Shown: positions 1-64,000, numbered from the stretch's first letter. The stretch: 64,000 nucleotides of DNA from an uncultured virus (IMG/VR IMGVR_UViG_3300024314_000003) (IMGVR_UViG_3300024314_000003); one strand, 5' to 3'. Notes: a model not told the origin generated them from the letters alone. Program-made: numbers and translations.

Positions 1-1
1 T

Positions 2-1057
2 TTCGTCTATTTCGTCTGAGGCGTCTGTTTCGGCTCCTAGGCCAAATAGAGCATCAAATGCATCTGCTTCTCCATCTAGTGCTTTTCTCTCTTCCTGGAC
101 GATTTGATCATTAAATAGGTCTCGGGCGTATCTGGCCTCGTCGAAAGAGACTCCACCTTCTAGGTCAAAATACAGTTTTTTACCTACTTGGCCTACTCGG
201 TTCTTTGAGAACTCCATATACCTTCTACCAGAGTTTTCTTGGCCATCCCAGTCTAAGTGCATCATCGAAGTGGTCATGTGTTTTAGTTTATTTGATCCAA
301 CGAACTGGCCACCTTTTGATAATTGCAAGATAGTAACGAAAGTAGTGTATTTTTTGGGTTTATTCTTGCCTTTGTTGTGGGCGATCATCAGGTCAAGGAA
401 CCATTTTTCTGTTTTACCTCGGGTTAGACCACAAGCTTCTTTTACAGAGTCATTTACTTCGGTGTATGAATCGGTAAGTACTAGGTCCCATCCCTGGTTA
501 AGTACGGATTCGATAACTGTCTTTGGACATGAGTCGGTATAGTCTGCAAGGAAGAGGATTGGTAATTGACCCCAGTTAGGGAATCTTTGTAGGTATCTGG
601 CCATGTCGATTTGAGACATTTCAGCCGAGATGAATAGGACTGATTTACCAGCTTCATGCAAGTTGCTTAAGAGGTCTAACAGGACAGTAGTCTTACCAAT
701 ACCTGGGGCTCCTGCTGCCATGATATTAGAACCTGGCATAAAACCACCATCTTGACTTACAAATTTGTCAAATGAGGTTCCAGTAGCCATTGGCTTGAAC
801 AGGTCTTGGTTAATGTTGAGGTCGTCCAACTTAGACAACTTAATATTCATCTTACTAGGGCTCACCGTTTGCTTGTAGTGGCCTTGGTAGTCTTTACTAG
901 ATGACCAACGCGTATCTGTAATTGTTACTATACGTCCTGAATGTTTGGCCAACCAGGAGTGCTTTGGATGATCAGTTCCCACCGTAAGTGTTTCTTTTGA
1001 ATTGATGTTTGCAAGTTTGTAATCTTTGCCGGATTTTTTAAAGGTGTACTTTTGCAT
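2..1057 (-). CDS. RadA/Sms-like RecA-family ATPase (3' end runs off the window)
   Basis: Hand translation from ATG at 1057, absent from the ORF track because it is open-ended. Shows Walker A GAPGIGKTT, ISAEMS, LQLSKGGQFVGSNKLKHMTT and FSKNRVG, which parallel the RadA motifs VSGEES, HVTKxGxxAGPxxLEHMVD and KNRFG. Confidence 0.75.
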   Translation of the reverse strand, partial: MQKYTFKKSGKDYKLANINSKETLTVGTDHPKHSWLAKHSGRIVTITDTRWSSSKDYQGHYKQTVSPSKMNIKLSKLDDLNINQDLFKPMATGTSFDKFVSQDGGFMPGSNIMAAGAPGIGKTTVLLDLLSNLHEAGKSVLFISAEMSQIDMARYLQRFPNWGQLPILFLADYTDSCPKTVIESVLNQGWDLVLTDSYTEVNDSVKEACGLTRGKTEKWFLDLMIAHNKGKNKPKKYTTFVTILQLSKGGQFVGSNKLKHMTTSMMHLDWDGQENSGRRYMEFSKNRVGQVGKKLYFDLEGGVSFDEARYARDLFNDQIVQEERKALDGEADAFDALFGLGAETDASDEIDE

Positions 1058-1077
1058 AATTGTGGATGTTTAATTAA

Positions 1078-1136
1078 TTACTATACTAATATAAGCAAAA
1101 TATCTGAGATAAAAAAATATTTAGCTGTTTATTTTC
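1078..1136 (-). promoter_or_regulatory. Class I (early-type) repeated promoter element
   Basis: Reads GAAAATAAACAGCTAAATATTTTTTTATCTCAGATATTTTGCTTATATTAGTATAGTAA on the minus strand, ~20 nt upstream of the ATG at 1057; repeated at 8 other sites. Confidence 0.75.
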
Positions 1137-1145
1137 GATTTATTT

Positions 1146-1604
1146 TTAGAACCAGTTGTGGACATCAAGACTATAGGCGTTATCGGCCCAAGTCTTAGAT
1201 CCAATTGCTTTCCAGTGACCATGATCGGCCATCTTAGGGAATGAACTGTGAATGGTTCCAATCTCAATATTCTCGATAATACAATTAGCTACCGTTACGA
1301 ATTTACCAGCTTTAAGAGCCAGGGCAGTAAGATAAGTATCAGACCCAGGGTGGGTAGACTTAAGTTCAATTGTATGAAGAGCATTCTTCTGGTATCTGTT
1401 AACCAGGTTTTTAAGACTAGATTTACCATCAGAGATAGTAAAGAAACCGGCTCTACACTTAGTAACGACTCTATAGTCATATTCTACATCCCACTCAAAG
1501 CCATAATCGCTAGTGTGGAATTTGTGCATTTTACCGCCAATGTTTTGTTCGATTGTGAAGGTTGGACCGTTAGTGAGGGCGTGGTTATTTTCTTTGATGT
1601 ACAT
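1146..1604 (-). CDS. hypothetical protein
   Basis: 152-aa ORF directly downstream of a class I element, co-oriented with neighbours. Confidence 0.7.
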   Translation of the reverse strand: MYIKENNHALTNGPTFTIEQNIGGKMHKFHTSDYGFEWDVEYDYRVVTKCRAGFFTISDGKSSLKNLVNRYQKNALHTIELKSTHPGSDTYLTALALKAGKFVTVANCIIENIEIGTIHSSFPKMADHGHWKAIGSKTWADNAYSLDVHNWF

Positions 1605-1633
1605 AATGTGGATGTTTTAATTAACTTGATTAG

Positions 1634-1708
1634 TATACTACTAATATAAGCATTTCCGGCGACAAATAAAAATTCTAGGCTGCCTATTTTTCAAAAGTTA
1701 TTAACAAT
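1634..1708 (-). promoter_or_regulatory. Class I repeated promoter element (TTTGTCGCCGGA subtype)
   Basis: Plus-strand CTAATATAAGCATTTCCGGCGACAAATAAAAA, upstream of the ATG at 1604. Confidence 0.7.
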
Positions 1709-1715
1709 CCCCCCC

Positions 1716-2186
1716 TTATTTAAAAACGAGGTTATAGCTACCATAGAAGCCTATAGATCTAGCTGTAAACATTATTGCGGTATCTGCTAGGTACCAATAC
1801 CATTTCTTAGTCTTGGCACCATGACCAACGGCGTATACTAGCATGGTTGCTTCATTGGCCCGGTGTTTAATGAATCGGGATGCATGGTTGAAATCGGTAA
1901 GGAATACTAGAGATCTACTCGAAAGCCAAAACCGCTCCTCACCGACCCTTACATGACCATCTGAGTCTACTACCCACTTGTTCTTCCAAGCCTCGGTATT
2001 GGGCCTGATCCCCCATTTCTCGAATTTGCCACTATTATAGTAGTGATATAAGTATGCTTGGTTGGCACCGTCCGAGAAGCCGGCAATTCCCTGTATGGCA
2101 GAAGCCTTCCAGATATTATTATTTAATTGAGCTGTGCATAGTAAAGGGAGAATGGTTAGTGATAAGATTGTTAAGAGTTGTTTCAT
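1716..2186 (-). CDS. secreted/membrane hypothetical protein
   Basis: N-terminal signal-peptide-like MKQLLTILSLTILPLLCTAQ. Confidence 0.65.
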   Translation of the reverse strand: MKQLLTILSLTILPLLCTAQLNNNIWKASAIQGIAGFSDGANQAYLYHYYNSGKFEKWGIRPNTEAWKNKWVVDSDGHVRVGEERFWLSSRSLVFLTDFNHASRFIKHRANEATMLVYAVGHGAKTKKWYWYLADTAIMFTARSIGFYGSYNLVFK

Positions 2187-2318
2187 AAGTAATTATATTT
2201 AAAATATTAGAAAAGTTACTATCCCCTAAAAAATAAGAAAGGACCTCATCGATTGCGCAAGCGAACACTTGTCATCTCAGAAGCCCAATCTTGGGGGTTA
2301 GGGAGTAAGTTAAGTCAA

Positions 2319-3458
2319 TTAGTTTAGCAAAGCTCCACGTTGATTATCTTGATTAAGATTACCAAATGGGTTTGGCATGTGGTTTTCATGGTCAAATGAT
2401 TTCTTACCGAAGAAGTTACCAGCCTGAACCATCAACTGTGTTGAGTCAGAGTCTTGCATATTTGATTCGATGAGGTCTTTACCATGAGTAGCAAAGTGCG
2501 TTAGGCCATTCATAACAGACCAAACAGATTGATTAGTCTTGGCACCTTTCATTTGATTTGAATCCATAGAGCCAAGATCAATCTTATTGTACGCATTCAT
2601 ATTCTCTTGTAGAGGGATCCAGTTCTCAGCTCTTTCTCCAGCATGTTTCGAGATTTGGTTATGAGCCCAAGTCATCTCAGCTACAGAAGCATGAGTGTTA
2701 TTAGCGGCTCTAACTCGATCACCGAAAGATTCAGGAGCAAAGTTGTTAGACCTCAACGCTTGCAAGTTCTCTTGGAACTTCTCCATACTTACATTATCTA
2801 GAGAGTTTAGAGTATATGTTTCCTGTGCAAGTGAGGTAGTTAGACCATTAGCACACCACATACGGTTTACATAAGGCATAACTTGGAAACCTTTCAAGGG
2901 TGAATTAGAGAAGGAAACACCTCCAGTAAAGACCTCATCGGAGAGACCTTTAACCGCAAATTCAGCTTTTGGGTTAAATGCGTTAATTCGAACAATTCCA
3001 GTAGTAGGGTCAGTAGACCAATTGGTTACGTCGAAACCATGCTTATCGATGAGGTTCTCTGTAATTCCAAGGAATTGCGAATTAGATATTGTTTGCTCGT
3101 TACCTTTAGTAATACCAATGATATTCTTGTTCACTGGGTTAAGGATCAGAGTTACTTCGTTTAATTTACCATAATTAGATGCCATTGCATTTTTCATGGT
3201 ATTGATAAATTGACTCTTAGCTTCAGGGCTAAATAGATTATCGAATTTCTTAGCGAATGCTTGGCTCATTCCGATCAAACTCAACAAGCCTTTAAAAGCT
3301 TGGCTCGTAATGCCGATTCTTTGGCCTTTATACTCGATAGTCTTGGTATCAATTAATTGAACGTCACGGAAGGGAACTACTTTTCGTAGTTGTTGTGCGT
3401 TGATGGTTTCGATTTTGCGTTGATCGAGAACGTTTGAACTTAGTGTTGTAATTGCCAT
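2319..3458 (-). CDS. DUF932-like phage protein
   Basis: 379 aa; RMWCANGL resembles the RxxCxNG motif of DUF932, plus a C-terminal SVWSVMNGLTHFATH helix. Confidence 0.55.
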   Translation of the reverse strand: MAITTLSSNVLDQRKIETINAQQLRKVVPFRDVQLIDTKTIEYKGQRIGITSQAFKGLLSLIGMSQAFAKKFDNLFSPEAKSQFINTMKNAMASNYGKLNEVTLILNPVNKNIIGITKGNEQTISNSQFLGITENLIDKHGFDVTNWSTDPTTGIVRINAFNPKAEFAVKGLSDEVFTGGVSFSNSPLKGFQVMPYVNRMWCANGLTTSLAQETYTLNSLDNVSMEKFQENLQALRSNNFAPESFGDRVRAANNTHASVAEMTWAHNQISKHAGERAENWIPLQENMNAYNKIDLGSMDSNQMKGAKTNQSVWSVMNGLTHFATHGKDLIESNMQDSDSTQLMVQAGNFFGKKSFDHENHMPNPFGNLNQDNQRGALLN

Positions 3459-3490
3459 TATAGTCTGGTTTTTTTATTACTTGATTTATA

Positions 3491-3519
3491 TATTATACTT
3501 AAATTATTAAAAAGGTTTC
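3491..3519 (-). promoter_or_regulatory. Class II promoter AAAC-N17-TATAAT
   Basis: Minus strand GAAAC-ctttttaataatttaag-TATAAT, upstream of the ATG at 3458. Confidence 0.6.
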
Positions 3520-3522
3520 AGG

Positions 3523-3909
3523 TTAAAGACCAACTTTAACCATTGAAACCGGAACTCGGTATGTTTCACCGTTAGCGGATGATTTCGCTAAGACAGGACT
3601 CTTACGAGCTCTAGATTTCCAGCCAGTAATAGTATATACCGTACCAGCATTCATAAAGGTATCTCCAAGCTTTACACCAGGCAATTCATATTTAGCATAG
3701 CGAGCGAAGTCAGTAGCTTCTTTAGTCATTACCATACCACCATCACCGATGACAGATGCTTTAACTTTAATTGAACAATTATCTCCAGAGAAAGAGATAT
3801 TACCAGTAGAGATTTCAATACCATACTCCTTAGCAACTTTAGCTAGGGCGCTATCAAGGTCTACACGAAGGGCTTTAACGGTTGGGCGGTCAAAAGATGT
3901 TACTTTCAT
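3523..3909 (-). CDS. hypothetical protein
   Basis: 128-aa ORF downstream of a class I element. Confidence 0.7.
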   Translation of the reverse strand: MKVTSFDRPTVKALRVDLDSALAKVAKEYGIEISTGNISFSGDNCSIKVKASVIGDGGMVMTKEATDFARYAKYELPGVKLGDTFMNAGTVYTITGWKSRARKSPVLAKSSANGETYRVPVSMVKVGL

Positions 3910-3938
3910 AATTTTTGTTTATTTTGATTGATTAATTA

Positions 3939-4014
3939 TTACTATACTAATATAAGCATTTCCGGCGACAAATAAAAATATTTAGCTGTTTATTTTCATA
4001 AAGTTATTAACAAT
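3939..4014 (-). promoter_or_regulatory. Class I repeated promoter element
   Basis: Plus-strand TTACTATACTAATATAAGCATTTCCGGCGACAAATAAAAATATTTAGCTGTTTATTTTC. Confidence 0.75.
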
Positions 4015-4443
4015 TTACAGGGAGCTAGTCATGTTAGTGAAAAACTCTACCGCCAGTCGGTGTTCTAGTTTATAGGCTTCTTTTTCCCATGGTTGGTCAT
4101 CATAGGCAGTATTAGTATGGACAGACTTCTTCCACATGACATTATAGTGGGTATTGCACCACCTCAACTCCTTACGAGCGTACTGCTTCACATGGACCAT
4201 TTCATGACAGATGGTACTTATAAGCTCATAGACACTAAGGCCTTTTTTAAGAGTCAGTTTAAAGTCCCTGCTGAGGTCGTTTAGATTATAGCAACAGCCA
4301 TGATCTTCCATAGGCTTAATAATAGCCTTTATATTTAGGGTTCTATATCGGGGCAATAGTTTCTTAATACACCATTTAATACATTCATCAGCGATTGCCT
4401 GTTCAGAAGCTTTACCACCAGAGATTGTTACTATATTAGACAT
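4015..4443 (-). CDS. putative zincin metallopeptidase (HExxH)
   Basis: ICHEMVHVKQY followed by PWEKEAY. Confidence 0.65.
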   Translation of the reverse strand: MSNIVTISGGKASEQAIADECIKWCIKKLLPRYRTLNIKAIIKPMEDHGCCYNLNDLSRDFKLTLKKGLSVYELISTICHEMVHVKQYARKELRWCNTHYNVMWKKSVHTNTAYDDQPWEKEAYKLEHRLAVEFFTNMTSSL

Positions 4444-4471
4444 ATTTAAATTTAAAGTGAGGAAATAGAAT

Positions 4472-4548
4472 TGGTGAACCAGACAGGATTCGAACCTGTG
4501 ACCGTCTGCTTAGAAGGCAGATGCTCTATCCAGCTGAGCTACTGGTCC
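4472..4548 (-). tRNA. tRNA-Arg(UCU)
   Basis: GGACCAGTAGCTCAGCTGGATAGAGCATCTGCCTTCTAAGCAGACGGTCACAGGTTCGAATCCTGTCTGGTTCACCA: full cloverleaf, TCT anticodon, GTTCGAATC T-loop, encoded CCA. Confidence 0.95.
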
Positions 4549-4554
4549 AGATGA

Positions 4555-4752
4555 TTATTTATTAGGTAGCTTTTCAAAACTAGCTGCCAGGCCTAGTAGA
4601 CCAAGCATCATAGCAGCTACAAAGAAGCCCATGGCGTTAAGTTCACCAGCAAAGCTAATATACTTATCAATGGTTGAGGTAATAGTCATACCGGCAACGA
4701 GAAAGGCTGCAATAGACAATAGGAAGGGTAAAACGTTTAATTTAACTGACAT
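4555..4752 (-). CDS. small two-helix membrane protein
   Basis: Two hydrophobic segments; lies downstream of a class I element. Confidence 0.65.
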   Translation of the reverse strand: MSVKLNVLPFLLSIAAFLVAGMTITSTIDKYISFAGELNAMGFFVAAMMLGLLGLAASFEKLPNK

Positions 4753-4770
4753 ATCTTGTTTGTTTAATGA

Positions 4771-4829
4771 TTACTATACTAATATAAGCAATTCCGGCGA
4801 CAATAAAAAATCCAGGGCAGACTTTTTTT
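4771..4829 (-). promoter_or_regulatory. Class I repeated promoter element
   Basis: Plus-strand TTACTATACTAATATAAGCAATTCCGGCGACAATAAAAAA. Confidence 0.75.
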
Positions 4830-5019
4830 AATAAAGTTTCTCTAGGCGAGCATCTACCTCGGCCTGTTTATTAAGGAAGTATTTAAGCTTCCCGGCGAAG
4901 AAGATAATATTGTCTACCTCGAGGCGATCGGTAGCATTCGCGATTTTAGCCTGATAATAGTCAATTTTAGGCTGGTAGCCATTAGGATAACGGTTGGCAC
5001 GTGAAGTGTAATTTTTCAT
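4828..5019 (-). CDS. hypothetical protein
   Basis: 63-aa ORF downstream of a class I element. Confidence 0.65.
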   Translation of the reverse strand: MKNYTSRANRYPNGYQPKIDYYQAKIANATDRLEVDNIIFFAGKLKYFLNKQAEVDARLEKLY

Positions 5020-5049
5020 AAATGTGTTTTTTAAAGGTTGATTAACTAA

Positions 5050-5110
5050 TTACTATACTAATATAAGCAATTCCGGCGACAAATAAAAATTCTAGGCTGC
5101 TTATTTTCAA
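5050..5110 (-). promoter_or_regulatory. Class I repeated promoter element
   Basis: Plus-strand TTACTATACTAATATAAGCAATTCCGGCGACAAATAAAAATTCTAGGCTG. Confidence 0.75.
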
Positions 5111-5117
5111 TTTATTT

Positions 5118-5273
5118 TCAAATTATATGCTTTTTAATGAATTTACGGTATTTAGGGCTTGTCATGAGCATCGTCAGCACAAAATTACTAGTTTGGACGA
5201 AAATAAAGCTTACCATCTCATAGATAAAGATCAACGTGATGATATCGTTAATATTAAGGCAGTTAAAATCCAT
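5118..5273 (-). CDS. small membrane protein (51 aa)
   Basis: Hand translation MDFNCLNINDIITLIFIYEMVSFIFVQTSNFVLTMLMTSPKYRKFIKKHII; a degenerate class I element lies upstream at 5305-5347. Confidence 0.5.
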   Translation of the reverse strand: MDFNCLNINDIITLIFIYEMVSFIFVQTSNFVLTMLMTSPKYRKFIKKHII

Positions 5274-5380
5274 TTTTAATAGGGGGTGTTTTTAATTAAA
5301 TAACTTATATAGCTAATATAATCATAAAAACTGACAAATAAAAATCCAAAGTGTTAAAAAGGTGAAAAAAAGTGAAAAAA

Positions 5381-5755
5381 GGCCCCTGGGCACTGAAACA
5401 AAGCTTTAAATATGCGTATAATATAAACCAGAATAGGTCATATATGCAACTTCTCCAGACAACACTATATAATAGCTCCCAGGGCAGCTCTCCAGGGCTT
5501 CCCAGGGGCCTTTTTGCTCCAGGGGCTGTCCGGGGAGCCCTGGGAGCTCTCCAGGGCTGTTCCTGGACAGTTGCCTATAGAAGCACTATAGAGCTAGCTC
5601 TCCAGAGCAACCCTGACAAGCCGGATCACCGACATGTCCAGAGTCACCTGGAGCGTGGACAGTCCCCAGATGGCCAACAGTACCCTAGAATACAGAGGAG
5701 CCTAGAGAGACAGAGAGCTCTAGACAGCACCGGCAGTCACCGGCAAGCCCTGGTA
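5381..5755. repeat. GC-rich palindromic/CCWGG-repeat island at the strand switch
   Basis: Repeated CTCCAGGG/CCCAGGG units; perfect 12-bp inverted repeat AGCTCCCAGGGC (5474-5485)/GCCCTGGGAGCT (5537-5548); CACCGGCA x2. Confidence 0.7.
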
Positions 5756-5826
5756 AATAATTGCCCAAATATTATACCGGGTCATAGAAATTTAGTATAT
5801 TAGCTATATAAACAAATAGATACCTT

Positions 5827-5961
5827 ATGGAACAGAGTAAACAACAACGAGTAGAGGCTATTAGAGCCGAGATCATCAAATTGAAGCTAGAAACACCTTA
5901 TAGCCCAAAAATACCCAAATTACAACAGGAGCTAGATAGGCTTTTACAGGCCTCCGAGTAG
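5827..5961 (+). CDS. small hypothetical protein (44 aa)
   Basis: Hand translation MEQSKQQRVEAIRAEIIKLKLETPYSPKIPKLQQELDRLLQASE; CTATATAA upstream. Confidence 0.5.
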   Translation: MEQSKQQRVEAIRAEIIKLKLETPYSPKIPKLQQELDRLLQASE

Positions 5962-6217
5962 TCACACTAAAACGCGAATTAACGTGTGGTGGGAGGGGGA
6001 CCTTCCTTGGGGCATGCTCTAACATTAATTGTATAATTAGCAATAGTCAAAAAGCACTTAGCTAAATGTCAACCACTTGTCTCGTGTGTGATTTAAGCAG
6101 TATATACCTATGAGTGCTCCTAGATAGAAATAATATAGAAAAGCAATGTTACCCAAGCTCAAATATTCTCGAGCGTGTAAAAACCAATAAAAATACCCTA
6201 TGCGTGATATATAGAAT

Positions 6218-6736
6218 ATGAACCAACTAAATTCTCCATTTAATAAAGCGCATGCATTTGTAAATACTCCACAAGTACATACTTCAGATAATAGCCAGAT
6301 GTCAAATAGTAATAATAAGTCGCTAGCATCAAACGATTCACAAAACTCTAAGCAAAATTCGCAAATGAGTGACCAGCAATCCAAGAACAAAGCGCAAGAT
6401 ACACATGTAGATAGTAAGCAAGCAAATTTAAATGATAAGCAAGCTCAAAATCAAGCTGCACCACCAGAAGATACGTCAAGTTTCAGCCTTACAGACTATT
6501 TCAAACAGAAAGCACGAGATAGAATGATGAATCAAGTTTCAAGTAGTGCACAAGACACTCCTAACACAGCCGAACAACCTGCAGATAATTCACCTAGTCC
6601 TAGTAAACCAAAGAAGAGTCCTAAAGATCCAATGAAGCCGACGAGCTTAATGCCGCCTCCAGTAAAGATGAAACCACCCAATACATCGTTTACATCTTTT
6701 AAAACTCCTAAACTAAATATACCTAAATTTAGATAA
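6218..6736 (+). CDS. low-complexity (Q/S/N/P/K) hypothetical protein
   Basis: 172-aa ORF preceded by GATATATAG (class III motif) at 6206. Confidence 0.6.
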   Translation: MNQLNSPFNKAHAFVNTPQVHTSDNSQMSNSNNKSLASNDSQNSKQNSQMSDQQSKNKAQDTHVDSKQANLNDKQAQNQAAPPEDTSSFSLTDYFKQKARDRMMNQVSSSAQDTPNTAEQPADNSPSPSKPKKSPKDPMKPTSLMPPPVKMKPPNTSFTSFKTPKLNIPKFR

Positions 6737-6841
6737 GAAGCGCGAACACGTCGCTCTTACTCCCCACTAGCCCTCCAAGTCTTTGAGAAAAAAAGTTCAG
6801 TATAAATGAAACTTTTCTGAGACCTAGCAGTATAACTTAAG

Positions 6842-7013
6842 TCTTTAAGTCCAAGGGTAAAACCCCGACGACAGTGCACACCCCTCACTAAGCCGTCACA
6901 TGACTCCAAGGTCTCAAAGATGACCTTCTCTATTCCCTTTAATAACCCAAAAAAAGAGCCACACTATGACACTAAGTCGTCGGAGGTGCGGCGGCAGTTT
7001 AAGGACTTAGAGG
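6842..7013 (+). ncRNA. candidate structured ncRNA (6S-like rod with central bubble)
   Basis: Follows a class II promoter (6809-6836). 6842-6852 pairs with 7003-7013 (11 bp including 2 G-U), and CCGACGAC 6865-6872 pairs with GTCGTCGG 6976-6983. Internal hairpins; no ORF in the track. Confidence 0.5.
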
Positions 7014-7459
7014 TCTTAAACTAATAAAACACTATTAATAAACGTTATTTCCTACTAGGAGACAAGAAGGGCTTGGGAGACATGGACGCTTTTAGTATCG
7101 TTGACGGTGGGTGACGAGCGCACATTCACGTTATTGCCTCTATTAAAAGTGGACTATATTGAGTATGACACATTTGAGGGCTCAGAGACTCGGAGAGCGG
7201 CCCCACTACCTACCGGTACAGGGGACCTGATACTATATTAGAGTAAATTGCGATGGATTGATATTTGGATTAGAGTATTTTGAAGAAACATAAAATTGAA
7301 AAAATACGTTTTTTTAAAAGTCAATTCCAAATTTTCCCCTGACTTAGAGGGAGTATAGAGAGGCGGCGATGACTATTTAGAAAAATTTCCTAACTCAAAA
7401 AATTTCCAAGACTAAGAAGTCCTAGGAGGAATTAGAGGAATCTGAGATATATAAGGTAT

Positions 7460-8410
7460 ATGAAACAACTAAACCACTTAATTCTAATGCTAGGAATCTT
7501 TCTTCTAGCCTCTTGTAGCACACAATTTCGATTGATGGGTTACGATCAAAATAACGATGTTTCGGCGCACAATGTGTCGACGTCGATGCAACACTTCGGA
7601 GATGTTAAAATAGACACGCTATCCGAATTTCAATTTAGAAATAAACTAAGAACAGATCTAAGCTTCAGATTAGACTTTGCGCAATACGCATTGAGTCAAC
7701 CGAGGTCATTTGATTGGAATAATAGATTACTAGGAAGACAATACGATTCTAGATGGAATAATTATTATTGGAGCTGGAATAGAGATCAGATGTGGAATGA
7801 TTGGGCTTGGGGTTATACAGGCTGGAATTCTTGGGGTTCTCCTCATAGATGGTCACCATTTGGATATGATAGATGGGGATATGGAATCTACTATGGTTGG
7901 AATAATCATGGCTGGGGATATGGAAACCATTATGGATGGTATGGTTCACACTTTAATAATTATTATGGAGGATGGCCGTATTATGGTAATAACGTCTATG
8001 GAATCCCAGGTTGGAGAAGTGGCAGAACAAATACAGTGCATATTAATGGCAGACGTTCAAGTATTAGAACTGAAGTAAATAATGGAAGAAGAACTAGAAG
8101 TACGACTACTAGAAGAAGCACTAATAATACTAGGAACAATGAGGTTATCATCAATAATAGTCCGAATAGAAATAATAACACACGAGTAAGAGTTTATCAG
8201 AGACCCGAGAACAACTCTAATAATACAAACACTAGGCCAAGAATTATTAGAGAAAAACCGCCAGTGAGAAATAATCGCCCAACGTTTAACAATAATTCTC
8301 GTCCATCTAATAATAATAGACCTGTGATTAATAATTCTCGTCCATCTAATACAAGATCTTCGACACCTGTTCGTTCAAGCTCTCCTCCTTCAAGAAAAAA
8401 GGGTAATTGA
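7460..8410 (+). CDS. Bacteroidota-type lipoprotein with W/G/Y-rich and N/R/S-rich low-complexity regions
   Basis: Lipobox LLASC; aromatic/Gly-rich middle; disordered Asn/Arg tail. Confidence 0.7.
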   Translation: MKQLNHLILMLGIFLLASCSTQFRLMGYDQNNDVSAHNVSTSMQHFGDVKIDTLSEFQFRNKLRTDLSFRLDFAQYALSQPRSFDWNNRLLGRQYDSRWNNYYWSWNRDQMWNDWAWGYTGWNSWGSPHRWSPFGYDRWGYGIYYGWNNHGWGYGNHYGWYGSHFNNYYGGWPYYGNNVYGIPGWRSGRTNTVHINGRRSSIRTEVNNGRRTRSTTTRRSTNNTRNNEVIINNSPNRNNNTRVRVYQRPENNSNNTNTRPRIIREKPPVRNNRPTFNNNSRPSNNNRPVINNSRPSNTRSSTPVRSSSPPSRKKGN

Positions 8411-8463
8411 AACAATTAAGATTATTAGAGTATAATATTAAAGGATTAACTTAAACTTTTAAT

Positions 8464-8730
8464 ATGAATAACGTCTTATCAAAAATGATATACTGTGCAC
8501 TAATCGTTAGTGTCATTGCAGCTATCTTTGCAATTCCAGCTGTATTAATAGCTCTCGTATCTTCATTCATTGCATGGATATCCGGATGGTCGTTTGGATG
8601 GATCTTTTCAATAGGAATTACTGTTAATTTTTTAGTAGCTGCACATATACTAGACGATTTGTATACACAAATGCAGAATTTTAAAATAGATCTAGATTTT
8701 AAAGATGAAGAAGACGAAGACCTATTATAA
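8464..8730 (+). CDS. small membrane protein
   Basis: Two hydrophobic helices and an acidic tail; class II promoter at 8410-8436. Confidence 0.7.
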   Translation: MNNVLSKMIYCALIVSVIAAIFAIPAVLIALVSSFIAWISGWSFGWIFSIGITVNFLVAAHILDDLYTQMQNFKIDLDFKDEEDEDLL

Positions 8731-8766
8731 TAACTTAATATTATGATAAGATTAATACAAACTAAA

Positions 8767-8979
8767 ATGGCTAAGAAAACAACACATTGGAAAACCAAAG
8801 ACGTAAATGGTATGAGAATGATGATATGTCAAAACTCAAAACCAACTATGAGTAAATATTCTGAATTTGCACCAGAGAACGGAGAATGCGACGAATGGTC
8901 CGAGGTTGGCACAGATACAACAGCTTCTTTATGTTGGAGATGTACTGGAAGATCAGTAAATAATATTAGATTAAAATAA
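8767..8979 (+). CDS. small Cys-containing (possible Zn-binding) protein
   Basis: Four Cys including CWRC; probable start at 8767 (MAKKTT). Confidence 0.6.
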   Translation: MAKKTTHWKTKDVNGMRMMICQNSKPTMSKYSEFAPENGECDEWSEVGTDTTASLCWRCTGRSVNNIRLK

Positions 8980-9146
8980 TAAGATATTTTAAGATTCTAA
9001 AATTATGATAATATGATATTTTGATATTATCATTTTATTCTACTAATTTATTAAAATATTACATTTCACCCAAATAACATTGATATATAAACCATAAGTT
9101 TTATATTTAAACTTGAACGAATAGCTATACAGAAATAATTTATTTT

Positions 9147-9177
9147 AAGACCAATTCTAACGAATTGGTCTTTTTTT
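9147..9177 (+). terminator. intrinsic terminator
   Basis: AAGACCAATTC-TAAC-GAATTGGTCTT followed by a T-run. Confidence 0.75.
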
Positions 9178-9238
9178 ATCTAAACTTTTAGGAATATCTT
9201 AGTATAATATTAAAGTATTCACATAATCAAAACACATA

Positions 9239-9904
9239 ATGAGTAACAATAGAAAATCTGAAGATGCTTGGCAGATTCTAAGAATTCAGGGAGAATTCAC
9301 AAAGGGGTTTGATACGTTTAATGAATTAGGTCCTTGTGTTTCTGTATTTGGAAGCGCTAGAACATTATCAACAAATCCAATGTATAAAGAAGCTGAGAAA
9401 ATTGGAAAGCTTCTCGTTGAAGCAGGGTTTGGTGTAATCACAGGAGGTGGTCCTGGAATTATGGAAGCTGCAAATAAAGGAGCACATGAAGCATTAGGTA
9501 AAAGTATAGGTGTTGGAATTGAATTACCATTCGAAGCTAGCATGAACGATTACGTTGATTTAGGAGTCGAGAACAGATATTTCTTTACACGAAAAGTAAT
9601 GTTCCTTAAATATTCACAGGCATTTGTTATTTGCCCAGGAGGTGTTGGAACCTTAGATGAGTTATTCGAAGCCATAACACTTGCACAATGCGGACATAAT
9701 GTAAAATATCCTATTGTTCTTGTAGGTAGAGATTATTGGGAAGGTCTCGTAGATTGGATGCAAAATACTTTATGGAAACATGGTGCAATATGTCAAAAAG
9801 ATTTTGATTTATTTAGAGTAGTTGATACTGCAGAAGAAGCAGTGTCTAAAATTACAGAGTATCATAATAAGTTTTCTAAGAATACCGACTCCACCAATTT
9901 CTAA
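9239..9904 (+). CDS. LOG-family (TIGR00730-type) nucleotide phosphoribohydrolase
   Basis: VFGSAR, TGGGPGIMEAAN, FFTRKVMF and PGGVGTLDELFE motifs. Confidence 0.92.
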   Translation: MSNNRKSEDAWQILRIQGEFTKGFDTFNELGPCVSVFGSARTLSTNPMYKEAEKIGKLLVEAGFGVITGGGPGIMEAANKGAHEALGKSIGVGIELPFEASMNDYVDLGVENRYFFTRKVMFLKYSQAFVICPGGVGTLDELFEAITLAQCGHNVKYPIVLVGRDYWEGLVDWMQNTLWKHGAICQKDFDLFRVVDTAEEAVSKITEYHNKFSKNTDSTNF

Positions 9905-9916
9905 TAAATATAATAG

Positions 9917-10372
9917 ATGAAGTTCAGAAGACTTGCTGATAAGTCGCAAATTGATTTAGCGACATATCTGAAACAATACATAAAAAGAAATTCCAATAAT
10001 TCAATTCGAATTTACGTAGGATGTGATTCACATGTAAAGGGTGAGTTTACAACATACGTAAGCACGGTTGTAATTCATGTTGGAAATACTGGATGCCATG
10101 TTCTTTATAAGAAGGAAAAGGTAGAACCTATTCGAGATATGTGGAGAAAGTTATGGGGAGAAGTTGAAAGATCCGTCGAAGTTACACAATATCTTCGGGA
10201 TAATGGGATAAATATACATACAATTGATTTAGACCTCAACCACCAAGAACAACACGCTTCTAATAAAGTAGTTAACGCTGCGATAGGTTATGTTAAGTCT
10301 CTTGGAATTAAAGTAAGAATAAAGCCAGATATCTTACCTGCAATAGCAGCCGCAGATAATCTGTCAAAATAA
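9917..10372 (+). CDS. RNase H-like YkuK/DUF458-family protein
   Basis: IYVGCDSH, KLWGEVERS, IDLDLN and KPD..AA..ADNL motifs. Confidence 0.75.
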   Translation: MKFRRLADKSQIDLATYLKQYIKRNSNNSIRIYVGCDSHVKGEFTTYVSTVVIHVGNTGCHVLYKKEKVEPIRDMWRKLWGEVERSVEVTQYLRDNGINIHTIDLDLNHQEQHASNKVVNAAIGYVKSLGIKVRIKPDILPAIAAADNLSK

Positions 10373-10420
10373 ACAATTCCTAAAAACGGAGTAAAATAAG
10401 TATAACAATTAAATTCTACA

Positions 10421-12424
10421 ATGGCAGAACAATTTGAAAATCCAGGAAAAGGCGGTAAAAGAAAAACACCTTACGTTGATGAGTATGGAGAAGACCTAAC
10501 AGCTGAAGCTGCAAAAGGAAATCTAGATCCTATTATCGGAAGGGAAAAAGAAGTGTATAGAATTTGCCAAATCCTATCGAGAAGAAAGAAGAATAATCCT
10601 ATTATTTTAGGAGATCCTGGTGTAGGTAAGACTGCGTTAGTAGAGGCGATTGCACAAAGAATCGTAGATAAGAAAGTAGCAAGAACTCTTTTAAAGAAAA
10701 GAATAGTTTCTATCAATATTTCTAATATCGTAGCAGGTACAAAATATAGAGGTGAGTTTGAAGAAAGAATGAAACTTATCGTTGAGGAATTAAAGAATAA
10801 CAAAGACATCATTGTTTTTATCGATGAATTACATACAATCGTTGGAGCAGGTGGTGTTAGTGGATCTTTAGACGCTTCAAATATATTAAAACCTGCATTA
10901 GCGAGAGGACAAGTACAATGTATTGGTGCAACTACTTTAGATGAATATAGAGAAAATATTGAAGATGATGGTGCACTTACTAGAAGATTCCAAGAAGTAT
11001 TTATAGATCCACCTAGCGAGGAAGATACTATCGAAATCTTACAAAGAATTAAAGGAAACTATGAAGATTATCATGCAGTTGAATATACTGATGATGCACT
11101 AGAAGCATGTGTCTCTCTTTCTACAAGGTATATTACAAGTAGAGAACTTCCTGATAAGGCTATTGATTTAATGGATGAATCAGGTGCAAAAGTTCACTTA
11201 AGCGAAATCAAAGTACCTGTGCATATTAAAAGAGCGGAGACTGAGGTAGAAGCTTTAACACTTGACAAATTAAAGGCAGTTGAAGAACAAGACTATGAAA
11301 AAGCTGCTCACTTTAGAGATAAAGAAATTCAATCTAAGAATTTAATTGAAAAGAAAATATCTGCATGGGAAAAGTCACTAAGAGATAAAAAGAAAAAAGT
11401 AACAGCCGAAGATATTGCTGAAACTATTTCACAAGCAACAGGAATTCCTGTAACAAGAATGACAGGTGATGAAAGTAAAATAATCCTAGCAATGGAAACA
11501 GAGCTTAAGAAAATGATTATTGGACAAGATCAAGCAGTAGACGCACTCTCTAAGGTAATTAAAAGATCAAGAACTGGTGTATCATCTGCTAAAAAACCTA
11601 TAGGTTCTTTTATGTTCTTAGGACCAACTGGTGTTGGTAAAACAGAAACAGTAAAGGCGATTACTAATTATTACTTTGGATCAGAAGATCATTTAATTAG
11701 AATTGATATGAGCGAATACATGGAAAAGTTTGCAGTATCAAGATTAATTGGTTCTCCTCCTGGATATGTTGGTCATGAAGATGGCGGTCAATTAACAGAA
11801 CAGGTTAGAAGAAGACCTTATTCGGTTGTACTTTTCGATGAAATTGAAAAAGCACACCCTGATGTATTCAATACTTTACTACAAGTATTAGACGAAGGAA
11901 GATTAACAGATTCATTAGGAAGAACAGTTGACTTTACGAATACGATTATCATTATGACATCTAATGTCGGTGCTAAAAAAGTAAGTGAGTTCGGAACGGG
12001 TATTGGATTTGAAACTAAGAAATCTTCAATCGCTGGAAGAAAAGCACACACTGAAGCTATCATCGCAAAGGAACTTAAAAATAAGTTTGCACCGGAATTT
12101 TTAAATAGATTAGATGATGTAGTATTATTCGACCAATTAAAGCATGAAGATATTCTTCAAATTGTTGATATTGAAGTTAGACACCTGGTAATTAGAATGT
12201 TTGATCAGAAATATAATATTAAAGTTACTAAGCAAGCAAAGGAATTCTTAGCAGAAAAAGGATATGATCCTGATTATGGTGCAAGACCCTTGAAGAGAGC
12301 GGTTCAAACTTACATTGAAGATCTTTTAGCGGATGCTATTATTAAAGGAGAAATAGTTAGAGGAGACGAGGTGTACACAATCAATCATACGAAGAAAGAA
12401 GATAAACTTTCTATTAAAAAGTAG
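10421..12424 (+). CDS. clpC: ClpC-type Clp ATPase lacking the N-terminal Clp-repeat domain
   Basis: Two AAA+ modules (GDPGVGKT, GPTGVGKT), UVR-like middle domain (EEQDYEKAAHFRD) and ClpP-docking GIGF loop; 667 aa, starting just before NBD1. Confidence 0.92.
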   Translation: MAEQFENPGKGGKRKTPYVDEYGEDLTAEAAKGNLDPIIGREKEVYRICQILSRRKKNNPIILGDPGVGKTALVEAIAQRIVDKKVARTLLKKRIVSINISNIVAGTKYRGEFEERMKLIVEELKNNKDIIVFIDELHTIVGAGGVSGSLDASNILKPALARGQVQCIGATTLDEYRENIEDDGALTRRFQEVFIDPPSEEDTIEILQRIKGNYEDYHAVEYTDDALEACVSLSTRYITSRELPDKAIDLMDESGAKVHLSEIKVPVHIKRAETEVEALTLDKLKAVEEQDYEKAAHFRDKEIQSKNLIEKKISAWEKSLRDKKKKVTAEDIAETISQATGIPVTRMTGDESKIILAMETELKKMIIGQDQAVDALSKVIKRSRTGVSSAKKPIGSFMFLGPTGVGKTETVKAITNYYFGSEDHLIRIDMSEYMEKFAVSRLIGSPPGYVGHEDGGQLTEQVRRRPYSVVLFDEIEKAHPDVFNTLLQVLDEGRLTDSLGRTVDFTNTIIIMTSNVGAKKVSEFGTGIGFETKKSSIAGRKAHTEAIIAKELKNKFAPEFLNRLDDVVLFDQLKHEDILQIVDIEVRHLVIRMFDQKYNIKVTKQAKEFLAEKGYDPDYGARPLKRAVQTYIEDLLADAIIKGEIVRGDEVYTINHTKKEDKLSIKK

Positions 12425-12451
12425 TATAATAATAAACTAATAACTTATTAA

Positions 12452-13351
12452 ATGAATTTTTCAAGTCAATTCTCAAAAACAATTACAAACATAGACGATA
12501 TAGGAAGTGTATCACAACCACGTGATATGAAAGTAAAGGAATTAGCCCTTACAACTTTACCTATAGATCCTTACATGCCTATTGCTAATTTTGAAAATAG
12601 AAAATTCAACTGGAAATACTTTGCAGGTGAATTAACATGGTATCTACGAAAAGATAACGATGTAGATTATATAGGTCAATTTTCAGGATTCTGGTCTACA
12701 TTAACTAATCCTAATTCAAATGAAATTAACTCAAACTACGGTTCACTATTATTTAATGAACAATTAGAATGGGTTGTAGATTCATTAAAAGCGGATCAAA
12801 ACACGAGACAGGCGATAGCATTTCTTAATCAACCCAAATTTCAGTTTGAAGGTAATAAAGATTTTGTATGTACTATGTACTTAAATTTCTTTATTAGAAA
12901 TAATCAATTGAATATGAAAGTTCAAATGAGATCTAATGATGTGTTCTATGGATTAACGTTTGACGCACCTTTCTTTGCATTCGTTCACCAACATGTTCAT
13001 CTATGGTTAAAAGACACATACCCTGAACTAGACCTAGGAGTATATTACCATTGTGCAGATAACTCTCATTTCTACGAAAGACACTTCGAATTAGCAGCTA
13101 AAATTCAACAAGAAATTATAGAAGATTCTACACAATACGCAATGATAATAGATCAACCATTCTTTACCATTGAAGCGGGTAAGATGCTATTAACAGATCA
13201 TGGATTATCCTTTATAGAAAAAGTAAACGAGACTATAGAAACTGAAAAACCTACACAGAAAGAATTCAGACAAATTCTAGAATCATTCGCAGGTATTATT
13301 AATGAAGAAGAACTCATAGGAAAGGATGGAATACCCGAAATTCAGGATTAA
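12452..13351 (+). CDS. thymidylate-synthase-fold enzyme, possibly dCMP hydroxymethylase
   Basis: Catalytic Cys (FVCT), MRSNDVFYGLTFD and HFYERH; Asp at the position of the ThyA dUMP-specificity Asn. Confidence 0.8.
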   Translation: MNFSSQFSKTITNIDDIGSVSQPRDMKVKELALTTLPIDPYMPIANFENRKFNWKYFAGELTWYLRKDNDVDYIGQFSGFWSTLTNPNSNEINSNYGSLLFNEQLEWVVDSLKADQNTRQAIAFLNQPKFQFEGNKDFVCTMYLNFFIRNNQLNMKVQMRSNDVFYGLTFDAPFFAFVHQHVHLWLKDTYPELDLGVYYHCADNSHFYERHFELAAKIQQEIIEDSTQYAMIIDQPFFTIEAGKMLLTDHGLSFIEKVNETIETEKPTQKEFRQILESFAGIINEEELIGKDGIPEIQD

Positions 13352-13628
13352 CACTAGGACGATGGAACTGGGTTCCTTGGAAGATGGCATAGATGACATT
13401 GTCGGTTTTCATTTAAATATCGTACAACACATAGAAGATACTATTGATGGAATATCAATGAAAGGAAATATACTATGTAAATTGATAGATGAACAAGGAA
13501 ATGAGTATGAATCCCTCTTGGATGAAGATAGATATAATAAGTCTTTGCAAAAATCTCTAGAATTTTTTAAAGAAAGAGAAAATTACGAAAAATGTAAACA
13601 CATCACAGACTTGCTAAATAGAATATAA
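13326..13628 (+). CDS. small protein with C-terminal UVR-like motif
   Basis: FFKERENYEKCKHI. Confidence 0.7.
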   Translation: MEYPKFRINTRTMELGSLEDGIDDIVGFHLNIVQHIEDTIDGISMKGNILCKLIDEQGNEYESLLDEDRYNKSLQKSLEFFKERENYEKCKHITDLLNRI

Positions 13629-13636
13629 ATTCAATA

Positions 13637-14476
13637 ATGAAGTACGGGCTTGAAGGATTTAATAGAGTCGCTAGAACCACATCAAAATGGTTCTCTCGAC
13701 TCTTACGAGTATTCGAGAGACAGAAAAGAATTGACTGGACTAAGTATATTGACGACACCGTAGTTATTCATCTAGCATACAGGAAAGATAGATTAAAAAT
13801 AGCAGAGAAGAGAGCATCTTCCCAAAAACTAAAGGGACGTAAAACATTACTAGATCATTTAAGATTCTTTGACGCAATAGAAGGAAAAAGAATAAAGTGG
13901 TTTTCTAAAAAAATACACATTAACAAATATCCATTTTCATTTCACTGGGAAATAGATCCTTCTCCCGGAATGAAAAATAAATTAAAAAGAAATAATAAGA
14001 TATTATGTTCTTCTGCTGAAACTGGAATCGCATTTTCACACTATAGAATTTGGAAAGAAATTGTAGAGAATAAAACACCAGTCACCCTCATAATGGAAGA
14101 TGACTTTGAATTTTGTCATAAATTTCAAGATAAAATAGAAAGCATATTTGAAAAAGAACTTCCTAATGATTGGGATTTATTGTATCTTTCTAGTTTGCCA
14201 AATCAATTTGGATTTACATGGGATCCTCATTCCCAAAATCTATCACGGTTATATAATGGAGTATGGTGGTTATCTGGTTATGTATTAACATACGAAGGAG
14301 CTAAGAAATTATTAGAAGGTTTGCCTATTGTCGGCCCAGTTGACGTATGGATTAATTATCAATTCAAAAACATGCAAGTGTATATGACTAATCATAATCT
14401 AATAACACAAGGAGATGATACCGAATCTGATAATACTTATTCTTATGTTGAAACATTTAAGGATAACTTAATATAA
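13637..14476 (+). CDS. glycosyltransferase family 25-like
   Basis: VIHLAYRKDR, FFDAIEG, GIAFSHYRIWK, LIMEDDF, DWDLLYL, GYVLTYEGAKKLL and PVD motifs. Confidence 0.85.
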   Translation: MKYGLEGFNRVARTTSKWFSRLLRVFERQKRIDWTKYIDDTVVIHLAYRKDRLKIAEKRASSQKLKGRKTLLDHLRFFDAIEGKRIKWFSKKIHINKYPFSFHWEIDPSPGMKNKLKRNNKILCSSAETGIAFSHYRIWKEIVENKTPVTLIMEDDFEFCHKFQDKIESIFEKELPNDWDLLYLSSLPNQFGFTWDPHSQNLSRLYNGVWWLSGYVLTYEGAKKLLEGLPIVGPVDVWINYQFKNMQVYMTNHNLITQGDDTESDNTYSYVETFKDNLI

Positions 14477-14504
14477 TATTAAAATAATACACACAAAGAA
14501 TTAT

Positions 14505-15173
14505 ATGAATTACGGAAAAGAATTTGAAAAGTATGCGATGAGTGATCATAATGTTTCATCATCTAAATTAAATTACTATGAGAAGCAGATTGAAAACTCG
14601 TTAACTCCATATATCTTAGAAGAAAGAGAGTTAAGAGCTACTCAGATGGATATCTTTTCTAGATTAATGATGGATAGGTTATTATGGGTTGCAGGACCTG
14701 TTAATGATAATATGTCTACGATTGTTCAAGCACAGTTGATGTTTTTAGACTCAGTTGGAGGAACAGATATTACGATGCATATTGATTCTCCAGGTGGAAG
14801 TGTTAAAAGTGGACTTTCAATGGTTGATGTTATGGATTACATTAAGTCAGATATTAAAACAGTAAATACTGGTATGGCTGCATCAATGGGTTCTGTTTTA
14901 TTAGGAGCAGGAACTAAGGGAAAAAGATCTTCACTTAGACATTCTACTACAATGTTACACCAATCCTCTGGTGGATTTAATGGTAATATTCAAGATGCTG
15001 AAATAGATTGGAAAGAATGGCAAAAAGTAAATAAAGAATTATTTAATCTTTTAGGAGAATATTGTGGAAAACCAGCTGACGAAGTAATGAAAGATGCGAC
15101 TAGAGACTTTTGGTTAAATGCAAAAGAAGCTAAAGCTTATGGTATTATTGACGAAATCATCGGGAAATCTTAA
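14505..15173 (+). CDS. clpP: ATP-dependent Clp protease proteolytic subunit
   Basis: IDSPGGSV, GMAASMG (Ser), MLHQ (His), RDFW (Asp); Bacteroidota-type N-terminus. Confidence 0.96.
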   Translation: MNYGKEFEKYAMSDHNVSSSKLNYYEKQIENSLTPYILEERELRATQMDIFSRLMMDRLLWVAGPVNDNMSTIVQAQLMFLDSVGGTDITMHIDSPGGSVKSGLSMVDVMDYIKSDIKTVNTGMAASMGSVLLGAGTKGKRSSLRHSTTMLHQSSGGFNGNIQDAEIDWKEWQKVNKELFNLLGEYCGKPADEVMKDATRDFWLNAKEAKAYGIIDEIIGKS

Positions 15174-15185
15174 TATATAAATTAT

Positions 15186-15383
15186 ATGAAAATTCATATT
15201 TACGTAAAAACGCAAGATTTAGACTCTCTTAATAAGATATTAAGTGATCCTTTTTCGGAGACGACGAAAGAGTTTGAATTTTTAAATACACCGGCAAAAG
15301 ACTTCACCATGATCTCTTTAACCTATGACGAATGGATTAGGTTACAGGATATGGATGCACTAATTACAATACTATCATTATGA
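15186..15383 (+). CDS. hypothetical protein (likely paralog of 32725..32949)
   Basis: IHIYV..DLD.L...ISLTYDEW pattern. Confidence 0.6.
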   Translation: MKIHIYVKTQDLDSLNKILSDPFSETTKEFEFLNTPAKDFTMISLTYDEWIRLQDMDALITILSL

Positions 15384-15691
15384 GAAACAGAGACATTGAA
15401 AGAGAATTATTTATTGAGCTAATCAATCATCAATTAAAAGATCATGGGGTAACCTATGATGATGTTAAGGACAATCCACAATGGTATATGGAATATAAAA
15501 CTACTCAAGAAAAAGAGCAAAAGTTTATAAAGCATATTACAGAAACTGTTGTTAACACATTAGGATTAGACATCAAACAAGCTGAGAAAGAAGCACAGTG
15601 GTTTATTCTACAATGGGGATTAGCAGTTATTCCAACCGAACAAACTCCACCTAAAAAAGCTTCTAAAAAGAAGACATCTTCTAAAAAATAA
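15380..15691 (+). CDS. hypothetical protein
   Basis: 103 aa, ATGA overlap with the upstream ORF, basic tail. Confidence 0.7.
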   Translation: MRNRDIERELFIELINHQLKDHGVTYDDVKDNPQWYMEYKTTQEKEQKFIKHITETVVNTLGLDIKQAEKEAQWFILQWGLAVIPTEQTPPKKASKKKTSSKK

Positions 15692-15723
15692 AATACACGC
15701 GTGGAATTTTAGATAAATATTCC

Positions 15724-16410
15724 ATGAATGTATTAGATCCAAATTGGCTCACTATCGAGCCTCATGATTTTGAATTAAAATACTATAAACTCTTAGCAGC
15801 TGAGAACACTTTTAATAAGATTCTCAAAGATGGAGGCTTAATATCCATACTCGATGAAGTAGAAGATCATCTACTTGAAATGTATAAAATTAAGCACAGG
15901 AAGGAGGAGATAGACGTTAATTTAAGAGTTCTCAAGGGAATCAACCTTGACACAATGTCTTTAGAATATGAATATCCAGAAGGAGATAAACATATAGAAG
16001 ACATGTATAAGCTTTGTGATAAAGCTATAGATATATTAGAAGATATACATAAAAATGTAAGGGTAGTATTTAGATTAGTCGAGAAGGCTATTAACATTAC
16101 AGAAATTCCAGATATTAAAAGAACTAAAAAACTAGGATATGCTTTAGTGAAAACTCCTGAAGATATCATGCAAATATATTCTTTTAAAGTTCCTTCTTTA
16201 TTGACAGAAAACTGGAAAGATTTAAATCTAAAATATGAAGGAGAAACAGTGTATGATATAAGAGCAATTTCTCTTTTTATTACAAAGGTACAAGATGAAA
16301 GTTCTGATTATAGGTTTTTTAGATGCAGTGTTAATTCAGAATTCGATATGAATGAAAGGGTATTGCCAGTATTAAAATTTAAGCTTTACAATCATTTAAG
16401 AGCAAATTAA
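15724..16410 (+). CDS. hypothetical protein
   Basis: 228-aa ORF, co-oriented with neighbours. Confidence 0.7.
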   Translation: MNVLDPNWLTIEPHDFELKYYKLLAAENTFNKILKDGGLISILDEVEDHLLEMYKIKHRKEEIDVNLRVLKGINLDTMSLEYEYPEGDKHIEDMYKLCDKAIDILEDIHKNVRVVFRLVEKAINITEIPDIKRTKKLGYALVKTPEDIMQIYSFKVPSLLTENWKDLNLKYEGETVYDIRAISLFITKVQDESSDYRFFRCSVNSEFDMNERVLPVLKFKLYNHLRAN

Positions 16411-16448
16411 TCAAGATATATAGTTTATAAAAACAAAATAGTTTAAAA

Positions 16449-17675
16449 ATGCCACAGGTTACGCAAGAAGATATTATTGGATATATTGATAACACAATAG
16501 ATGTTATACAGGGAGACTCACAAGTCTACACAGTAAAACTATATAGAGATAGGGTAGGTGGAAATCTTAATACATCACTATATTCTACATTTACTATGAA
16601 TTTATTAGATGAATCGTCTGATTTAATCGCACAATATTCAATGCCTAGAGTATACGGAGTTTCAGGAGATCTTATATTAGTAAATGACGATCCAACTACA
16701 CAGGCTGTTTTTCAATTTGAATTATCAAAACTACAAACATTAAATCTTCCTGCTGGAAAAATATACGTAAACATAGTAGTGACTAATTCTAGAATAGAAC
16801 CTACTAAGGTTTATTCTTTACCTAACATGGAAATTGGATCTATTTTATTTAATGAAAACAGACACGATCCTTCTCTGTATAAATCTACTCAAAGAAGTTC
16901 GGGAATAGGTGTATCTTCGTCCATGGATCCATATTATAAAGTTCAACATATCGATGGTTCAGTTCCTATTGGACAAGGAAGCTTATCTTTAGATTCAGGA
17001 TCCCCTGGTCTAGTAACTAAAATGACATTTATGAATAGTGACTACGATGGAATTAGAGTAAGTGTTTTAGAAAACTTTTTAATTAACAGAATAGATAAAG
17101 ATGGAATTGAAGGTACGATTACATTAATAAACAGAAGCGATACCGCTCAATATTCTATTTTTAATGTAGTAGACTGGTACAGAATCAACTGTTCTTCTGG
17201 AGAATGTATTGACGACATCGATGATGCAATACAGGTTATAGTATCTCACGAAATGTCGACTGAAGGACCTGGTGTATATAAAAATAATTGGCTAGTTACG
17301 GACGAAGTTTCATTTAAACTAGATGTATATGGTTCAGCATTATCTTCAACTGATCTAGGTAAGAAATCTAGCACAGTACTAGATAAAGAATTAATTCCAA
17401 ATAATACATCTGGAAATGTATCTAGAACTGGAGTCATATTATCGGTTACACCGCAAGATGGCCAATACATTGACGTTGAAATTAATGGTATTTCTATTTC
17501 ATTAGGAGACGGAACTAAAAACCTAGATGGTTACTTTTCATCAGATGGAGGAACTACTGCTAGAACATTCCAAGATATCCGAGTAGGTGATGAATTAATC
17601 TTTAACTCGATAGTCGCGGGATATGAGCTCACTGATGAAGATAGAGTCTCTTTATTCTACGAATCTTATTCTTAA
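16449..17675 (+). CDS. putative virion structural protein
   Basis: Class III motif at 16415; C-terminal domain (NG..YFSSDGG..AGYEL) shared with 21818..22594. Confidence 0.6.
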   Translation: MPQVTQEDIIGYIDNTIDVIQGDSQVYTVKLYRDRVGGNLNTSLYSTFTMNLLDESSDLIAQYSMPRVYGVSGDLILVNDDPTTQAVFQFELSKLQTLNLPAGKIYVNIVVTNSRIEPTKVYSLPNMEIGSILFNENRHDPSLYKSTQRSSGIGVSSSMDPYYKVQHIDGSVPIGQGSLSLDSGSPGLVTKMTFMNSDYDGIRVSVLENFLINRIDKDGIEGTITLINRSDTAQYSIFNVVDWYRINCSSGECIDDIDDAIQVIVSHEMSTEGPGVYKNNWLVTDEVSFKLDVYGSALSSTDLGKKSSTVLDKELIPNNTSGNVSRTGVILSVTPQDGQYIDVEINGISISLGDGTKNLDGYFSSDGGTTARTFQDIRVGDELIFNSIVAGYELTDEDRVSLFYESYS

Positions 17676-17845
17676 TAATATATTATCTTAGTATTATAAG
17701 AAAAACGTAAAAACGTAAATACGTAAAATTTAATTAATTTTATTAAGATATTATATACTTTTTTACCCCCCACGAATAAACGTATTAATATATAATCCAA
17801 TCCTACAATAATGTAGGGTGTGCAAAAAATAATTATATAAATAAT

Positions 17846-19618
17846 ATGGCACAAATTCGTTCAAAACAAATTTCTGACTTTCTAAGTTCAATCACATGGG
17901 CAAATGTTGTATCGTCTGACAATGTAAAAATTGCAAACGTATGGGACATCAAACAAGGATTTGATACAGTAGACGCATCAGTAAACTCTTTAGAGACTTT
18001 CATCGCAGGTGAAGTATCTTCTTTAGAAGCTGTTGATACTGCTTTATCGGCTGAGATCGTAACAGAAAAAGAAAGAGTAGATGCAATCTTAGATTCTGCA
18101 GAAGCAGACAAAGATTCATTCGCTGAAATCGTTTCTTTAATCAACGCAGTTGATACTGAAAATGACAATGCATTCGCTTCATTCGTACTAAGAACAGATA
18201 AGTCAATCGATTCATTAGAATTAGTTGATGCTGATCTTCAGAGACAAATCACAAGCAATGACTCTGACATTCTTGGTTTAGAAGGTGACATCACTTCATT
18301 AGACACTAGAGTATTAGGTGTTGAAGGTGACTTAGCTTCTGAAATCGAAAGAGCAACTGGTAGAGAAAATGCTATTGAAGCTGCTTTAAACGCAGAGATC
18401 GCTGCAACTAACGCTGATTTTATCAATGTTAACGCATCTATCGATTCATTAGAAGTTGTTGACAATGGTTTTGCTGGTAACATCACTTCATTAGACACTA
18501 GAGTATCTGGTGTTGAAGGTGACTTACAAGCTGAAATCGACAGAGCAACTGCAATGGAAGGTAAGATATCTGCAGAATTATCTGCTGAGATCGCTGAAAC
18601 TGCTGCTGAGCAAGCTGTTCAAAACGCATCTATTGATTCTTTAGAAGCTGCTGACGCTGGTTTATCATCTTCTATCGAAGAGGAAGCAAGATTAAGAGCT
18701 GCTGCTGATTTAGCATTAGGTTCTAGAATCGACGCTAACGATTTAGACAACGCTAACTTAACATTATCTGTAAACTCTTTAGAGGTTGTTGATGGTGAAT
18801 TAGCATCTGACATCGCTACAGAAAAAGGTAGAATCGATGCAATCTTAGAAGCTTCAACTGCTGACAAAGATTCATTCGCTGAAATCGTTTCTTTAATCAA
18901 CTCTGTTGATACTGAAAATGATGATGCTTTTGCTGCATTCGTAGTAAGAACTGACGCATCTGTTGATTCTTTAGAAGTTGCTTTAGCTGCTGAAATCGCT
19001 TCAACTAACGCTGAGCAAATCGCACAAGACAGATCTATCGATTCTTTAGAAGCTGTTGATAACAATCTAGCGATTGCTATCGAGCAAGAAAAAGAAGATA
19101 GAGCTGGTGAAGACGCTAAGTTAAAAGCACAGATCGACGCTAACGACGCTGACAACTTATTATTAACTGCTTCAGTTAATTCTTTAGAGGTTGTTGACGG
19201 TGAATTAGCTGGTGACATCACTTCAATCGACACTAGAGTATTAGGTGTTGAAGGTGACTTAGCTGCTGAAATCACAAGAGCTGGTTCTGTTGAATCTGCT
19301 TTATCTGCTGAATTAGCTGCTGAGATAGCAACAACTAACGGAGAGGTAAATGTTATAAACGCATCTATCGATTCATTAGAAGTAGCTGTTGAAGAAGGTG
19401 GTACGTACCTAAGACAAACTGCAGTATTTACTGCAACTAACTTATTTACTTTACCTCAGCCAGTTGCATTCGGAACTAACGATGATTTAACTGTTTATGT
19501 AAACGGTGTATTCGTTGACTTCAGATGTACAGGTGGAACTGATATCGATTTCACAGGCTTATTAGCTTATGACGTTGATGCTAAGGACAAAGTTCAAGTT
19601 ATGGGTATAAAACTATAA
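17846..19618 (+). CDS. repetitive acidic coiled-coil fibre/whisker-like virion protein
   Basis: Repeats of SIDSLE.VD, GDITSLDTRVLGVEGDL.AEI and DKDSFAEIVSLIN; C-terminal VYVNGV beta domain. Confidence 0.7.
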   Translation: MAQIRSKQISDFLSSITWANVVSSDNVKIANVWDIKQGFDTVDASVNSLETFIAGEVSSLEAVDTALSAEIVTEKERVDAILDSAEADKDSFAEIVSLINAVDTENDNAFASFVLRTDKSIDSLELVDADLQRQITSNDSDILGLEGDITSLDTRVLGVEGDLASEIERATGRENAIEAALNAEIAATNADFINVNASIDSLEVVDNGFAGNITSLDTRVSGVEGDLQAEIDRATAMEGKISAELSAEIAETAAEQAVQNASIDSLEAADAGLSSSIEEEARLRAAADLALGSRIDANDLDNANLTLSVNSLEVVDGELASDIATEKGRIDAILEASTADKDSFAEIVSLINSVDTENDDAFAAFVVRTDASVDSLEVALAAEIASTNAEQIAQDRSIDSLEAVDNNLAIAIEQEKEDRAGEDAKLKAQIDANDADNLLLTASVNSLEVVDGELAGDITSIDTRVLGVEGDLAAEITRAGSVESALSAELAAEIATTNGEVNVINASIDSLEVAVEEGGTYLRQTAVFTATNLFTLPQPVAFGTNDDLTVYVNGVFVDFRCTGGTDIDFTGLLAYDVDAKDKVQVMGIKL

Positions 19619-19661
19619 TCTAAACTTCGGTTTAAATTATTAGCTTAATGCTTAATTGATT

Positions 19662-19690
19662 AAAGGCTCCTCGGAAGAGGAGCCTTTTTT
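19662..19690 (+). terminator. intrinsic terminator
   Basis: AAAGGCTCCTC-GGAA-GAGGAGCCTTT followed by T's. Confidence 0.85.
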
Positions 19691-19727
19691 ATTTAAAATA
19701 TATAGTAAAACAAAATATCGGTTTAAC

Positions 19728-20915
19728 ATGAACATTGGAATTACACTAGGATTACAACAGGATAATGAATCTCTTTGGATAAATGGAATCAAATTAAATG
19801 TATTAAATTTAATTGAAACTCTTTCTGAAATAGGAGATCATAGTGTATATGCGTTAGACACTAGTAATAAAGTTAAAGATCTGTCAAAGGTAGATTGGGA
19901 CACTTCTAAATATCCTATTTATAAATATGCAGATAAAGTAAATTCAACGGATTTATTAATACTTCTAGGAACTTCATTTAGTACCGAGCAAACAGTCGCC
20001 GTTAGAAAAAAGAATCCTAAAATTAAGATTATTAAATACTTTTGCGGTAATAATTATATTATAGATATGGAAAGAGTCTTATTTGATTCTAAAGAATCTG
20101 TAAGTAATTGGACGCATGGCCACGATGAAGCATGGTTTATTCCACAGCAGGAATATCAAAATAGATCATACTATCAAACAATGGGAAGGCTTTCTGCTGA
20201 CAAGGTTAAAGTGGTTCCATTTGTATGGAGTCCTAAGTTTATAAAAGAAGAAAATTCTAAAAACGTCAGAAATGGTATGAAAGACGCATTCTATAAAGGA
20301 GGCAAGAATGCAGAAGATATGAACCTATCTTCAATGGAACCTAATATGAATGTAGTTAAATATTGTATGCCTCTTATCATGATGGTAGAAGAACTATACA
20401 GAAAAAAGGGTAAAAAGGCGTTCAATGAATTTTGGGTAGGAAGTGGTAAAAGATTATTATCTAGTAAATACTTTATTAGTTCCATTAAACACTTAGATGT
20501 AACTCATTCCGGTAAATTAAAAATGTGCTCAAGGTACCCAGTAACTAATTTTCTTTCTGAGAAAACGGATATAGTTCTTTCACATCAATGGGATAATCCT
20601 TTAAACTATGCATATTTAGACGCTCTTTATTTTGGATATCCTTTAGTTCATAACGCAACAATGATAAAGGATGCAGGGTATTATTATAAAGGATTCGATA
20701 CAGTGTCAGCTGCAAAGATGTTAGAGAATGTATTAAATCATCATGATGAGATAGAAAAGGAATATACAGCAAAAAGCACAAAGGTTCTTTCAAGATATCT
20801 TACAACAAATCCTAACATCGTAGATACATATAAAAAACTAATAGAGAATATTTTTGAACCAGGAAAACATGCTCTATCAAACGAATATGACTGGTCAACA
20901 AACCTATATAAATAA
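19728..20915 (+). CDS. DUF2827-like putative glycosyltransferase
   Basis: MNIGIT..SLWINGI, VPFVWSP, EPNMNVVK and SHQWDNPLNYAYLDALYFGYPLVHN; probable ATG at 19728. Confidence 0.7.
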   Translation: MNIGITLGLQQDNESLWINGIKLNVLNLIETLSEIGDHSVYALDTSNKVKDLSKVDWDTSKYPIYKYADKVNSTDLLILLGTSFSTEQTVAVRKKNPKIKIIKYFCGNNYIIDMERVLFDSKESVSNWTHGHDEAWFIPQQEYQNRSYYQTMGRLSADKVKVVPFVWSPKFIKEENSKNVRNGMKDAFYKGGKNAEDMNLSSMEPNMNVVKYCMPLIMMVEELYRKKGKKAFNEFWVGSGKRLLSSKYFISSIKHLDVTHSGKLKMCSRYPVTNFLSEKTDIVLSHQWDNPLNYAYLDALYFGYPLVHNATMIKDAGYYYKGFDTVSAAKMLENVLNHHDEIEKEYTAKSTKVLSRYLTTNPNIVDTYKKLIENIFEPGKHALSNEYDWSTNLYK

Positions 20916-20927
20916 ACATAATAAATA

Positions 20928-21698
20928 ATGGAATTAAAAGAAGTAATTGAAGCGGCTGCAAAGCCAAAGATTAGTATTATCATGCAATCATATCTTGGTA
21001 ATTATCCAGGATCTAGGAAAGATTCACATTCTAAATTTTTAAGAGCAGTCCAGAGTTTTCAAAATCAATTATATAAAAACTGTGAATTAATAATAGTAGC
21101 AGACAATTGCATGGAAACAAAGTCACTATATGATGCTCATTTTCAAACTGAAGATAACATAAGATTAATATACGTTTCTAGAAACTCAAAAGAAATGAGT
21201 ACATATATGCAAAACGAAGAAGGCAACAAATATTATAGAGGTTTTCCTCGTAGAGTAGGAGTAGGAGCCGCAACTGGAAATTTAATTACATATATGGATT
21301 CAGACGATATGTTATTAGAAGAACATACACTACACCTAATGATAGAGTTTAATAAAAACCCTGACGCTAATTGGTGGATTAACAGATCTTGGTACGATAA
21401 CGAAGTAATGAAATTTAAAGACGATAAAACATTTGAAGATTCTACAGAATATGGTGAAGAACTTCCAGATGTTGAAGGAAAGTGGAACATAACAAGAATA
21501 AAGGAAGGTTTAGTAGTAATGAGTCCTTGGTTGTTTATGCATAAACCATCTGCATCTGTTTTATGGAGAGATACTTGGGGTAACGTAAGTGAAGATTCAG
21601 ATTTCAACGTAAGATTCAGAGAAAATCATAAAGGCGGAGCAGTAATGAACCGACCAACATACGTAAGATGTCACTTTACAGATAAGTGGGATTTTTAA
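20928..21698 (+). CDS. glycosyltransferase family 2
   Basis: ISIIMQSY, ELIIVAD, YMDSDD (DxD) and SEDSDF motifs. Confidence 0.85.
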   Translation: MELKEVIEAAAKPKISIIMQSYLGNYPGSRKDSHSKFLRAVQSFQNQLYKNCELIIVADNCMETKSLYDAHFQTEDNIRLIYVSRNSKEMSTYMQNEEGNKYYRGFPRRVGVGAATGNLITYMDSDDMLLEEHTLHLMIEFNKNPDANWWINRSWYDNEVMKFKDDKTFEDSTEYGEELPDVEGKWNITRIKEGLVVMSPWLFMHKPSASVLWRDTWGNVSEDSDFNVRFRENHKGGAVMNRPTYVRCHFTDKWDF

Positions 21699-21817
21699 TA
21701 CGTAAAATAATATCTTATACTATAGATTCTGGGACCTTTATCCCATCAATTTATAATATATAAGATTGAGTGGAATTATTCCACATTTAAAATAAATAAA
21801 AAAAAATGTAACTATTC

Positions 21818-22594
21818 ATGTCATTAATTAAAATCAAGCAAATTGACGGCTTACAGGCTGCTCTTGATCTTATTAACACCAGCATTGAATCAGGTTCGCT
21901 TAAATCAGCTTACACACAGGAAGACCACGGTTTTTCTGCTGGAGTTGTTATAGCTTATGTGGGTTCTAGATGGGTGTTAGCTGATTCAAGCACTGCTAAC
22001 AAGCTAGGAAGATTAATCATCGAATCTATTGTAGACGCGGACAATTTTATCGCTGTGCAAGTTGGAACTATTAACGTTTCAGCATGGCCTAAATTGGACC
22101 AGTTAGTTCCCGGAGATTTCTACGTTGTAGATAACTCAGGTAACGGTACTTTAGAAGATTACGTTAATACTGGTGATCCAGGTTTTGCATACAGCAATCC
22201 TGTTTTACAAGCATTAACAGAAACAGTGGGTCATGTTCTTCCATGGAGACCATCGCAGTCGCCAACAGACCTAATTCAACCAGAAGAATTCACACAGACT
22301 TCGTTCTCTGCTGTAACTTCAGGTAATTACTCATCAACAGGACTTACACTAACGTATACTCCTTTCCAAGATTCAACAGTTCAAGTATTCTTAAACGGTA
22401 TAGCACTTGACGAATCTTATAATGATAGAAACGGAGACGTATATTTCTCAAGAGACGGTGGTGCAACTGCTGTTCCTGCTTCTGACTTAGATGCTGGAGA
22501 TACACTTTACTGGAACGGAACTCTTGCAGGTTATGAGCTTGCTGGAACTGATCAGTTTGAAGTAGTATACGACAAAAGTAATCTAGACGACTAA
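21818..22594 (+). CDS. putative virion structural protein
   Basis: N-terminal IKIKQI resembles IRSKQI of 17846; C-terminal domain shared with 16449; directly precedes the collagen fibre. Confidence 0.6.
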   Translation: MSLIKIKQIDGLQAALDLINTSIESGSLKSAYTQEDHGFSAGVVIAYVGSRWVLADSSTANKLGRLIIESIVDADNFIAVQVGTINVSAWPKLDQLVPGDFYVVDNSGNGTLEDYVNTGDPGFAYSNPVLQALTETVGHVLPWRPSQSPTDLIQPEEFTQTSFSAVTSGNYSSTGLTLTYTPFQDSTVQVFLNGIALDESYNDRNGDVYFSRDGGATAVPASDLDAGDTLYWNGTLAGYELAGTDQFEVVYDKSNLDD

Positions 22595-22614
22595 AAAAAA
22601 TAAATTATTAAAAC

Positions 22615-28173
<5,559 letters not shown>

Positions 28174-28197
28174 TTTAAATCATCAAGATAATTTTAG

Positions 28198-28227
28198 AAA
28201 GGGTCCTCGAAAGAGGACCCTTTTTTT
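28198..28227 (+). terminator. intrinsic terminator
   Basis: AAAGGGTCCTC-GAAA-GAGGACCCTTT followed by T's. Confidence 0.88.
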
Positions 28228-28321
28228 ATGTGATATATAGATTGTAATAACTTATTATCTTATTACACTTAGTAAACAATTTAAAATATCTAAGTATAAC
28301 TAATATTATAGAACACAATCG

Positions 28322-29254
28322 ATGGATAATAAAATCAAACATGATACGTTTAACAAGAATGTAAAATTCTATGTGGAAAGCGTAACTAAGAATACAGACA
28401 CATATACTCTTAATGGATGGGTTGGATTAATAGGCGGAGAAGCTTTAGGCTTTTCAATGTCAAATGAACCTCTTAAAGTTCAATTTTTAGGTGATAGGCA
28501 AGACGTAATGGAAGTATATTCAAATCAGCTTACTAATCAGAATATGTCATTTACTATTGAGGTTCCTTTTGATAAAAAACTAAAAACACTAGTCATCCAT
28601 ACTAGTATTGGAGAAACTGCAATAGGTCCAATCGGACACTGGTTATCGTATCATTCAGGATTTGCAAATACATCAAAGGATGTTATAGTAGTAGATAATT
28701 TTTATAATGATCCTGACCTTGTAAGAGAATGGGCAATGAACCATTTAGAATTTACACCTTCCGATTATCACAAGGGCCAAAGAGCAAATGAAAGATTTAT
28801 CTTAGATGGAACTAAAGAAAAACTAGAAGAAATTATAGGAAAACCAATATTCAATTGGAATCACGACAGGTATGCTAACGGAATATTTCAATTTTGTACA
28901 GCAGATCAACAGATTGTTTATCACGTGGATAATCAAACTTATGCAGCAATGGTATATTTAACACCTGACGCTCCACCTACATCTGGAACTGCGTTCTATA
29001 GAAGTAAAGTCACGGGTGATTATACATTCGATGACGATAAAAGAAAAACCCAAGCATACATAGATGCATTCAAGGGTAATAGTAATGAAATGAATTTTTA
29101 CGATGGATCTAATTTTGAAAAAATAGATGAAGTAGGAAATGTGTATAATAGATTAGTCTTGTTTAATGCTAAAAATATCCACGCTGCGACTCAGTATTTT
29201 GGAGATGCAATTGACAATGCTAGATTTTTTCACATGTTCTTTTTTGACGTATAA
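28322..29254 (+). CDS. 2OG-Fe(II) oxygenase-like protein (C-terminal domain)
   Basis: VIVVDNFY, HxD (YHVD), AMVYLTP, SGTAFY, YNRLVLF, distal His (IHAA) and ARFF..FFF. Confidence 0.7.
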   Translation: MDNKIKHDTFNKNVKFYVESVTKNTDTYTLNGWVGLIGGEALGFSMSNEPLKVQFLGDRQDVMEVYSNQLTNQNMSFTIEVPFDKKLKTLVIHTSIGETAIGPIGHWLSYHSGFANTSKDVIVVDNFYNDPDLVREWAMNHLEFTPSDYHKGQRANERFILDGTKEKLEEIIGKPIFNWNHDRYANGIFQFCTADQQIVYHVDNQTYAAMVYLTPDAPPTSGTAFYRSKVTGDYTFDDDKRKTQAYIDAFKGNSNEMNFYDGSNFEKIDEVGNVYNRLVLFNAKNIHAATQYFGDAIDNARFFHMFFFDV

Positions 29255-29268
29255 AAACAAATATAAAT

Positions 29269-31143
29269 ATGAAGATTAATATTATTACAAGGTGTACCAG
29301 AACAAGTAACCTTTTAACAATTAAAGAAGGAGTATTAAATGCGCCTAAGGGAGTAACAGTAAATTGGCACATTGTATTTGATACAGGAGCATTAAAGGAT
29401 ATTGATGCAGAGGTTCTCTCGAACTTAACAGATACTGTCAATGTCAAATTACATTTTGTAAAAGGACAAAGAGGAGGATTATTATATCCTGAAGTTTCTG
29501 ATATTATTAGAACAATCAAATCAGGTTGGATCTATTTACTAGATGATGATAACATTATACACGAAGACTTTTACAAAACTATTAAAGCGAGTATAAAGAA
29601 TCTTCCAATTGCACAGGTTCATATCGTTTCTCAATTAGTTGCAGGTAGAGATTTTACCGGACAAGAAATTAGAGTAGCTAGTCGTGAAAATACTGCATTT
29701 CAGAAAATTGACATTGCACAGATGGTTATTAATAGAAGCATATTTGATACTCATTCGTTTAGTGCAAATTATGCAGCAGACGGTTTCTTTATAGAAGAAG
29801 TATTAAAAACACATGGTGATTCATTCGTATGGATTGACAAGGTTTTATGCCACTACAATTATTTAGAAAAAGTACCAAGTGCAAAAATACCTAAAATAAT
29901 TTATATAGGAAAAACTAAGCCAGAATTAAAGTCTATAAAATATTTATCGTATGAAGCAGATGAATTAGACGTTAAATACTTAGAAGACGATAGTGAAGTA
30001 ATTAACGCAGTTACGTCGTTTAATCCTGATGCAATTATTACAAATGGAGAATCATGGAAAGAGTTTCCTAACCTAGCTTCTCTTCCTCTCCAATTTAGAA
30101 AAAGGTGGTTTAATTCTGAGAACACGGAAAATATAGGAAACACTGCATATTCCGTAGCAATGAATTCTATTCTATCTCCTTCTAACCTAGAAGATGATCA
30201 GATGATTTCATTCTTTACGCCTATATATAATACTGGTGAAAAGTTATGGAACACATATAGATCCGTAAGAGATCAGACGTATAATAACTGGGAATGGGTT
30301 TTAGTAAATGATTCCACCGATGGAGGTAAAACTTTAAAGATAGCAGAAGAAATTGCGTTAGTAGATCCAAGAGTAAAGGTGTATGATTTTAGAGAAAAAT
30401 CAGGAGGATGTATTGGAGAATCTAAATACAGATGTTGTTCTCTTGCTAAAGGATATATTCTAGCAGAATTAGACCATGATGACTTATTGGTTAAAACATG
30501 TGCAGAAGATTTACATAATGCTGCACAGGCACATCCTGATTGTGGTATGTTTTATGGAGATACTGCCGAGGTAAATGAAGAGTGGGAAAATCAAAGATAT
30601 GGAGAAGGGTTTGCATTAGGATATGGTTCTTATAGAGAAGAAGAGTATGAAGGTAGAATGTTGTCACCTGCTAATCAACAGAATATTAATCCAAAAACAA
30701 TCAGACATATTGTAGGAGTTCCAAATCACGTTAGAGCATGGAGAAGATCTACTTATTTTGAAATAGGAGGACATAACAGAAGTCTAACAATTGCAGATGA
30801 TTTTGAATTAGTGATCAGAAGCTTCCTATATTCTAAGATATGTAAAATACCTAAACTAAGCTATATTCAATTTCTCTATAATAATCAAGGTGGAAGAAAC
30901 ACTCATGATTTATCAAGAGCAGACATTCAAAGAAGAGTTAGAACAATAGCACAATATTATAATGAACAAATCAACGCTAGATTTATTGAATTAGGAATAG
31001 AAGATTGGGCATATAATGAAAGCCCTGACTATCCTATCTCAGCAGAGTCAAGATATGGAGAAGAAGAAGGAGTTGCTAACGAAACATACGCTGAAAAATC
31101 AGGAGTTGAAAAAAAAGTAACTAAATTAGAAAAAGTAAAATAA
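29269..31143 (+). CDS. multi-domain glycosyltransferase (two GT2-like domains)
   Basis: N-terminal LLDDDN..ADG domain; C-terminal FTPIYN, WEWVLVNDS, ELDHDD and ADDFEL. Confidence 0.85.
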   Translation: MKINIITRCTRTSNLLTIKEGVLNAPKGVTVNWHIVFDTGALKDIDAEVLSNLTDTVNVKLHFVKGQRGGLLYPEVSDIIRTIKSGWIYLLDDDNIIHEDFYKTIKASIKNLPIAQVHIVSQLVAGRDFTGQEIRVASRENTAFQKIDIAQMVINRSIFDTHSFSANYAADGFFIEEVLKTHGDSFVWIDKVLCHYNYLEKVPSAKIPKIIYIGKTKPELKSIKYLSYEADELDVKYLEDDSEVINAVTSFNPDAIITNGESWKEFPNLASLPLQFRKRWFNSENTENIGNTAYSVAMNSILSPSNLEDDQMISFFTPIYNTGEKLWNTYRSVRDQTYNNWEWVLVNDSTDGGKTLKIAEEIALVDPRVKVYDFREKSGGCIGESKYRCCSLAKGYILAELDHDDLLVKTCAEDLHNAAQAHPDCGMFYGDTAEVNEEWENQRYGEGFALGYGSYREEEYEGRMLSPANQQNINPKTIRHIVGVPNHVRAWRRSTYFEIGGHNRSLTIADDFELVIRSFLYSKICKIPKLSYIQFLYNNQGGRNTHDLSRADIQRRVRTIAQYYNEQINARFIELGIEDWAYNESPDYPISAESRYGEEEGVANETYAEKSGVEKKVTKLEKVK

Positions 31144-31760
31144 TGGGAAAATACGTAGAAATTTTAGATGCAAGCGATTGGGATGCATGGTGTGACAAAT
31201 ACATCGATCCCCTTTTAAGAAAAGGAGAATATGAACTCATAGTTGACGAAGCGGCTCCGAGTGTTTTAGTATTTCCTTTATTTAAAGAACAGTTTTGTAA
31301 AGATCTAATTGAACTATGTGAAACTGAAGGAGAATGGACAGTAGATAGACATGAATTTTATCCAACAACCGACATGCTCATTGACAAAGTATGGATGAAT
31401 GAAATTTACTCAAAGGTTCTTAACGAATTTGTTAGGCCATTAGGAATATGGTTCTGGACTTTAGAAGGAAAGCAGTGGAATTCTATGTCAGATGAAACAT
31501 TTATTGTAAAGTATACTACAGAAACACAAGCGCACCTTTCTCTTCACCATGATAATAGCCATTTAACAACTGTTGTTAGAATGAATGAAGATTTTACAGG
31601 AGGTGGAACTTATTTCCCATTATATAAGGCAAATATTAGTCCTCCTAGAGTTGGAATGGCAGCTTTACACCCAGGTGCAATTACACATAGACACGGTGCA
31701 AAGCCTATTTTTTCAGGAACAAGGTATATTACTGTAAGTTTCTGTAAGATGAGTGGATAA
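31143..31760 (+). CDS. PLOD-like (procollagen lysyl hydroxylase-type) 2OG-Fe(II) dioxygenase
   Basis: FPLFKEQFC, PTTD, FIVKY, LSLHHDNS, GGGTYF, LHPGAITHRHG and GTRYITVSF parallel the PLOD catalytic domain (FVVRY..LRPHHDSS..GGG..HPGRLTHYHEG..GTRYIMVSF). Confidence 0.8.
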   Translation: MGKYVEILDASDWDAWCDKYIDPLLRKGEYELIVDEAAPSVLVFPLFKEQFCKDLIELCETEGEWTVDRHEFYPTTDMLIDKVWMNEIYSKVLNEFVRPLGIWFWTLEGKQWNSMSDETFIVKYTTETQAHLSLHHDNSHLTTVVRMNEDFTGGGTYFPLYKANISPPRVGMAALHPGAITHRHGAKPIFSGTRYITVSFCKMSG

Positions 31761-31767
31761 ATAGAAT

Positions 31768-32721
31768 ATGAAGCAAATACAATCATTCAACCAATTTATT
31801 AACGAAAGCCTAAACGAAGATACTAATGATCTTTTTAAAGTTTATCTAGCAATTGATCCCGACTCAGGTCACAGGTGGTGGTCTTATAAAGGATTTGCGT
31901 CAGATAATTTCTTTATACAAATCAATAAAGACAATTATAAAGACATAGATATTAATCCAGACTATCCTATATTAACCTATAATTCAGGAGTAGTTGAAAC
32001 CCTTTTAAAGGAAGGATTAGTTAAAAAAGAAAATGTATATAATAGACCAGAATTCATTAAGCAATCTGGATCTAAGGCAGAGTTTCATAAAATAGTCGAT
32101 GGAGATGAAAACATTCCACAAACATGCCATGACGAGAAAGAAGCTTTAGAAATTGGTTTTCCATTAATTGCAAAGCCAGCTGAAGGACATTCAGGTATTG
32201 GAATTCAGGTTTTTAAATCTCAGGAAGATTGGGATAAAGCTGATCATTCTAAATTTGACGTATATTCCGAATTCGTAGATAAGAAATCAGAGCATAGAAT
32301 AATTAACTTTAAAGGAGATGCTTTCTTTTGGATGGAAAGAGAACCATTAAATGATAAAGCAAAATCAGGTGATGGTGACGGAAAAGAAGAAATGAATTTT
32401 AAATATATCAAAAGAGATATTACAACTCTTCCTGAAAAATTTAAAACACTAATAGAAAAATTCTGTGATAAGTTTAAAGATTTACCATATATATGTTTTG
32501 ATATAATGGAAGATCAAGAAGGAAAATTGTATATTATAGAAAGTAATTCTCAACCTGGAGTTCCTTATGATTCTACTGTGCAAATATACCGTAAAATATT
32601 TAAAGACTTTTACGGAAGAGAAGTAAACAAAGATACTGACAAGGCCCTAACAAAATTATCTAATGATTTAGATAAAAAAACTATAGAACTTGACAGCGAA
32701 CGATTCGAAATAAAAGAATAA
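31768..32721 (+). CDS. ATP-grasp ligase-like protein with N-terminal CTS-like peptide
   Basis: FPLIAKPAEGHSGIGI, EHR, CFDIM and IIESNSQPG (ExNxxP) motifs. Confidence 0.8.
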   Translation: MKQIQSFNQFINESLNEDTNDLFKVYLAIDPDSGHRWWSYKGFASDNFFIQINKDNYKDIDINPDYPILTYNSGVVETLLKEGLVKKENVYNRPEFIKQSGSKAEFHKIVDGDENIPQTCHDEKEALEIGFPLIAKPAEGHSGIGIQVFKSQEDWDKADHSKFDVYSEFVDKKSEHRIINFKGDAFFWMEREPLNDKAKSGDGDGKEEMNFKYIKRDITTLPEKFKTLIEKFCDKFKDLPYICFDIMEDQEGKLYIIESNSQPGVPYDSTVQIYRKIFKDFYGREVNKDTDKALTKLSNDLDKKTIELDSERFEIKE

Positions 32722-32724
32722 ATT

Positions 32725-32949
32725 ATGGCATATCCGGATATGACTTGTATGCATGTGAACTTATGGGTTCATCACATGGACATTGACAAACTGTTTGACT
32801 TTATAACAGAAAGAATTAAAGAACCACCTAGCTATTGGATTTCTAGAGAATCTTGTCCTTCTACAATTACAGGAGGATATGCAGAAATTAACGTATCATA
32901 TAACACATATCTTATGATAAGACGTGTTAAAGAACACGGACACTTTTAA
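32725..32949 (+). CDS. hypothetical protein (likely paralog of 15186..15383)
   Basis: VNLWV..DIDKL...INVSYNTY pattern. Confidence 0.6.
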   Translation: MAYPDMTCMHVNLWVHHMDIDKLFDFITERIKEPPSYWISRESCPSTITGGYAEINVSYNTYLMIRRVKEHGHF

Positions 32950-33005
32950 TTGAAACAATTCCAAATGGAAGTGTATAGTTAAGTATAGTTAATAAACTTC
33001 CAAGT

Positions 33006-33473
33006 ATGAATAGATTATGGTTACGATTTGCACTGTGTATTTACGCAATATTATATACAGTGTGTCTGCCATTAATCCTAGGCATAGAGGATAGTTATAG
33101 TGATTATCATCAATTAAAACCAATCTTATTCCCTTTATTAACAATAGGAGTTTCATTAGGATTATGGCTTCATCGTTCTATTGAATGGAAAATACCGGCA
33201 TTCTTATTAATAATCATAGCAAGCTTTAGCGTTGCAAATTACCCTACAATACATAATATATCTGCTATTCTATTTTTTATGTCATCGACATGGATCATGC
33301 TCTTTGATAAAAGATTTAAAATCTTTGGAATAATATCTGCAATATTATATCCAACACTCTTTATAAACACTGAACAGAATTTATTCTTGTTTGAAGTGTT
33401 ACAGATACCTATTCTTTCCTTTTATCATTTCTCTAGAGTAGTATACTTAATGAGATTAAAGAAGAAAATATAA
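33006..33473 (+). CDS. multi-pass membrane protein
   Basis: About five hydrophobic segments; class II promoter at 32953. Confidence 0.75.
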   Translation: MNRLWLRFALCIYAILYTVCLPLILGIEDSYSDYHQLKPILFPLLTIGVSLGLWLHRSIEWKIPAFLLIIIASFSVANYPTIHNISAILFFMSSTWIMLFDKRFKIFGIISAILYPTLFINTEQNLFLFEVLQIPILSFYHFSRVVYLMRLKKKI

Positions 33474-33502
33474 ACAATTACACATATTTGAGTATAATCT
33501 AT

Positions 33503-33751
33503 ATGGCAAAGAAGAAAAAGAAGCTAGAGATTATTCACGTTAAGAAGCCAATTATTGGCGAAACGTACTATTTCTATTTCGCAGGATCATGGGAAGTAGG
33601 AAAGTTAGAAGGTACCTCTGACAAATTAACAGAAACATACGGCCATCGATGGTTTACATTTGTTAATGGAAATTATGGAAGACAAATGAGATATCCAGTC
33701 TCTATTTATAATATTAGAAAAACTCACCCAAAACAAGAAAAAGATGTATAG
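33503..33751 (+). CDS. hypothetical protein
   Basis: Probable ATG at 33503 after a class II promoter (33472-33498). Confidence 0.65.
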   Translation: MAKKKKKLEIIHVKKPIIGETYYFYFAGSWEVGKLEGTSDKLTETYGHRWFTFVNGNYGRQMRYPVSIYNIRKTHPKQEKDV

Positions 33752-34487
33752 TATTTCAGATTTAAAAAACATGTTATTTATTGACATTGAAACGTCAACT
33801 GCTGCAAAGGACTTAGATAGCTTTGCAGAGATTATTGGAGAAAATGCATACTCACACTGGGAAAAGAAAGCAAAGTATGGTAGACAAAGTAAATCAGAGT
33901 ATGAAGGAGTTTCAGATGCTGATATGTATATCAAGGATGCTGCCCTTTATCCTGAATTCGGAAGAGCAGTAGTTATTACAATCGGACAAGTCACCTTCCC
34001 AGATGGCATTACACCTACCCCTAAGATAAAGTCTTTTTATGGAGATGATGAAAAGAATACTCTAAAGGAATTTATGGATACGATGGCATTAATCTTTAAG
34101 GCAAATCCTAAAATTCAAATAGTAGGTCATAACATTAAAGGCTTTGATATGCCTTACTTAATTAAAAGATCCATTATTCAAGGTGTAGAAATTCCACAAC
34201 AATTACACTTACAAAAACTTAAGCCATGGGAGAATTGTCTATTAGACACTAATGAAATATGGAAATTTGGCGGATGGAATGGTGCATCTCTTTCTATGAT
34301 CTGTGATCTTTTACAGATACCTTCTCCTAAACAAAACATGTATGGTGGTGAAGTATCAGAAGCGTATTACGCTGGAAGATTAGAAGAAATTAAAGACTAT
34401 TGTGAAGATGATGTTATTGGAACTATGAACGTGATGTTAAAGATGTCAGATATGGAACTAGTATCTAAGGTTGAAGCTCCATTTTAA
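33744..34487 (+). CDS. PolB-related DEDD 3'-5' exonuclease
   Basis: FIDIET, GHNIKGFDMPY and YCEDDV motifs. Confidence 0.85.
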   Translation: MYSISDLKNMLFIDIETSTAAKDLDSFAEIIGENAYSHWEKKAKYGRQSKSEYEGVSDADMYIKDAALYPEFGRAVVITIGQVTFPDGITPTPKIKSFYGDDEKNTLKEFMDTMALIFKANPKIQIVGHNIKGFDMPYLIKRSIIQGVEIPQQLHLQKLKPWENCLLDTNEIWKFGGWNGASLSMICDLLQIPSPKQNMYGGEVSEAYYAGRLEEIKDYCEDDVIGTMNVMLKMSDMELVSKVEAPF

Positions 34488-34500
34488 TTTAAACTTTTTT

Positions 34501-34560
34501 GAAAATAAACAGTTAAAAGTTTTTTTATCTCAGAAATTTTGCTTATATTAGTATAGTAAT
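34501..34560 (+). promoter_or_regulatory. Class I repeated promoter element
   Basis: GAAAATAAACAGTTAAAAGTTTTTTTATCTCAGAAATTTTGCTTATATTAGTATAGTAAT. Confidence 0.75.
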
Positions 34561-34575
34561 TAAAAATAAAGAAAT

Positions 34576-34860
34576 ATGTTTGAAGACTTCGAAGACCAAA
34601 ACAACGATGAGCACGATGAAATAGCTCAAATTCAAAAAAATGCAGATATGGAAAATAACCTTCACGAACTGAAAGATAAACTAGTTAGAAATAACTGGGA
34701 TATGATCTTAGAAAAAGGAGTTGACTTTAAATCAATGCAAGACAACGGCATAGAAATAGAACCGATTATCAGAACATTACAGCAAATGTTAGATTGGTTT
34801 CAGGAATCTGAAGAATATGAAAAATGTGCACATCTTAAAAATATTCTAGACAATAAATAA
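34576..34860 (+). CDS. small protein with C-terminal UVR-like motif
   Basis: WFQESEEYEKCAHLK. Confidence 0.75.
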   Translation: MFEDFEDQNNDEHDEIAQIQKNADMENNLHELKDKLVRNNWDMILEKGVDFKSMQDNGIEIEPIIRTLQQMLDWFQESEEYEKCAHLKNILDNK

Positions 34861-34878
34861 AATGTGTATAAATATATC

Positions 34879-35073
34879 ATGGAAGAACAATTATTAAAAG
34901 TCATTGCGGAGCAACTTACGAGAATTGCAGATCTTATGGAAAACCAACAGAAAAGAGATGTGGTTGAAAAAAGAAAGAGCATTAAAGTCGTTAAGGAAGC
35001 CGTAAAGAAAAGAAAGAATGAACTACTACGAACTGCTGCAGATAGACAAGTCAGCAAGCCAAGCCGAGATTAA
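34879..35073 (+). CDS. small coiled-coil hypothetical protein
   Basis: MEEQLLKVIAEQLTRIADLME; overlaps the dnaJ-like start by 56 nt. Confidence 0.5.
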   Translation: MEEQLLKVIAEQLTRIADLMENQQKRDVVEKRKSIKVVKEAVKKRKNELLRTAADRQVSKPSRD

Positions 35074-35818
35074 GAAGGCCTATCGTAAACTAGCAAAGCA
35101 ATATCATCCCGATACCGTCGAAGGGGATGAGTCTTCCTTTAAAGAAATAGTTACAGCATACGAGGTTTTATCTGACGAGAACAGAAAAAGAAAGTATGAT
35201 ATTGAATTAGGATATAAGTCTTCTGACAATCCATTTCATAGTTGGTTTCAAAACGGAGAAGGATCCTTCAGTGATATGTTCAATGATGCGTTTGGTTCCT
35301 CTTCAAAAGGAAGAGACGTTACGGTTAGAATGACAATAACCCTAGAAGAATCTTATCATGGAACCCAAAAGAGAGTAGACATAGGTTCTAAAAAACTAAA
35401 CGTTAATATACCTAAAGGAGTTTATGAAGGTATGAAGTTAAAAATTAGTGGAAAAGGTCAACCTCATCCTGCTAATTCATCTGCACCCAAAGGAGATCTA
35501 ATCATTATAATTAATTTAAAATATGATGATAGGATTATATTAAACGGAAATGACATCTATGTAGATGCAAATGTTTCTTTTTATGATATGATTCTAGGAA
35601 CTGAAATAGAAATCAATACGCCTTTTTATAAAATAAAGGTAAATGTTCCTCCAAATTCACAGAATAATAAGATATTAAGAATAAGTGGTAAAGGATTCCC
35701 GATATATAGTATGAATACTTATGGTAACCTTATGGTGAAGTTAAATGCATTTAATCCACCCCTTAAAGATTCACAAATAGAACTAATAAAAAAAATAAAA
35801 GAAATAGACAATGAATGA
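35018..35818 (+). CDS. dnaJ: DnaJ/CbpA-type co-chaperone (no zinc finger)
   Basis: J-domain NYYELL..EIKKAYRKLAKQYHPD plus a DnaJ C-terminal domain. Confidence 0.9.
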   Translation: MNYYELLQIDKSASQAEIKKAYRKLAKQYHPDTVEGDESSFKEIVTAYEVLSDENRKRKYDIELGYKSSDNPFHSWFQNGEGSFSDMFNDAFGSSSKGRDVTVRMTITLEESYHGTQKRVDIGSKKLNVNIPKGVYEGMKLKISGKGQPHPANSSAPKGDLIIIINLKYDDRIILNGNDIYVDANVSFYDMILGTEIEINTPFYKIKVNVPPNSQNNKILRISGKGFPIYSMNTYGNLMVKLNAFNPPLKDSQIELIKKIKEIDNE

Positions 35819-36116
35819 TTTACCAGATTTTGACGAATGGGATAATTCAGATACCAATAGAAATAATCCAGAATTTGAAGTTAACAACAGCGTAGAATCA
35901 ATCGCGTTTATTGAAAAATTGAAATCATCATCCAAAGAGATAATGATGGACTTAATTTATAAGGCTATAATTGAAAATGAAATGGGAGCATTAAACAATA
36001 ATTCTCCTAAAGAAGAAAAAATAGCAGCACTAGAAACGGTTATCAAATATTTCGCAGAACAAGAAGAATATGAAAGATGCCATGAACTTAAAAAAATCAT
36101 AAGCAATATATGTTAA
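35811..36116 (+). CDS. small protein with C-terminal UVR-like motif
   Basis: YFAEQEEYERCHELK. Confidence 0.75.
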   Translation: MNDLPDFDEWDNSDTNRNNPEFEVNNSVESIAFIEKLKSSSKEIMMDLIYKAIIENEMGALNNNSPKEEKIAALETVIKYFAEQEEYERCHELKKIISNIC

Positions 36117-36307
36117 TAATTAATGTAGATAAAGGGAATATAGAAAAAGCTTTAAAACAGTATAAGCGTAAAACCATTAAGACCAAACAGATGAAAAAGG
36201 TTAGAGATGAAAAGCAATATACGAAGCCCTCTGCATTAAAGAGACTTAAGTTCCAAAAGGCAATATATCTTCAAAAGAAATCTAACGCCGAAAACAAGGA
36301 CAAGTAG
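36110..36307 (+). CDS. rpsU: ribosomal protein bS21
   Basis: MLIINVDKGNIEKALKQYKRK..YTKPSALKR..QKAIY, a Flavobacteriales-type S21. Confidence 0.9.
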   Translation: MLIINVDKGNIEKALKQYKRKTIKTKQMKKVRDEKQYTKPSALKRLKFQKAIYLQKKSNAENKDK

Positions 36308-36413
36308 AAATATAATAACATATTTTTTTACTTCATTTTACCTTAGACCTTACCGGAATTAAATATATAAATTGAGATTATTAATATCTCGATATAAAAA
36401 AATATACTTTGTA

Positions 36414-36671
36414 ATGAAGGAATCTTTTAGTGATGACAAAGACGCATTGATGAGATCAAGCTATTATACTATCACAAGAAATTTTACTAAAACCATTAAT
36501 AGATTTGTTGTATTCAGCGAAGGCAAGAATACGATAGAAATCCCTCATGGCGAAGGACAAAGAAGCAAGTTCATAGATATTATTATAGAATATTTTGAAG
36601 AACTTGAGGAGTATGAAAAATGTGATACGTTATTGCAGCTTAAAAAAACGGTAATAATGGCAGGAGACTAA
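36414..36671 (+). CDS. small protein with C-terminal UVR-like motif
   Basis: YFEELEEYEKCDTL; probable ATG at 36414. Confidence 0.7.
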   Translation: MKESFSDDKDALMRSSYYTITRNFTKTINRFVVFSEGKNTIEIPHGEGQRSKFIDIIIEYFEELEEYEKCDTLLQLKKTVIMAGD

Positions 36672-36685
36672 AAAAATTAAACTCG

Positions 36686-37414
36686 ATGAGCAGAAACAAT
36701 TCAAACAATAAATCTTCATCTAGTTCCGATGGACCTAGAAGAAGAAGATACGGAATAAAAGAAGCAGAATTAAAAGGAGTACAATTAAGACAATCCCAAA
36801 AGAAATATACAAACACAATACTAGAGAATCAGATAACGTTTTGCACAGGTCCAGCTGGAACATCCAAAACATTTACAGCATGTTATACTGCACTCCTCCT
36901 CTTAGCTAGAAAAGAGATTTCACAAATAGTATTATGTAAACCCATCCAGGAAGCAGGTGAAAAGTTAGGATTTTTACCAGGAGATATCGCAGACAAGATA
37001 GATCCATTCATGCAATCATACATATCGAACATTACAAAAATAGTAGGATCTGAAATAGCACAAACTCTCGTAGAGAAAGAAGTTATTGTATTTAGGCCAA
37101 TGGCTTATATGAGAGGTGATACATTTGACGGATCATTAATGGTATTAGATGAAGCACAGAATGCAACGTTCAAGCAGTTAATGTTATTTGTAACAAGAAT
37201 GGGTAAAGACTCTAAGGTTATAGTAACAGGAGACGTTAGCCAGCATGATATATCTAAAGCCAATGTTGGTTTACCTTCGTTTACTGAATTAATGACAGGT
37301 ATTAAAGGAATAGGTGTGCATGAATTTACTGAAAAAGATATTGTTAGAGCAAAGATCCTTCAGGAAGTTGTAAAGAGATACGATAAGTGGAAGGAAAACC
37401 ACGAGCCTAAATAA
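36686..37414 (+). CDS. phoH: PhoH-family ATPase
   Basis: GPAGTSKT, GEKLGFLPGD, YMRGDTF, LDEAQN and TGDVSQ motifs. Confidence 0.93.
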   Translation: MSRNNSNNKSSSSSDGPRRRRYGIKEAELKGVQLRQSQKKYTNTILENQITFCTGPAGTSKTFTACYTALLLLARKEISQIVLCKPIQEAGEKLGFLPGDIADKIDPFMQSYISNITKIVGSEIAQTLVEKEVIVFRPMAYMRGDTFDGSLMVLDEAQNATFKQLMLFVTRMGKDSKVIVTGDVSQHDISKANVGLPSFTELMTGIKGIGVHEFTEKDIVRAKILQEVVKRYDKWKENHEPK

Positions 37415-37455
37415 ACATTTCACTAAATGTGTGTATAACTCCTATAAAACTTAAT

Positions 37456-38085
37456 ATGGAGAAAGCAAAACACATCTTACTTAAAGGAAGTTATAATGAC
37501 GATAGAAGTATCGTTGAAGTTGGAATAGACGAAGCAGGTCGAGGTGCCTTGGCAGGCCCAGTTACAGTATCTGCGGTTATTATGCCGTATGGATTTAACC
37601 ATCCTTTAATAAAAGATTCTAAATTGCTAAATGAATCTCAAAGAAAAGAGGCTAGGGAAATAGTATTAGATAACGCAATTGCGTATAGCGTTCAGCATAT
37701 AGATACGGAAACAATAGAATCTACTAACATATTAAAGGCTACTCTTCTAGGAATGAAAGAATGTCTAAACACTATTGACAATTCATTTAATTTTATATTA
37801 GTGGATGGAGATCAATTCCACGGATATGAAGGAATACCTTTTAAAACCGTAATAGGTGGAGATAATAAATATAGTTCTATCGCTGCTGCATCCATACTTG
37901 CTAAAACAAGTAGAGATATGTTAATGAAAGAATTAGATGAAGAAACTCCAGGATATGGATGGAATTCTAATAAAGGATATGGAACAAAGCAACATATAAC
38001 TGCAATAAAGGAAATGGGAGCCAGTGATTCACATAGGCCTTCATTTATATCACATCTATTAACTACTACTAATTCATTATTCTAA
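37456..38085 (+). CDS. rnhB: ribonuclease HII
   Basis: GIDEAGRGALAGPV, DSK, VDG, SIAAASILAK and NKGYGT; probable ATG at 37456. Confidence 0.95.
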   Translation: MEKAKHILLKGSYNDDRSIVEVGIDEAGRGALAGPVTVSAVIMPYGFNHPLIKDSKLLNESQRKEAREIVLDNAIAYSVQHIDTETIESTNILKATLLGMKECLNTIDNSFNFILVDGDQFHGYEGIPFKTVIGGDNKYSSIAAASILAKTSRDMLMKELDEETPGYGWNSNKGYGTKQHITAIKEMGASDSHRPSFISHLLTTTNSLF

Positions 38086-38426
38086 TGAAACTTTTTTACG
38101 GCTTTTTATTATTCCTCTTAGGGCAAGGACTTATTTGGATTCAAACTAATGGACAATTTGTATGGCCCTGGTTTAAGAAAAACCCATGGCCAGTTGCCAT
38201 TGGAATGGGTTCTATTATTAGTTACATTTTAATTAAAGCAACACAGATGGTTGTTGAGCACTTTGACGGTTTACTTTGGCCTGGAAGATTCATAGGTTTT
38301 GCTAGTGGTATTCTTATATTTACTGCTATGACTTATTACTTTATGAATGAAGGTATCACGGCGAAGACCGGAGTGTCTCTATTATTAACCCTTATTTTAA
38401 TATCGATACAAATACTATGGAAATAA
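38085..38426 (+). CDS. small four-helix membrane protein
   Basis: Four hydrophobic segments in 113 aa (SMR/DMT-like size). Confidence 0.65.
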   Translation: MKLFYGFLLFLLGQGLIWIQTNGQFVWPWFKKNPWPVAIGMGSIISYILIKATQMVVEHFDGLLWPGRFIGFASGILIFTAMTYYFMNEGITAKTGVSLLLTLILISIQILWK

Positions 38427-39142
38427 ATTCAGTTACAGTTGTTCTTACCTCATGTGGAAGAGTTGATCTTTTAGAAAAAACACTAGACTCTTTTTTTAAA
38501 TTCAACACATATCCAATTGAAAGATTTATTATAACAGAGGACTCTGCACAGGAAGAAGTATTTGATGCATGTAATGAGCTTAATAAGAAGTATAATAACT
38601 CTTTAGAGTTTATGTTTAATGAAAATAAACTAGGACAGTCAAAGTCAATAGATAAAGCATACTCTACCGTAACTACTAAATATGTTTTTCATTGTGAAGA
38701 AGATTGGGAATTCTATAGACATGGATTTATCGAAGATTCTATTAGAATTCTCTCTGCTAGTGAAAAAATATTACAAGCATGGATACGCCCAAAGAACGAT
38801 AGGATTTTAAATAAAATATCTGAAAGAGTATTTGAATTAAACGGAATGAAAGTTAGAGCTGTTCTTCCTGCCAGTTTTTCAACAGGAGACTTGAACGAAG
38901 ATGGTACTCCCATGATAGTCAGGGATTATATGGGATTTAGCTGGAATCCAGGCTTAAAAAGAATGAGCGACTATAGACTATTAAATAACGGGTACACGGG
39001 AATGGTTAGAGAACATCTCGTAGATCACTGGTATAGAGATCAGGGTTTTATAGTTGTTAGTTTATCAGTGGACGATAATGATGGATATGTCAAACATATC
39101 GGATGGGATAGAAGAGCTGGAGATCCTGGATTCGTAGGATAG
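38417..39142 (+). CDS. glycosyltransferase family 2-like
   Basis: VVLTSCGRVDLL, FHCEEDW, FSWNPGL and VKHIG motifs. Confidence 0.75.
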   Translation: MEINSVTVVLTSCGRVDLLEKTLDSFFKFNTYPIERFIITEDSAQEEVFDACNELNKKYNNSLEFMFNENKLGQSKSIDKAYSTVTTKYVFHCEEDWEFYRHGFIEDSIRILSASEKILQAWIRPKNDRILNKISERVFELNGMKVRAVLPASFSTGDLNEDGTPMIVRDYMGFSWNPGLKRMSDYRLLNNGYTGMVREHLVDHWYRDQGFIVVSLSVDDNDGYVKHIGWDRRAGDPGFVG

Positions 39143-39153
39143 ATATATAGAGT

Positions 39154-39711
39154 ATGAAACATCTAATGACATTCGAAAAGTATTACGCATATAACGATTT
39201 CAAAAAGAACTGGGGTTCTCCTGAAGAAATGAAACAGGAAGTTGAATGGATTATGGCGAGATTATTACCTAAGGAAGATATGCTTAAAAGCATTGAAGAT
39301 CTTTCAACTGACAAGGGTATTAAATTTGAAATCAAATTATCTTCTAAAGATACAATCCACATGTATAAAGTAAGTGGATGGAGAATGCAAGAAAATGATG
39401 GATGGGAATATTACTATAACAAAAAGAAAACCATCTATAGAAAATTAAAGAATCAACTAGAAAAAGAAATCTTATCTGATCTAGAATTATTCTTAAAATA
39501 CTTTAAATCATACGATCTATATGCACAATACATCGATGATGGTGGACAATATAGAGCCGCAAAAGATAACAATTCTTCTATTATAGACAGATTTGACAAT
39601 TTATCATCTTCTGATAAAAAGAAAGCTAAGAAAGAATTGCTTAAACATTTTAAGGCATCTTATAAAGGAAAAGATATCGTTGATCAGGTAAACAACCTTT
39701 TCAAATCCTAG
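39154..39711 (+). CDS. hypothetical protein with CTS-like N-terminus
   Basis: MKHLMTFEKY; GATATATAG at 39142. Confidence 0.65.
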   Translation: MKHLMTFEKYYAYNDFKKNWGSPEEMKQEVEWIMARLLPKEDMLKSIEDLSTDKGIKFEIKLSSKDTIHMYKVSGWRMQENDGWEYYYNKKKTIYRKLKNQLEKEILSDLELFLKYFKSYDLYAQYIDDGGQYRAAKDNNSSIIDRFDNLSSSDKKKAKKELLKHFKASYKGKDIVDQVNNLFKS

Positions 39712-39748
39712 CTTTTTAAAAATAACCCAAATTCATTGGGTTTTTATT

Positions 39749-40345
39749 ATGACTATTTACGTAGCACCTCCAAGGGGAATAAAGGAAAAAGAGGCAATTC
39801 GACTCTGGCTTTCACATTACAACCATGAAATAATATGGCTAGATCTTAGACGCAAGGTCAAAGGCCCTTTACTATTATGTGGAGGAGCAGACATTGGAAA
39901 AGACGAAGAAAGGGACGCTAAAGAATTCGTATGGATTAAACAGGCCCTGGATTCTAATAATAGAATATTAGGAATATGTAGAGGAATGCAAATCCTAAAT
40001 CATTATTTTGGAGGAACGGTAGAAGATTTATCTGATGCAATAGTAGAAGATCATAAAGCAGCTGACTTTTCAGAAGACGTTGATCATAGCGGGAAGCCAT
40101 CTCAATTCCATACGGTTGAAGATTTAAATGGAACATTAACTAGTGTTAATTCTAGGCATCATCAACACTGTAATATACTAGCTAAAAACTTCAAAGCTAC
40201 ACATCTTTCATATCCATTATATTCTGTAGTTGAAGGATTCGAAGACTTAGATAAAAAGATATGGGCAGTTCAATGGCATCCTGAAAAGATGGAGTCAGAA
40301 GATAACGAATATCCTTTAGGTAAACTGTACCATAAGTTTTTGTAA
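39749..40345 (+). CDS. class I glutamine amidotransferase / peptidase C26-like
   Basis: GGADI, GICRGMQ (Cys nucleophile), VNSRHHQ and VQWHPE motifs. Confidence 0.88.
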   Translation: MTIYVAPPRGIKEKEAIRLWLSHYNHEIIWLDLRRKVKGPLLLCGGADIGKDEERDAKEFVWIKQALDSNNRILGICRGMQILNHYFGGTVEDLSDAIVEDHKAADFSEDVDHSGKPSQFHTVEDLNGTLTSVNSRHHQHCNILAKNFKATHLSYPLYSVVEGFEDLDKKIWAVQWHPEKMESEDNEYPLGKLYHKFL

Positions 40346-40374
40346 TAACTTCTGGTTATAACCAAAAGTTTTTT

Positions 40375-40434
40375 GAAAATAAACAGCTAAAAGTTTTTTT
40401 ATCTCAGATTTTTTGCTTATATTAGTATAGTAAT
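40375..40434 (+). promoter_or_regulatory. Class I repeated promoter element
   Basis: GAAAATAAACAGCTAAAAGTTTTTTTATCTCAGATTTTTTGCTTATATTAGTATAGTAAT. Confidence 0.75.
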
Positions 40435-40450
40435 CAATCAAGCAATAATA

Positions 40451-40675
40451 ATGATCAGAAAAAAACTTCACAAACATCAATCAAATCCTGTAATAATCGA
40501 CTTAACGGGTCCTGAAGGAAATGCCTTCATGCTATTAGCCTACGCAAAAAGTTTTTCAAAAGATCTTGGAAAGGATTGGGAAACTCTTTATTCTCAAATG
40601 ACAGGAGGAGACTATGAAAATCTTATTAAGGTATTTGACGAAGCGTTTGGAGATTTTGTAATCTTAGAAAGGTAA
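40451..40675 (+). CDS. conserved phage hypothetical protein
   Basis: IDLTGPEGNAF..GDYENL motif. Confidence 0.7.
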   Translation: MIRKKLHKHQSNPVIIDLTGPEGNAFMLLAYAKSFSKDLGKDWETLYSQMTGGDYENLIKVFDEAFGDFVILER

Positions 40676-40812
40676 TGGAAAACAAGGGTAAGAAATTAAA
40701 AGAAGTAAATTTAACATTACAAGAGTGGCTTGATGCCCTTCGTATGCCTACTCCTGTGAGAAACAAGAAAAAGTATCGAAGAAAGAATAAGCATAAAAAT
40801 AAAGAAGATTAA
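40675..40812 (+). CDS. small basic ArfA-like peptide (45 aa)
   Basis: Hand translation MENKGKKLKEVNLTLQEWLDALRMPTPVRNKKKYRRKNKHKNKED; TAATG coupling to the upstream ORF. Confidence 0.55.
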   Translation: MENKGKKLKEVNLTLQEWLDALRMPTPVRNKKKYRRKNKHKNKED

Positions 40813-40870
40813 AAATAAACAGTAAAATGTTTTTTTATCTCAAGTATTTTGCTTATATTAGTATAGTAAT
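40812..40870 (+). promoter_or_regulatory. Class I repeated promoter element
   Basis: AAAATAAACAGTAAAATGTTTTTTTATCTCAAGTATTTTGCTTATATTAGTATAGTAAT. Confidence 0.75.
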
Positions 40871-40889
40871 TAATAATTAAAACAAACAC

Positions 40890-41303
40890 ATGAACTTAGA
40901 ATCAATCAAAGCAAACGGAATTAGTTGGTATGAACCTGCAAAATCTATTATCCCACATCTCACTACTCAAATTGGAATCTTTAAAATGAGACATCCAGAA
41001 AAGGATATTTTCGAAAAGTTCGGAGATGGCGAATACTTTTCAGGAAGGCGATTTAACGATAACGGTGATGTAGCAATTAGAATTGGTGGAGCAATTGTTA
41101 GACAAGCACAGGAAGAATACATTTATTCTAACATGGGTCGCAATTCAATGACATCTGAGGAAACTCTTCCTCTTTTAGAAGGTATCATTAGCGCATGGTT
41201 CGACACTCTCTCCGCTTCTGAAATTGATATGCTTATTGTCGACGGACTCAAGTGTTGTGCAGAAACAGATCATTGGTACGAATTTGAAAAGCAATGGGAC
41301 TAA
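40890..41303 (+). CDS. hypothetical protein
   Basis: 137-aa ORF downstream of a class I element. Confidence 0.7.
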   Translation: MNLESIKANGISWYEPAKSIIPHLTTQIGIFKMRHPEKDIFEKFGDGEYFSGRRFNDNGDVAIRIGGAIVRQAQEEYIYSNMGRNSMTSEETLPLLEGIISAWFDTLSASEIDMLIVDGLKCCAETDHWYEFEKQWD

Positions 41304-41536
41304 TGATTTCAATGTATGAACGCATTGCTAGAATCGAAGGCACGACTCATGTCGTACGAATAGAAGACAGTGTAGTATACAGACAAAATGGATATGAAGT
41401 AATTGGTGACAATCTGTTTGTTCAGACTGAAGACCGATTACTTTTTATGGATTTCGATGTATTTACGTTAGAAGAAGCATGCATGGCCGAACGAACGGTC
41501 AAAGAAGTAAAAAAGAAACTTAATACAAACTCTTAA
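41294..41536 (+). CDS. hypothetical protein
   Basis: Short co-oriented ORF; start may be the ATG at 41303. Confidence 0.6.
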   Translation: MGLMISMYERIARIEGTTHVVRIEDSVVYRQNGYEVIGDNLFVQTEDRLLFMDFDVFTLEEACMAERTVKEVKKKLNTNS

Positions 41537-41546
41537 TATAAAATAT

Positions 41547-42479
41547 ATGGCAGCAGACTACGGATATTGTTGTATCAACATGACTCTTAAAAAAGAATCG
41601 AACATATATGTTGGTAGAAAAATGATTAAAAGAACCTTCATGGAAAAAGGTATTAAATACGCATCAGAACTTGCAGTGTTAAATATCAAGGACATGATAG
41701 AAATTATCAAGTGGAATTACAAGAACGACATAACAATGTATCGTATGTCAAGTAATCTATTTCCATGGATGTCGGAATACGAATTATCTGAACTTCCTGA
41801 TTATGACAAAGTGTGTAATCTAATGAAAGGTGCAGGTAAACTTGCTAAACAATATGGCCAAAGATTGACATTCCATCCAGGTCCTTTCAATGTTCTTGCT
41901 TCTCCGAATGAAAAGGTAGTTATCAAAGCCCTTAAAGATTTACGTCAACACGGCGAAATAATGGATATGCTAGATTTACCACAAACTCCTTATGCTGCTA
42001 TCAATATTCACATCGGCGGAACCTACGACGATAAAGAAGCTACTAAGAAAAGATTTGCTGAAAATTTCAAGCGACTTACTCCAGGTGCAGCGAATCGTCT
42101 AGTTATCGAAAACGATGACAAAACAGCACAGTATTCGGTACAGGATTTATATGACATACATCTATTAACGGGTAAAACTCCAATCACATTTGACTATCAT
42201 CATCACTGGTGCTACGAAGATTCAATGCCAGAAAAAGAAGCTCTAGAACTTGCAGCTAAATCATGGCCTAAAGGAATTCGCCAACTATGCCACTATTCTT
42301 CATGTAAACAAATACACGAAGATGCTACACAAGGCAATAAACGTGCACATGCTGATTATGTATATGATCACATTGAAACGTATGGTATGGATCTAGATAT
42401 CGAACTCGAAGCAAAGGCGAAAGAACTTGCCCTACAGCGATACAAGCAGGAGTTTTTAAAGGAGCTCGTTCTATCATAG
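41547..42479 (+). CDS. uvsE: UV DNA damage endonuclease
   Basis: GYCCIN, YRMSS, RLTFHPGPFNVLAS, IENDD, FDYHHH, HADY and EAKAKE motifs. Confidence 0.93.
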   Translation: MAADYGYCCINMTLKKESNIYVGRKMIKRTFMEKGIKYASELAVLNIKDMIEIIKWNYKNDITMYRMSSNLFPWMSEYELSELPDYDKVCNLMKGAGKLAKQYGQRLTFHPGPFNVLASPNEKVVIKALKDLRQHGEIMDMLDLPQTPYAAINIHIGGTYDDKEATKKRFAENFKRLTPGAANRLVIENDDKTAQYSVQDLYDIHLLTGKTPITFDYHHHWCYEDSMPEKEALELAAKSWPKGIRQLCHYSSCKQIHEDATQGNKRAHADYVYDHIETYGMDLDIELEAKAKELALQRYKQEFLKELVLS

Positions 42480-42490
42480 ATATATAAGTT

Positions 42491-43030
42491 ATGAAGTTTA
42501 TAAAGACATTTGAAGATTGGAACGAAGTTTCCCCCGAATTAAAAGCTCACATTGAAGAAGGATTAGATCTTACTAATTCATTCTTTCGTTTAGGAAGCGA
42601 TGCATATATTGAATTATTTGAAGAAGTAAAGCAATATTGGGATAAAAACAATATTATCTTAAAGGGTCCTTCAGGATGGATGGCTAAAAATCTAGAAGTA
42701 GGAACTAAAGCAGTCTATAAACCTAGAGGAGGAAATCAAAAGAATGTAAAATTAGATTCACCAACAAGGGGTGGAAATAAGAAATTCATAGTTTACAGAA
42801 ATAGTGGAAGAACTGATAAAGAAGGAAACATCATTGCTAAGAAATTAGAATGGGGAGATCCTTCATCTACTATTAAGAACGACGACCCGGGAAGAGCAGC
42901 TAACTTTTGGGCTAGACACGGTTGTGATAAAATGGCTAAGATGGATCCGACTAAGGCGGGATTTTGGGCATGTTACGGACCTACTCTTTTTGGAAAACAG
43001 CTTGGTATAAAAAGTGATCAACCATGGTAG
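42491..43030 (+). CDS. conserved phage protein with CTS-like N-terminus
   Basis: MKFIKTFEDWNE; C-terminal WGDP..NFWARHGCD..AGFWAC. Confidence 0.65.
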   Translation: MKFIKTFEDWNEVSPELKAHIEEGLDLTNSFFRLGSDAYIELFEEVKQYWDKNNIILKGPSGWMAKNLEVGTKAVYKPRGGNQKNVKLDSPTRGGNKKFIVYRNSGRTDKEGNIIAKKLEWGDPSSTIKNDDPGRAANFWARHGCDKMAKMDPTKAGFWACYGPTLFGKQLGIKSDQPW

Positions 43031-43368
43031 ATAAAGATTGTAAATGTAAAAGTTGCGGTTGTGGAGAAATGTCCATGGAAGAAATGATATCCATGGTCGA
43101 TGATAAAACATTACCCTTTACGGAGACGACTGTTTCAAAAAATATAATCATTAGAGAATTCTTACCAAACCAACCTGAACATCTTTTTAAATGGCACTTC
43201 GACGAGGAGGACAGGGTTATCGAAGCTTTAAACGAAAATGATTGGAAGTTCCAATATGATAATAAGCTCCCTATAGAATTAAAAGGATATATAGAAGTAA
43301 ATGCAGGAGAGTATCATAGAATTATACAGGGTACTTCTTCTTTGAAAATACAAATAACTAAAAAATGA
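43024..43368 (+). CDS. cupin-like hypothetical protein
   Basis: KWHFDEEDR...YHRIIQG. Confidence 0.55.
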   Translation: MVDKDCKCKSCGCGEMSMEEMISMVDDKTLPFTETTVSKNIIIREFLPNQPEHLFKWHFDEEDRVIEALNENDWKFQYDNKLPIELKGYIEVNAGEYHRIIQGTSSLKIQITKK

Positions 43369-43847
43369 AACACATAAAGCTATTTGAATCCTTTGTAAAC
43401 GACAAAGAAATTTCTACATGGGAAAAAGAGTTTGGTAAATTACCAATTCCTAAGAAAATTAAAGATATATCTAAAGAAATGGCTAAGGCCGGTTTTATTA
43501 GAAAAGATACGAAATCTGTTCAAGCCAAATTATGGATTGGATTAGAAGGAATTTCATGGATAGAAATGAAAGAAAAATTCGGAGACATAGTAGGTAAATT
43601 CTATGGTGGACAATTCTATCAAGCAATGACAAACCCTATGGCTGAAAAATCTGCATATTATGCGTATGAAGTTTCTAAACACGTAGAAGATCTAGCAGCG
43701 AATGATGAAAGCGTAGAACCTGCGTATTATATGATGAAAAATTACTTTAATTCATTTGAATTAAAAATTGATAGAAACAGGGTATTCGATAGAGCAGTTA
43801 AAGAGCTAGAAGCCTGGATGAAACAAAATAAGATTAAAACCCTATAA
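43365..43847 (+). CDS. hypothetical protein with CTS-like N-terminus
   Basis: MKHIKLFESFVND. Confidence 0.65.
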   Translation: MKHIKLFESFVNDKEISTWEKEFGKLPIPKKIKDISKEMAKAGFIRKDTKSVQAKLWIGLEGISWIEMKEKFGDIVGKFYGGQFYQAMTNPMAEKSAYYAYEVSKHVEDLAANDESVEPAYYMMKNYFNSFELKIDRNRVFDRAVKELEAWMKQNKIKTL

Positions 43848-43900
43848 AAAGGGATATATAGATAGTAATTAATACAATAAAACAAATAAAATAAAAAATT

Positions 43901-44926
43901 ATGGCAAAATTAAAATCATTTGAACAGTTTTTATCTGAGATGGATAGAACTGAGGAGGTGCAACAAGACGTAGTTGCAACAGCTGAGCCAGTTGAACAAT
44001 CTGAAGAAAAAGCGGAAGAAGTTCAAGGAAACGGTGATGCTATAGAAGAAGCAGTAAACGCATCCGGTTATATTAAAGCTGGAAAATTAGGTTACAATGA
44101 CCAATTCCTAGGAAGAAGATCTTTATCATGGACACTATCCGTTGATTTAGGTTTAAAAGCATCAGACGAATTCGTTGGACCTTGGTTAGGATTTGATCAC
44201 GTATCATTATACGCGATTGGTAAAAAAGGAGGAACAATTCTTGATGACGCTCTAGCAGGCAAATATACTTATGACGAATTAAAGGCAGCTGCTGCCGATT
44301 TCTTAGGTATTAAAGAATCTGAAGAAGTAATCGAAGATGAAATAGTTGAAAACATCGAAGCAGTAACTGAATCTGGTGAAGAAGCTGGTTTACCTGCTGA
44401 AGATTTAAAAGATGAAACTGAAGTAGTTGATAATGACTGTGAAACTCCTGAAGACAAATCAGACGAATTAGAAGCTGAATTAGAAGACACTGTTGATGCT
44501 GCTGGAAATGAAGAAATTTCTGAAGCTGAAGAAACTGAAGAAGTTGCTGAAGAAGAAACTGAAGAAGTTGTTGCTGAAGAAGAAACTAAAGAAGTTGCTG
44601 AAGAAGAAACTGAAGAGGTTGCTGAAGAAGAGGAAGAAACAGCACTAGTTTCTGATATGTTAAAAGAGGTTTACGAATCTTGTAAAAATGAAGCTAAAGC
44701 ATGGGAAGACGATGCACATGATGAGCATACTGTTGAAACTTATATGAAAGAAAATGCTGCATTAGTTGGCGGAATGGCTGCTCAATGCCTTAAAGAAATG
44801 AAAGAAGATTATTCAGTTGAAGCTTATGAAGCTGCATGTAATGAAATGATCGAAGCATATTCTAAGAAAGTGAATGAGATGAAAGAATCTGATTCAGCTG
44901 TTGGTGAGGAAACTCCAGAAGCTTAA
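43901..44926 (+). CDS. highly acidic putative head-internal/scaffold-like protein
   Basis: MAKLKSFEQFLSE; Glu-rich with EETEEVAE tandem repeats; GATATATA at 43853. Confidence 0.6.
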   Translation: MAKLKSFEQFLSEMDRTEEVQQDVVATAEPVEQSEEKAEEVQGNGDAIEEAVNASGYIKAGKLGYNDQFLGRRSLSWTLSVDLGLKASDEFVGPWLGFDHVSLYAIGKKGGTILDDALAGKYTYDELKAAAADFLGIKESEEVIEDEIVENIEAVTESGEEAGLPAEDLKDETEVVDNDCETPEDKSDELEAELEDTVDAAGNEEISEAEETEEVAEEETEEVVAEEETKEVAEEETEEVAEEEEETALVSDMLKEVYESCKNEAKAWEDDAHDEHTVETYMKENAALVGGMAAQCLKEMKEDYSVEAYEAACNEMIEAYSKKVNEMKESDSAVGEETPEA

Positions 44927-44953
44927 TATTAAAATTAACAATATAAACTTTTT

Positions 44954-44986
44954 AAAGGGTTCATGTATAATACATGGACCCTTTTT
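44954..44986 (+). terminator. terminator-like hairpin overlapping a class II promoter
   Basis: AAAGGGTTCATGTA-TAA-TACATGGACCCTTTTT. Confidence 0.65.
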
Positions 44987-45000
44987 ATTTATAAAGTAAT

Positions 45001-45507
45001 ATGCCAAGAATTTCAGTAGACGTAATATACATGCAAATAGCATATCAAATTTCTAAACTTAGTTATGCTGAGAGAAGGAAAGTCGGCTGTATAGTAGTTA
45101 AAGACGAGCAGATTGTTTCATTTGGATATAATGGAACTCCACATGGTTTTGATAATCAATGTGAAGAAACTCAAACTAGAAATATAGATAATCCTGATCA
45201 CAAAGAAATTTTAATAGAAAAAGGATATGAATGTGAAGATACTTGTTGTTCTAAACAAGTTACTAAACAAGAAGTCTTACATGCAGAATCAAATGCACTA
45301 ATGAAGATTTCAAAATCTACACTTACTTCGAAAGGATCGATCCTATATACTACTACTTCTCCATGCTTTGAATGCGCTAAGTTAATTATACAAGCTGGTG
45401 TAGAAAAAGTATTCTACTGTGAAGGATATAGAGATCTGTCAGGTATTTCTTTATTAAAAAAGGCAGGAATTATTGTTGAACAAGTAATCGTATGGAATGA
45501 GCATTAA
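45001..45507 (+). CDS. dCMP deaminase
   Basis: KVGCIVV, GYNGTP, HAESNA and SPCFECAKLIIQAG motifs. Confidence 0.92.
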   Translation: MPRISVDVIYMQIAYQISKLSYAERRKVGCIVVKDEQIVSFGYNGTPHGFDNQCEETQTRNIDNPDHKEILIEKGYECEDTCCSKQVTKQEVLHAESNALMKISKSTLTSKGSILYTTTSPCFECAKLIIQAGVEKVFYCEGYRDLSGISLLKKAGIIVEQVIVWNEH

Positions 45508-45712
45508 TAAAATAAACTTACCAGAAGTAAACCGCCTAGAAGACTATTTAAAAGAACATGGAAGCCATGAGTTTTTTAGAAGGTATATTAAAAAGACAGA
45601 GGCAATGATAGGACCATCTACATCCCATGCCTTTATAAACGACTTTATAAAGTTCTATCAAGAAGGAGAATCTAATACCTTCTATATTATACCACAGCTT
45701 AAACTTTTCTAA
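45497..45712 (+). CDS. hypothetical protein
   Basis: 71-aa co-oriented ORF. Confidence 0.6.
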   Translation: MSINKINLPEVNRLEDYLKEHGSHEFFRRYIKKTEAMIGPSTSHAFINDFIKFYQEGESNTFYIIPQLKLF

Positions 45713-45745
45713 GTTTAGGTGTATAATAATAAAATAGGTTAAATC

Positions 45746-46264
45746 ATGCAAACAACTGAAGAAAAAGATATTGTAAAATATCAGTGGAAAAAGGGAGATA
45801 ATTTTGGTAAAGTGGTTGAGGTAGAATCTAAAGATTCTGAATTTACTTACTTTAAAGATGGATCTAAAATATTCAACAAAGTATTACCTGAGTTTTTAGA
45901 ACTAATAACTACTGAAGGATTACCATTTCCTGGAGTCGAGCTTGTAGGAACTACACCTACGCCTAAAAAAGCTCCCGTTAAAGAAATTGAAAAAAAGGTA
46001 GAAGTTAAAGAAAATACTTCTCCCCTTGGTCAATTAATTAAAACTTTATCTGCTAAGAATGTCGAATCATTTCAATTAAGCGTAGGAATTAATCTTCCTA
46101 AGAAAGAAATATTTAACATGCTAGTTGAAAACTCTGAAGAAGAAAAAGAACAAATCTTAGAAGAGATCTCTAAATCAGCTGTTTCTCAAATAGAGATAAA
46201 TAACCTACAAGAATTTTTAAACGAACAAATAACTGAATTTGTAACTAATTATTATAAACTATGA
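45746..46264 (+). CDS. hypothetical protein
   Basis: 172 aa; class II promoter at 45701-45727. Confidence 0.7.
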   Translation: MQTTEEKDIVKYQWKKGDNFGKVVEVESKDSEFTYFKDGSKIFNKVLPEFLELITTEGLPFPGVELVGTTPTPKKAPVKEIEKKVEVKENTSPLGQLIKTLSAKNVESFQLSVGINLPKKEIFNMLVENSEEEKEQILEEISKSAVSQIEINNLQEFLNEQITEFVTNYYKL

Positions 46265-46647
46265 GTCAAGCAAGAAAATACAGAAGAGACACCTATAAAA
46301 GAGCTGGGTTATTAAAAGCTAAAAACGAATGGGGAAGATTCTCTGAAAAAGGAATAGCGTGGTACGCCATGAAACAGGAGGAAGGAAAACAATTCCAAGA
46401 GGCTCATGAGAAAAAAGTCAATGACCAAATTGAAGAGCAGTTAGGTTCAAAGCTTAATTCATTAAAGGAAACATGGACTAAGGTGGGTTATAATAAAGAA
46501 GAGATTGATTTATTAGAAGAAGCCTTCGCAATGACTACAATCAAAGATAAAGAAACTTATAGAGCTGATAGAAAAGCGGCTAGGAAAATATACAAGAAAG
46601 TTCAACAATCCCTAGAAGAAAGACTAAATGCAGGAGATAACTCTTAA
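46261..46647 (+). CDS. hypothetical protein
   Basis: ATGA-coupled, charged helical ORF. Confidence 0.7.
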   Translation: MSQARKYRRDTYKRAGLLKAKNEWGRFSEKGIAWYAMKQEEGKQFQEAHEKKVNDQIEEQLGSKLNSLKETWTKVGYNKEEIDLLEEAFAMTTIKDKETYRADRKAARKIYKKVQQSLEERLNAGDNS

Positions 46648-46942
46648 GATAGCAGATAACGGTGTAATTAAAACCGTAACAGATGATAACATCAATGCGG
46701 CTGGTGAGAAATACGAGTCAGTTATTGTCTATGATTTTGATAAAGGTATCGATGATAGATTAAATTTTATCAGAGATATCTGTATCGATGTCGGATTAGA
46801 TTTTGGTAATTCAAAACAATCTAATCAAATAAAGGTGGTCACTGAATGGGGAACTAATTACAGTCCCTCTACCATCGAAACAAAACATAAAATCCAAACT
46901 TTACAAACTAAAATTAAAGAATTGGAGAAATTGATAAGATGA
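46628..46942 (+). CDS. hypothetical protein
   Basis: Co-oriented overlapping ORF. Confidence 0.65.
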   Translation: MQEITLKIADNGVIKTVTDDNINAAGEKYESVIVYDFDKGIDDRLNFIRDICIDVGLDFGNSKQSNQIKVVTEWGTNYSPSTIETKHKIQTLQTKIKELEKLIR

Positions 46943-47340
46943 CAACAACGACTGAAATTACAATAGAATGTGTATGGTGTAATAGTAGAAAGGAATTTAA
47001 TAAATTCTGTAGAAACAACCCAGGAGAAACGGTTATAGATTTCTATAGCATTAGAAATAAGCTAGTTAAATCAGATCCCTATGACACTGAACCACATCGC
47101 TCTGTAATTGGTCTTGCAATAAGAGATTCTTTCATTAATGTTCTAAATAAGAATGCCGACTTAGAAAAAATCATTTACTTATTTAAAAATTTAGATGCAG
47201 AAACTATTGACAACTTTAAATTATTTTTAAAAGAAACAATAGAACCTGATGCATCACTAAACTTAACAGTCATTAACAGAGATGATTATCCTAAAGGCGT
47301 TCTTAAAAGATTCGAAAGCGTCAAGATAATCGATCTATAA
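46939..47340 (+). CDS. hypothetical protein
   Basis: ATGA-coupled ORF. Confidence 0.65.
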   Translation: MTTTTEITIECVWCNSRKEFNKFCRNNPGETVIDFYSIRNKLVKSDPYDTEPHRSVIGLAIRDSFINVLNKNADLEKIIYLFKNLDAETIDNFKLFLKETIEPDASLNLTVINRDDYPKGVLKRFESVKIIDL

Positions 47341-47930
47341 TGATAAGGCATAAGTTATTTTCAAAGGGTGAAAGAATACATGCCCTTATATCCAACACTA
47401 GACATTCTCACATTGTATTTCCCGTTTATGGAATAATTCATGACGTTAAGTTCGACGAGGATATGCCAAGGTATCAAATAAGAATTACTAAGTTTCATGA
47501 CAACATAGATTTCTTAAAAAGATATCTCTTCGGTATGAAGTTTTCAAAAGACTTTAATAATAGAACTACAACATTCGGTCTTACTAGAAAGAACTATAAA
47601 TCTATGAAAGATTTTCAGAATCAAATAGATTCTAAATGGGAATCTTATATGATCTCAGTTGATTCTGTAATGTGTGTTAAAACCAAGACAGAGGTAATAG
47701 ATCTATTTAATAATATACAAGATTTCTTAATCGAAAAGAATTTTAAAGATATATTTGAACTCTCAAGCAGAAGTGTATATTCTTCTGGCAAATATTATTA
47801 TCAATCCAGGGGAGTATATGCTGCCCATCTCAAGAAGTTTTTAGGAGATAGAGAACCAAAGACGGATAAATATTATGATAAGCTTTTATATAGACCACAG
47901 TCAGACGATCTGGATGACATAGAATTGTGA
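47340..47930 (+). CDS. hypothetical protein
   Basis: TAATG-coupled 196-aa ORF. Confidence 0.7.
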   Translation: MIRHKLFSKGERIHALISNTRHSHIVFPVYGIIHDVKFDEDMPRYQIRITKFHDNIDFLKRYLFGMKFSKDFNNRTTTFGLTRKNYKSMKDFQNQIDSKWESYMISVDSVMCVKTKTEVIDLFNNIQDFLIEKNFKDIFELSSRSVYSSGKYYYQSRGVYAAHLKKFLGDREPKTDKYYDKLLYRPQSDDLDDIEL

Positions 47931-47965
47931 ATATATAAAACCTAGTAAAAACATAATATTACAAT

Positions 47966-49729
47966 ATGCCATTATTTGGATTAGTATCAGCGGGAGCCGC
48001 TTCCAGTTTAAAATCATCAGTTTCAGGATTTGGAGATAAAGTAGATAACTTCTTTAATTTGTCAAGCCCAGACGGAAAGGGTGCTCGTTCTGCGAATGTA
48101 GATCCTCAGAATACACTGCTCGGAACGTTTGATAACCCTAACACAAGAAGTAGAGCTCTTTTAGTGGGTGAGCCTTTAAGTAACGTTGCTCCTGGTGGAA
48201 AATCACAATATTATACACAAGAGGCTGACTCAGTAATATATTATAAAAGAGGAAAGGATGGAAAAGACACTAAAGAAAAAATAACGGATGGTGTACATGC
48301 ATATTCTACTTTTAATAAATATACTCTAGTAAATTATAGAGGTAGTTTCTTTACACCAGGTGGAGCTGCTAAGTCTAAAGGAGTAGACTCTATTGAATAT
48401 AATAAAATAGACGAGAGAACATTAGATAATCCTACTGTTTCTAAAATAGTAGAAGTTACTAAAAATAATGCAGCCGGTTCAAGTGGATATGGATATATGT
48501 ATAATTACGCCGACTTTGCAATGTGTAGATATAATGGTAAAATACCTAATAATTATCTACTAACTTTAAGAAGATTTCCATATCCAGTACAGGATGATAT
48601 TATTACACCAATGGACATTGATAAAGATGGTAAAGTGCGTGAAACAGATCAACCCGATATTGCAAGAGCAGTAACATGGATGAGTGAAGTTACAGGTAAT
48701 AGTATGTCCTCAATTCTTAATTGGTCACATGGATATAATTGGAAAGATGAATCAGCTTCAGTGCAAACTGTACAATCTAATAACTCAAGCAGAAGAGGTG
48801 CATTTGGACAATTCTTAGATTCTAGTGTAATAGGTACTGCAGCGGCTAATGCAGCGGCAGGTGTAGATGGTGTAACGGCACAAAGAAGAAAAAACGGAGG
48901 AAGTGGATATGATGCACAAGCAACTACATATCCTAATCATATATTCGGTCCGGTGAATGTAATTAAAGATGTATCTTTTAGAGATCAAGGTTTAACTTTT
49001 AATCAAGAATTTAAACTTAAATTTGAATATGAATTAAGATCCTTTGGTGGAGCAAATCCTAAGGTTTTAATGCTAGATCAGTTAGCAAACATAATGGTAC
49101 TAACTTCCAGTCAGGCTCCTTTCTGGGGAGGATCAGTTAGATATGTAGGAAACGGATCAGCTGGTAAACCATTGGGTGATCTTAGTTTAATTAAATCGGG
49201 TAATTATAGTGGATTTATTAAAAGCGTTGCATCTGGTTTAGGAGACATGTTTAAAGGAGTTGCCAAAGATATAGGAAACGCGATGTCTGGTAAAGGTGAT
49301 TCTAAATTCTTAAATAATATATTAGGAGGTACTTTAATGAAAATGTTTAATTCTCCAGGAGGTGGACAGGCGGCAGCATCTTTATTAACAGGTGATCCTA
49401 CGGGTTCATGGCACCTTACGGTTGGTAATCCTTTAAATCCTATAATGATGGTAGGTAATTTAACATGTAGAGAAACTAACGTTACCTTTGAAGGAGGTAT
49501 GGGTGTACAAGATTTTCCAGAAAGAATGACAGTAGAAATAACTCTTAAGCCTGGTAGAGCTAGAGATAAACTGGATATTGAATCTATGTTTAATATGGGT
49601 AGAGGTAGATTTTATTTACAGCCTGAAGAAGGAGTTGATGTTAATCAAACTTATATTGAAACAGCCTACGGTGGTAAAGATAAGAGAAAGGCTCTCAATA
49701 GAGAATTTAGAAAAATAGCTAACGGATAA
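47966..49729 (+). CDS. putative tail/baseplate structural protein
   Basis: First gene of the baseplate block, after GAATATATAA; C-terminal tube-like beta pattern (WHLTVGNP..VTF..FPERMTVEITL). Confidence 0.55.
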   Translation: MPLFGLVSAGAASSLKSSVSGFGDKVDNFFNLSSPDGKGARSANVDPQNTLLGTFDNPNTRSRALLVGEPLSNVAPGGKSQYYTQEADSVIYYKRGKDGKDTKEKITDGVHAYSTFNKYTLVNYRGSFFTPGGAAKSKGVDSIEYNKIDERTLDNPTVSKIVEVTKNNAAGSSGYGYMYNYADFAMCRYNGKIPNNYLLTLRRFPYPVQDDIITPMDIDKDGKVRETDQPDIARAVTWMSEVTGNSMSSILNWSHGYNWKDESASVQTVQSNNSSRRGAFGQFLDSSVIGTAAANAAAGVDGVTAQRRKNGGSGYDAQATTYPNHIFGPVNVIKDVSFRDQGLTFNQEFKLKFEYELRSFGGANPKVLMLDQLANIMVLTSSQAPFWGGSVRYVGNGSAGKPLGDLSLIKSGNYSGFIKSVASGLGDMFKGVAKDIGNAMSGKGDSKFLNNILGGTLMKMFNSPGGGQAAASLLTGDPTGSWHLTVGNPLNPIMMVGNLTCRETNVTFEGGMGVQDFPERMTVEITLKPGRARDKLDIESMFNMGRGRFYLQPEEGVDVNQTYIETAYGGKDKRKALNREFRKIANG

Positions 49730-50205
49730 TGATAAAACTATATAGTATAGATAATAAGAAATTATCTGAGGATAAACTAACAATGGCTTCTCCATCGTTT
49801 GTTTTTCTAGACATGACGGAAAGCGCAGTACAATCAATACATATTGTAGAAGCTGACGAAACGGGTAGAATAGATCTAATATCTTTGTCAGAATACGGAA
49901 CACATGATCGTACTGATGATATTTTAAAATTTAATGGAATTTCAAATCCATTTTCTATCAAAGAAGGTGATGTATTACTAATTCCTAATCAAGATTCTGG
50001 AAAGAAGAAATGGAAATTAATGCTTAATGCTACTTATAAAAATCCTATTAGAGAACAGTTTATTAATACAAAAAGACTACCAGTTAAGGATGCTAATAGA
50101 ATTGAGTATCTATCTAAAAAATATAATAAAGAAATATTACCTCCAAATATTTTAAGATCTGGCGAAACAAATATCGACGTCAGTAACGGACAAGTTAAAA
50201 TCTAA
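49729..50205 (+). CDS. baseplate wedge protein, T4 gp53/LysM-like
   Basis: RIDLISLSEYG..ILKFNGISNPF..GDVLLIP. Confidence 0.7.
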   Translation: MIKLYSIDNKKLSEDKLTMASPSFVFLDMTESAVQSIHIVEADETGRIDLISLSEYGTHDRTDDILKFNGISNPFSIKEGDVLLIPNQDSGKKKWKLMLNATYKNPIREQFINTKRLPVKDANRIEYLSKKYNKEILPPNILRSGETNIDVSNGQVKI

Positions 50206-50228
50206 GAATAAAATAAATAAAAACAATT

Positions 50229-50654
50229 ATGAAACACGTACAATTATTTGAACAGTTCCTTAACGAGGGATTAAAGGTCGGAAGAGACCAAGATCTAGCA
50301 AAAGAAATCATCGCAGTTCTTTATGCTGAAAGAGACACACCCGAAGGTGAAGCATTAACGGCAGCCGGTGGAATGGTAGCTGGTGGAAGTACAACTGGAG
50401 AAGAAATGTATTTAAGCAAATGGAACAAAGATTCCGTAAAAGCTTTACATGGTTCTAAGGTAAGAGTTCCTGGAAAGGTTATGTTAGGTACTTTAATTAA
50501 AGTAGCAGCTGATAATGGAAAGAGTTACTATTTTGATGGTGGCGTATTCGTTGAAGGTGATAAAGACGTTAAAGGAGCTAAGGTAGGAATGGACTTTAGA
50601 GATTTTGTAGATATCCTCGTTAAAAAGAAGATCATTAACAAACCCACATATTAA
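50229..50654 (+). CDS. hypothetical protein with CTS-like N-terminus
   Basis: MKHVQLFEQFLNEG. Confidence 0.65.
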   Translation: MKHVQLFEQFLNEGLKVGRDQDLAKEIIAVLYAERDTPEGEALTAAGGMVAGGSTTGEEMYLSKWNKDSVKALHGSKVRVPGKVMLGTLIKVAADNGKSYYFDGGVFVEGDKDVKGAKVGMDFRDFVDILVKKKIINKPTY

Positions 50655-50665
50655 AACTAAAATAA

Positions 50666-52144
50666 ATGCCGATAGATAATCACATTCTAAATGTAATAGA
50701 ACACTCATTGGAATTAGACACAATAAAGTTTGATGCACATGGTGAAGATGAGGGTGGACAGAAAATGAGCCATGAAATAGGAGGTCCTATTCCAATGGTA
50801 GTTATTAATGGAGCTTCATTTACGGGACAAGATGTTAAGAGATTTGAAATTGATTGTAGTACTAAAATTCCTAAATTAGCCCTAACTATAATAGACACTA
50901 GAGGAACCTTTGATGCGGATCAAATTCCAAGAGATGGTGATGTCGTTTCAGTTAGAATTGCAGCAAGACAACAAGACACTTTTAAAGATATTAGAATAGA
51001 TTTTGATATAGATGAAATAGGAGGCCCTGCTACTGGCGATTTGAAAAAAGCCACTAGTGGCACTAAATTTTCTATACAGGGTACGATGAAAGTACCTACA
51101 TTATATTCAGAAGGATGTGCTTCGTATGAAGGAACATCTAGAGAACAGATAGAAGAATTTGCTAATAATTTAAAACTAGGATTAGCAACTAACATTGATT
51201 CATCGGATGACGCAATGAAAGCACTTAATGCATGTCAACCTAATATAGAATTTTTAAATAATTTAGTGGAACATTCATATGTCGGTGAAGATAGTTTTCA
51301 GACATATTGTATCGATCCTTATTATAATATATGTTTCGTAGATATTAATGCTCTTTTAAATTCAGAAGATGGAATGGATGAAACACTTATTAACTTTGAA
51401 ATAGATTTCGATGAAGATGGAGAAGAACAGACTTCAAACGCAATAGGAATACCTAACATGCTAACTAACGCTTCGTCTATGAATTCTACTAATTCATTCA
51501 TACAAAGCTATAACTTAGTTAACAATTCAGGCGGACTTTCTAAAAAGAACGGCTATAAAAGAAAAATGATATATTTTGAGAACGACTCTGTTGGTGTTGT
51601 TGCTCATGAAATAGAACCACTCGCTAGTGATAGTATGAAGGACATTGAGGAGCCGCTAAAGGGAAGAAGAGATGAAGACAGATATACTAAAGAGGTAAAA
51701 TCAAAATACATGGGAAGGCTCCCTATTCAATCAGATGATATGCCAAATGTACATCTTAACTATTCATTTGCCGCATTAAGCAATCAACAGAATTTAGATG
51801 AAATGAATAAAATGCAGTTAGAAATAACCTTAAAGACATTTAATCCTGGAATTCATTTGTGGCAAAAAATACCTATTCAAATATTAAAAAGTGGGTTTAC
51901 ACAAATGACTGCACAGCAGGGTATAGGTGGCGATAAAGATGAAAAGGGATTTGAAACAGAAAATGAAGAAGAAGTTGAAAGCGTAAATGATTTAAACGCA
52001 GATCAGGTTAAAGATGAATTTTTAACAGGTTATTATGTAATAGGTGGAATTAAATACATATATAAGGAGTCTACTGGAATTATTCAAAAACTTACTCTAT
52101 TAAGAAGAGAATGGCCGAGTAGATTAAATAACGTTAAAGGATAA
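50666..52144 (+). CDS. putative baseplate hub protein
   Basis: Lies between the gp53-like and gp5-like genes; C-terminal LTGYYVIGGIKYIY..QKLTLLRRE is typical of hub proteins. Confidence 0.55.
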   Translation: MPIDNHILNVIEHSLELDTIKFDAHGEDEGGQKMSHEIGGPIPMVVINGASFTGQDVKRFEIDCSTKIPKLALTIIDTRGTFDADQIPRDGDVVSVRIAARQQDTFKDIRIDFDIDEIGGPATGDLKKATSGTKFSIQGTMKVPTLYSEGCASYEGTSREQIEEFANNLKLGLATNIDSSDDAMKALNACQPNIEFLNNLVEHSYVGEDSFQTYCIDPYYNICFVDINALLNSEDGMDETLINFEIDFDEDGEEQTSNAIGIPNMLTNASSMNSTNSFIQSYNLVNNSGGLSKKNGYKRKMIYFENDSVGVVAHEIEPLASDSMKDIEEPLKGRRDEDRYTKEVKSKYMGRLPIQSDDMPNVHLNYSFAALSNQQNLDEMNKMQLEITLKTFNPGIHLWQKIPIQILKSGFTQMTAQQGIGGDKDEKGFETENEEEVESVNDLNADQVKDEFLTGYYVIGGIKYIYKESTGIIQKLTLLRREWPSRLNNVKG

Positions 52145-52175
52145 TTAAACCCTATCAAATAATAATATATACTAT

Positions 52176-53432
52176 ATGTCAGATTTTAAAAGTAAATTAG
52201 ATTTTCAAAAAGGTAAATTAGCACAGTCGCCATATCAGGATCCGACTTTTTTATCGTTTGTTATATTATTTAACGTAAGCGATCATACTAATTCGCCTCT
52301 ATTATCTGGAGCGGCCGAAGAATTCTACGTTAATCAATTAGGAGCTACAAAAAAGCCGCCGGAGTCAGCTAAAAAAAGTAGCAAAGACACTAATAGATTA
52401 TCTGCACTTAGTTCAAGTGCTTCTGCGGGATCAACTAAATTCTATGAAGAAAGATTAGATGCTCTAGTTAAATTTAAAAAGGCATTACTAGACATAAATA
52501 GAAATACACCGTGGTTTTTCCAAGGATTACAGGGTGTTGATAGAGCAATTACAAATTTTAATCCTACTACTCCATATTACGGAGGCGATGATGCTAAGTT
52601 AACACTAAGCTGTTTAGAATCTATTAACCTTAGAGTTTCTGGTCTTATGCACCTTTATAGAAAAGCAGTGTTTGACGAAGTTAAATGGAATTGGATTTTA
52701 CCTGAAAATTTAAGAAAGTTTTCAATGATAGTATATGTTACTGAGGTTAGAAAGATCCAAAACATGTCTAAAATTACATTATCAGGGGTTCCTAAAAAGA
52801 TAGACTTGGCTGCTATTAAGGGTTTTCCTGGAAATATGAAACCAAGCCTAGGAGTTGATAATTCAAACAAAGGTATATCAGGATCTGACAATAGACCCTT
52901 CTTTATGTTTAGATTCGGTGAATGTGAATTTGCCTTAAACACAGGTTCTGAAATATTTGGAGATCTTACTAAAAATCCAGGCGAACAGGCTAGACAAACT
53001 ATTGAAATGCAATATGAAGTTGTAGATAGTATGGATGCAAGAGTATTAAATGGAATTGTTTCTGATACTATACCTAACGCATTATCCCCAGCACATGATT
53101 CTGAAAATTATGAAGCTGATGGGATATTAGGTCTTTTAAAAGATAAGGCGCTAGCTAAACTTAAAGAAATAGGAGAAAGAGGTTTAAACGACCTGAACAG
53201 ATTAGCAAGAGAAAAGAAAGATGAATTAGTTCAAGGTGCAAGGGACGGTATTAGAGGTAGAGTTCCTAATTTTGAAAACATATATCAAGACGCCTTACGA
53301 GGTGTTTCTGATGGAGTAGATAATATTGGTTCTAACATCGCAGAGAATGTATTTAATGTAGATACTAGTGCGACAGTAGGAGCTGCACTAAACGATGCAG
53401 CAGCCCAATCCCTTGGTAATATAAACGATTAA
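52176..53432 (+). CDS. putative tail-tube/baseplate-associated protein
   Basis: Position in the baseplate block only. Confidence 0.45.
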   Translation: MSDFKSKLDFQKGKLAQSPYQDPTFLSFVILFNVSDHTNSPLLSGAAEEFYVNQLGATKKPPESAKKSSKDTNRLSALSSSASAGSTKFYEERLDALVKFKKALLDINRNTPWFFQGLQGVDRAITNFNPTTPYYGGDDAKLTLSCLESINLRVSGLMHLYRKAVFDEVKWNWILPENLRKFSMIVYVTEVRKIQNMSKITLSGVPKKIDLAAIKGFPGNMKPSLGVDNSNKGISGSDNRPFFMFRFGECEFALNTGSEIFGDLTKNPGEQARQTIEMQYEVVDSMDARVLNGIVSDTIPNALSPAHDSENYEADGILGLLKDKALAKLKEIGERGLNDLNRLAREKKDELVQGARDGIRGRVPNFENIYQDALRGVSDGVDNIGSNIAENVFNVDTSATVGAALNDAAAQSLGNIND

Positions 53433-53435
53433 TAT

Positions 53436-54161
53436 ATGTCAACAGAAAAAGAATTAAATACTGATAATCTTAGAGACACTCATTGGTTAGGAGAAGTTAT
53501 CGATAATGTCGATCCTCTTAAACTAGGTAGATGTAAGGTTAAGGTCCTGGGTAAATATGATAATTTACCGGATGATGCTATTCCATGGGCAACTCCTATG
53601 AATAGAAATGCAGTAGGTTCACATCATGTTCCAAGAATAGGGGATATAGTTTCAGCTAGATTTGATAATGGAAATTTATATCATCCTGAATATTGGTTTC
53701 AAATAGAGCAGAATCTTTTTCTTAAAGAAGATATTTTAGATGGTGCAGGCAATGCTGAAAATGTAATCAGTTTAGTGTATGATGCTGAAAGAAACGTAAG
53801 AATTTATCACTCAGAAGAAGATGGTCTTGTAATTACCAGAGGATTTGGCGCAAAAGAAAGACCTATAATTCAAATCGACGAAGTAGGTGATATTAAAATT
53901 TCTACGGACGATAGAATATTCATAGATTCAGGAGACGTATATTTAAGTAATACAGGTGAAAGTGGAGAAGATACTTCAGAACCCGCTGTAAGGGGTAAAT
54001 CACTAGAAGCATGGTTAGACGAGTATTTAACTCTTTTTGAAAACCATATACATCCAACCGGAGTTGGTCCATCAGGAACTGCGGTTTCATTACCTCCTAC
54101 CCCATCGGGTGTTGCATCTTTGAAAAGTAAACACCCTGATTATCAACAAGAAAATAAATAA
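53436..54161 (+). CDS. baseplate central spike, gp5/gpV-like (OB fold)
   Basis: GEVIDNVDPLKLGRCKVKV..IPWA..VPRIGD; C-terminal HxH (HIHPTGVGPSG) metal-binding tip motif. Confidence 0.85.
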   Translation: MSTEKELNTDNLRDTHWLGEVIDNVDPLKLGRCKVKVLGKYDNLPDDAIPWATPMNRNAVGSHHVPRIGDIVSARFDNGNLYHPEYWFQIEQNLFLKEDILDGAGNAENVISLVYDAERNVRIYHSEEDGLVITRGFGAKERPIIQIDEVGDIKISTDDRIFIDSGDVYLSNTGESGEDTSEPAVRGKSLEAWLDEYLTLFENHIHPTGVGPSGTAVSLPPTPSGVASLKSKHPDYQQENK

Positions 54162-54163
54162 GA

Positions 54164-55882
54164 ATGGCTGCAGATTGGACTAATTTTATTAGTGAAGTAG
54201 AAGGATTTCTTTTAAGCGCACCTACTGCCCCACCGACTAGTGCCGCAGAATTCGGTAAATTATTAGCCACACAATATACGATTGATGTTAAAAAAGGTTC
54301 TGGTCCTAATGCAACGTGTATTCCAGGAATGGCACCTCATGAATCATCACCCGGGGAGAGTGCATTCATAGCAAGCTATGAACATTGGTTCACTGACCTT
54401 TTTGAAAAAGGAGAACCTGTCATGGAAACACCAGACACCGAAGAAAAGAAAATAGGAATTGCAACATGGTTGGCGAGTGCAGCTGGCGCAGCTTCCAGGT
54501 TAAGTATTGCAGGAAAAGACAATGATCCTGAATATAATAAACTAGAAGGTGAAATTTCAGGAGGTATACAATACGAGCCAACTGAAGAGCTTGACAAGTA
54601 TCTGGAAGAGTTTAAGGATGACGAAGCAGAAAACCTATATAGATTTAAATTCTTCGAGTTTCATCGCTTAGATGGTAAAGAAACCGGCGATGAATTAGCT
54701 AGAATATTTGCAACAAGATTATTAATGCAATTTGAGGATATTTCTGACGGAGATAAAAGATGGGATTTTTGGCACTGGGCGACTTGGATGGGAACTAATG
54801 AAATTAGAAGCAATTCCACAGCTGGGGTTGGCGGTTCAGGATTTAGTAATCAAGACATTCAGCAGATGAACAATAACAGGAAGGCAGCCATATCTACACT
54901 AAAGGGATTAGACTGGGGTTGGCAATCATTTAAATCTTCCTCGGGTGTTTCAATAAATAATAATAATAGAAATTATGATGGTGAATTTCATCTACTAGTT
55001 TCTAAATATGTAATTGATGAAATAAAGAAGTGCCATCCAACTGTAGATAGCGATGGAAAGTTTTTATACAGTGAGGAAACCGCATTAAAGAAAGATTCTA
55101 TACAAGCTATTAAATATCCATGGCCCTTTGATACTACATTACCCGTAGGATATGAAGAAATGGAACCTGCCGAAAAATTAAAAGTAAGATATCCATTTAA
55201 ATTAACTAATTTAAAAATACAGGAGCCTTTTGATGAAAATAATAAAATGCCACCTGCATTAACTCAGTATGTTATTACAGAATTTACATGGAACGGTAAA
55301 CAAGACTATGGTTTTAAAAAAAATAAAGTTAAACCCGTTTTTCTAGAAGATGAATTAAGAAAAAAATGGCAAGGATGTCCTCTTACTGAAAACGACGAAA
55401 CACAGGATTCTATTGTGAATATAGATATGTCTAAAACGGGAACTTTAGCTAAGCAAATTAGAAATACTTTAATAGTAGAAATGGGAATTGAAGCTGCAAT
55501 GTTAGCAGAAGGTGGAAGTAAAGATGATCCATATAAAGAACTTGCAAAGGCAACTCTTAAATATTGGAAAGATGCAACAATACAGCCATTTGCAACTGAT
55601 CCCCCGACACCACCATGTTTATCTGTTCCTCCTTTAGGCGGAAAATACATAGGAGTTAGTTACGGAAATCAAAGGAAATTAGCAGATAATTTAAGAAGAG
55701 CTCTTAATTCAGGTAAAGATTATGGATTAGATAGGGAAGGTGCAGCCAATGCAGTGGCTAAAGCACTTGCATATTCTTATTTTACGCATCTTAGTGAAAT
55801 GAAATTTATTTATATGGGTGGTATACCAGTTCCTACTGTTCCTTACGTTCCAATGATAGGATTTGACGCCACCGTAATTTGA
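54164..55882 (+). CDS. hypothetical structural-module protein
   Basis: 572 aa, immediately after the spike gene. Confidence 0.6.
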   Translation: MAADWTNFISEVEGFLLSAPTAPPTSAAEFGKLLATQYTIDVKKGSGPNATCIPGMAPHESSPGESAFIASYEHWFTDLFEKGEPVMETPDTEEKKIGIATWLASAAGAASRLSIAGKDNDPEYNKLEGEISGGIQYEPTEELDKYLEEFKDDEAENLYRFKFFEFHRLDGKETGDELARIFATRLLMQFEDISDGDKRWDFWHWATWMGTNEIRSNSTAGVGGSGFSNQDIQQMNNNRKAAISTLKGLDWGWQSFKSSSGVSINNNNRNYDGEFHLLVSKYVIDEIKKCHPTVDSDGKFLYSEETALKKDSIQAIKYPWPFDTTLPVGYEEMEPAEKLKVRYPFKLTNLKIQEPFDENNKMPPALTQYVITEFTWNGKQDYGFKKNKVKPVFLEDELRKKWQGCPLTENDETQDSIVNIDMSKTGTLAKQIRNTLIVEMGIEAAMLAEGGSKDDPYKELAKATLKYWKDATIQPFATDPPTPPCLSVPPLGGKYIGVSYGNQRKLADNLRRALNSGKDYGLDREGAANAVAKALAYSYFTHLSEMKFIYMGGIPVPTVPYVPMIGFDATVI

Positions 55883-55929
55883 TATATAACTAGTAAAACA
55901 TACATTAACCCTTTTAAAAAACAAAGTAA

Positions 55930-57258
55930 ATGTCAACAAAGACAACTCAAAAACAAAAGAGACCAAGACTCTCGACAACTACACAGCTTACAGAAGCTAA
56001 CCAAGAAACAGAAGTTAAAGTAGAAACTTCATTAAACGCCGCAACCCCGGAAAAACCAACTCCCGGTCCAGATACAAATTATATGGATGAAAACGGAGAA
56101 TTCATGTGGGACCAATATGAGGCAACATGTGTAACTAAGCTTAGGAAACCCAATCCACATATTAAAACACCTAAAGGTGTAAAGGTATATAGCAGAGAAT
56201 CATACGCCCAAGAACTATTTGACCTAATGGAAGGTCATTCACTAACTTCAAATACTTTATATTCTTTACAATTAGGAGCTAGCTATACTGGAAAGGTGTA
56301 TGCAGTTGATTCCGAATGGGCATCAATTGATGTAGGATATAGAGAATTAATCTATGTAGATTTATCAAGAGAAACTACAGAAGTAAGAGAACTTCTAAAA
56401 CAAGGAGTTGAAGTCGATGTTCAATTGATCGCCGATACTTCAATGAATGTCAAGAAATATATGATAGGTTCTGTGACTGAAGGTCTTAAGACTAAAGTTA
56501 TTAAAGAAATCGTAGCATCTATTGACGATGGAAATACAGCATATAGTGGTATTGTTTCTAAAATGATTCCAGGTGGAGGATATATTGTTCAAGTTCAAGG
56601 AATTGATTGCTTTATGCCAGGTTCTTTAGCTGGTGTAAATAAATTGCATGACTTTGAATCAATCATCGACACGGAAATGTATGTAGTACCTGTAAGTTAT
56701 TCGGAAGAAAAAGGAACTGTGGTAGTTTCACATAGAGCATATTTAAGAGCTCTTATTCCTAATACACTCAAAACAATACAAGAAGATATTACAGTTGAAA
56801 GAACAGGTCACGTTACTGGTTCTGCAAAATACGGCGTATTCGTTGAGTTTGAAGGATGTTTAACTGGTATGATTCACGTTAACGACTTAGATACTGAAAC
56901 TTCAAAGGCACATAGAGATAGATCTTTAGAGCCAGGAACAGAGATTAAATTCTATGTTAAAGAAGTTATTAATGAAAGAAAAATTACACTTGTTCAAGGT
57001 TCTCCTGCTGAAAAGAAAGTAGATCCATGGGAAGGTATTTCTTCAAGATATACTAAGAAAACTGAAGTGGTAGGAAAGGTAAAATCTACTAAAGACTATG
57101 GTTTATTTGTAGAAATAGAAGAAGGTGTAGTAGGACTCTTACATGTATCTGAATTCCCTGAAAACATAGATATTAAAGACATATCAAAAGGTGCAGATAT
57201 TACTGTTCAAGTGATCAGAGTTGAAGAAGACACTAGAAAAGTATTCCTTAAACTATAA
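55930..57258 (+). CDS. rpsA: ribosomal protein bS1-like multi-S1-domain protein
   Basis: About four S1 repeats (GGYIVQVQGIDCFMPGS, YGVFVEFEGCLTGMIHVND, YGLFVEIEEGVVGLLHVSE). Confidence 0.8.
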   Translation: MSTKTTQKQKRPRLSTTTQLTEANQETEVKVETSLNAATPEKPTPGPDTNYMDENGEFMWDQYEATCVTKLRKPNPHIKTPKGVKVYSRESYAQELFDLMEGHSLTSNTLYSLQLGASYTGKVYAVDSEWASIDVGYRELIYVDLSRETTEVRELLKQGVEVDVQLIADTSMNVKKYMIGSVTEGLKTKVIKEIVASIDDGNTAYSGIVSKMIPGGGYIVQVQGIDCFMPGSLAGVNKLHDFESIIDTEMYVVPVSYSEEKGTVVVSHRAYLRALIPNTLKTIQEDITVERTGHVTGSAKYGVFVEFEGCLTGMIHVNDLDTETSKAHRDRSLEPGTEIKFYVKEVINERKITLVQGSPAEKKVDPWEGISSRYTKKTEVVGKVKSTKDYGLFVEIEEGVVGLLHVSEFPENIDIKDISKGADITVQVIRVEEDTRKVFLKL

Positions 57259-57278
57259 TCAAATCTATAATTTAGTTG

Positions 57279-57305
57279 AAAGAGCCCGATCACTCGGGCT
57301 TTTTC
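57279..57305 (+). terminator. intrinsic terminator
   Basis: AGAGCCCGA-TCAC-TCGGGCTTTTT. Confidence 0.8.
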
Positions 57306-57363
57306 ACGTTATAGTGTATCTAACAGAGATATATAAACCAACTTAAGTTATATAATTACGTAA

Positions 57364-58659
57364 ATGAATAATATTAATAATTCAGACATATTAAAGAATG
57401 CACTGGTAGGTGTTGAATTTGAATTTTATTCTAACAAGGATATCGATACGACTGCTAAAGAGTTAGCGGGTCTTTTAGGTAAAAAGATTAGAGTAGAAGC
57501 AAAGGCGCATAGTGATTTTGAAGTTACAAGAGATGAGTTTAAAATTGAACCTGATATGTCAGGTGGTGAAAAACTAATGGAACTCGTAACAGGCGCACAG
57601 CCGTATTATGCTGCAAGGATGATGATTATTAAAGTATGTAAATGGATAGAAGAAAATGGATATACGAATGATAGAAGTTCTATTCACTTAAACCTTTCTT
57701 TCGATACAGATAAAATAGAAAATAAACATAGAATATCTAAGATGAATGTTCTTAAATTTATTTTAGATTTTAAAGAAAGTCAAGTCTTTAAGTTTTTTCC
57801 TGAAAGAAAAGATTCTGCATACGCAAAATCAATTAAATTCGTTTTACCTAAGTCAGATACTTATTTCTATGATGGATTAAATATTACTCCTAGTAATTTC
57901 ATATATCCTGATTCTAAATATTACGGAATTAACTTTGAAAAAAGACATAAGAATTATTTAGAATTTAGATATCTCGGTGGAAAAGATTGGGAAAAGAAAA
58001 CTTCTAAGATTCTACAAATGCTAGATCTTTTTATAACTCAACTATGGAATAGCACGGGTAATGTTCAATTTAACAATCTTAATTCAATAGAGCTTAGAAA
58101 AATTCTTGCTAAGAATGAAAGAGTTATAAAGGCTAGAAAAGATTGGAAAACCATTAATACAGGTTGGAATCAAGATGTTAAATTAACGGTTGATTTAAAT
58201 GACAATGAAAAGATAATAGATTTACACTGGCCTAATATTAGAGAAAGAGTTCTTAGATTATTTACACATGGTGAATTAACAAAAGGGCATATTAACTATG
58301 ATGCCGACAATGGTGTAATTCAAGTTGATCATGGTAACTTATCATATTGTGTAGAATTAGAAGGATATGAATTTGTAAGATGTTCTTTGAGAGGAGAATT
58401 CACAAATTGTGATTTCTTCGGATGTGACATAAATGGATCTGACATACATACGTGTAATTTCTATCAATCTACACAGGTTAATTCATCTAAATTAGAAAGT
58501 TCATACGTTCACCAGTCTTGTGTATTAAAAGACTGTTACATATACGGAAATGGAATAATGAAAGGGACGATGCAAGGAGGTATATTTAGAGACGGTAAAT
58601 ACGATAAAAGAACTGCAAAGTTTGACAACACTGAAAAAATACTTTATACGGAAGTTTAA
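57364..58659 (+). CDS. putative amidoligase (COOH-NH2 ligase type) with C-terminal beta-helix-like repeats
   Basis: GVEFEF, IEPDMS, ELVT, SSIHLNLS, KYYGINF and LEFRY; Cys/Phe-rich repetitive tail. Confidence 0.7.
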   Translation: MNNINNSDILKNALVGVEFEFYSNKDIDTTAKELAGLLGKKIRVEAKAHSDFEVTRDEFKIEPDMSGGEKLMELVTGAQPYYAARMMIIKVCKWIEENGYTNDRSSIHLNLSFDTDKIENKHRISKMNVLKFILDFKESQVFKFFPERKDSAYAKSIKFVLPKSDTYFYDGLNITPSNFIYPDSKYYGINFEKRHKNYLEFRYLGGKDWEKKTSKILQMLDLFITQLWNSTGNVQFNNLNSIELRKILAKNERVIKARKDWKTINTGWNQDVKLTVDLNDNEKIIDLHWPNIRERVLRLFTHGELTKGHINYDADNGVIQVDHGNLSYCVELEGYEFVRCSLRGEFTNCDFFGCDINGSDIHTCNFYQSTQVNSSKLESSYVHQSCVLKDCYIYGNGIMKGTMQGGIFRDGKYDKRTAKFDNTEKILYTEV

Positions 58660-58675
58660 AAATAACTAAAACAAA

Positions 58676-59509
58676 ATGAGTGATAATATAATAGGTAATA
58701 ATAGCCACTTAGATAAACCTACATGGGATGATAATAAATGCTTTAACGACTTTGTAAATGAGTTGGCATCGGAAGTAACAGGGTCTTGTATGATTCCTAT
58801 GAATCTTCCAAAATCAGAAGTAGAGAATATTGTCAAGAGAGCAAAGAAATGGTTCTATAAAAATTACGAGTATTCGATGAAAGAAAACTTTATGGTTTTA
58901 CCTAAAGAACTTTTTAAGTCTAATCTTTTTAAATCTAGAAGATGCTTTACTCTTCCAAAGATGGATCCAGTTACAGGTGGTGGAGAAGTTTATTCAGTAT
59001 ATGGATGTTTTGAAACTGGATCAAAGTATGCAGGTGGAACAGATATTAGATTTTCACAAGGTGATTTTGCTATCGAAAGAATGATGTATACTGGAATGTT
59101 CAGTGGAGATGGTGTAGTAGATGCCGCAGAGAACCTTCAATATTATGTGGTTAATGAAAGTTTCTTTGATATGGCTAGACAAATTCTAGAAAACCCCATT
59201 GGCTATCACTATAACCAACTAACACATGAGATTAAATTTACTGGAGAAACCCCTAACAGAGATATTATATTAGAAGTATATGAAACAATTCCAGAGTGTG
59301 CATTATTTGAAGATGAAGCATTCTTTAGATATTGTGCTGCAAAGATTAAAATTTCATTAGGACAAAAGTTAAGTATATTTGGTTTTGCTTTACCTGGAAA
59401 TATTGAAGTCAATGCAGACGCAATTCAGGGTTTAGGTGAAGGAGAACTGGAAGCAGTGATTGAAGAAATAAAAACAGATGAAGGCACCGATTGGATGATG
59501 CATTCTTAA
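58676..59509 (+). CDS. putative neck/head-completion protein (T4 gp13-like)
   Basis: YCAAKIKISLGQKLSIF..LPGNIEVNADAI..GE.EL resembles the gp13 C-terminus. Confidence 0.65.
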   Translation: MSDNIIGNNSHLDKPTWDDNKCFNDFVNELASEVTGSCMIPMNLPKSEVENIVKRAKKWFYKNYEYSMKENFMVLPKELFKSNLFKSRRCFTLPKMDPVTGGGEVYSVYGCFETGSKYAGGTDIRFSQGDFAIERMMYTGMFSGDGVVDAAENLQYYVVNESFFDMARQILENPIGYHYNQLTHEIKFTGETPNRDIILEVYETIPECALFEDEAFFRYCAAKIKISLGQKLSIFGFALPGNIEVNADAIQGLGEGELEAVIEEIKTDEGTDWMMHS

Positions 59510-59525
59510 TAGAATATATAGTTAA

Positions 59526-59879
59526 ATGGAGTTTTATATAAAAGCAAAAGGAGATCCTGGATTCGATCCAAGCAAATTAGAAATTAGTTCTGAATTAGCT
59601 AGGTTGATGACGCAGATAGAAACTGTTCTTTTTACGAGAAGAGGAGATGTTTTAGGTGATCCTGAATTCGGAGCTAATTTAGAAGACTATGTATATTCAT
59701 TAAGTTATAATGACTATTTATTAAAAAAAGTAGTTGCAGAACAGATTTATAAATATGTTCCTTTAGCTAGAAAATTTAACGTAACTGTTGATGTTGATTT
59801 CACAAAAGAAGTTGACAGACATGCAGTGTTTGTAGATATAAGAATTGATAATAGATATCAACTTGGAGTTTACGTATAA
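59526..59879 (+). CDS. baseplate wedge subunit, gp25-like
   Basis: LFTRRGDVLGDPEFGANLEDYVY..IYKYVP. Confidence 0.85.
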   Translation: MEFYIKAKGDPGFDPSKLEISSELARLMTQIETVLFTRRGDVLGDPEFGANLEDYVYSLSYNDYLLKKVVAEQIYKYVPLARKFNVTVDVDFTKEVDRHAVFVDIRIDNRYQLGVYV

Positions 59880-59896
59880 TAAAACTAAAAATAAAA

Positions 59897-61717
59897 ATGG
59901 CAGATAATAAATTTTTATCAACTTCCAGAATAAAAGCTGGAGAAATGATTGACGACATTAGATCCTATATTACTAGGATATATGGCGAGGTAGAAGGTGC
60001 ATTTACAACAGCCTCTCCGTTTTCACAAATCCTAGACGTTATTTCAGAAATAGGAAGATTAATATTCTTCTACATTGAAGATTCTACAGTAGAGCAAAAT
60101 ATTCTTACAGCTCAAAACCCAGAATCAATATATGGACTCTCAAGATTAGCAGGACATGATTCATTTAGAGGAGCTGCCGCTTCAGGTGAATTAAAGCTTA
60201 GATTAGGAGTGCAGGGTTTAGATGATATTGCTGGTGATGCTTTAAACATTCCATCCAATGCTATTATAGAATGCAAAGACAACGGTCTTAAATACACCCT
60301 GAGAACAAGTAATGATCAATTTAGATTAGAAAAATCAAACGCAAATTATATTTATATTCCTGTAATTCAGGGAGAATATGAATCTCAAACATTAACCTCA
60401 ACTGGAGAATCTTTTCAATCCTTTAATGTAATAACTAAAAGCATGATAGACCATGGACAGATTAGAGTAAAGGTTAATTCTAATTTATGGACTAAATATG
60501 ATTCTTTATATGATATGAAAAAGGGAACTGAAGGTTATTTAGTAAAAACAGGAATTACAGGTGGATTAGATCTTTATTTCGGTAATGGTTCATTTGGTGA
60601 CATTCCTCCAACAGGTGCATCGATTGAAATCGAATATTTAAAAATAGGAGGTGCTATGGGTAATTTAAACGGTAGAGCTGATTTATCGTTTGAATTCAAA
60701 ACTGAAGGAACAGATTCATTAGGAAATACGCATGATCTAAATGAATTATTAGAATCTGAATTTACAGTTGCACCTAAAATGGGAGCAAATCCAGAAGATA
60801 TTGAATTAACAAAGTTAATTGCCCCATTACAGTCACATTCATTTGTATTAGCAACTCCTGATAACTATGAGCACTTTCTTTCAAGATATGGTATGTTTTC
60901 TTATTTAGATGCATATAACACTACAGATGATGGATATTTAGACGATGATAATGTTATCTATCTGTTCATGTTGCCTAATACTCTTAAAAAATTACAAAAC
61001 AATAAAGATTATTTTAGCTTAGATAATTCTGAATTCTTTTTTACTGAAATAGAAAAAGAAGGAATTATGGGATTATTAGAAAAATCAGGAAGACAGATGG
61101 TAACAACTGAAATTAAAATAGTAGATCCTTCCCCACAATATTTTAGAATGGATATTAAAGTAAGATACTTTGAAGGATATACAAAGGCTAATCTTGCTAC
61201 TGAAATTAGATCTAAAATAGCAGAATACCTAATTAACATTACAAGAAGAGATAGATTACCAAAATCTGATATTGTCGCTATTGTTGAATCAATTGAAGGT
61301 ATTGATTCCGTTAACGTTAAATTCACTTCTGAAAAAGAAGAAACGGCTAGAAGATTAGGATATTATACTTCTAAAACAGTAACGGTAACTCCTTCTACCC
61401 CAATCTTAGAAGATATAGGTAATGGAAAACAAAAAATGGTTTTCTTTAAAAGAACAGTAACTGAAAGGCAAATTAATTTTGAACCCAATGCACCTCTTCC
61501 AGAGAATGTAATTAATTTAGATTCATTTGGAGATATAATTTTAGAAAAAGAAGAAGTTGCATTATTTAGAGGTGGCTGGTTAGATCAAAATGGAAACATG
61601 GTGGATGATTCAGTAAAGACTGGAGAAAAAGCAGCTCTTTCAATTTACTTTGATGAACCAGCTGTGAAAAATAGCATATTCGCTAAAGTTCAGGCTAAAA
61701 ATAGAAAAGCTATATAA
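59897..61717 (+). CDS. baseplate wedge protein, gp6-like
   Basis: EQNILTAQ..SIYGL, LYFGNGSFGDIP, GANPEDIE..LATPDNY. Confidence 0.8.
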   Translation: MADNKFLSTSRIKAGEMIDDIRSYITRIYGEVEGAFTTASPFSQILDVISEIGRLIFFYIEDSTVEQNILTAQNPESIYGLSRLAGHDSFRGAAASGELKLRLGVQGLDDIAGDALNIPSNAIIECKDNGLKYTLRTSNDQFRLEKSNANYIYIPVIQGEYESQTLTSTGESFQSFNVITKSMIDHGQIRVKVNSNLWTKYDSLYDMKKGTEGYLVKTGITGGLDLYFGNGSFGDIPPTGASIEIEYLKIGGAMGNLNGRADLSFEFKTEGTDSLGNTHDLNELLESEFTVAPKMGANPEDIELTKLIAPLQSHSFVLATPDNYEHFLSRYGMFSYLDAYNTTDDGYLDDDNVIYLFMLPNTLKKLQNNKDYFSLDNSEFFFTEIEKEGIMGLLEKSGRQMVTTEIKIVDPSPQYFRMDIKVRYFEGYTKANLATEIRSKIAEYLINITRRDRLPKSDIVAIVESIEGIDSVNVKFTSEKEETARRLGYYTSKTVTVTPSTPILEDIGNGKQKMVFFKRTVTERQINFEPNAPLPENVINLDSFGDIILEKEEVALFRGGWLDQNGNMVDDSVKTGEKAALSIYFDEPAVKNSIFAKVQAKNRKAI

Positions 61718-61986
61718 TGAGTATTTTTAGTAACCTTTTTAAAAGTAGAAAAAAGAGATTATATTCTATCAGGGAAAATGCATTTGACGATAGAAAAAAT
61801 TTAGGTAATGATTATAGAAGTAATATTTTGAAAAACTCAATTTCTTCTCATATTTGGAGAAATAATCAAATGAACGACTTTGTTAATCTTATTCAAGATA
61901 CAATCGCCGATTGGGTAGATTCTGTAAACTATTTAAAAATTTACAAATCTTACACCATGAAAAAAGATGATAAAAAAATTAGATAA
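61717..61986 (+). CDS. hypothetical protein
   Basis: TAATG-coupled 89-aa ORF. Confidence 0.6.
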   Translation: MSIFSNLFKSRKKRLYSIRENAFDDRKNLGNDYRSNILKNSISSHIWRNNQMNDFVNLIQDTIADWVDSVNYLKIYKSYTMKKDDKKIR

Positions 61987-61988
61987 TA

Positions 61989-64000
61989 ATGCCATATCAA
62001 AATCTTAGATTCTTTGATAATAGTTCTAACGAATTAAATTTAACGTATGATTCTACTTTAGAATATTCTACGGGTACTATATTTCTACCTGAAATATCGA
62101 CAGGCCTATATGAAACGATAAATTTATATGTTCTAGAAGAAGTAAGGGATGAATTAGATAATCAAAGATTTGTACATCCTATATCAGTCGATGCTAATAC
62201 TAATACTTTAAGATTTGAATTTGTTTCAGGCTATGGAGATAGTAATGATATTTTTCTTTATAGTGGAACAATGAAGAACGGAGACTACGAAGTAGTTGTA
62301 GATTCTTCTCAGGTTTCTAAAATGAGAGACAACAGTCACTACACTTCAATTGACTCTGATGGTTTTAAAATAGTTCCTTTAAACGCAGCGGCATTGAATG
62401 TACAAGCATGCATCGCCAATATAGCATTAAGTTCAGATAAAGAAGGTTTTCATATTAGAACATTAAATGTATATGCGACCGAAGATGGTAATGAAGTAAA
62501 GGTTGCAGAAATTAAAGTTTATGGTGAAGTAGTTGCTGAAGATGAAAGACTAAAAAGTCTTTTAACTAACATGGCATTAAATCTAGACGAAATGGATTAT
62601 TTGATATTTAGAGATTCTGATATTAAAGACCTTGGTGTAGATTATAAACTATTAAATAGAAAAAGAAAAGAACTTTTATTACAGGCTTCTACTATTAAAC
62701 CCTTTATAGGAACATATAAAGCCCTATTAGGTGTTATTGATTTCTTTGGATATAGTAATGTAAGTCTTAGAGAGTATTGGTTAAACATAAACGAACAATC
62801 TGAAGGATTTGGAAAAATGATGGTGGTTCCTGTTGCTAATCAAACTGAAGTAGGTTTCTTAGCAAAAAAGAGTAGAAATAAGAACCTTCCTAATTCTAAT
62901 CAAAAGAAAACTTCTAGATTTTCATTAGCATACCGATTAAACGTTCCTACTGGAAAATTAAATGAATTTGATTTACCAGAAGTAGAGGAAATTACAGATT
63001 TTTCGCCGGATGAAATCTTAATAAAATTATATGCTTTAAAGCGTAAACTACAGAAAGAATATTTACCGCTTAACGCAAAGATCGTAGATATCACAGCAGA
63101 GGGTGATTACTTTGACGGAGTAAATCAGAGAGTTTGGAATAATCAACACCAAATACACGCACAGTATGCTGGACAAGACGTACATTATGATATATTTCCA
63201 GATGCTAAATCAATTTATATAGAAGATCTTAGGAAAGTAGATTATAGACTAGAAGGTCGTAATCAAAAGATAGAAGTTTTTAATAAAACAGAAAGAAATG
63301 AATTAGAAGATTCTATTAGATCTTTCTATACAGATTGGCACGATGAAGATATGTCTTCACATAATACCATTGCAGGAATTCCAATAGGAGCTCCTATTAT
63401 TTTAACTGGAACTTCACTTAAAGATACATGGGATGATGCAGACTTTACTTTCATAGATGCAAACGATACTGACGATGATGCTAATATTTTACATTCTCCA
63501 CCCGGACAACCTCCATATACCACTTTACAAGATCCTTATTTAACATGGGATGATTGGTGGAAAAGAAGTGTATATGAAATTGAATGGATAATTAAAGGTC
63601 CTAGAGGCTACTTTAAAACTATCAGAGGATCTATTGACAATTGGTATACACTACCAATAATACTTCCATACATCGGTGAGTACACTATTGATGTTGCTTT
63701 TTGGGATTTATATAACATAAGAAGTATTAGTCACAATGAAAAGATAACAGTTAAATCTAAGAATGTTGAAGTATATGGAATGTATCAGAAACTCACGCCT
63801 GAATTAGATTGGGCTAATTATAAATATCAATGGGATGAAGCAGGTTCTTCATGGGAATGGGGTAGAGAAAACCTAAACACTGTTGAAGAAAGTATTGCTA
63901 CATATTATCTAACTCTCGATAGAGCTAATTATTTACACGAAGATGAAGATGGTAAAGAATTCTCAATGGTAAGAAGATTTGCAGATTCTACAACTCCAAC
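61989..64000 (+). CDS. large baseplate protein (gp7-like), truncated by the window end
   Basis: Starts MPYQNLRFFD at 61989 and appears to stay open to the end; IGTYKALLGVIDFFGY motif; follows the gp6-like gene. Confidence 0.65.
   Translation, partial: MPYQNLRFFDNSSNELNLTYDSTLEYSTGTIFLPEISTGLYETINLYVLEEVRDELDNQRFVHPISVDANTNTLRFEFVSGYGDSNDIFLYSGTMKNGDYEVVVDSSQVSKMRDNSHYTSIDSDGFKIVPLNAAALNVQACIANIALSSDKEGFHIRTLNVYATEDGNEVKVAEIKVYGEVVAEDERLKSLLTNMALNLDEMDYLIFRDSDIKDLGVDYKLLNRKRKELLLQASTIKPFIGTYKALLGVIDFFGYSNVSLREYWLNINEQSEGFGKMMVVPVANQTEVGFLAKKSRNKNLPNSNQKKTSRFSLAYRLNVPTGKLNEFDLPEVEEITDFSPDEILIKLYALKRKLQKEYLPLNAKIVDITAEGDYFDGVNQRVWNNQHQIHAQYAGQDVHYDIFPDAKSIYIEDLRKVDYRLEGRNQKIEVFNKTERNELEDSIRSFYTDWHDEDMSSHNTIAGIPIGAPIILTGTSLKDTWDDADFTFIDANDTDDDANILHSPPGQPPYTTLQDPYLTWDDWWKRSVYEIEWIIKGPRGYFKTIRGSIDNWYTLPIILPYIGEYTIDVAFWDLYNIRSISHNEKITVKSKNVEVYGMYQKLTPELDWANYKYQWDEAGSSWEWGRENLNTVEESIATYYLTLDRANYLHEDEDGKEFSMVRRFADSTTP

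What the first reader, a model, noticed from the sequence alone, without database searches (positions are those of the whole stretch)
10421..36671. N-domain-less phage ClpCP with four small UVR-motif proteins as candidate plug-in adaptors
Seen: ClpC begins right at NBD1 (no Clp-N adaptor-binding repeats) but keeps the UVR-like M-domain (AVEEQDYEKAAHFRD) and the IGF loop. ClpP with an intact triad lies 2 kb downstream. Four small proteins with unrelated N-termini end in the same motif [FWY]-F-x-E-x-E-[EN]-Y-E-[KR]-C: 13326 (between clpC and clpP), 34576 (behind a class I promoter), 35811 and 36414 (flanking bS21, next to DnaJ). Established: UVR helical hairpins pair with each other, ClpC M-domains mediate head-to-head repression, and McsA carries a UVR domain. 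Inference: the common tail docks on the phage or host ClpC M-domain while each variable N-terminus selects a substrate, giving a modular, temporally staged proteolysis system.
Basis: partly seen in the sequence, partly recalled or inferred. Interest (0 to 1): 0.85.

Follow-up and report, generated by a model that had tools for sequence, protein, structure and literature searches.

The report
Cys-hairpin phage proteins beside headless ClpC
Four small genes of an uncultured marine phage end in the same cysteine-bearing helical hairpin, the mark of a large undescribed phage protein family; the hairpin looks like the tip of ClpC's regulatory arm, but only the copy next to the phage's own head-less ClpC is tied to that protease.

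Summary
Exactly four ORFs in the window, and in the whole 133-kb phage genome, end in [FWY]F-x-E-x-E-[EN]-Y-E-[KR]-C. The ClpC has no N-domain but keeps a UVR-type M-domain and the IGF loop, and ClpP lies 2 kb downstream.

- **What the tail is.** It is a ~30-residue helical hairpin carried on unrelated N-terminal bodies. It marks a family of at least 750 sequence clusters, all small stand-alone proteins with a practically invariant Cys.
- **Not a Pfam UVR member.** Its turn still aligns, weakly but in register, with the ClpC M-domain tip: the tail Tyr matches ClpC F436.
- **Link to ClpC.** A tail-bearing gene lies 1-6 kb downstream of clpC in 26 of 80 phage clpC loci. All 26 have N-less ClpC; none of the 32 with a long N-terminal extension do. 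These 26 form only two clades.
- **Against a general link.** In a ClpC-blind scan only 7 of 80 tail loci had ClpC within 10 kb. Two (near-)complete phage genomes carry the family without ClpC or ClpP.
- **Predicted binding.** Binding of the 13326 protein to ClpC D1+M got weak support (0.46 against 0.04 in controls).

Best reading: a portable binding hairpin. The clpC-linked copy is a candidate M-domain cap or regulator, and the other three have unknown partners.

The parts
10421..12424 (+). clpC, 667 aa, naturally without N-domain: two AAA+ modules, UVR-type M-domain, IGF ClpP-docking loop
   Evidence: Pfam. Stop 5 codons upstream, Walker A at residues 64 and 401, IGF at 528. No Clp_N in residues 1-64.
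11240..11338 (+). M-domain hairpin of ClpC (aa 274-306). Y292 in QDYEKAA aligns with B. subtilis ClpC F436.
   Evidence: PF02151, E 1.5e-5. Alignment to the 810-aa chain of 3j3r puts query residue 38 on chain residue 436.
12452..13351 (+). Divergent thymidylate-synthase-like gene between clpC and the small gene
   Evidence: PF00303, E 2.5e-16. Same position in L006.
13326..13628 (+). Cys-hairpin protein 1 (100 aa, pI 4.8), the clpC/clpP-linked copy. Alpha/beta body plus terminal hairpin.
   Evidence: Motif. AF2 pLDDT 84: strands 5-9, 49-54, 60-64; helices 22-40, 67-83, 87-99. Syntenic orthologues in L001-L014.
13524..13622 (+). Terminal hairpin of protein 1 (aa 67-99), with the turn R-E-N then Y87-E-K-C90
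   Evidence: E85, Y87, E88 and C90 invariant in A3.
13637..14476 (+). Glycosyltransferase family 25 gene. It is absent at this place in relatives L006 and L011, where the small gene overlaps the clpP start.
   Evidence: PF01755. ORF maps of L006 and L011.
14505..15173 (+). clpP, 222 aa
   Evidence: PF00574, E 7e-57.
34576..34860 (+). Cys-hairpin protein 2 (94 aa, pI 4.35): acidic N-terminus, all-alpha body
   Evidence: Motif. 17 close homologues. AF2 pLDDT 86, helices 6-47, 51-56, 62-77, 81-92.
35018..35818 (+). DnaJ-like co-chaperone (J domain plus C-terminal domain). Its end overlaps the start of hairpin protein 3.
   Evidence: PF00226 and PF01556.
35811..36116 (+). Cys-hairpin protein 3 (101 aa, pI 4.4)
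   Evidence: Motif. Orthologues in L089, L105, L123 and L158.
36110..36307 (+). Ribosomal protein bS21 homologue
   Evidence: PF01165, E 1.2e-9.
36414..36671 (+). Cys-hairpin protein 4 (85 aa from the ATG, pI 5.0)
   Evidence: Motif. Orthologues start at the equivalent Met.

Best explanation
The four genes belong to a large, unnamed, virus-only family. The family is defined by a ~30-residue C-terminal helix-turn-helix hairpin with consensus [YF][FY]-E-x-x-E-[DE]-Y-E-x-C-x-x-[IL]-x-x-L. This hairpin is grafted onto unrelated small, acidic N-terminal bodies.

The hairpin is most likely a portable protein-docking module. In shape and register it copies the tip of the ClpC M-domain: its invariant Tyr sits where ClpC has F436, the residue that makes M-domain-to-M-domain contacts and is covered by MecA.

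For the copy at 13326, and for the analogous gene in a second phage clade, I infer that the partner is the phage's own N-less ClpC. Engineered S. aureus delta-N ClpC binds ClpP but stays proteolytically inactive, locked in head-to-head M-domain rods, until the M-domain tip is disabled. A small protein that caps the tip would therefore switch a head-less ClpC on. It might also hand over whatever its N-terminal body holds.

The other three copies lie in the DnaJ/bS21/PhoH cluster. They use the same hairpin but are not shown to serve the phage ClpCP. Their partner may be the host's ClpC or another protein.

Shown: the family, the hairpin, the modularity and the gene linkage. Inferred: docking on the M-domain and any effect on activity.
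For: **Family and hairpin**
- The A3 profile finds 750 clusters (at 50% identity) with E<=1e-3. The best 150 are all 67-170 aa and match end to end.
- 144 of those 150 carry [YFW]E.C near the C-terminus. Cys is the only invariant column in a 148-row alignment.
- AF2 models place the motif at a helix-turn-helix end on two different bodies. Similarity between subfamilies is confined to the tail.

**Likeness to the M-domain tip**
- hhalign of the family against ClpC picks the M-domain.
- Tail-only against M-domain-only aligns EEYEkC on Q.YE.AA, P 0.009. Only 4 of 200 column shuffles reach that score.
- Phage ClpC Y292 corresponds to B. subtilis ClpC residue 436.

**Linkage**
- A tail gene lies on the same strand, 1-6 kb downstream of clpC, in 26 of 80 phage clpC loci.
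- All 26 have N-less ClpC. The gene is present in 0 of 32 loci with a ~170-306-residue N-terminal extension (Clp_N in 6 of 6 sampled) and 0 of 10 with a short N-terminus.
- The 26 fall into two clades that are separated in the ClpC tree, with different genes between clpC and the small gene.
- In L006 and L011 the small gene overlaps the clpP start.
- A 100%-complete 335-kb clade-B genome has a single family member. It lies a few kb from clpC, while clpP is 100 kb away.

**Predicted complex**
- ClpC 1-350 with the 13326 protein scored 0.46; the best of 3 controls scored 0.04.
- That mark was reached by 116 of 157 solved complexes and 2 of 215 mismatched pairs. At 0.60 or under it was reached by only 18 of the 157, and by both mismatches that passed.
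- The runs agree in 100% of contacts, and partner pLDDT is at least 82. The tool's verdict is 'weak support'.

**Mechanistic background**
- Passages of PMC12583610: delta-N ClpC binds ClpP but shows no proteolysis unless F436 is mutated, and MecA covers the M-domain tip.
- Passages of PMC8889267: UVR-domain proteins are trapped on plant CLPC1.
Against: - The two tail-positive clades amount to at most two independent events. Within each clade the position is simply inherited synteny.
- Four N-less ClpC loci (L030, L031, L042, L074) and ten with a short N-terminus have no tail gene within 10 kb.
- Of five whole records of such phages, only one had a weak family match, E 7e-4.
- The family is mostly found away from ClpC: 7 of 80 loci in the ClpC-blind scan.
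- It occurs in complete or near-complete genomes that have neither ClpC nor ClpP: G002 and G011.
- The two clpC-linked subfamilies share nothing but the tail.
- The complex pass is in the weak band, and no interface was reported, so contact with the M-domain is not shown.
- The resemblance to UVR is statistically feeble: hhalign probability 0.15% and 4.5%.
- An invariant Cys where UVR has Ala is not explained by simple mimicry.
Confidence: 0.4

Rival explanations
1. All four proteins are plug-in adaptors of the phage's own ClpCP. The common tail docks on the phage ClpC M-domain, and each N-terminus brings a different substrate at a different time of infection.
For: - One tail on four unrelated bodies in one genome.
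- Clade-A relatives keep 3-4 copies.
- The tail resembles the M-domain tip.
- N-less ClpC lacks the usual adaptor site. PMC12583610 states that all characterised adaptors bind the NTD.
- Weak complex support for one of the four.
Against: - Three of the four lie more than 20 kb from clpC, in a cluster with DnaJ, bS21 and PhoH.
- A complete clade-B phage with N-less ClpC has only one copy.
- Tail proteins abound in contigs without ClpC, and occur in two (near-)complete ClpC-less, ClpP-less genomes.
- Nothing here bears on substrates or timing. The cited promoter was not found.
Confidence: 0.1
2. The hairpin targets the host's ClpC, or another host protein with a UVR-type coiled coil. Phages with or without their own ClpC would use tail proteins to unlock, block or redirect host proteolysis during takeover, as SPO1 Gp53 does with B. 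subtilis ClpC.
For: - This explains the family's presence in ClpC-less phages.
- The nearest cellular ClpCs are from Bacteroidota, at 56-58% identity. The likely host phylum therefore has a ClpC with a like M-domain.
- The proteins are small and acidic, as is usual for takeover proteins.
- Precedent: Gp53 (PMC6873191, search listing and abstract only).
Against: - The hosts of these contigs are unknown.
- Similarity of ClpC is a weak pointer to host.
- No test of binding to a host ClpC was run.
- Gp53 binds the NTD, not the M-domain (recalled, not read here).
- The exclusive link of the clpC-adjacent copies with N-less phage ClpC is left unexplained.
Confidence: 0.2
3. The hairpin has nothing to do with Clp. 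It is a self-association, metal- or redox-sensitive, or other docking module whose invariant Cys is the functional residue. Its nearness to clpC in two phage lineages is inherited gene order, and its likeness to UVR is the generic look of helical hairpins (TPR motifs look similar).
For: - Cys is invariant where a merely small residue would do.
- No significant match to UVR, UvrB, ClpC or McsA by Pfam or PDB sequence search.
- The best structural matches are generic helical bundles and TPRs, at Z no higher than 5.5.
- Most family members lie away from ClpC.
- The commonest subfamily (~145 aa, about 40 loci) sits among unrelated genes of unknown function, DUF932 and T5orf172.
Against: - 26 of 26 against 0 of 32 association with N-less ClpC.
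- The single copy of a 335-kb genome lies beside clpC.
- Register-correct alignment to the M-domain tip.
- Weak complex pass with clean controls.
Confidence: 0.3

Closest known systems
UVR motif (Pfam PF02151), as in the ClpC M-domain, UvrB C-terminus, UvrC and McsA
   Same: A ~30-residue helix-turn-helix hairpin with an aromatic-Glu pair at the turn, followed by a small residue. The 34576 tail SEEYEKCAHLKN reads against B. subtilis ClpC SQEFEKAASLRD in the same register.
   Different: Below Pfam's threshold in all four window proteins and in all but 2 of 148 relatives, which reach only E 0.1. Cys replaces the first Ala and is invariant. The Arg-Asp pair is not conserved. The module always sits at the C-terminus of small virus-only proteins.
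MecA (and other ClpC adaptors) of Bacillota
   Same: A small partner protein that would act on the M-domain tip of ClpC. MecA covers F436 (PMC12583610 passage).
   Different: No sequence or fold likeness to MecA was found. MecA also needs the NTD, which this ClpC lacks. Binding here is only weakly predicted.
Engineered S. aureus delta-N ClpC (PMC12583610)
   Same: ClpC without its N-domain but with M-domain and aromatic tip, as in the phage protein.
   Different: The phage form is natural and is found in several clades. Whether it forms the inactive rods of the engineered protein is unknown.
SPO1 Gp53, a phage-encoded adaptor-like protein of host ClpC (PMC6873191)
   Same: A small phage protein proposed to modulate ClpCP.
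   Different: Gp53 acts on host ClpC of a Bacillus phage. No sequence relation was detected, and the paper was seen only as a search listing and abstract.
Plant plastid UVR-domain proteins (CLPF, EXE1/2, UVR2-4) trapped on CLPC1 (PMC8889267)
   Same: Several unrelated proteins that share a UVR hairpin and co-purify with a ClpC-type chaperone.
   Different: Those are true Pfam UVR domains in cellular proteins. Even there, direct UVR-to-M-domain contact is not shown in the passages read.

Membership tests
UVR motif (PF02151) | Match to the Pfam model at or above its gathering score (21.5 bits) | tested here: not met
   0 of the 4 window proteins at E<=1. 0 of 24 in A3. 2 of 148 in A5, best E 0.1. 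The ClpC M-domain itself does match, E 1.5e-5.
UVR motif (PF02151) | Helix-turn-helix hairpin of about 30 residues | tested here: met
   AF2 gives helices 67-83 and 87-99 (pLDDT 94) in the 13326 protein, and 62-77 and 81-92 in the 34576 protein.
UVR motif (PF02151) | Signature aromatic-E-x-A-A-x-x-R-D | tested here: not met
   The family consensus is Y-E-x-C-x-x-I-x-x-L, with Cys invariant and no conserved R-D. The ClpC alignment keeps A295, A296, R299 and D300 invariant.
UVR motif (PF02151) | Profile-profile similarity to a bona fide UVR hairpin | tested here: inconclusive
   hhalign picks the M-domain in register, but with probability 0.15% and 4.5%, P 0.009. 4 of 200 column shuffles score as high.
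ClpC adaptor or regulator (functional class) | Physical binding to ClpC | tested here: inconclusive
   In silico only: score 0.46 against a best control of 0.04, 'weak support', with no interface reported.
ClpC adaptor or regulator (functional class) | Co-occurrence with ClpC | tested here: not met
   For the family as a whole: 7 of 80 loci have ClpC within 10 kb. 13 of 15 further records lack ClpC, including records 100% and 97% complete. For the clpC-adjacent subfamilies alone it is met: 26 of 26, all N-less.
ClpC (class I Hsp100 with ClpP-docking loop) | Two AAA+ modules, a UVR M-domain inserted in D1, and an IGF-type loop in D2 | tested here: met
   Pfam domains. Walker A at residues 64 and 401, IGF at 528. 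50-58% identity to bacterial ClpC.
ClpC (class I Hsp100 with ClpP-docking loop) | N-terminal Clp_N repeat domain | tested here: not met
   No Clp_N in residues 1-64, and a stop 5 codons upstream. 6 of 6 sampled long phage ClpCs do have Clp_N.
ClpP (PF00574) | Match to the Pfam model over its full length | tested here: met
   E 7e-57, profile positions 5-181 of 182. The triad was judged by eye only.

The most novel reading that the evidence does not exclude
The Cys-hairpin is a free-standing decoy of the ClpC M-domain tip. Many aquatic phages would use it to unlock ClpC-type unfoldases. Phages that carry their own ClpC have dropped its repressive N-domain and replaced cis-regulation by a trans-acting cap encoded next to it. 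Phages without ClpC aim the same hairpin, on other bodies, at the host's ClpC to trigger or redirect proteolysis. The invariant Cys would make the cap sensitive to redox state or metal.
Probability: 0.15. Interest if true: 0.8.

Novelty: new variant of a known kind. Interest (0 to 1): 0.55.

Why it matters
ClpC is held off by its N-domain and by M-domain-to-M-domain contacts. Loss of that control is toxic and is a current antibacterial strategy.

Natural phage ClpCs that lack the N-domain but keep the M-domain tip raise the question of how they are kept on or off. A very large phage-only family whose conserved end copies that tip gives a concrete, cheap-to-test candidate for a trans-acting switch.

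Even if the Clp link fails, the hairpin defines a family with at least 750 sequence clusters and an invariant Cys. That family has no name, no Pfam model and no known function.

Tried and rejected
- **PDB by sequence.** The family profile against PDB sequences gave nothing relevant: best E 0.29, and no UvrB, ClpC or McsA.
- **Fold searches.** Foldseek against PDB gave no match at E<=0.001. VIA-align over 48,161 chains gave a best Z of 5.5, with generic helical bundles and TPRs. BFVD returned only uncharacterised proteins of uncultured phages.
- **PHROGs.** Only marginal hits, E>=0.005, to families of unknown function.
- **The search for related loci with A3.** It could not run because the alignment has no stretch conserved enough. 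A degenerate DNA pattern of the motif was scanned instead.
- **tblastn against 50,697 deposited phages.** Three family members as queries gave no member. The Vibrio phage hit (E 3) lies inside a 650-aa gene and is not a member.
- **M-domain-like small ORFs.** An HMM of the ClpC M-domain hairpin found no small ORF in the 80 clpC loci at E<=0.1. The tandem-UVR partners reported in earlier notes were therefore not seen in this set.
- **ESM Atlas.** The nearest named cluster (viral, about 100 aa, UVR on 57% of members) scored 0.83, a lead only.
- **Promoters.** The scans found nothing before 34576.
- **Technical.** A treekit maximum-likelihood tree did not finish, so FastTree with midpoint rooting was used, without support values. 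A mis-spaced regular expression made empty; it was repeated correctly.
- **Considered and dropped.**
  - The tail as a C-terminal degron: the last residues vary.
  - Frataxin-like iron binding: the fold order differs.

Full report
**1. What is in the sequence**

The window is the reverse strand of a 133,305-bp virus record with 33% G+C. Genes in 9-38 kb all lie on the + strand.

The ORF at 10421-12424 is a ClpC-type unfoldase:
- Pfam finds both AAA+ modules, the D1 lid, the D2-small domain and a UVR motif at residues 274-306.
- Walker A motifs lie at residues 64 and 401, IGF at 528, and AVEEQDYEKAAHFRD at 286-300.
- There is no Clp_N. The frame is closed 5 codons upstream, and residues 1-64 hit nothing.

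ClpP (PF00574, E 7e-57) is at 14505-15173.

Each match lies 10-15 residues before the end of a ~85-101-aa ORF. The chance expectation is 4e-7, and there were no matches in 100 shuffles. The four proteins are acidic, with pI 4.35-5.0. Only the 'class I promoter' could not be found.

**2. The tail is a portable hairpin, and the family is large**

An HMM of the four tails picked up small ORFs in other phage contigs. A 24-row alignment (A3) has E, Y, E and C invariant.

Searched against 1.84 billion representative proteins, the A3 profile finds 750 clusters at E<=1e-3 and 119 at E<=1e-10. The best 150 are all 67-170 aa, and 140 of them (all but ten) match over more than 70 of the 104 profile positions. 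Of those 150, 144 carry [YFW]E.C near the C-terminus. Most of the rest keep the Cys with a changed neighbour. In a 148-row alignment Cys is the only invariant column.

A ClpC-blind scan of viral contigs used a degenerate DNA pattern of the motif. Their N-terminal parts differ widely: 85-aa, ~100-aa and ~145-aa forms.

hhalign between six subfamily alignments finds similarity only in the last 25-35 residues (probability 81-98%). With the tails cut off, nothing remains: probability below 2%, with one pair at 24%.

AlphaFold2 agrees:
- The 13326 protein is a beta-alpha-beta-beta body followed by helices 67-83 and 87-99 (pLDDT 84, pTM 0.72).
- The 34576 protein is all-alpha, ending in helices 62-77 and 81-92 (pLDDT 86).

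**3. Is it a UVR motif?**

By family membership, no.
- Pfam UVR is not matched by any of the four or by any of the 24 in A3. It is matched by only 2 of 148 relatives, at E 0.1.
- The PDB sequence search finds no UvrB, ClpC or McsA.
- Fold searches give only generic helical matches.
- The UVR signature A-A-x-x-R-D is replaced by C-x-x-[IL].

By likeness, weakly yes.
- hhalign of the family against a 17-row phage ClpC alignment chooses the M-domain and puts EEYEtC on Q.YE.AA, though at probability 0.15%.
- Tail-only against M-domain-only gives P 0.009 in the same register. 4 of 200 column shuffles score as high.
- Phage ClpC Y292 aligns with residue 436 of B. subtilis ClpC. According to passages of PMC12583610, F436 sits at the M-domain tip, makes the head-to-head M-domain contacts, and is covered by MecA.
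- The tail's invariant Tyr occupies that position.

**4. Is it tied to ClpC?**

For the link:
- Of 80 phage loci fetched with the ClpC protein, 26 have one tail gene. It is always on the clpC strand, 1-6 kb downstream.
- I classified the ClpCs by the distance from the first Met to Walker A, as in the table below.
- Pfam confirms Clp_N in 6 of 6 sampled long forms and in none of 3 short forms.

| ClpC class | Distance, or how classed | Loci | With a tail gene within 10 kb |
|---|---|---|---|
| N-less, tail-positive | 56-71 residues; L063 classed by ORF length | 26 | 26 |
| N-less, no tail gene | 70-76 residues | 4 | 0 |
| Short N-terminus | 80-96 residues | 10 | 0 |
| Long N-terminus | 171-306 residues | 32 | 0 |
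| Unclassified | truncated, or the motif regex failed | 8 | 0 |

- A FastTree of the ClpC core places the 26 in two clades, separated by Clp_N-bearing lineages (no support values, midpoint root).
- The intervening genes differ between the clades. In clade A a thyA-like gene comes first, then the small gene, whose end overlaps the clpP start in L006 and L011. In clade B a kinase, an Rnl1 RNA ligase and a cREC_REC protein come first.
- A 100%-complete 335-kb clade-B genome has one family member in all. It lies beside clpC, with clpP 100 kb away.
- Clade-A genomes have 3-4 copies.

Against the link:
- In the ClpC-blind sample only 7 of the 80 loci with flanks have ClpC within 10 kb.
- Of 15 other records searched whole, 2 have ClpC elsewhere and 13 have none. 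Those 13 include G002 (168 kb, terminal repeats, 100% complete) and G011 (97% complete). Local HMM searches and PF00574 confirm that these two have family members but no ClpC and no ClpP.
- Conversely, 0 of 5 Clp_N-ClpC jumbo phages have any family member. Of 5 other N-less or short-N ClpC phages, 1 has a weak match, E 7e-4. The positive controls were 4 of 4.
- The commonest subfamily (~145 aa, about 40 loci) lies among genes unrelated to Clp.

**5. Predicted binding**

ClpC residues 1-350 (A4) with the 13326 protein (A5) scored 0.46, against a best control of 0.04.
- The mark was reached by 116 of 157 solved complexes and 2 of 215 mismatched pairs.
- At 0.60 or under, it was reached by only 18 of the 157 and by both mismatches that passed.
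- The runs agree in 100% of contacts, and partner pLDDT is at least 82.
- The verdict is 'weak support', and no interface was given.

This raises the odds modestly. It does not show M-domain contact.

**6. Mechanism**

In S. aureus, removing the NTD lets ClpC bind ClpP. Proteolysis stays off, however, because hexamers pair head-to-head through their M-domains into rods. Additional loss of F436 gives a highly active, toxic protease (PMC12583610 passages).

A natural N-less ClpC that keeps the aromatic tip would face the same lock. A small protein that presents a copy of the tip could cap it. That is my preferred reading for the 13326 gene, at a confidence of about 0.4. It is an inference from likeness, linkage and a weak model.

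For the other three paralogues, beside DnaJ, bS21 and PhoH, no evidence ties them to the phage ClpCP. The nearest cellular ClpCs are from Bacteroidota, at 56-58% identity. A host ClpC with a like M-domain is therefore a possible target, which would also explain tail proteins in ClpC-less phages. A Clp-independent role centred on the invariant Cys remains a serious rival.

**7. Comparison and novelty**

- The hairpin works like a UVR or M-domain hairpin in shape but fails the family's tests.
- The proposed role resembles that of MecA at the M-domain tip, without any relation to MecA.
- Plant CLPC1 traps several UVR-domain proteins (PMC8889267 passages). SPO1 Gp53 is a phage adaptor-like protein for host ClpC (PMC6873191, search listing and abstract only).
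- Three literature searches found no paper describing this family or N-less phage ClpC with such partners.
- Earlier notes of this scan on sister genomes reach the same reading. They are not independent evidence.

I rate it a new variant of a known kind, with interest 0.55.

Noticed in passing
window 22615-28173: An 1852-aa ORF made largely of collagen-like G-X-Y triplets, with a local rise in G+C to 0.42 and a non-repetitive C-terminal part. It lies between structural-looking genes and is presumably a fibre.
   Followed up: no
window 12452-13351: A divergent thymidylate-synthase-like gene (PF00303, E 2.5e-16) is conserved between clpC and the small hairpin gene in clade-A relatives. It could be a pyrimidine hydroxymethylase, which would point to modified DNA.
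   Followed up: partly
L055, L060, L061, L068, L073, L076 (about 12-15 kb in each locus): In clade-B jumbo phages clpC is followed by an RNA-repair cassette: an AAA_33 kinase, an Rnl1-type RNA ligase and a cREC_REC cyclic-phosphate receiver protein. The hairpin gene comes after it.
   Followed up: partly
L048, L057, L066: ClpC-like open frames of about 1200 aa with no recognisable first Walker A by my pattern. They may hold an insertion such as an intein, or a fusion.
   Followed up: no
L081-L160, about 40 loci (e.g. L146:6428-6889): A ~145-aa subfamily of hairpin proteins (P.FK.GMFKKLI.N ... YNRAW.YI ... YFE..EEYEKCA) sits in a conserved block of unknown-function genes, with DUF932 and T5orf172 proteins nearby.
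   Followed up: partly
window 35018-35818; L097:9001-9819; L158:4579-4953: Chaperone genes recur next to hairpin genes. DnaJ (J domain plus C-terminal domain) is adjacent in 7 loci, and an Hsp20 is adjacent in 4.
   Followed up: partly
window 9239-10372: A LOG/lysine-decarboxylase-like gene (PF03641) and an RNaseH-like PF04308 gene lie directly upstream of clpC. A 151-aa ORF of the same length also precedes clpC in L011 (not annotated there).
   Followed up: no
G002:C1:1518-1856 and 167718-168038: In a complete 168-kb ClpC-less phage with terminal repeats, the two hairpin genes lie at the two extreme ends of the record.
   Followed up: no
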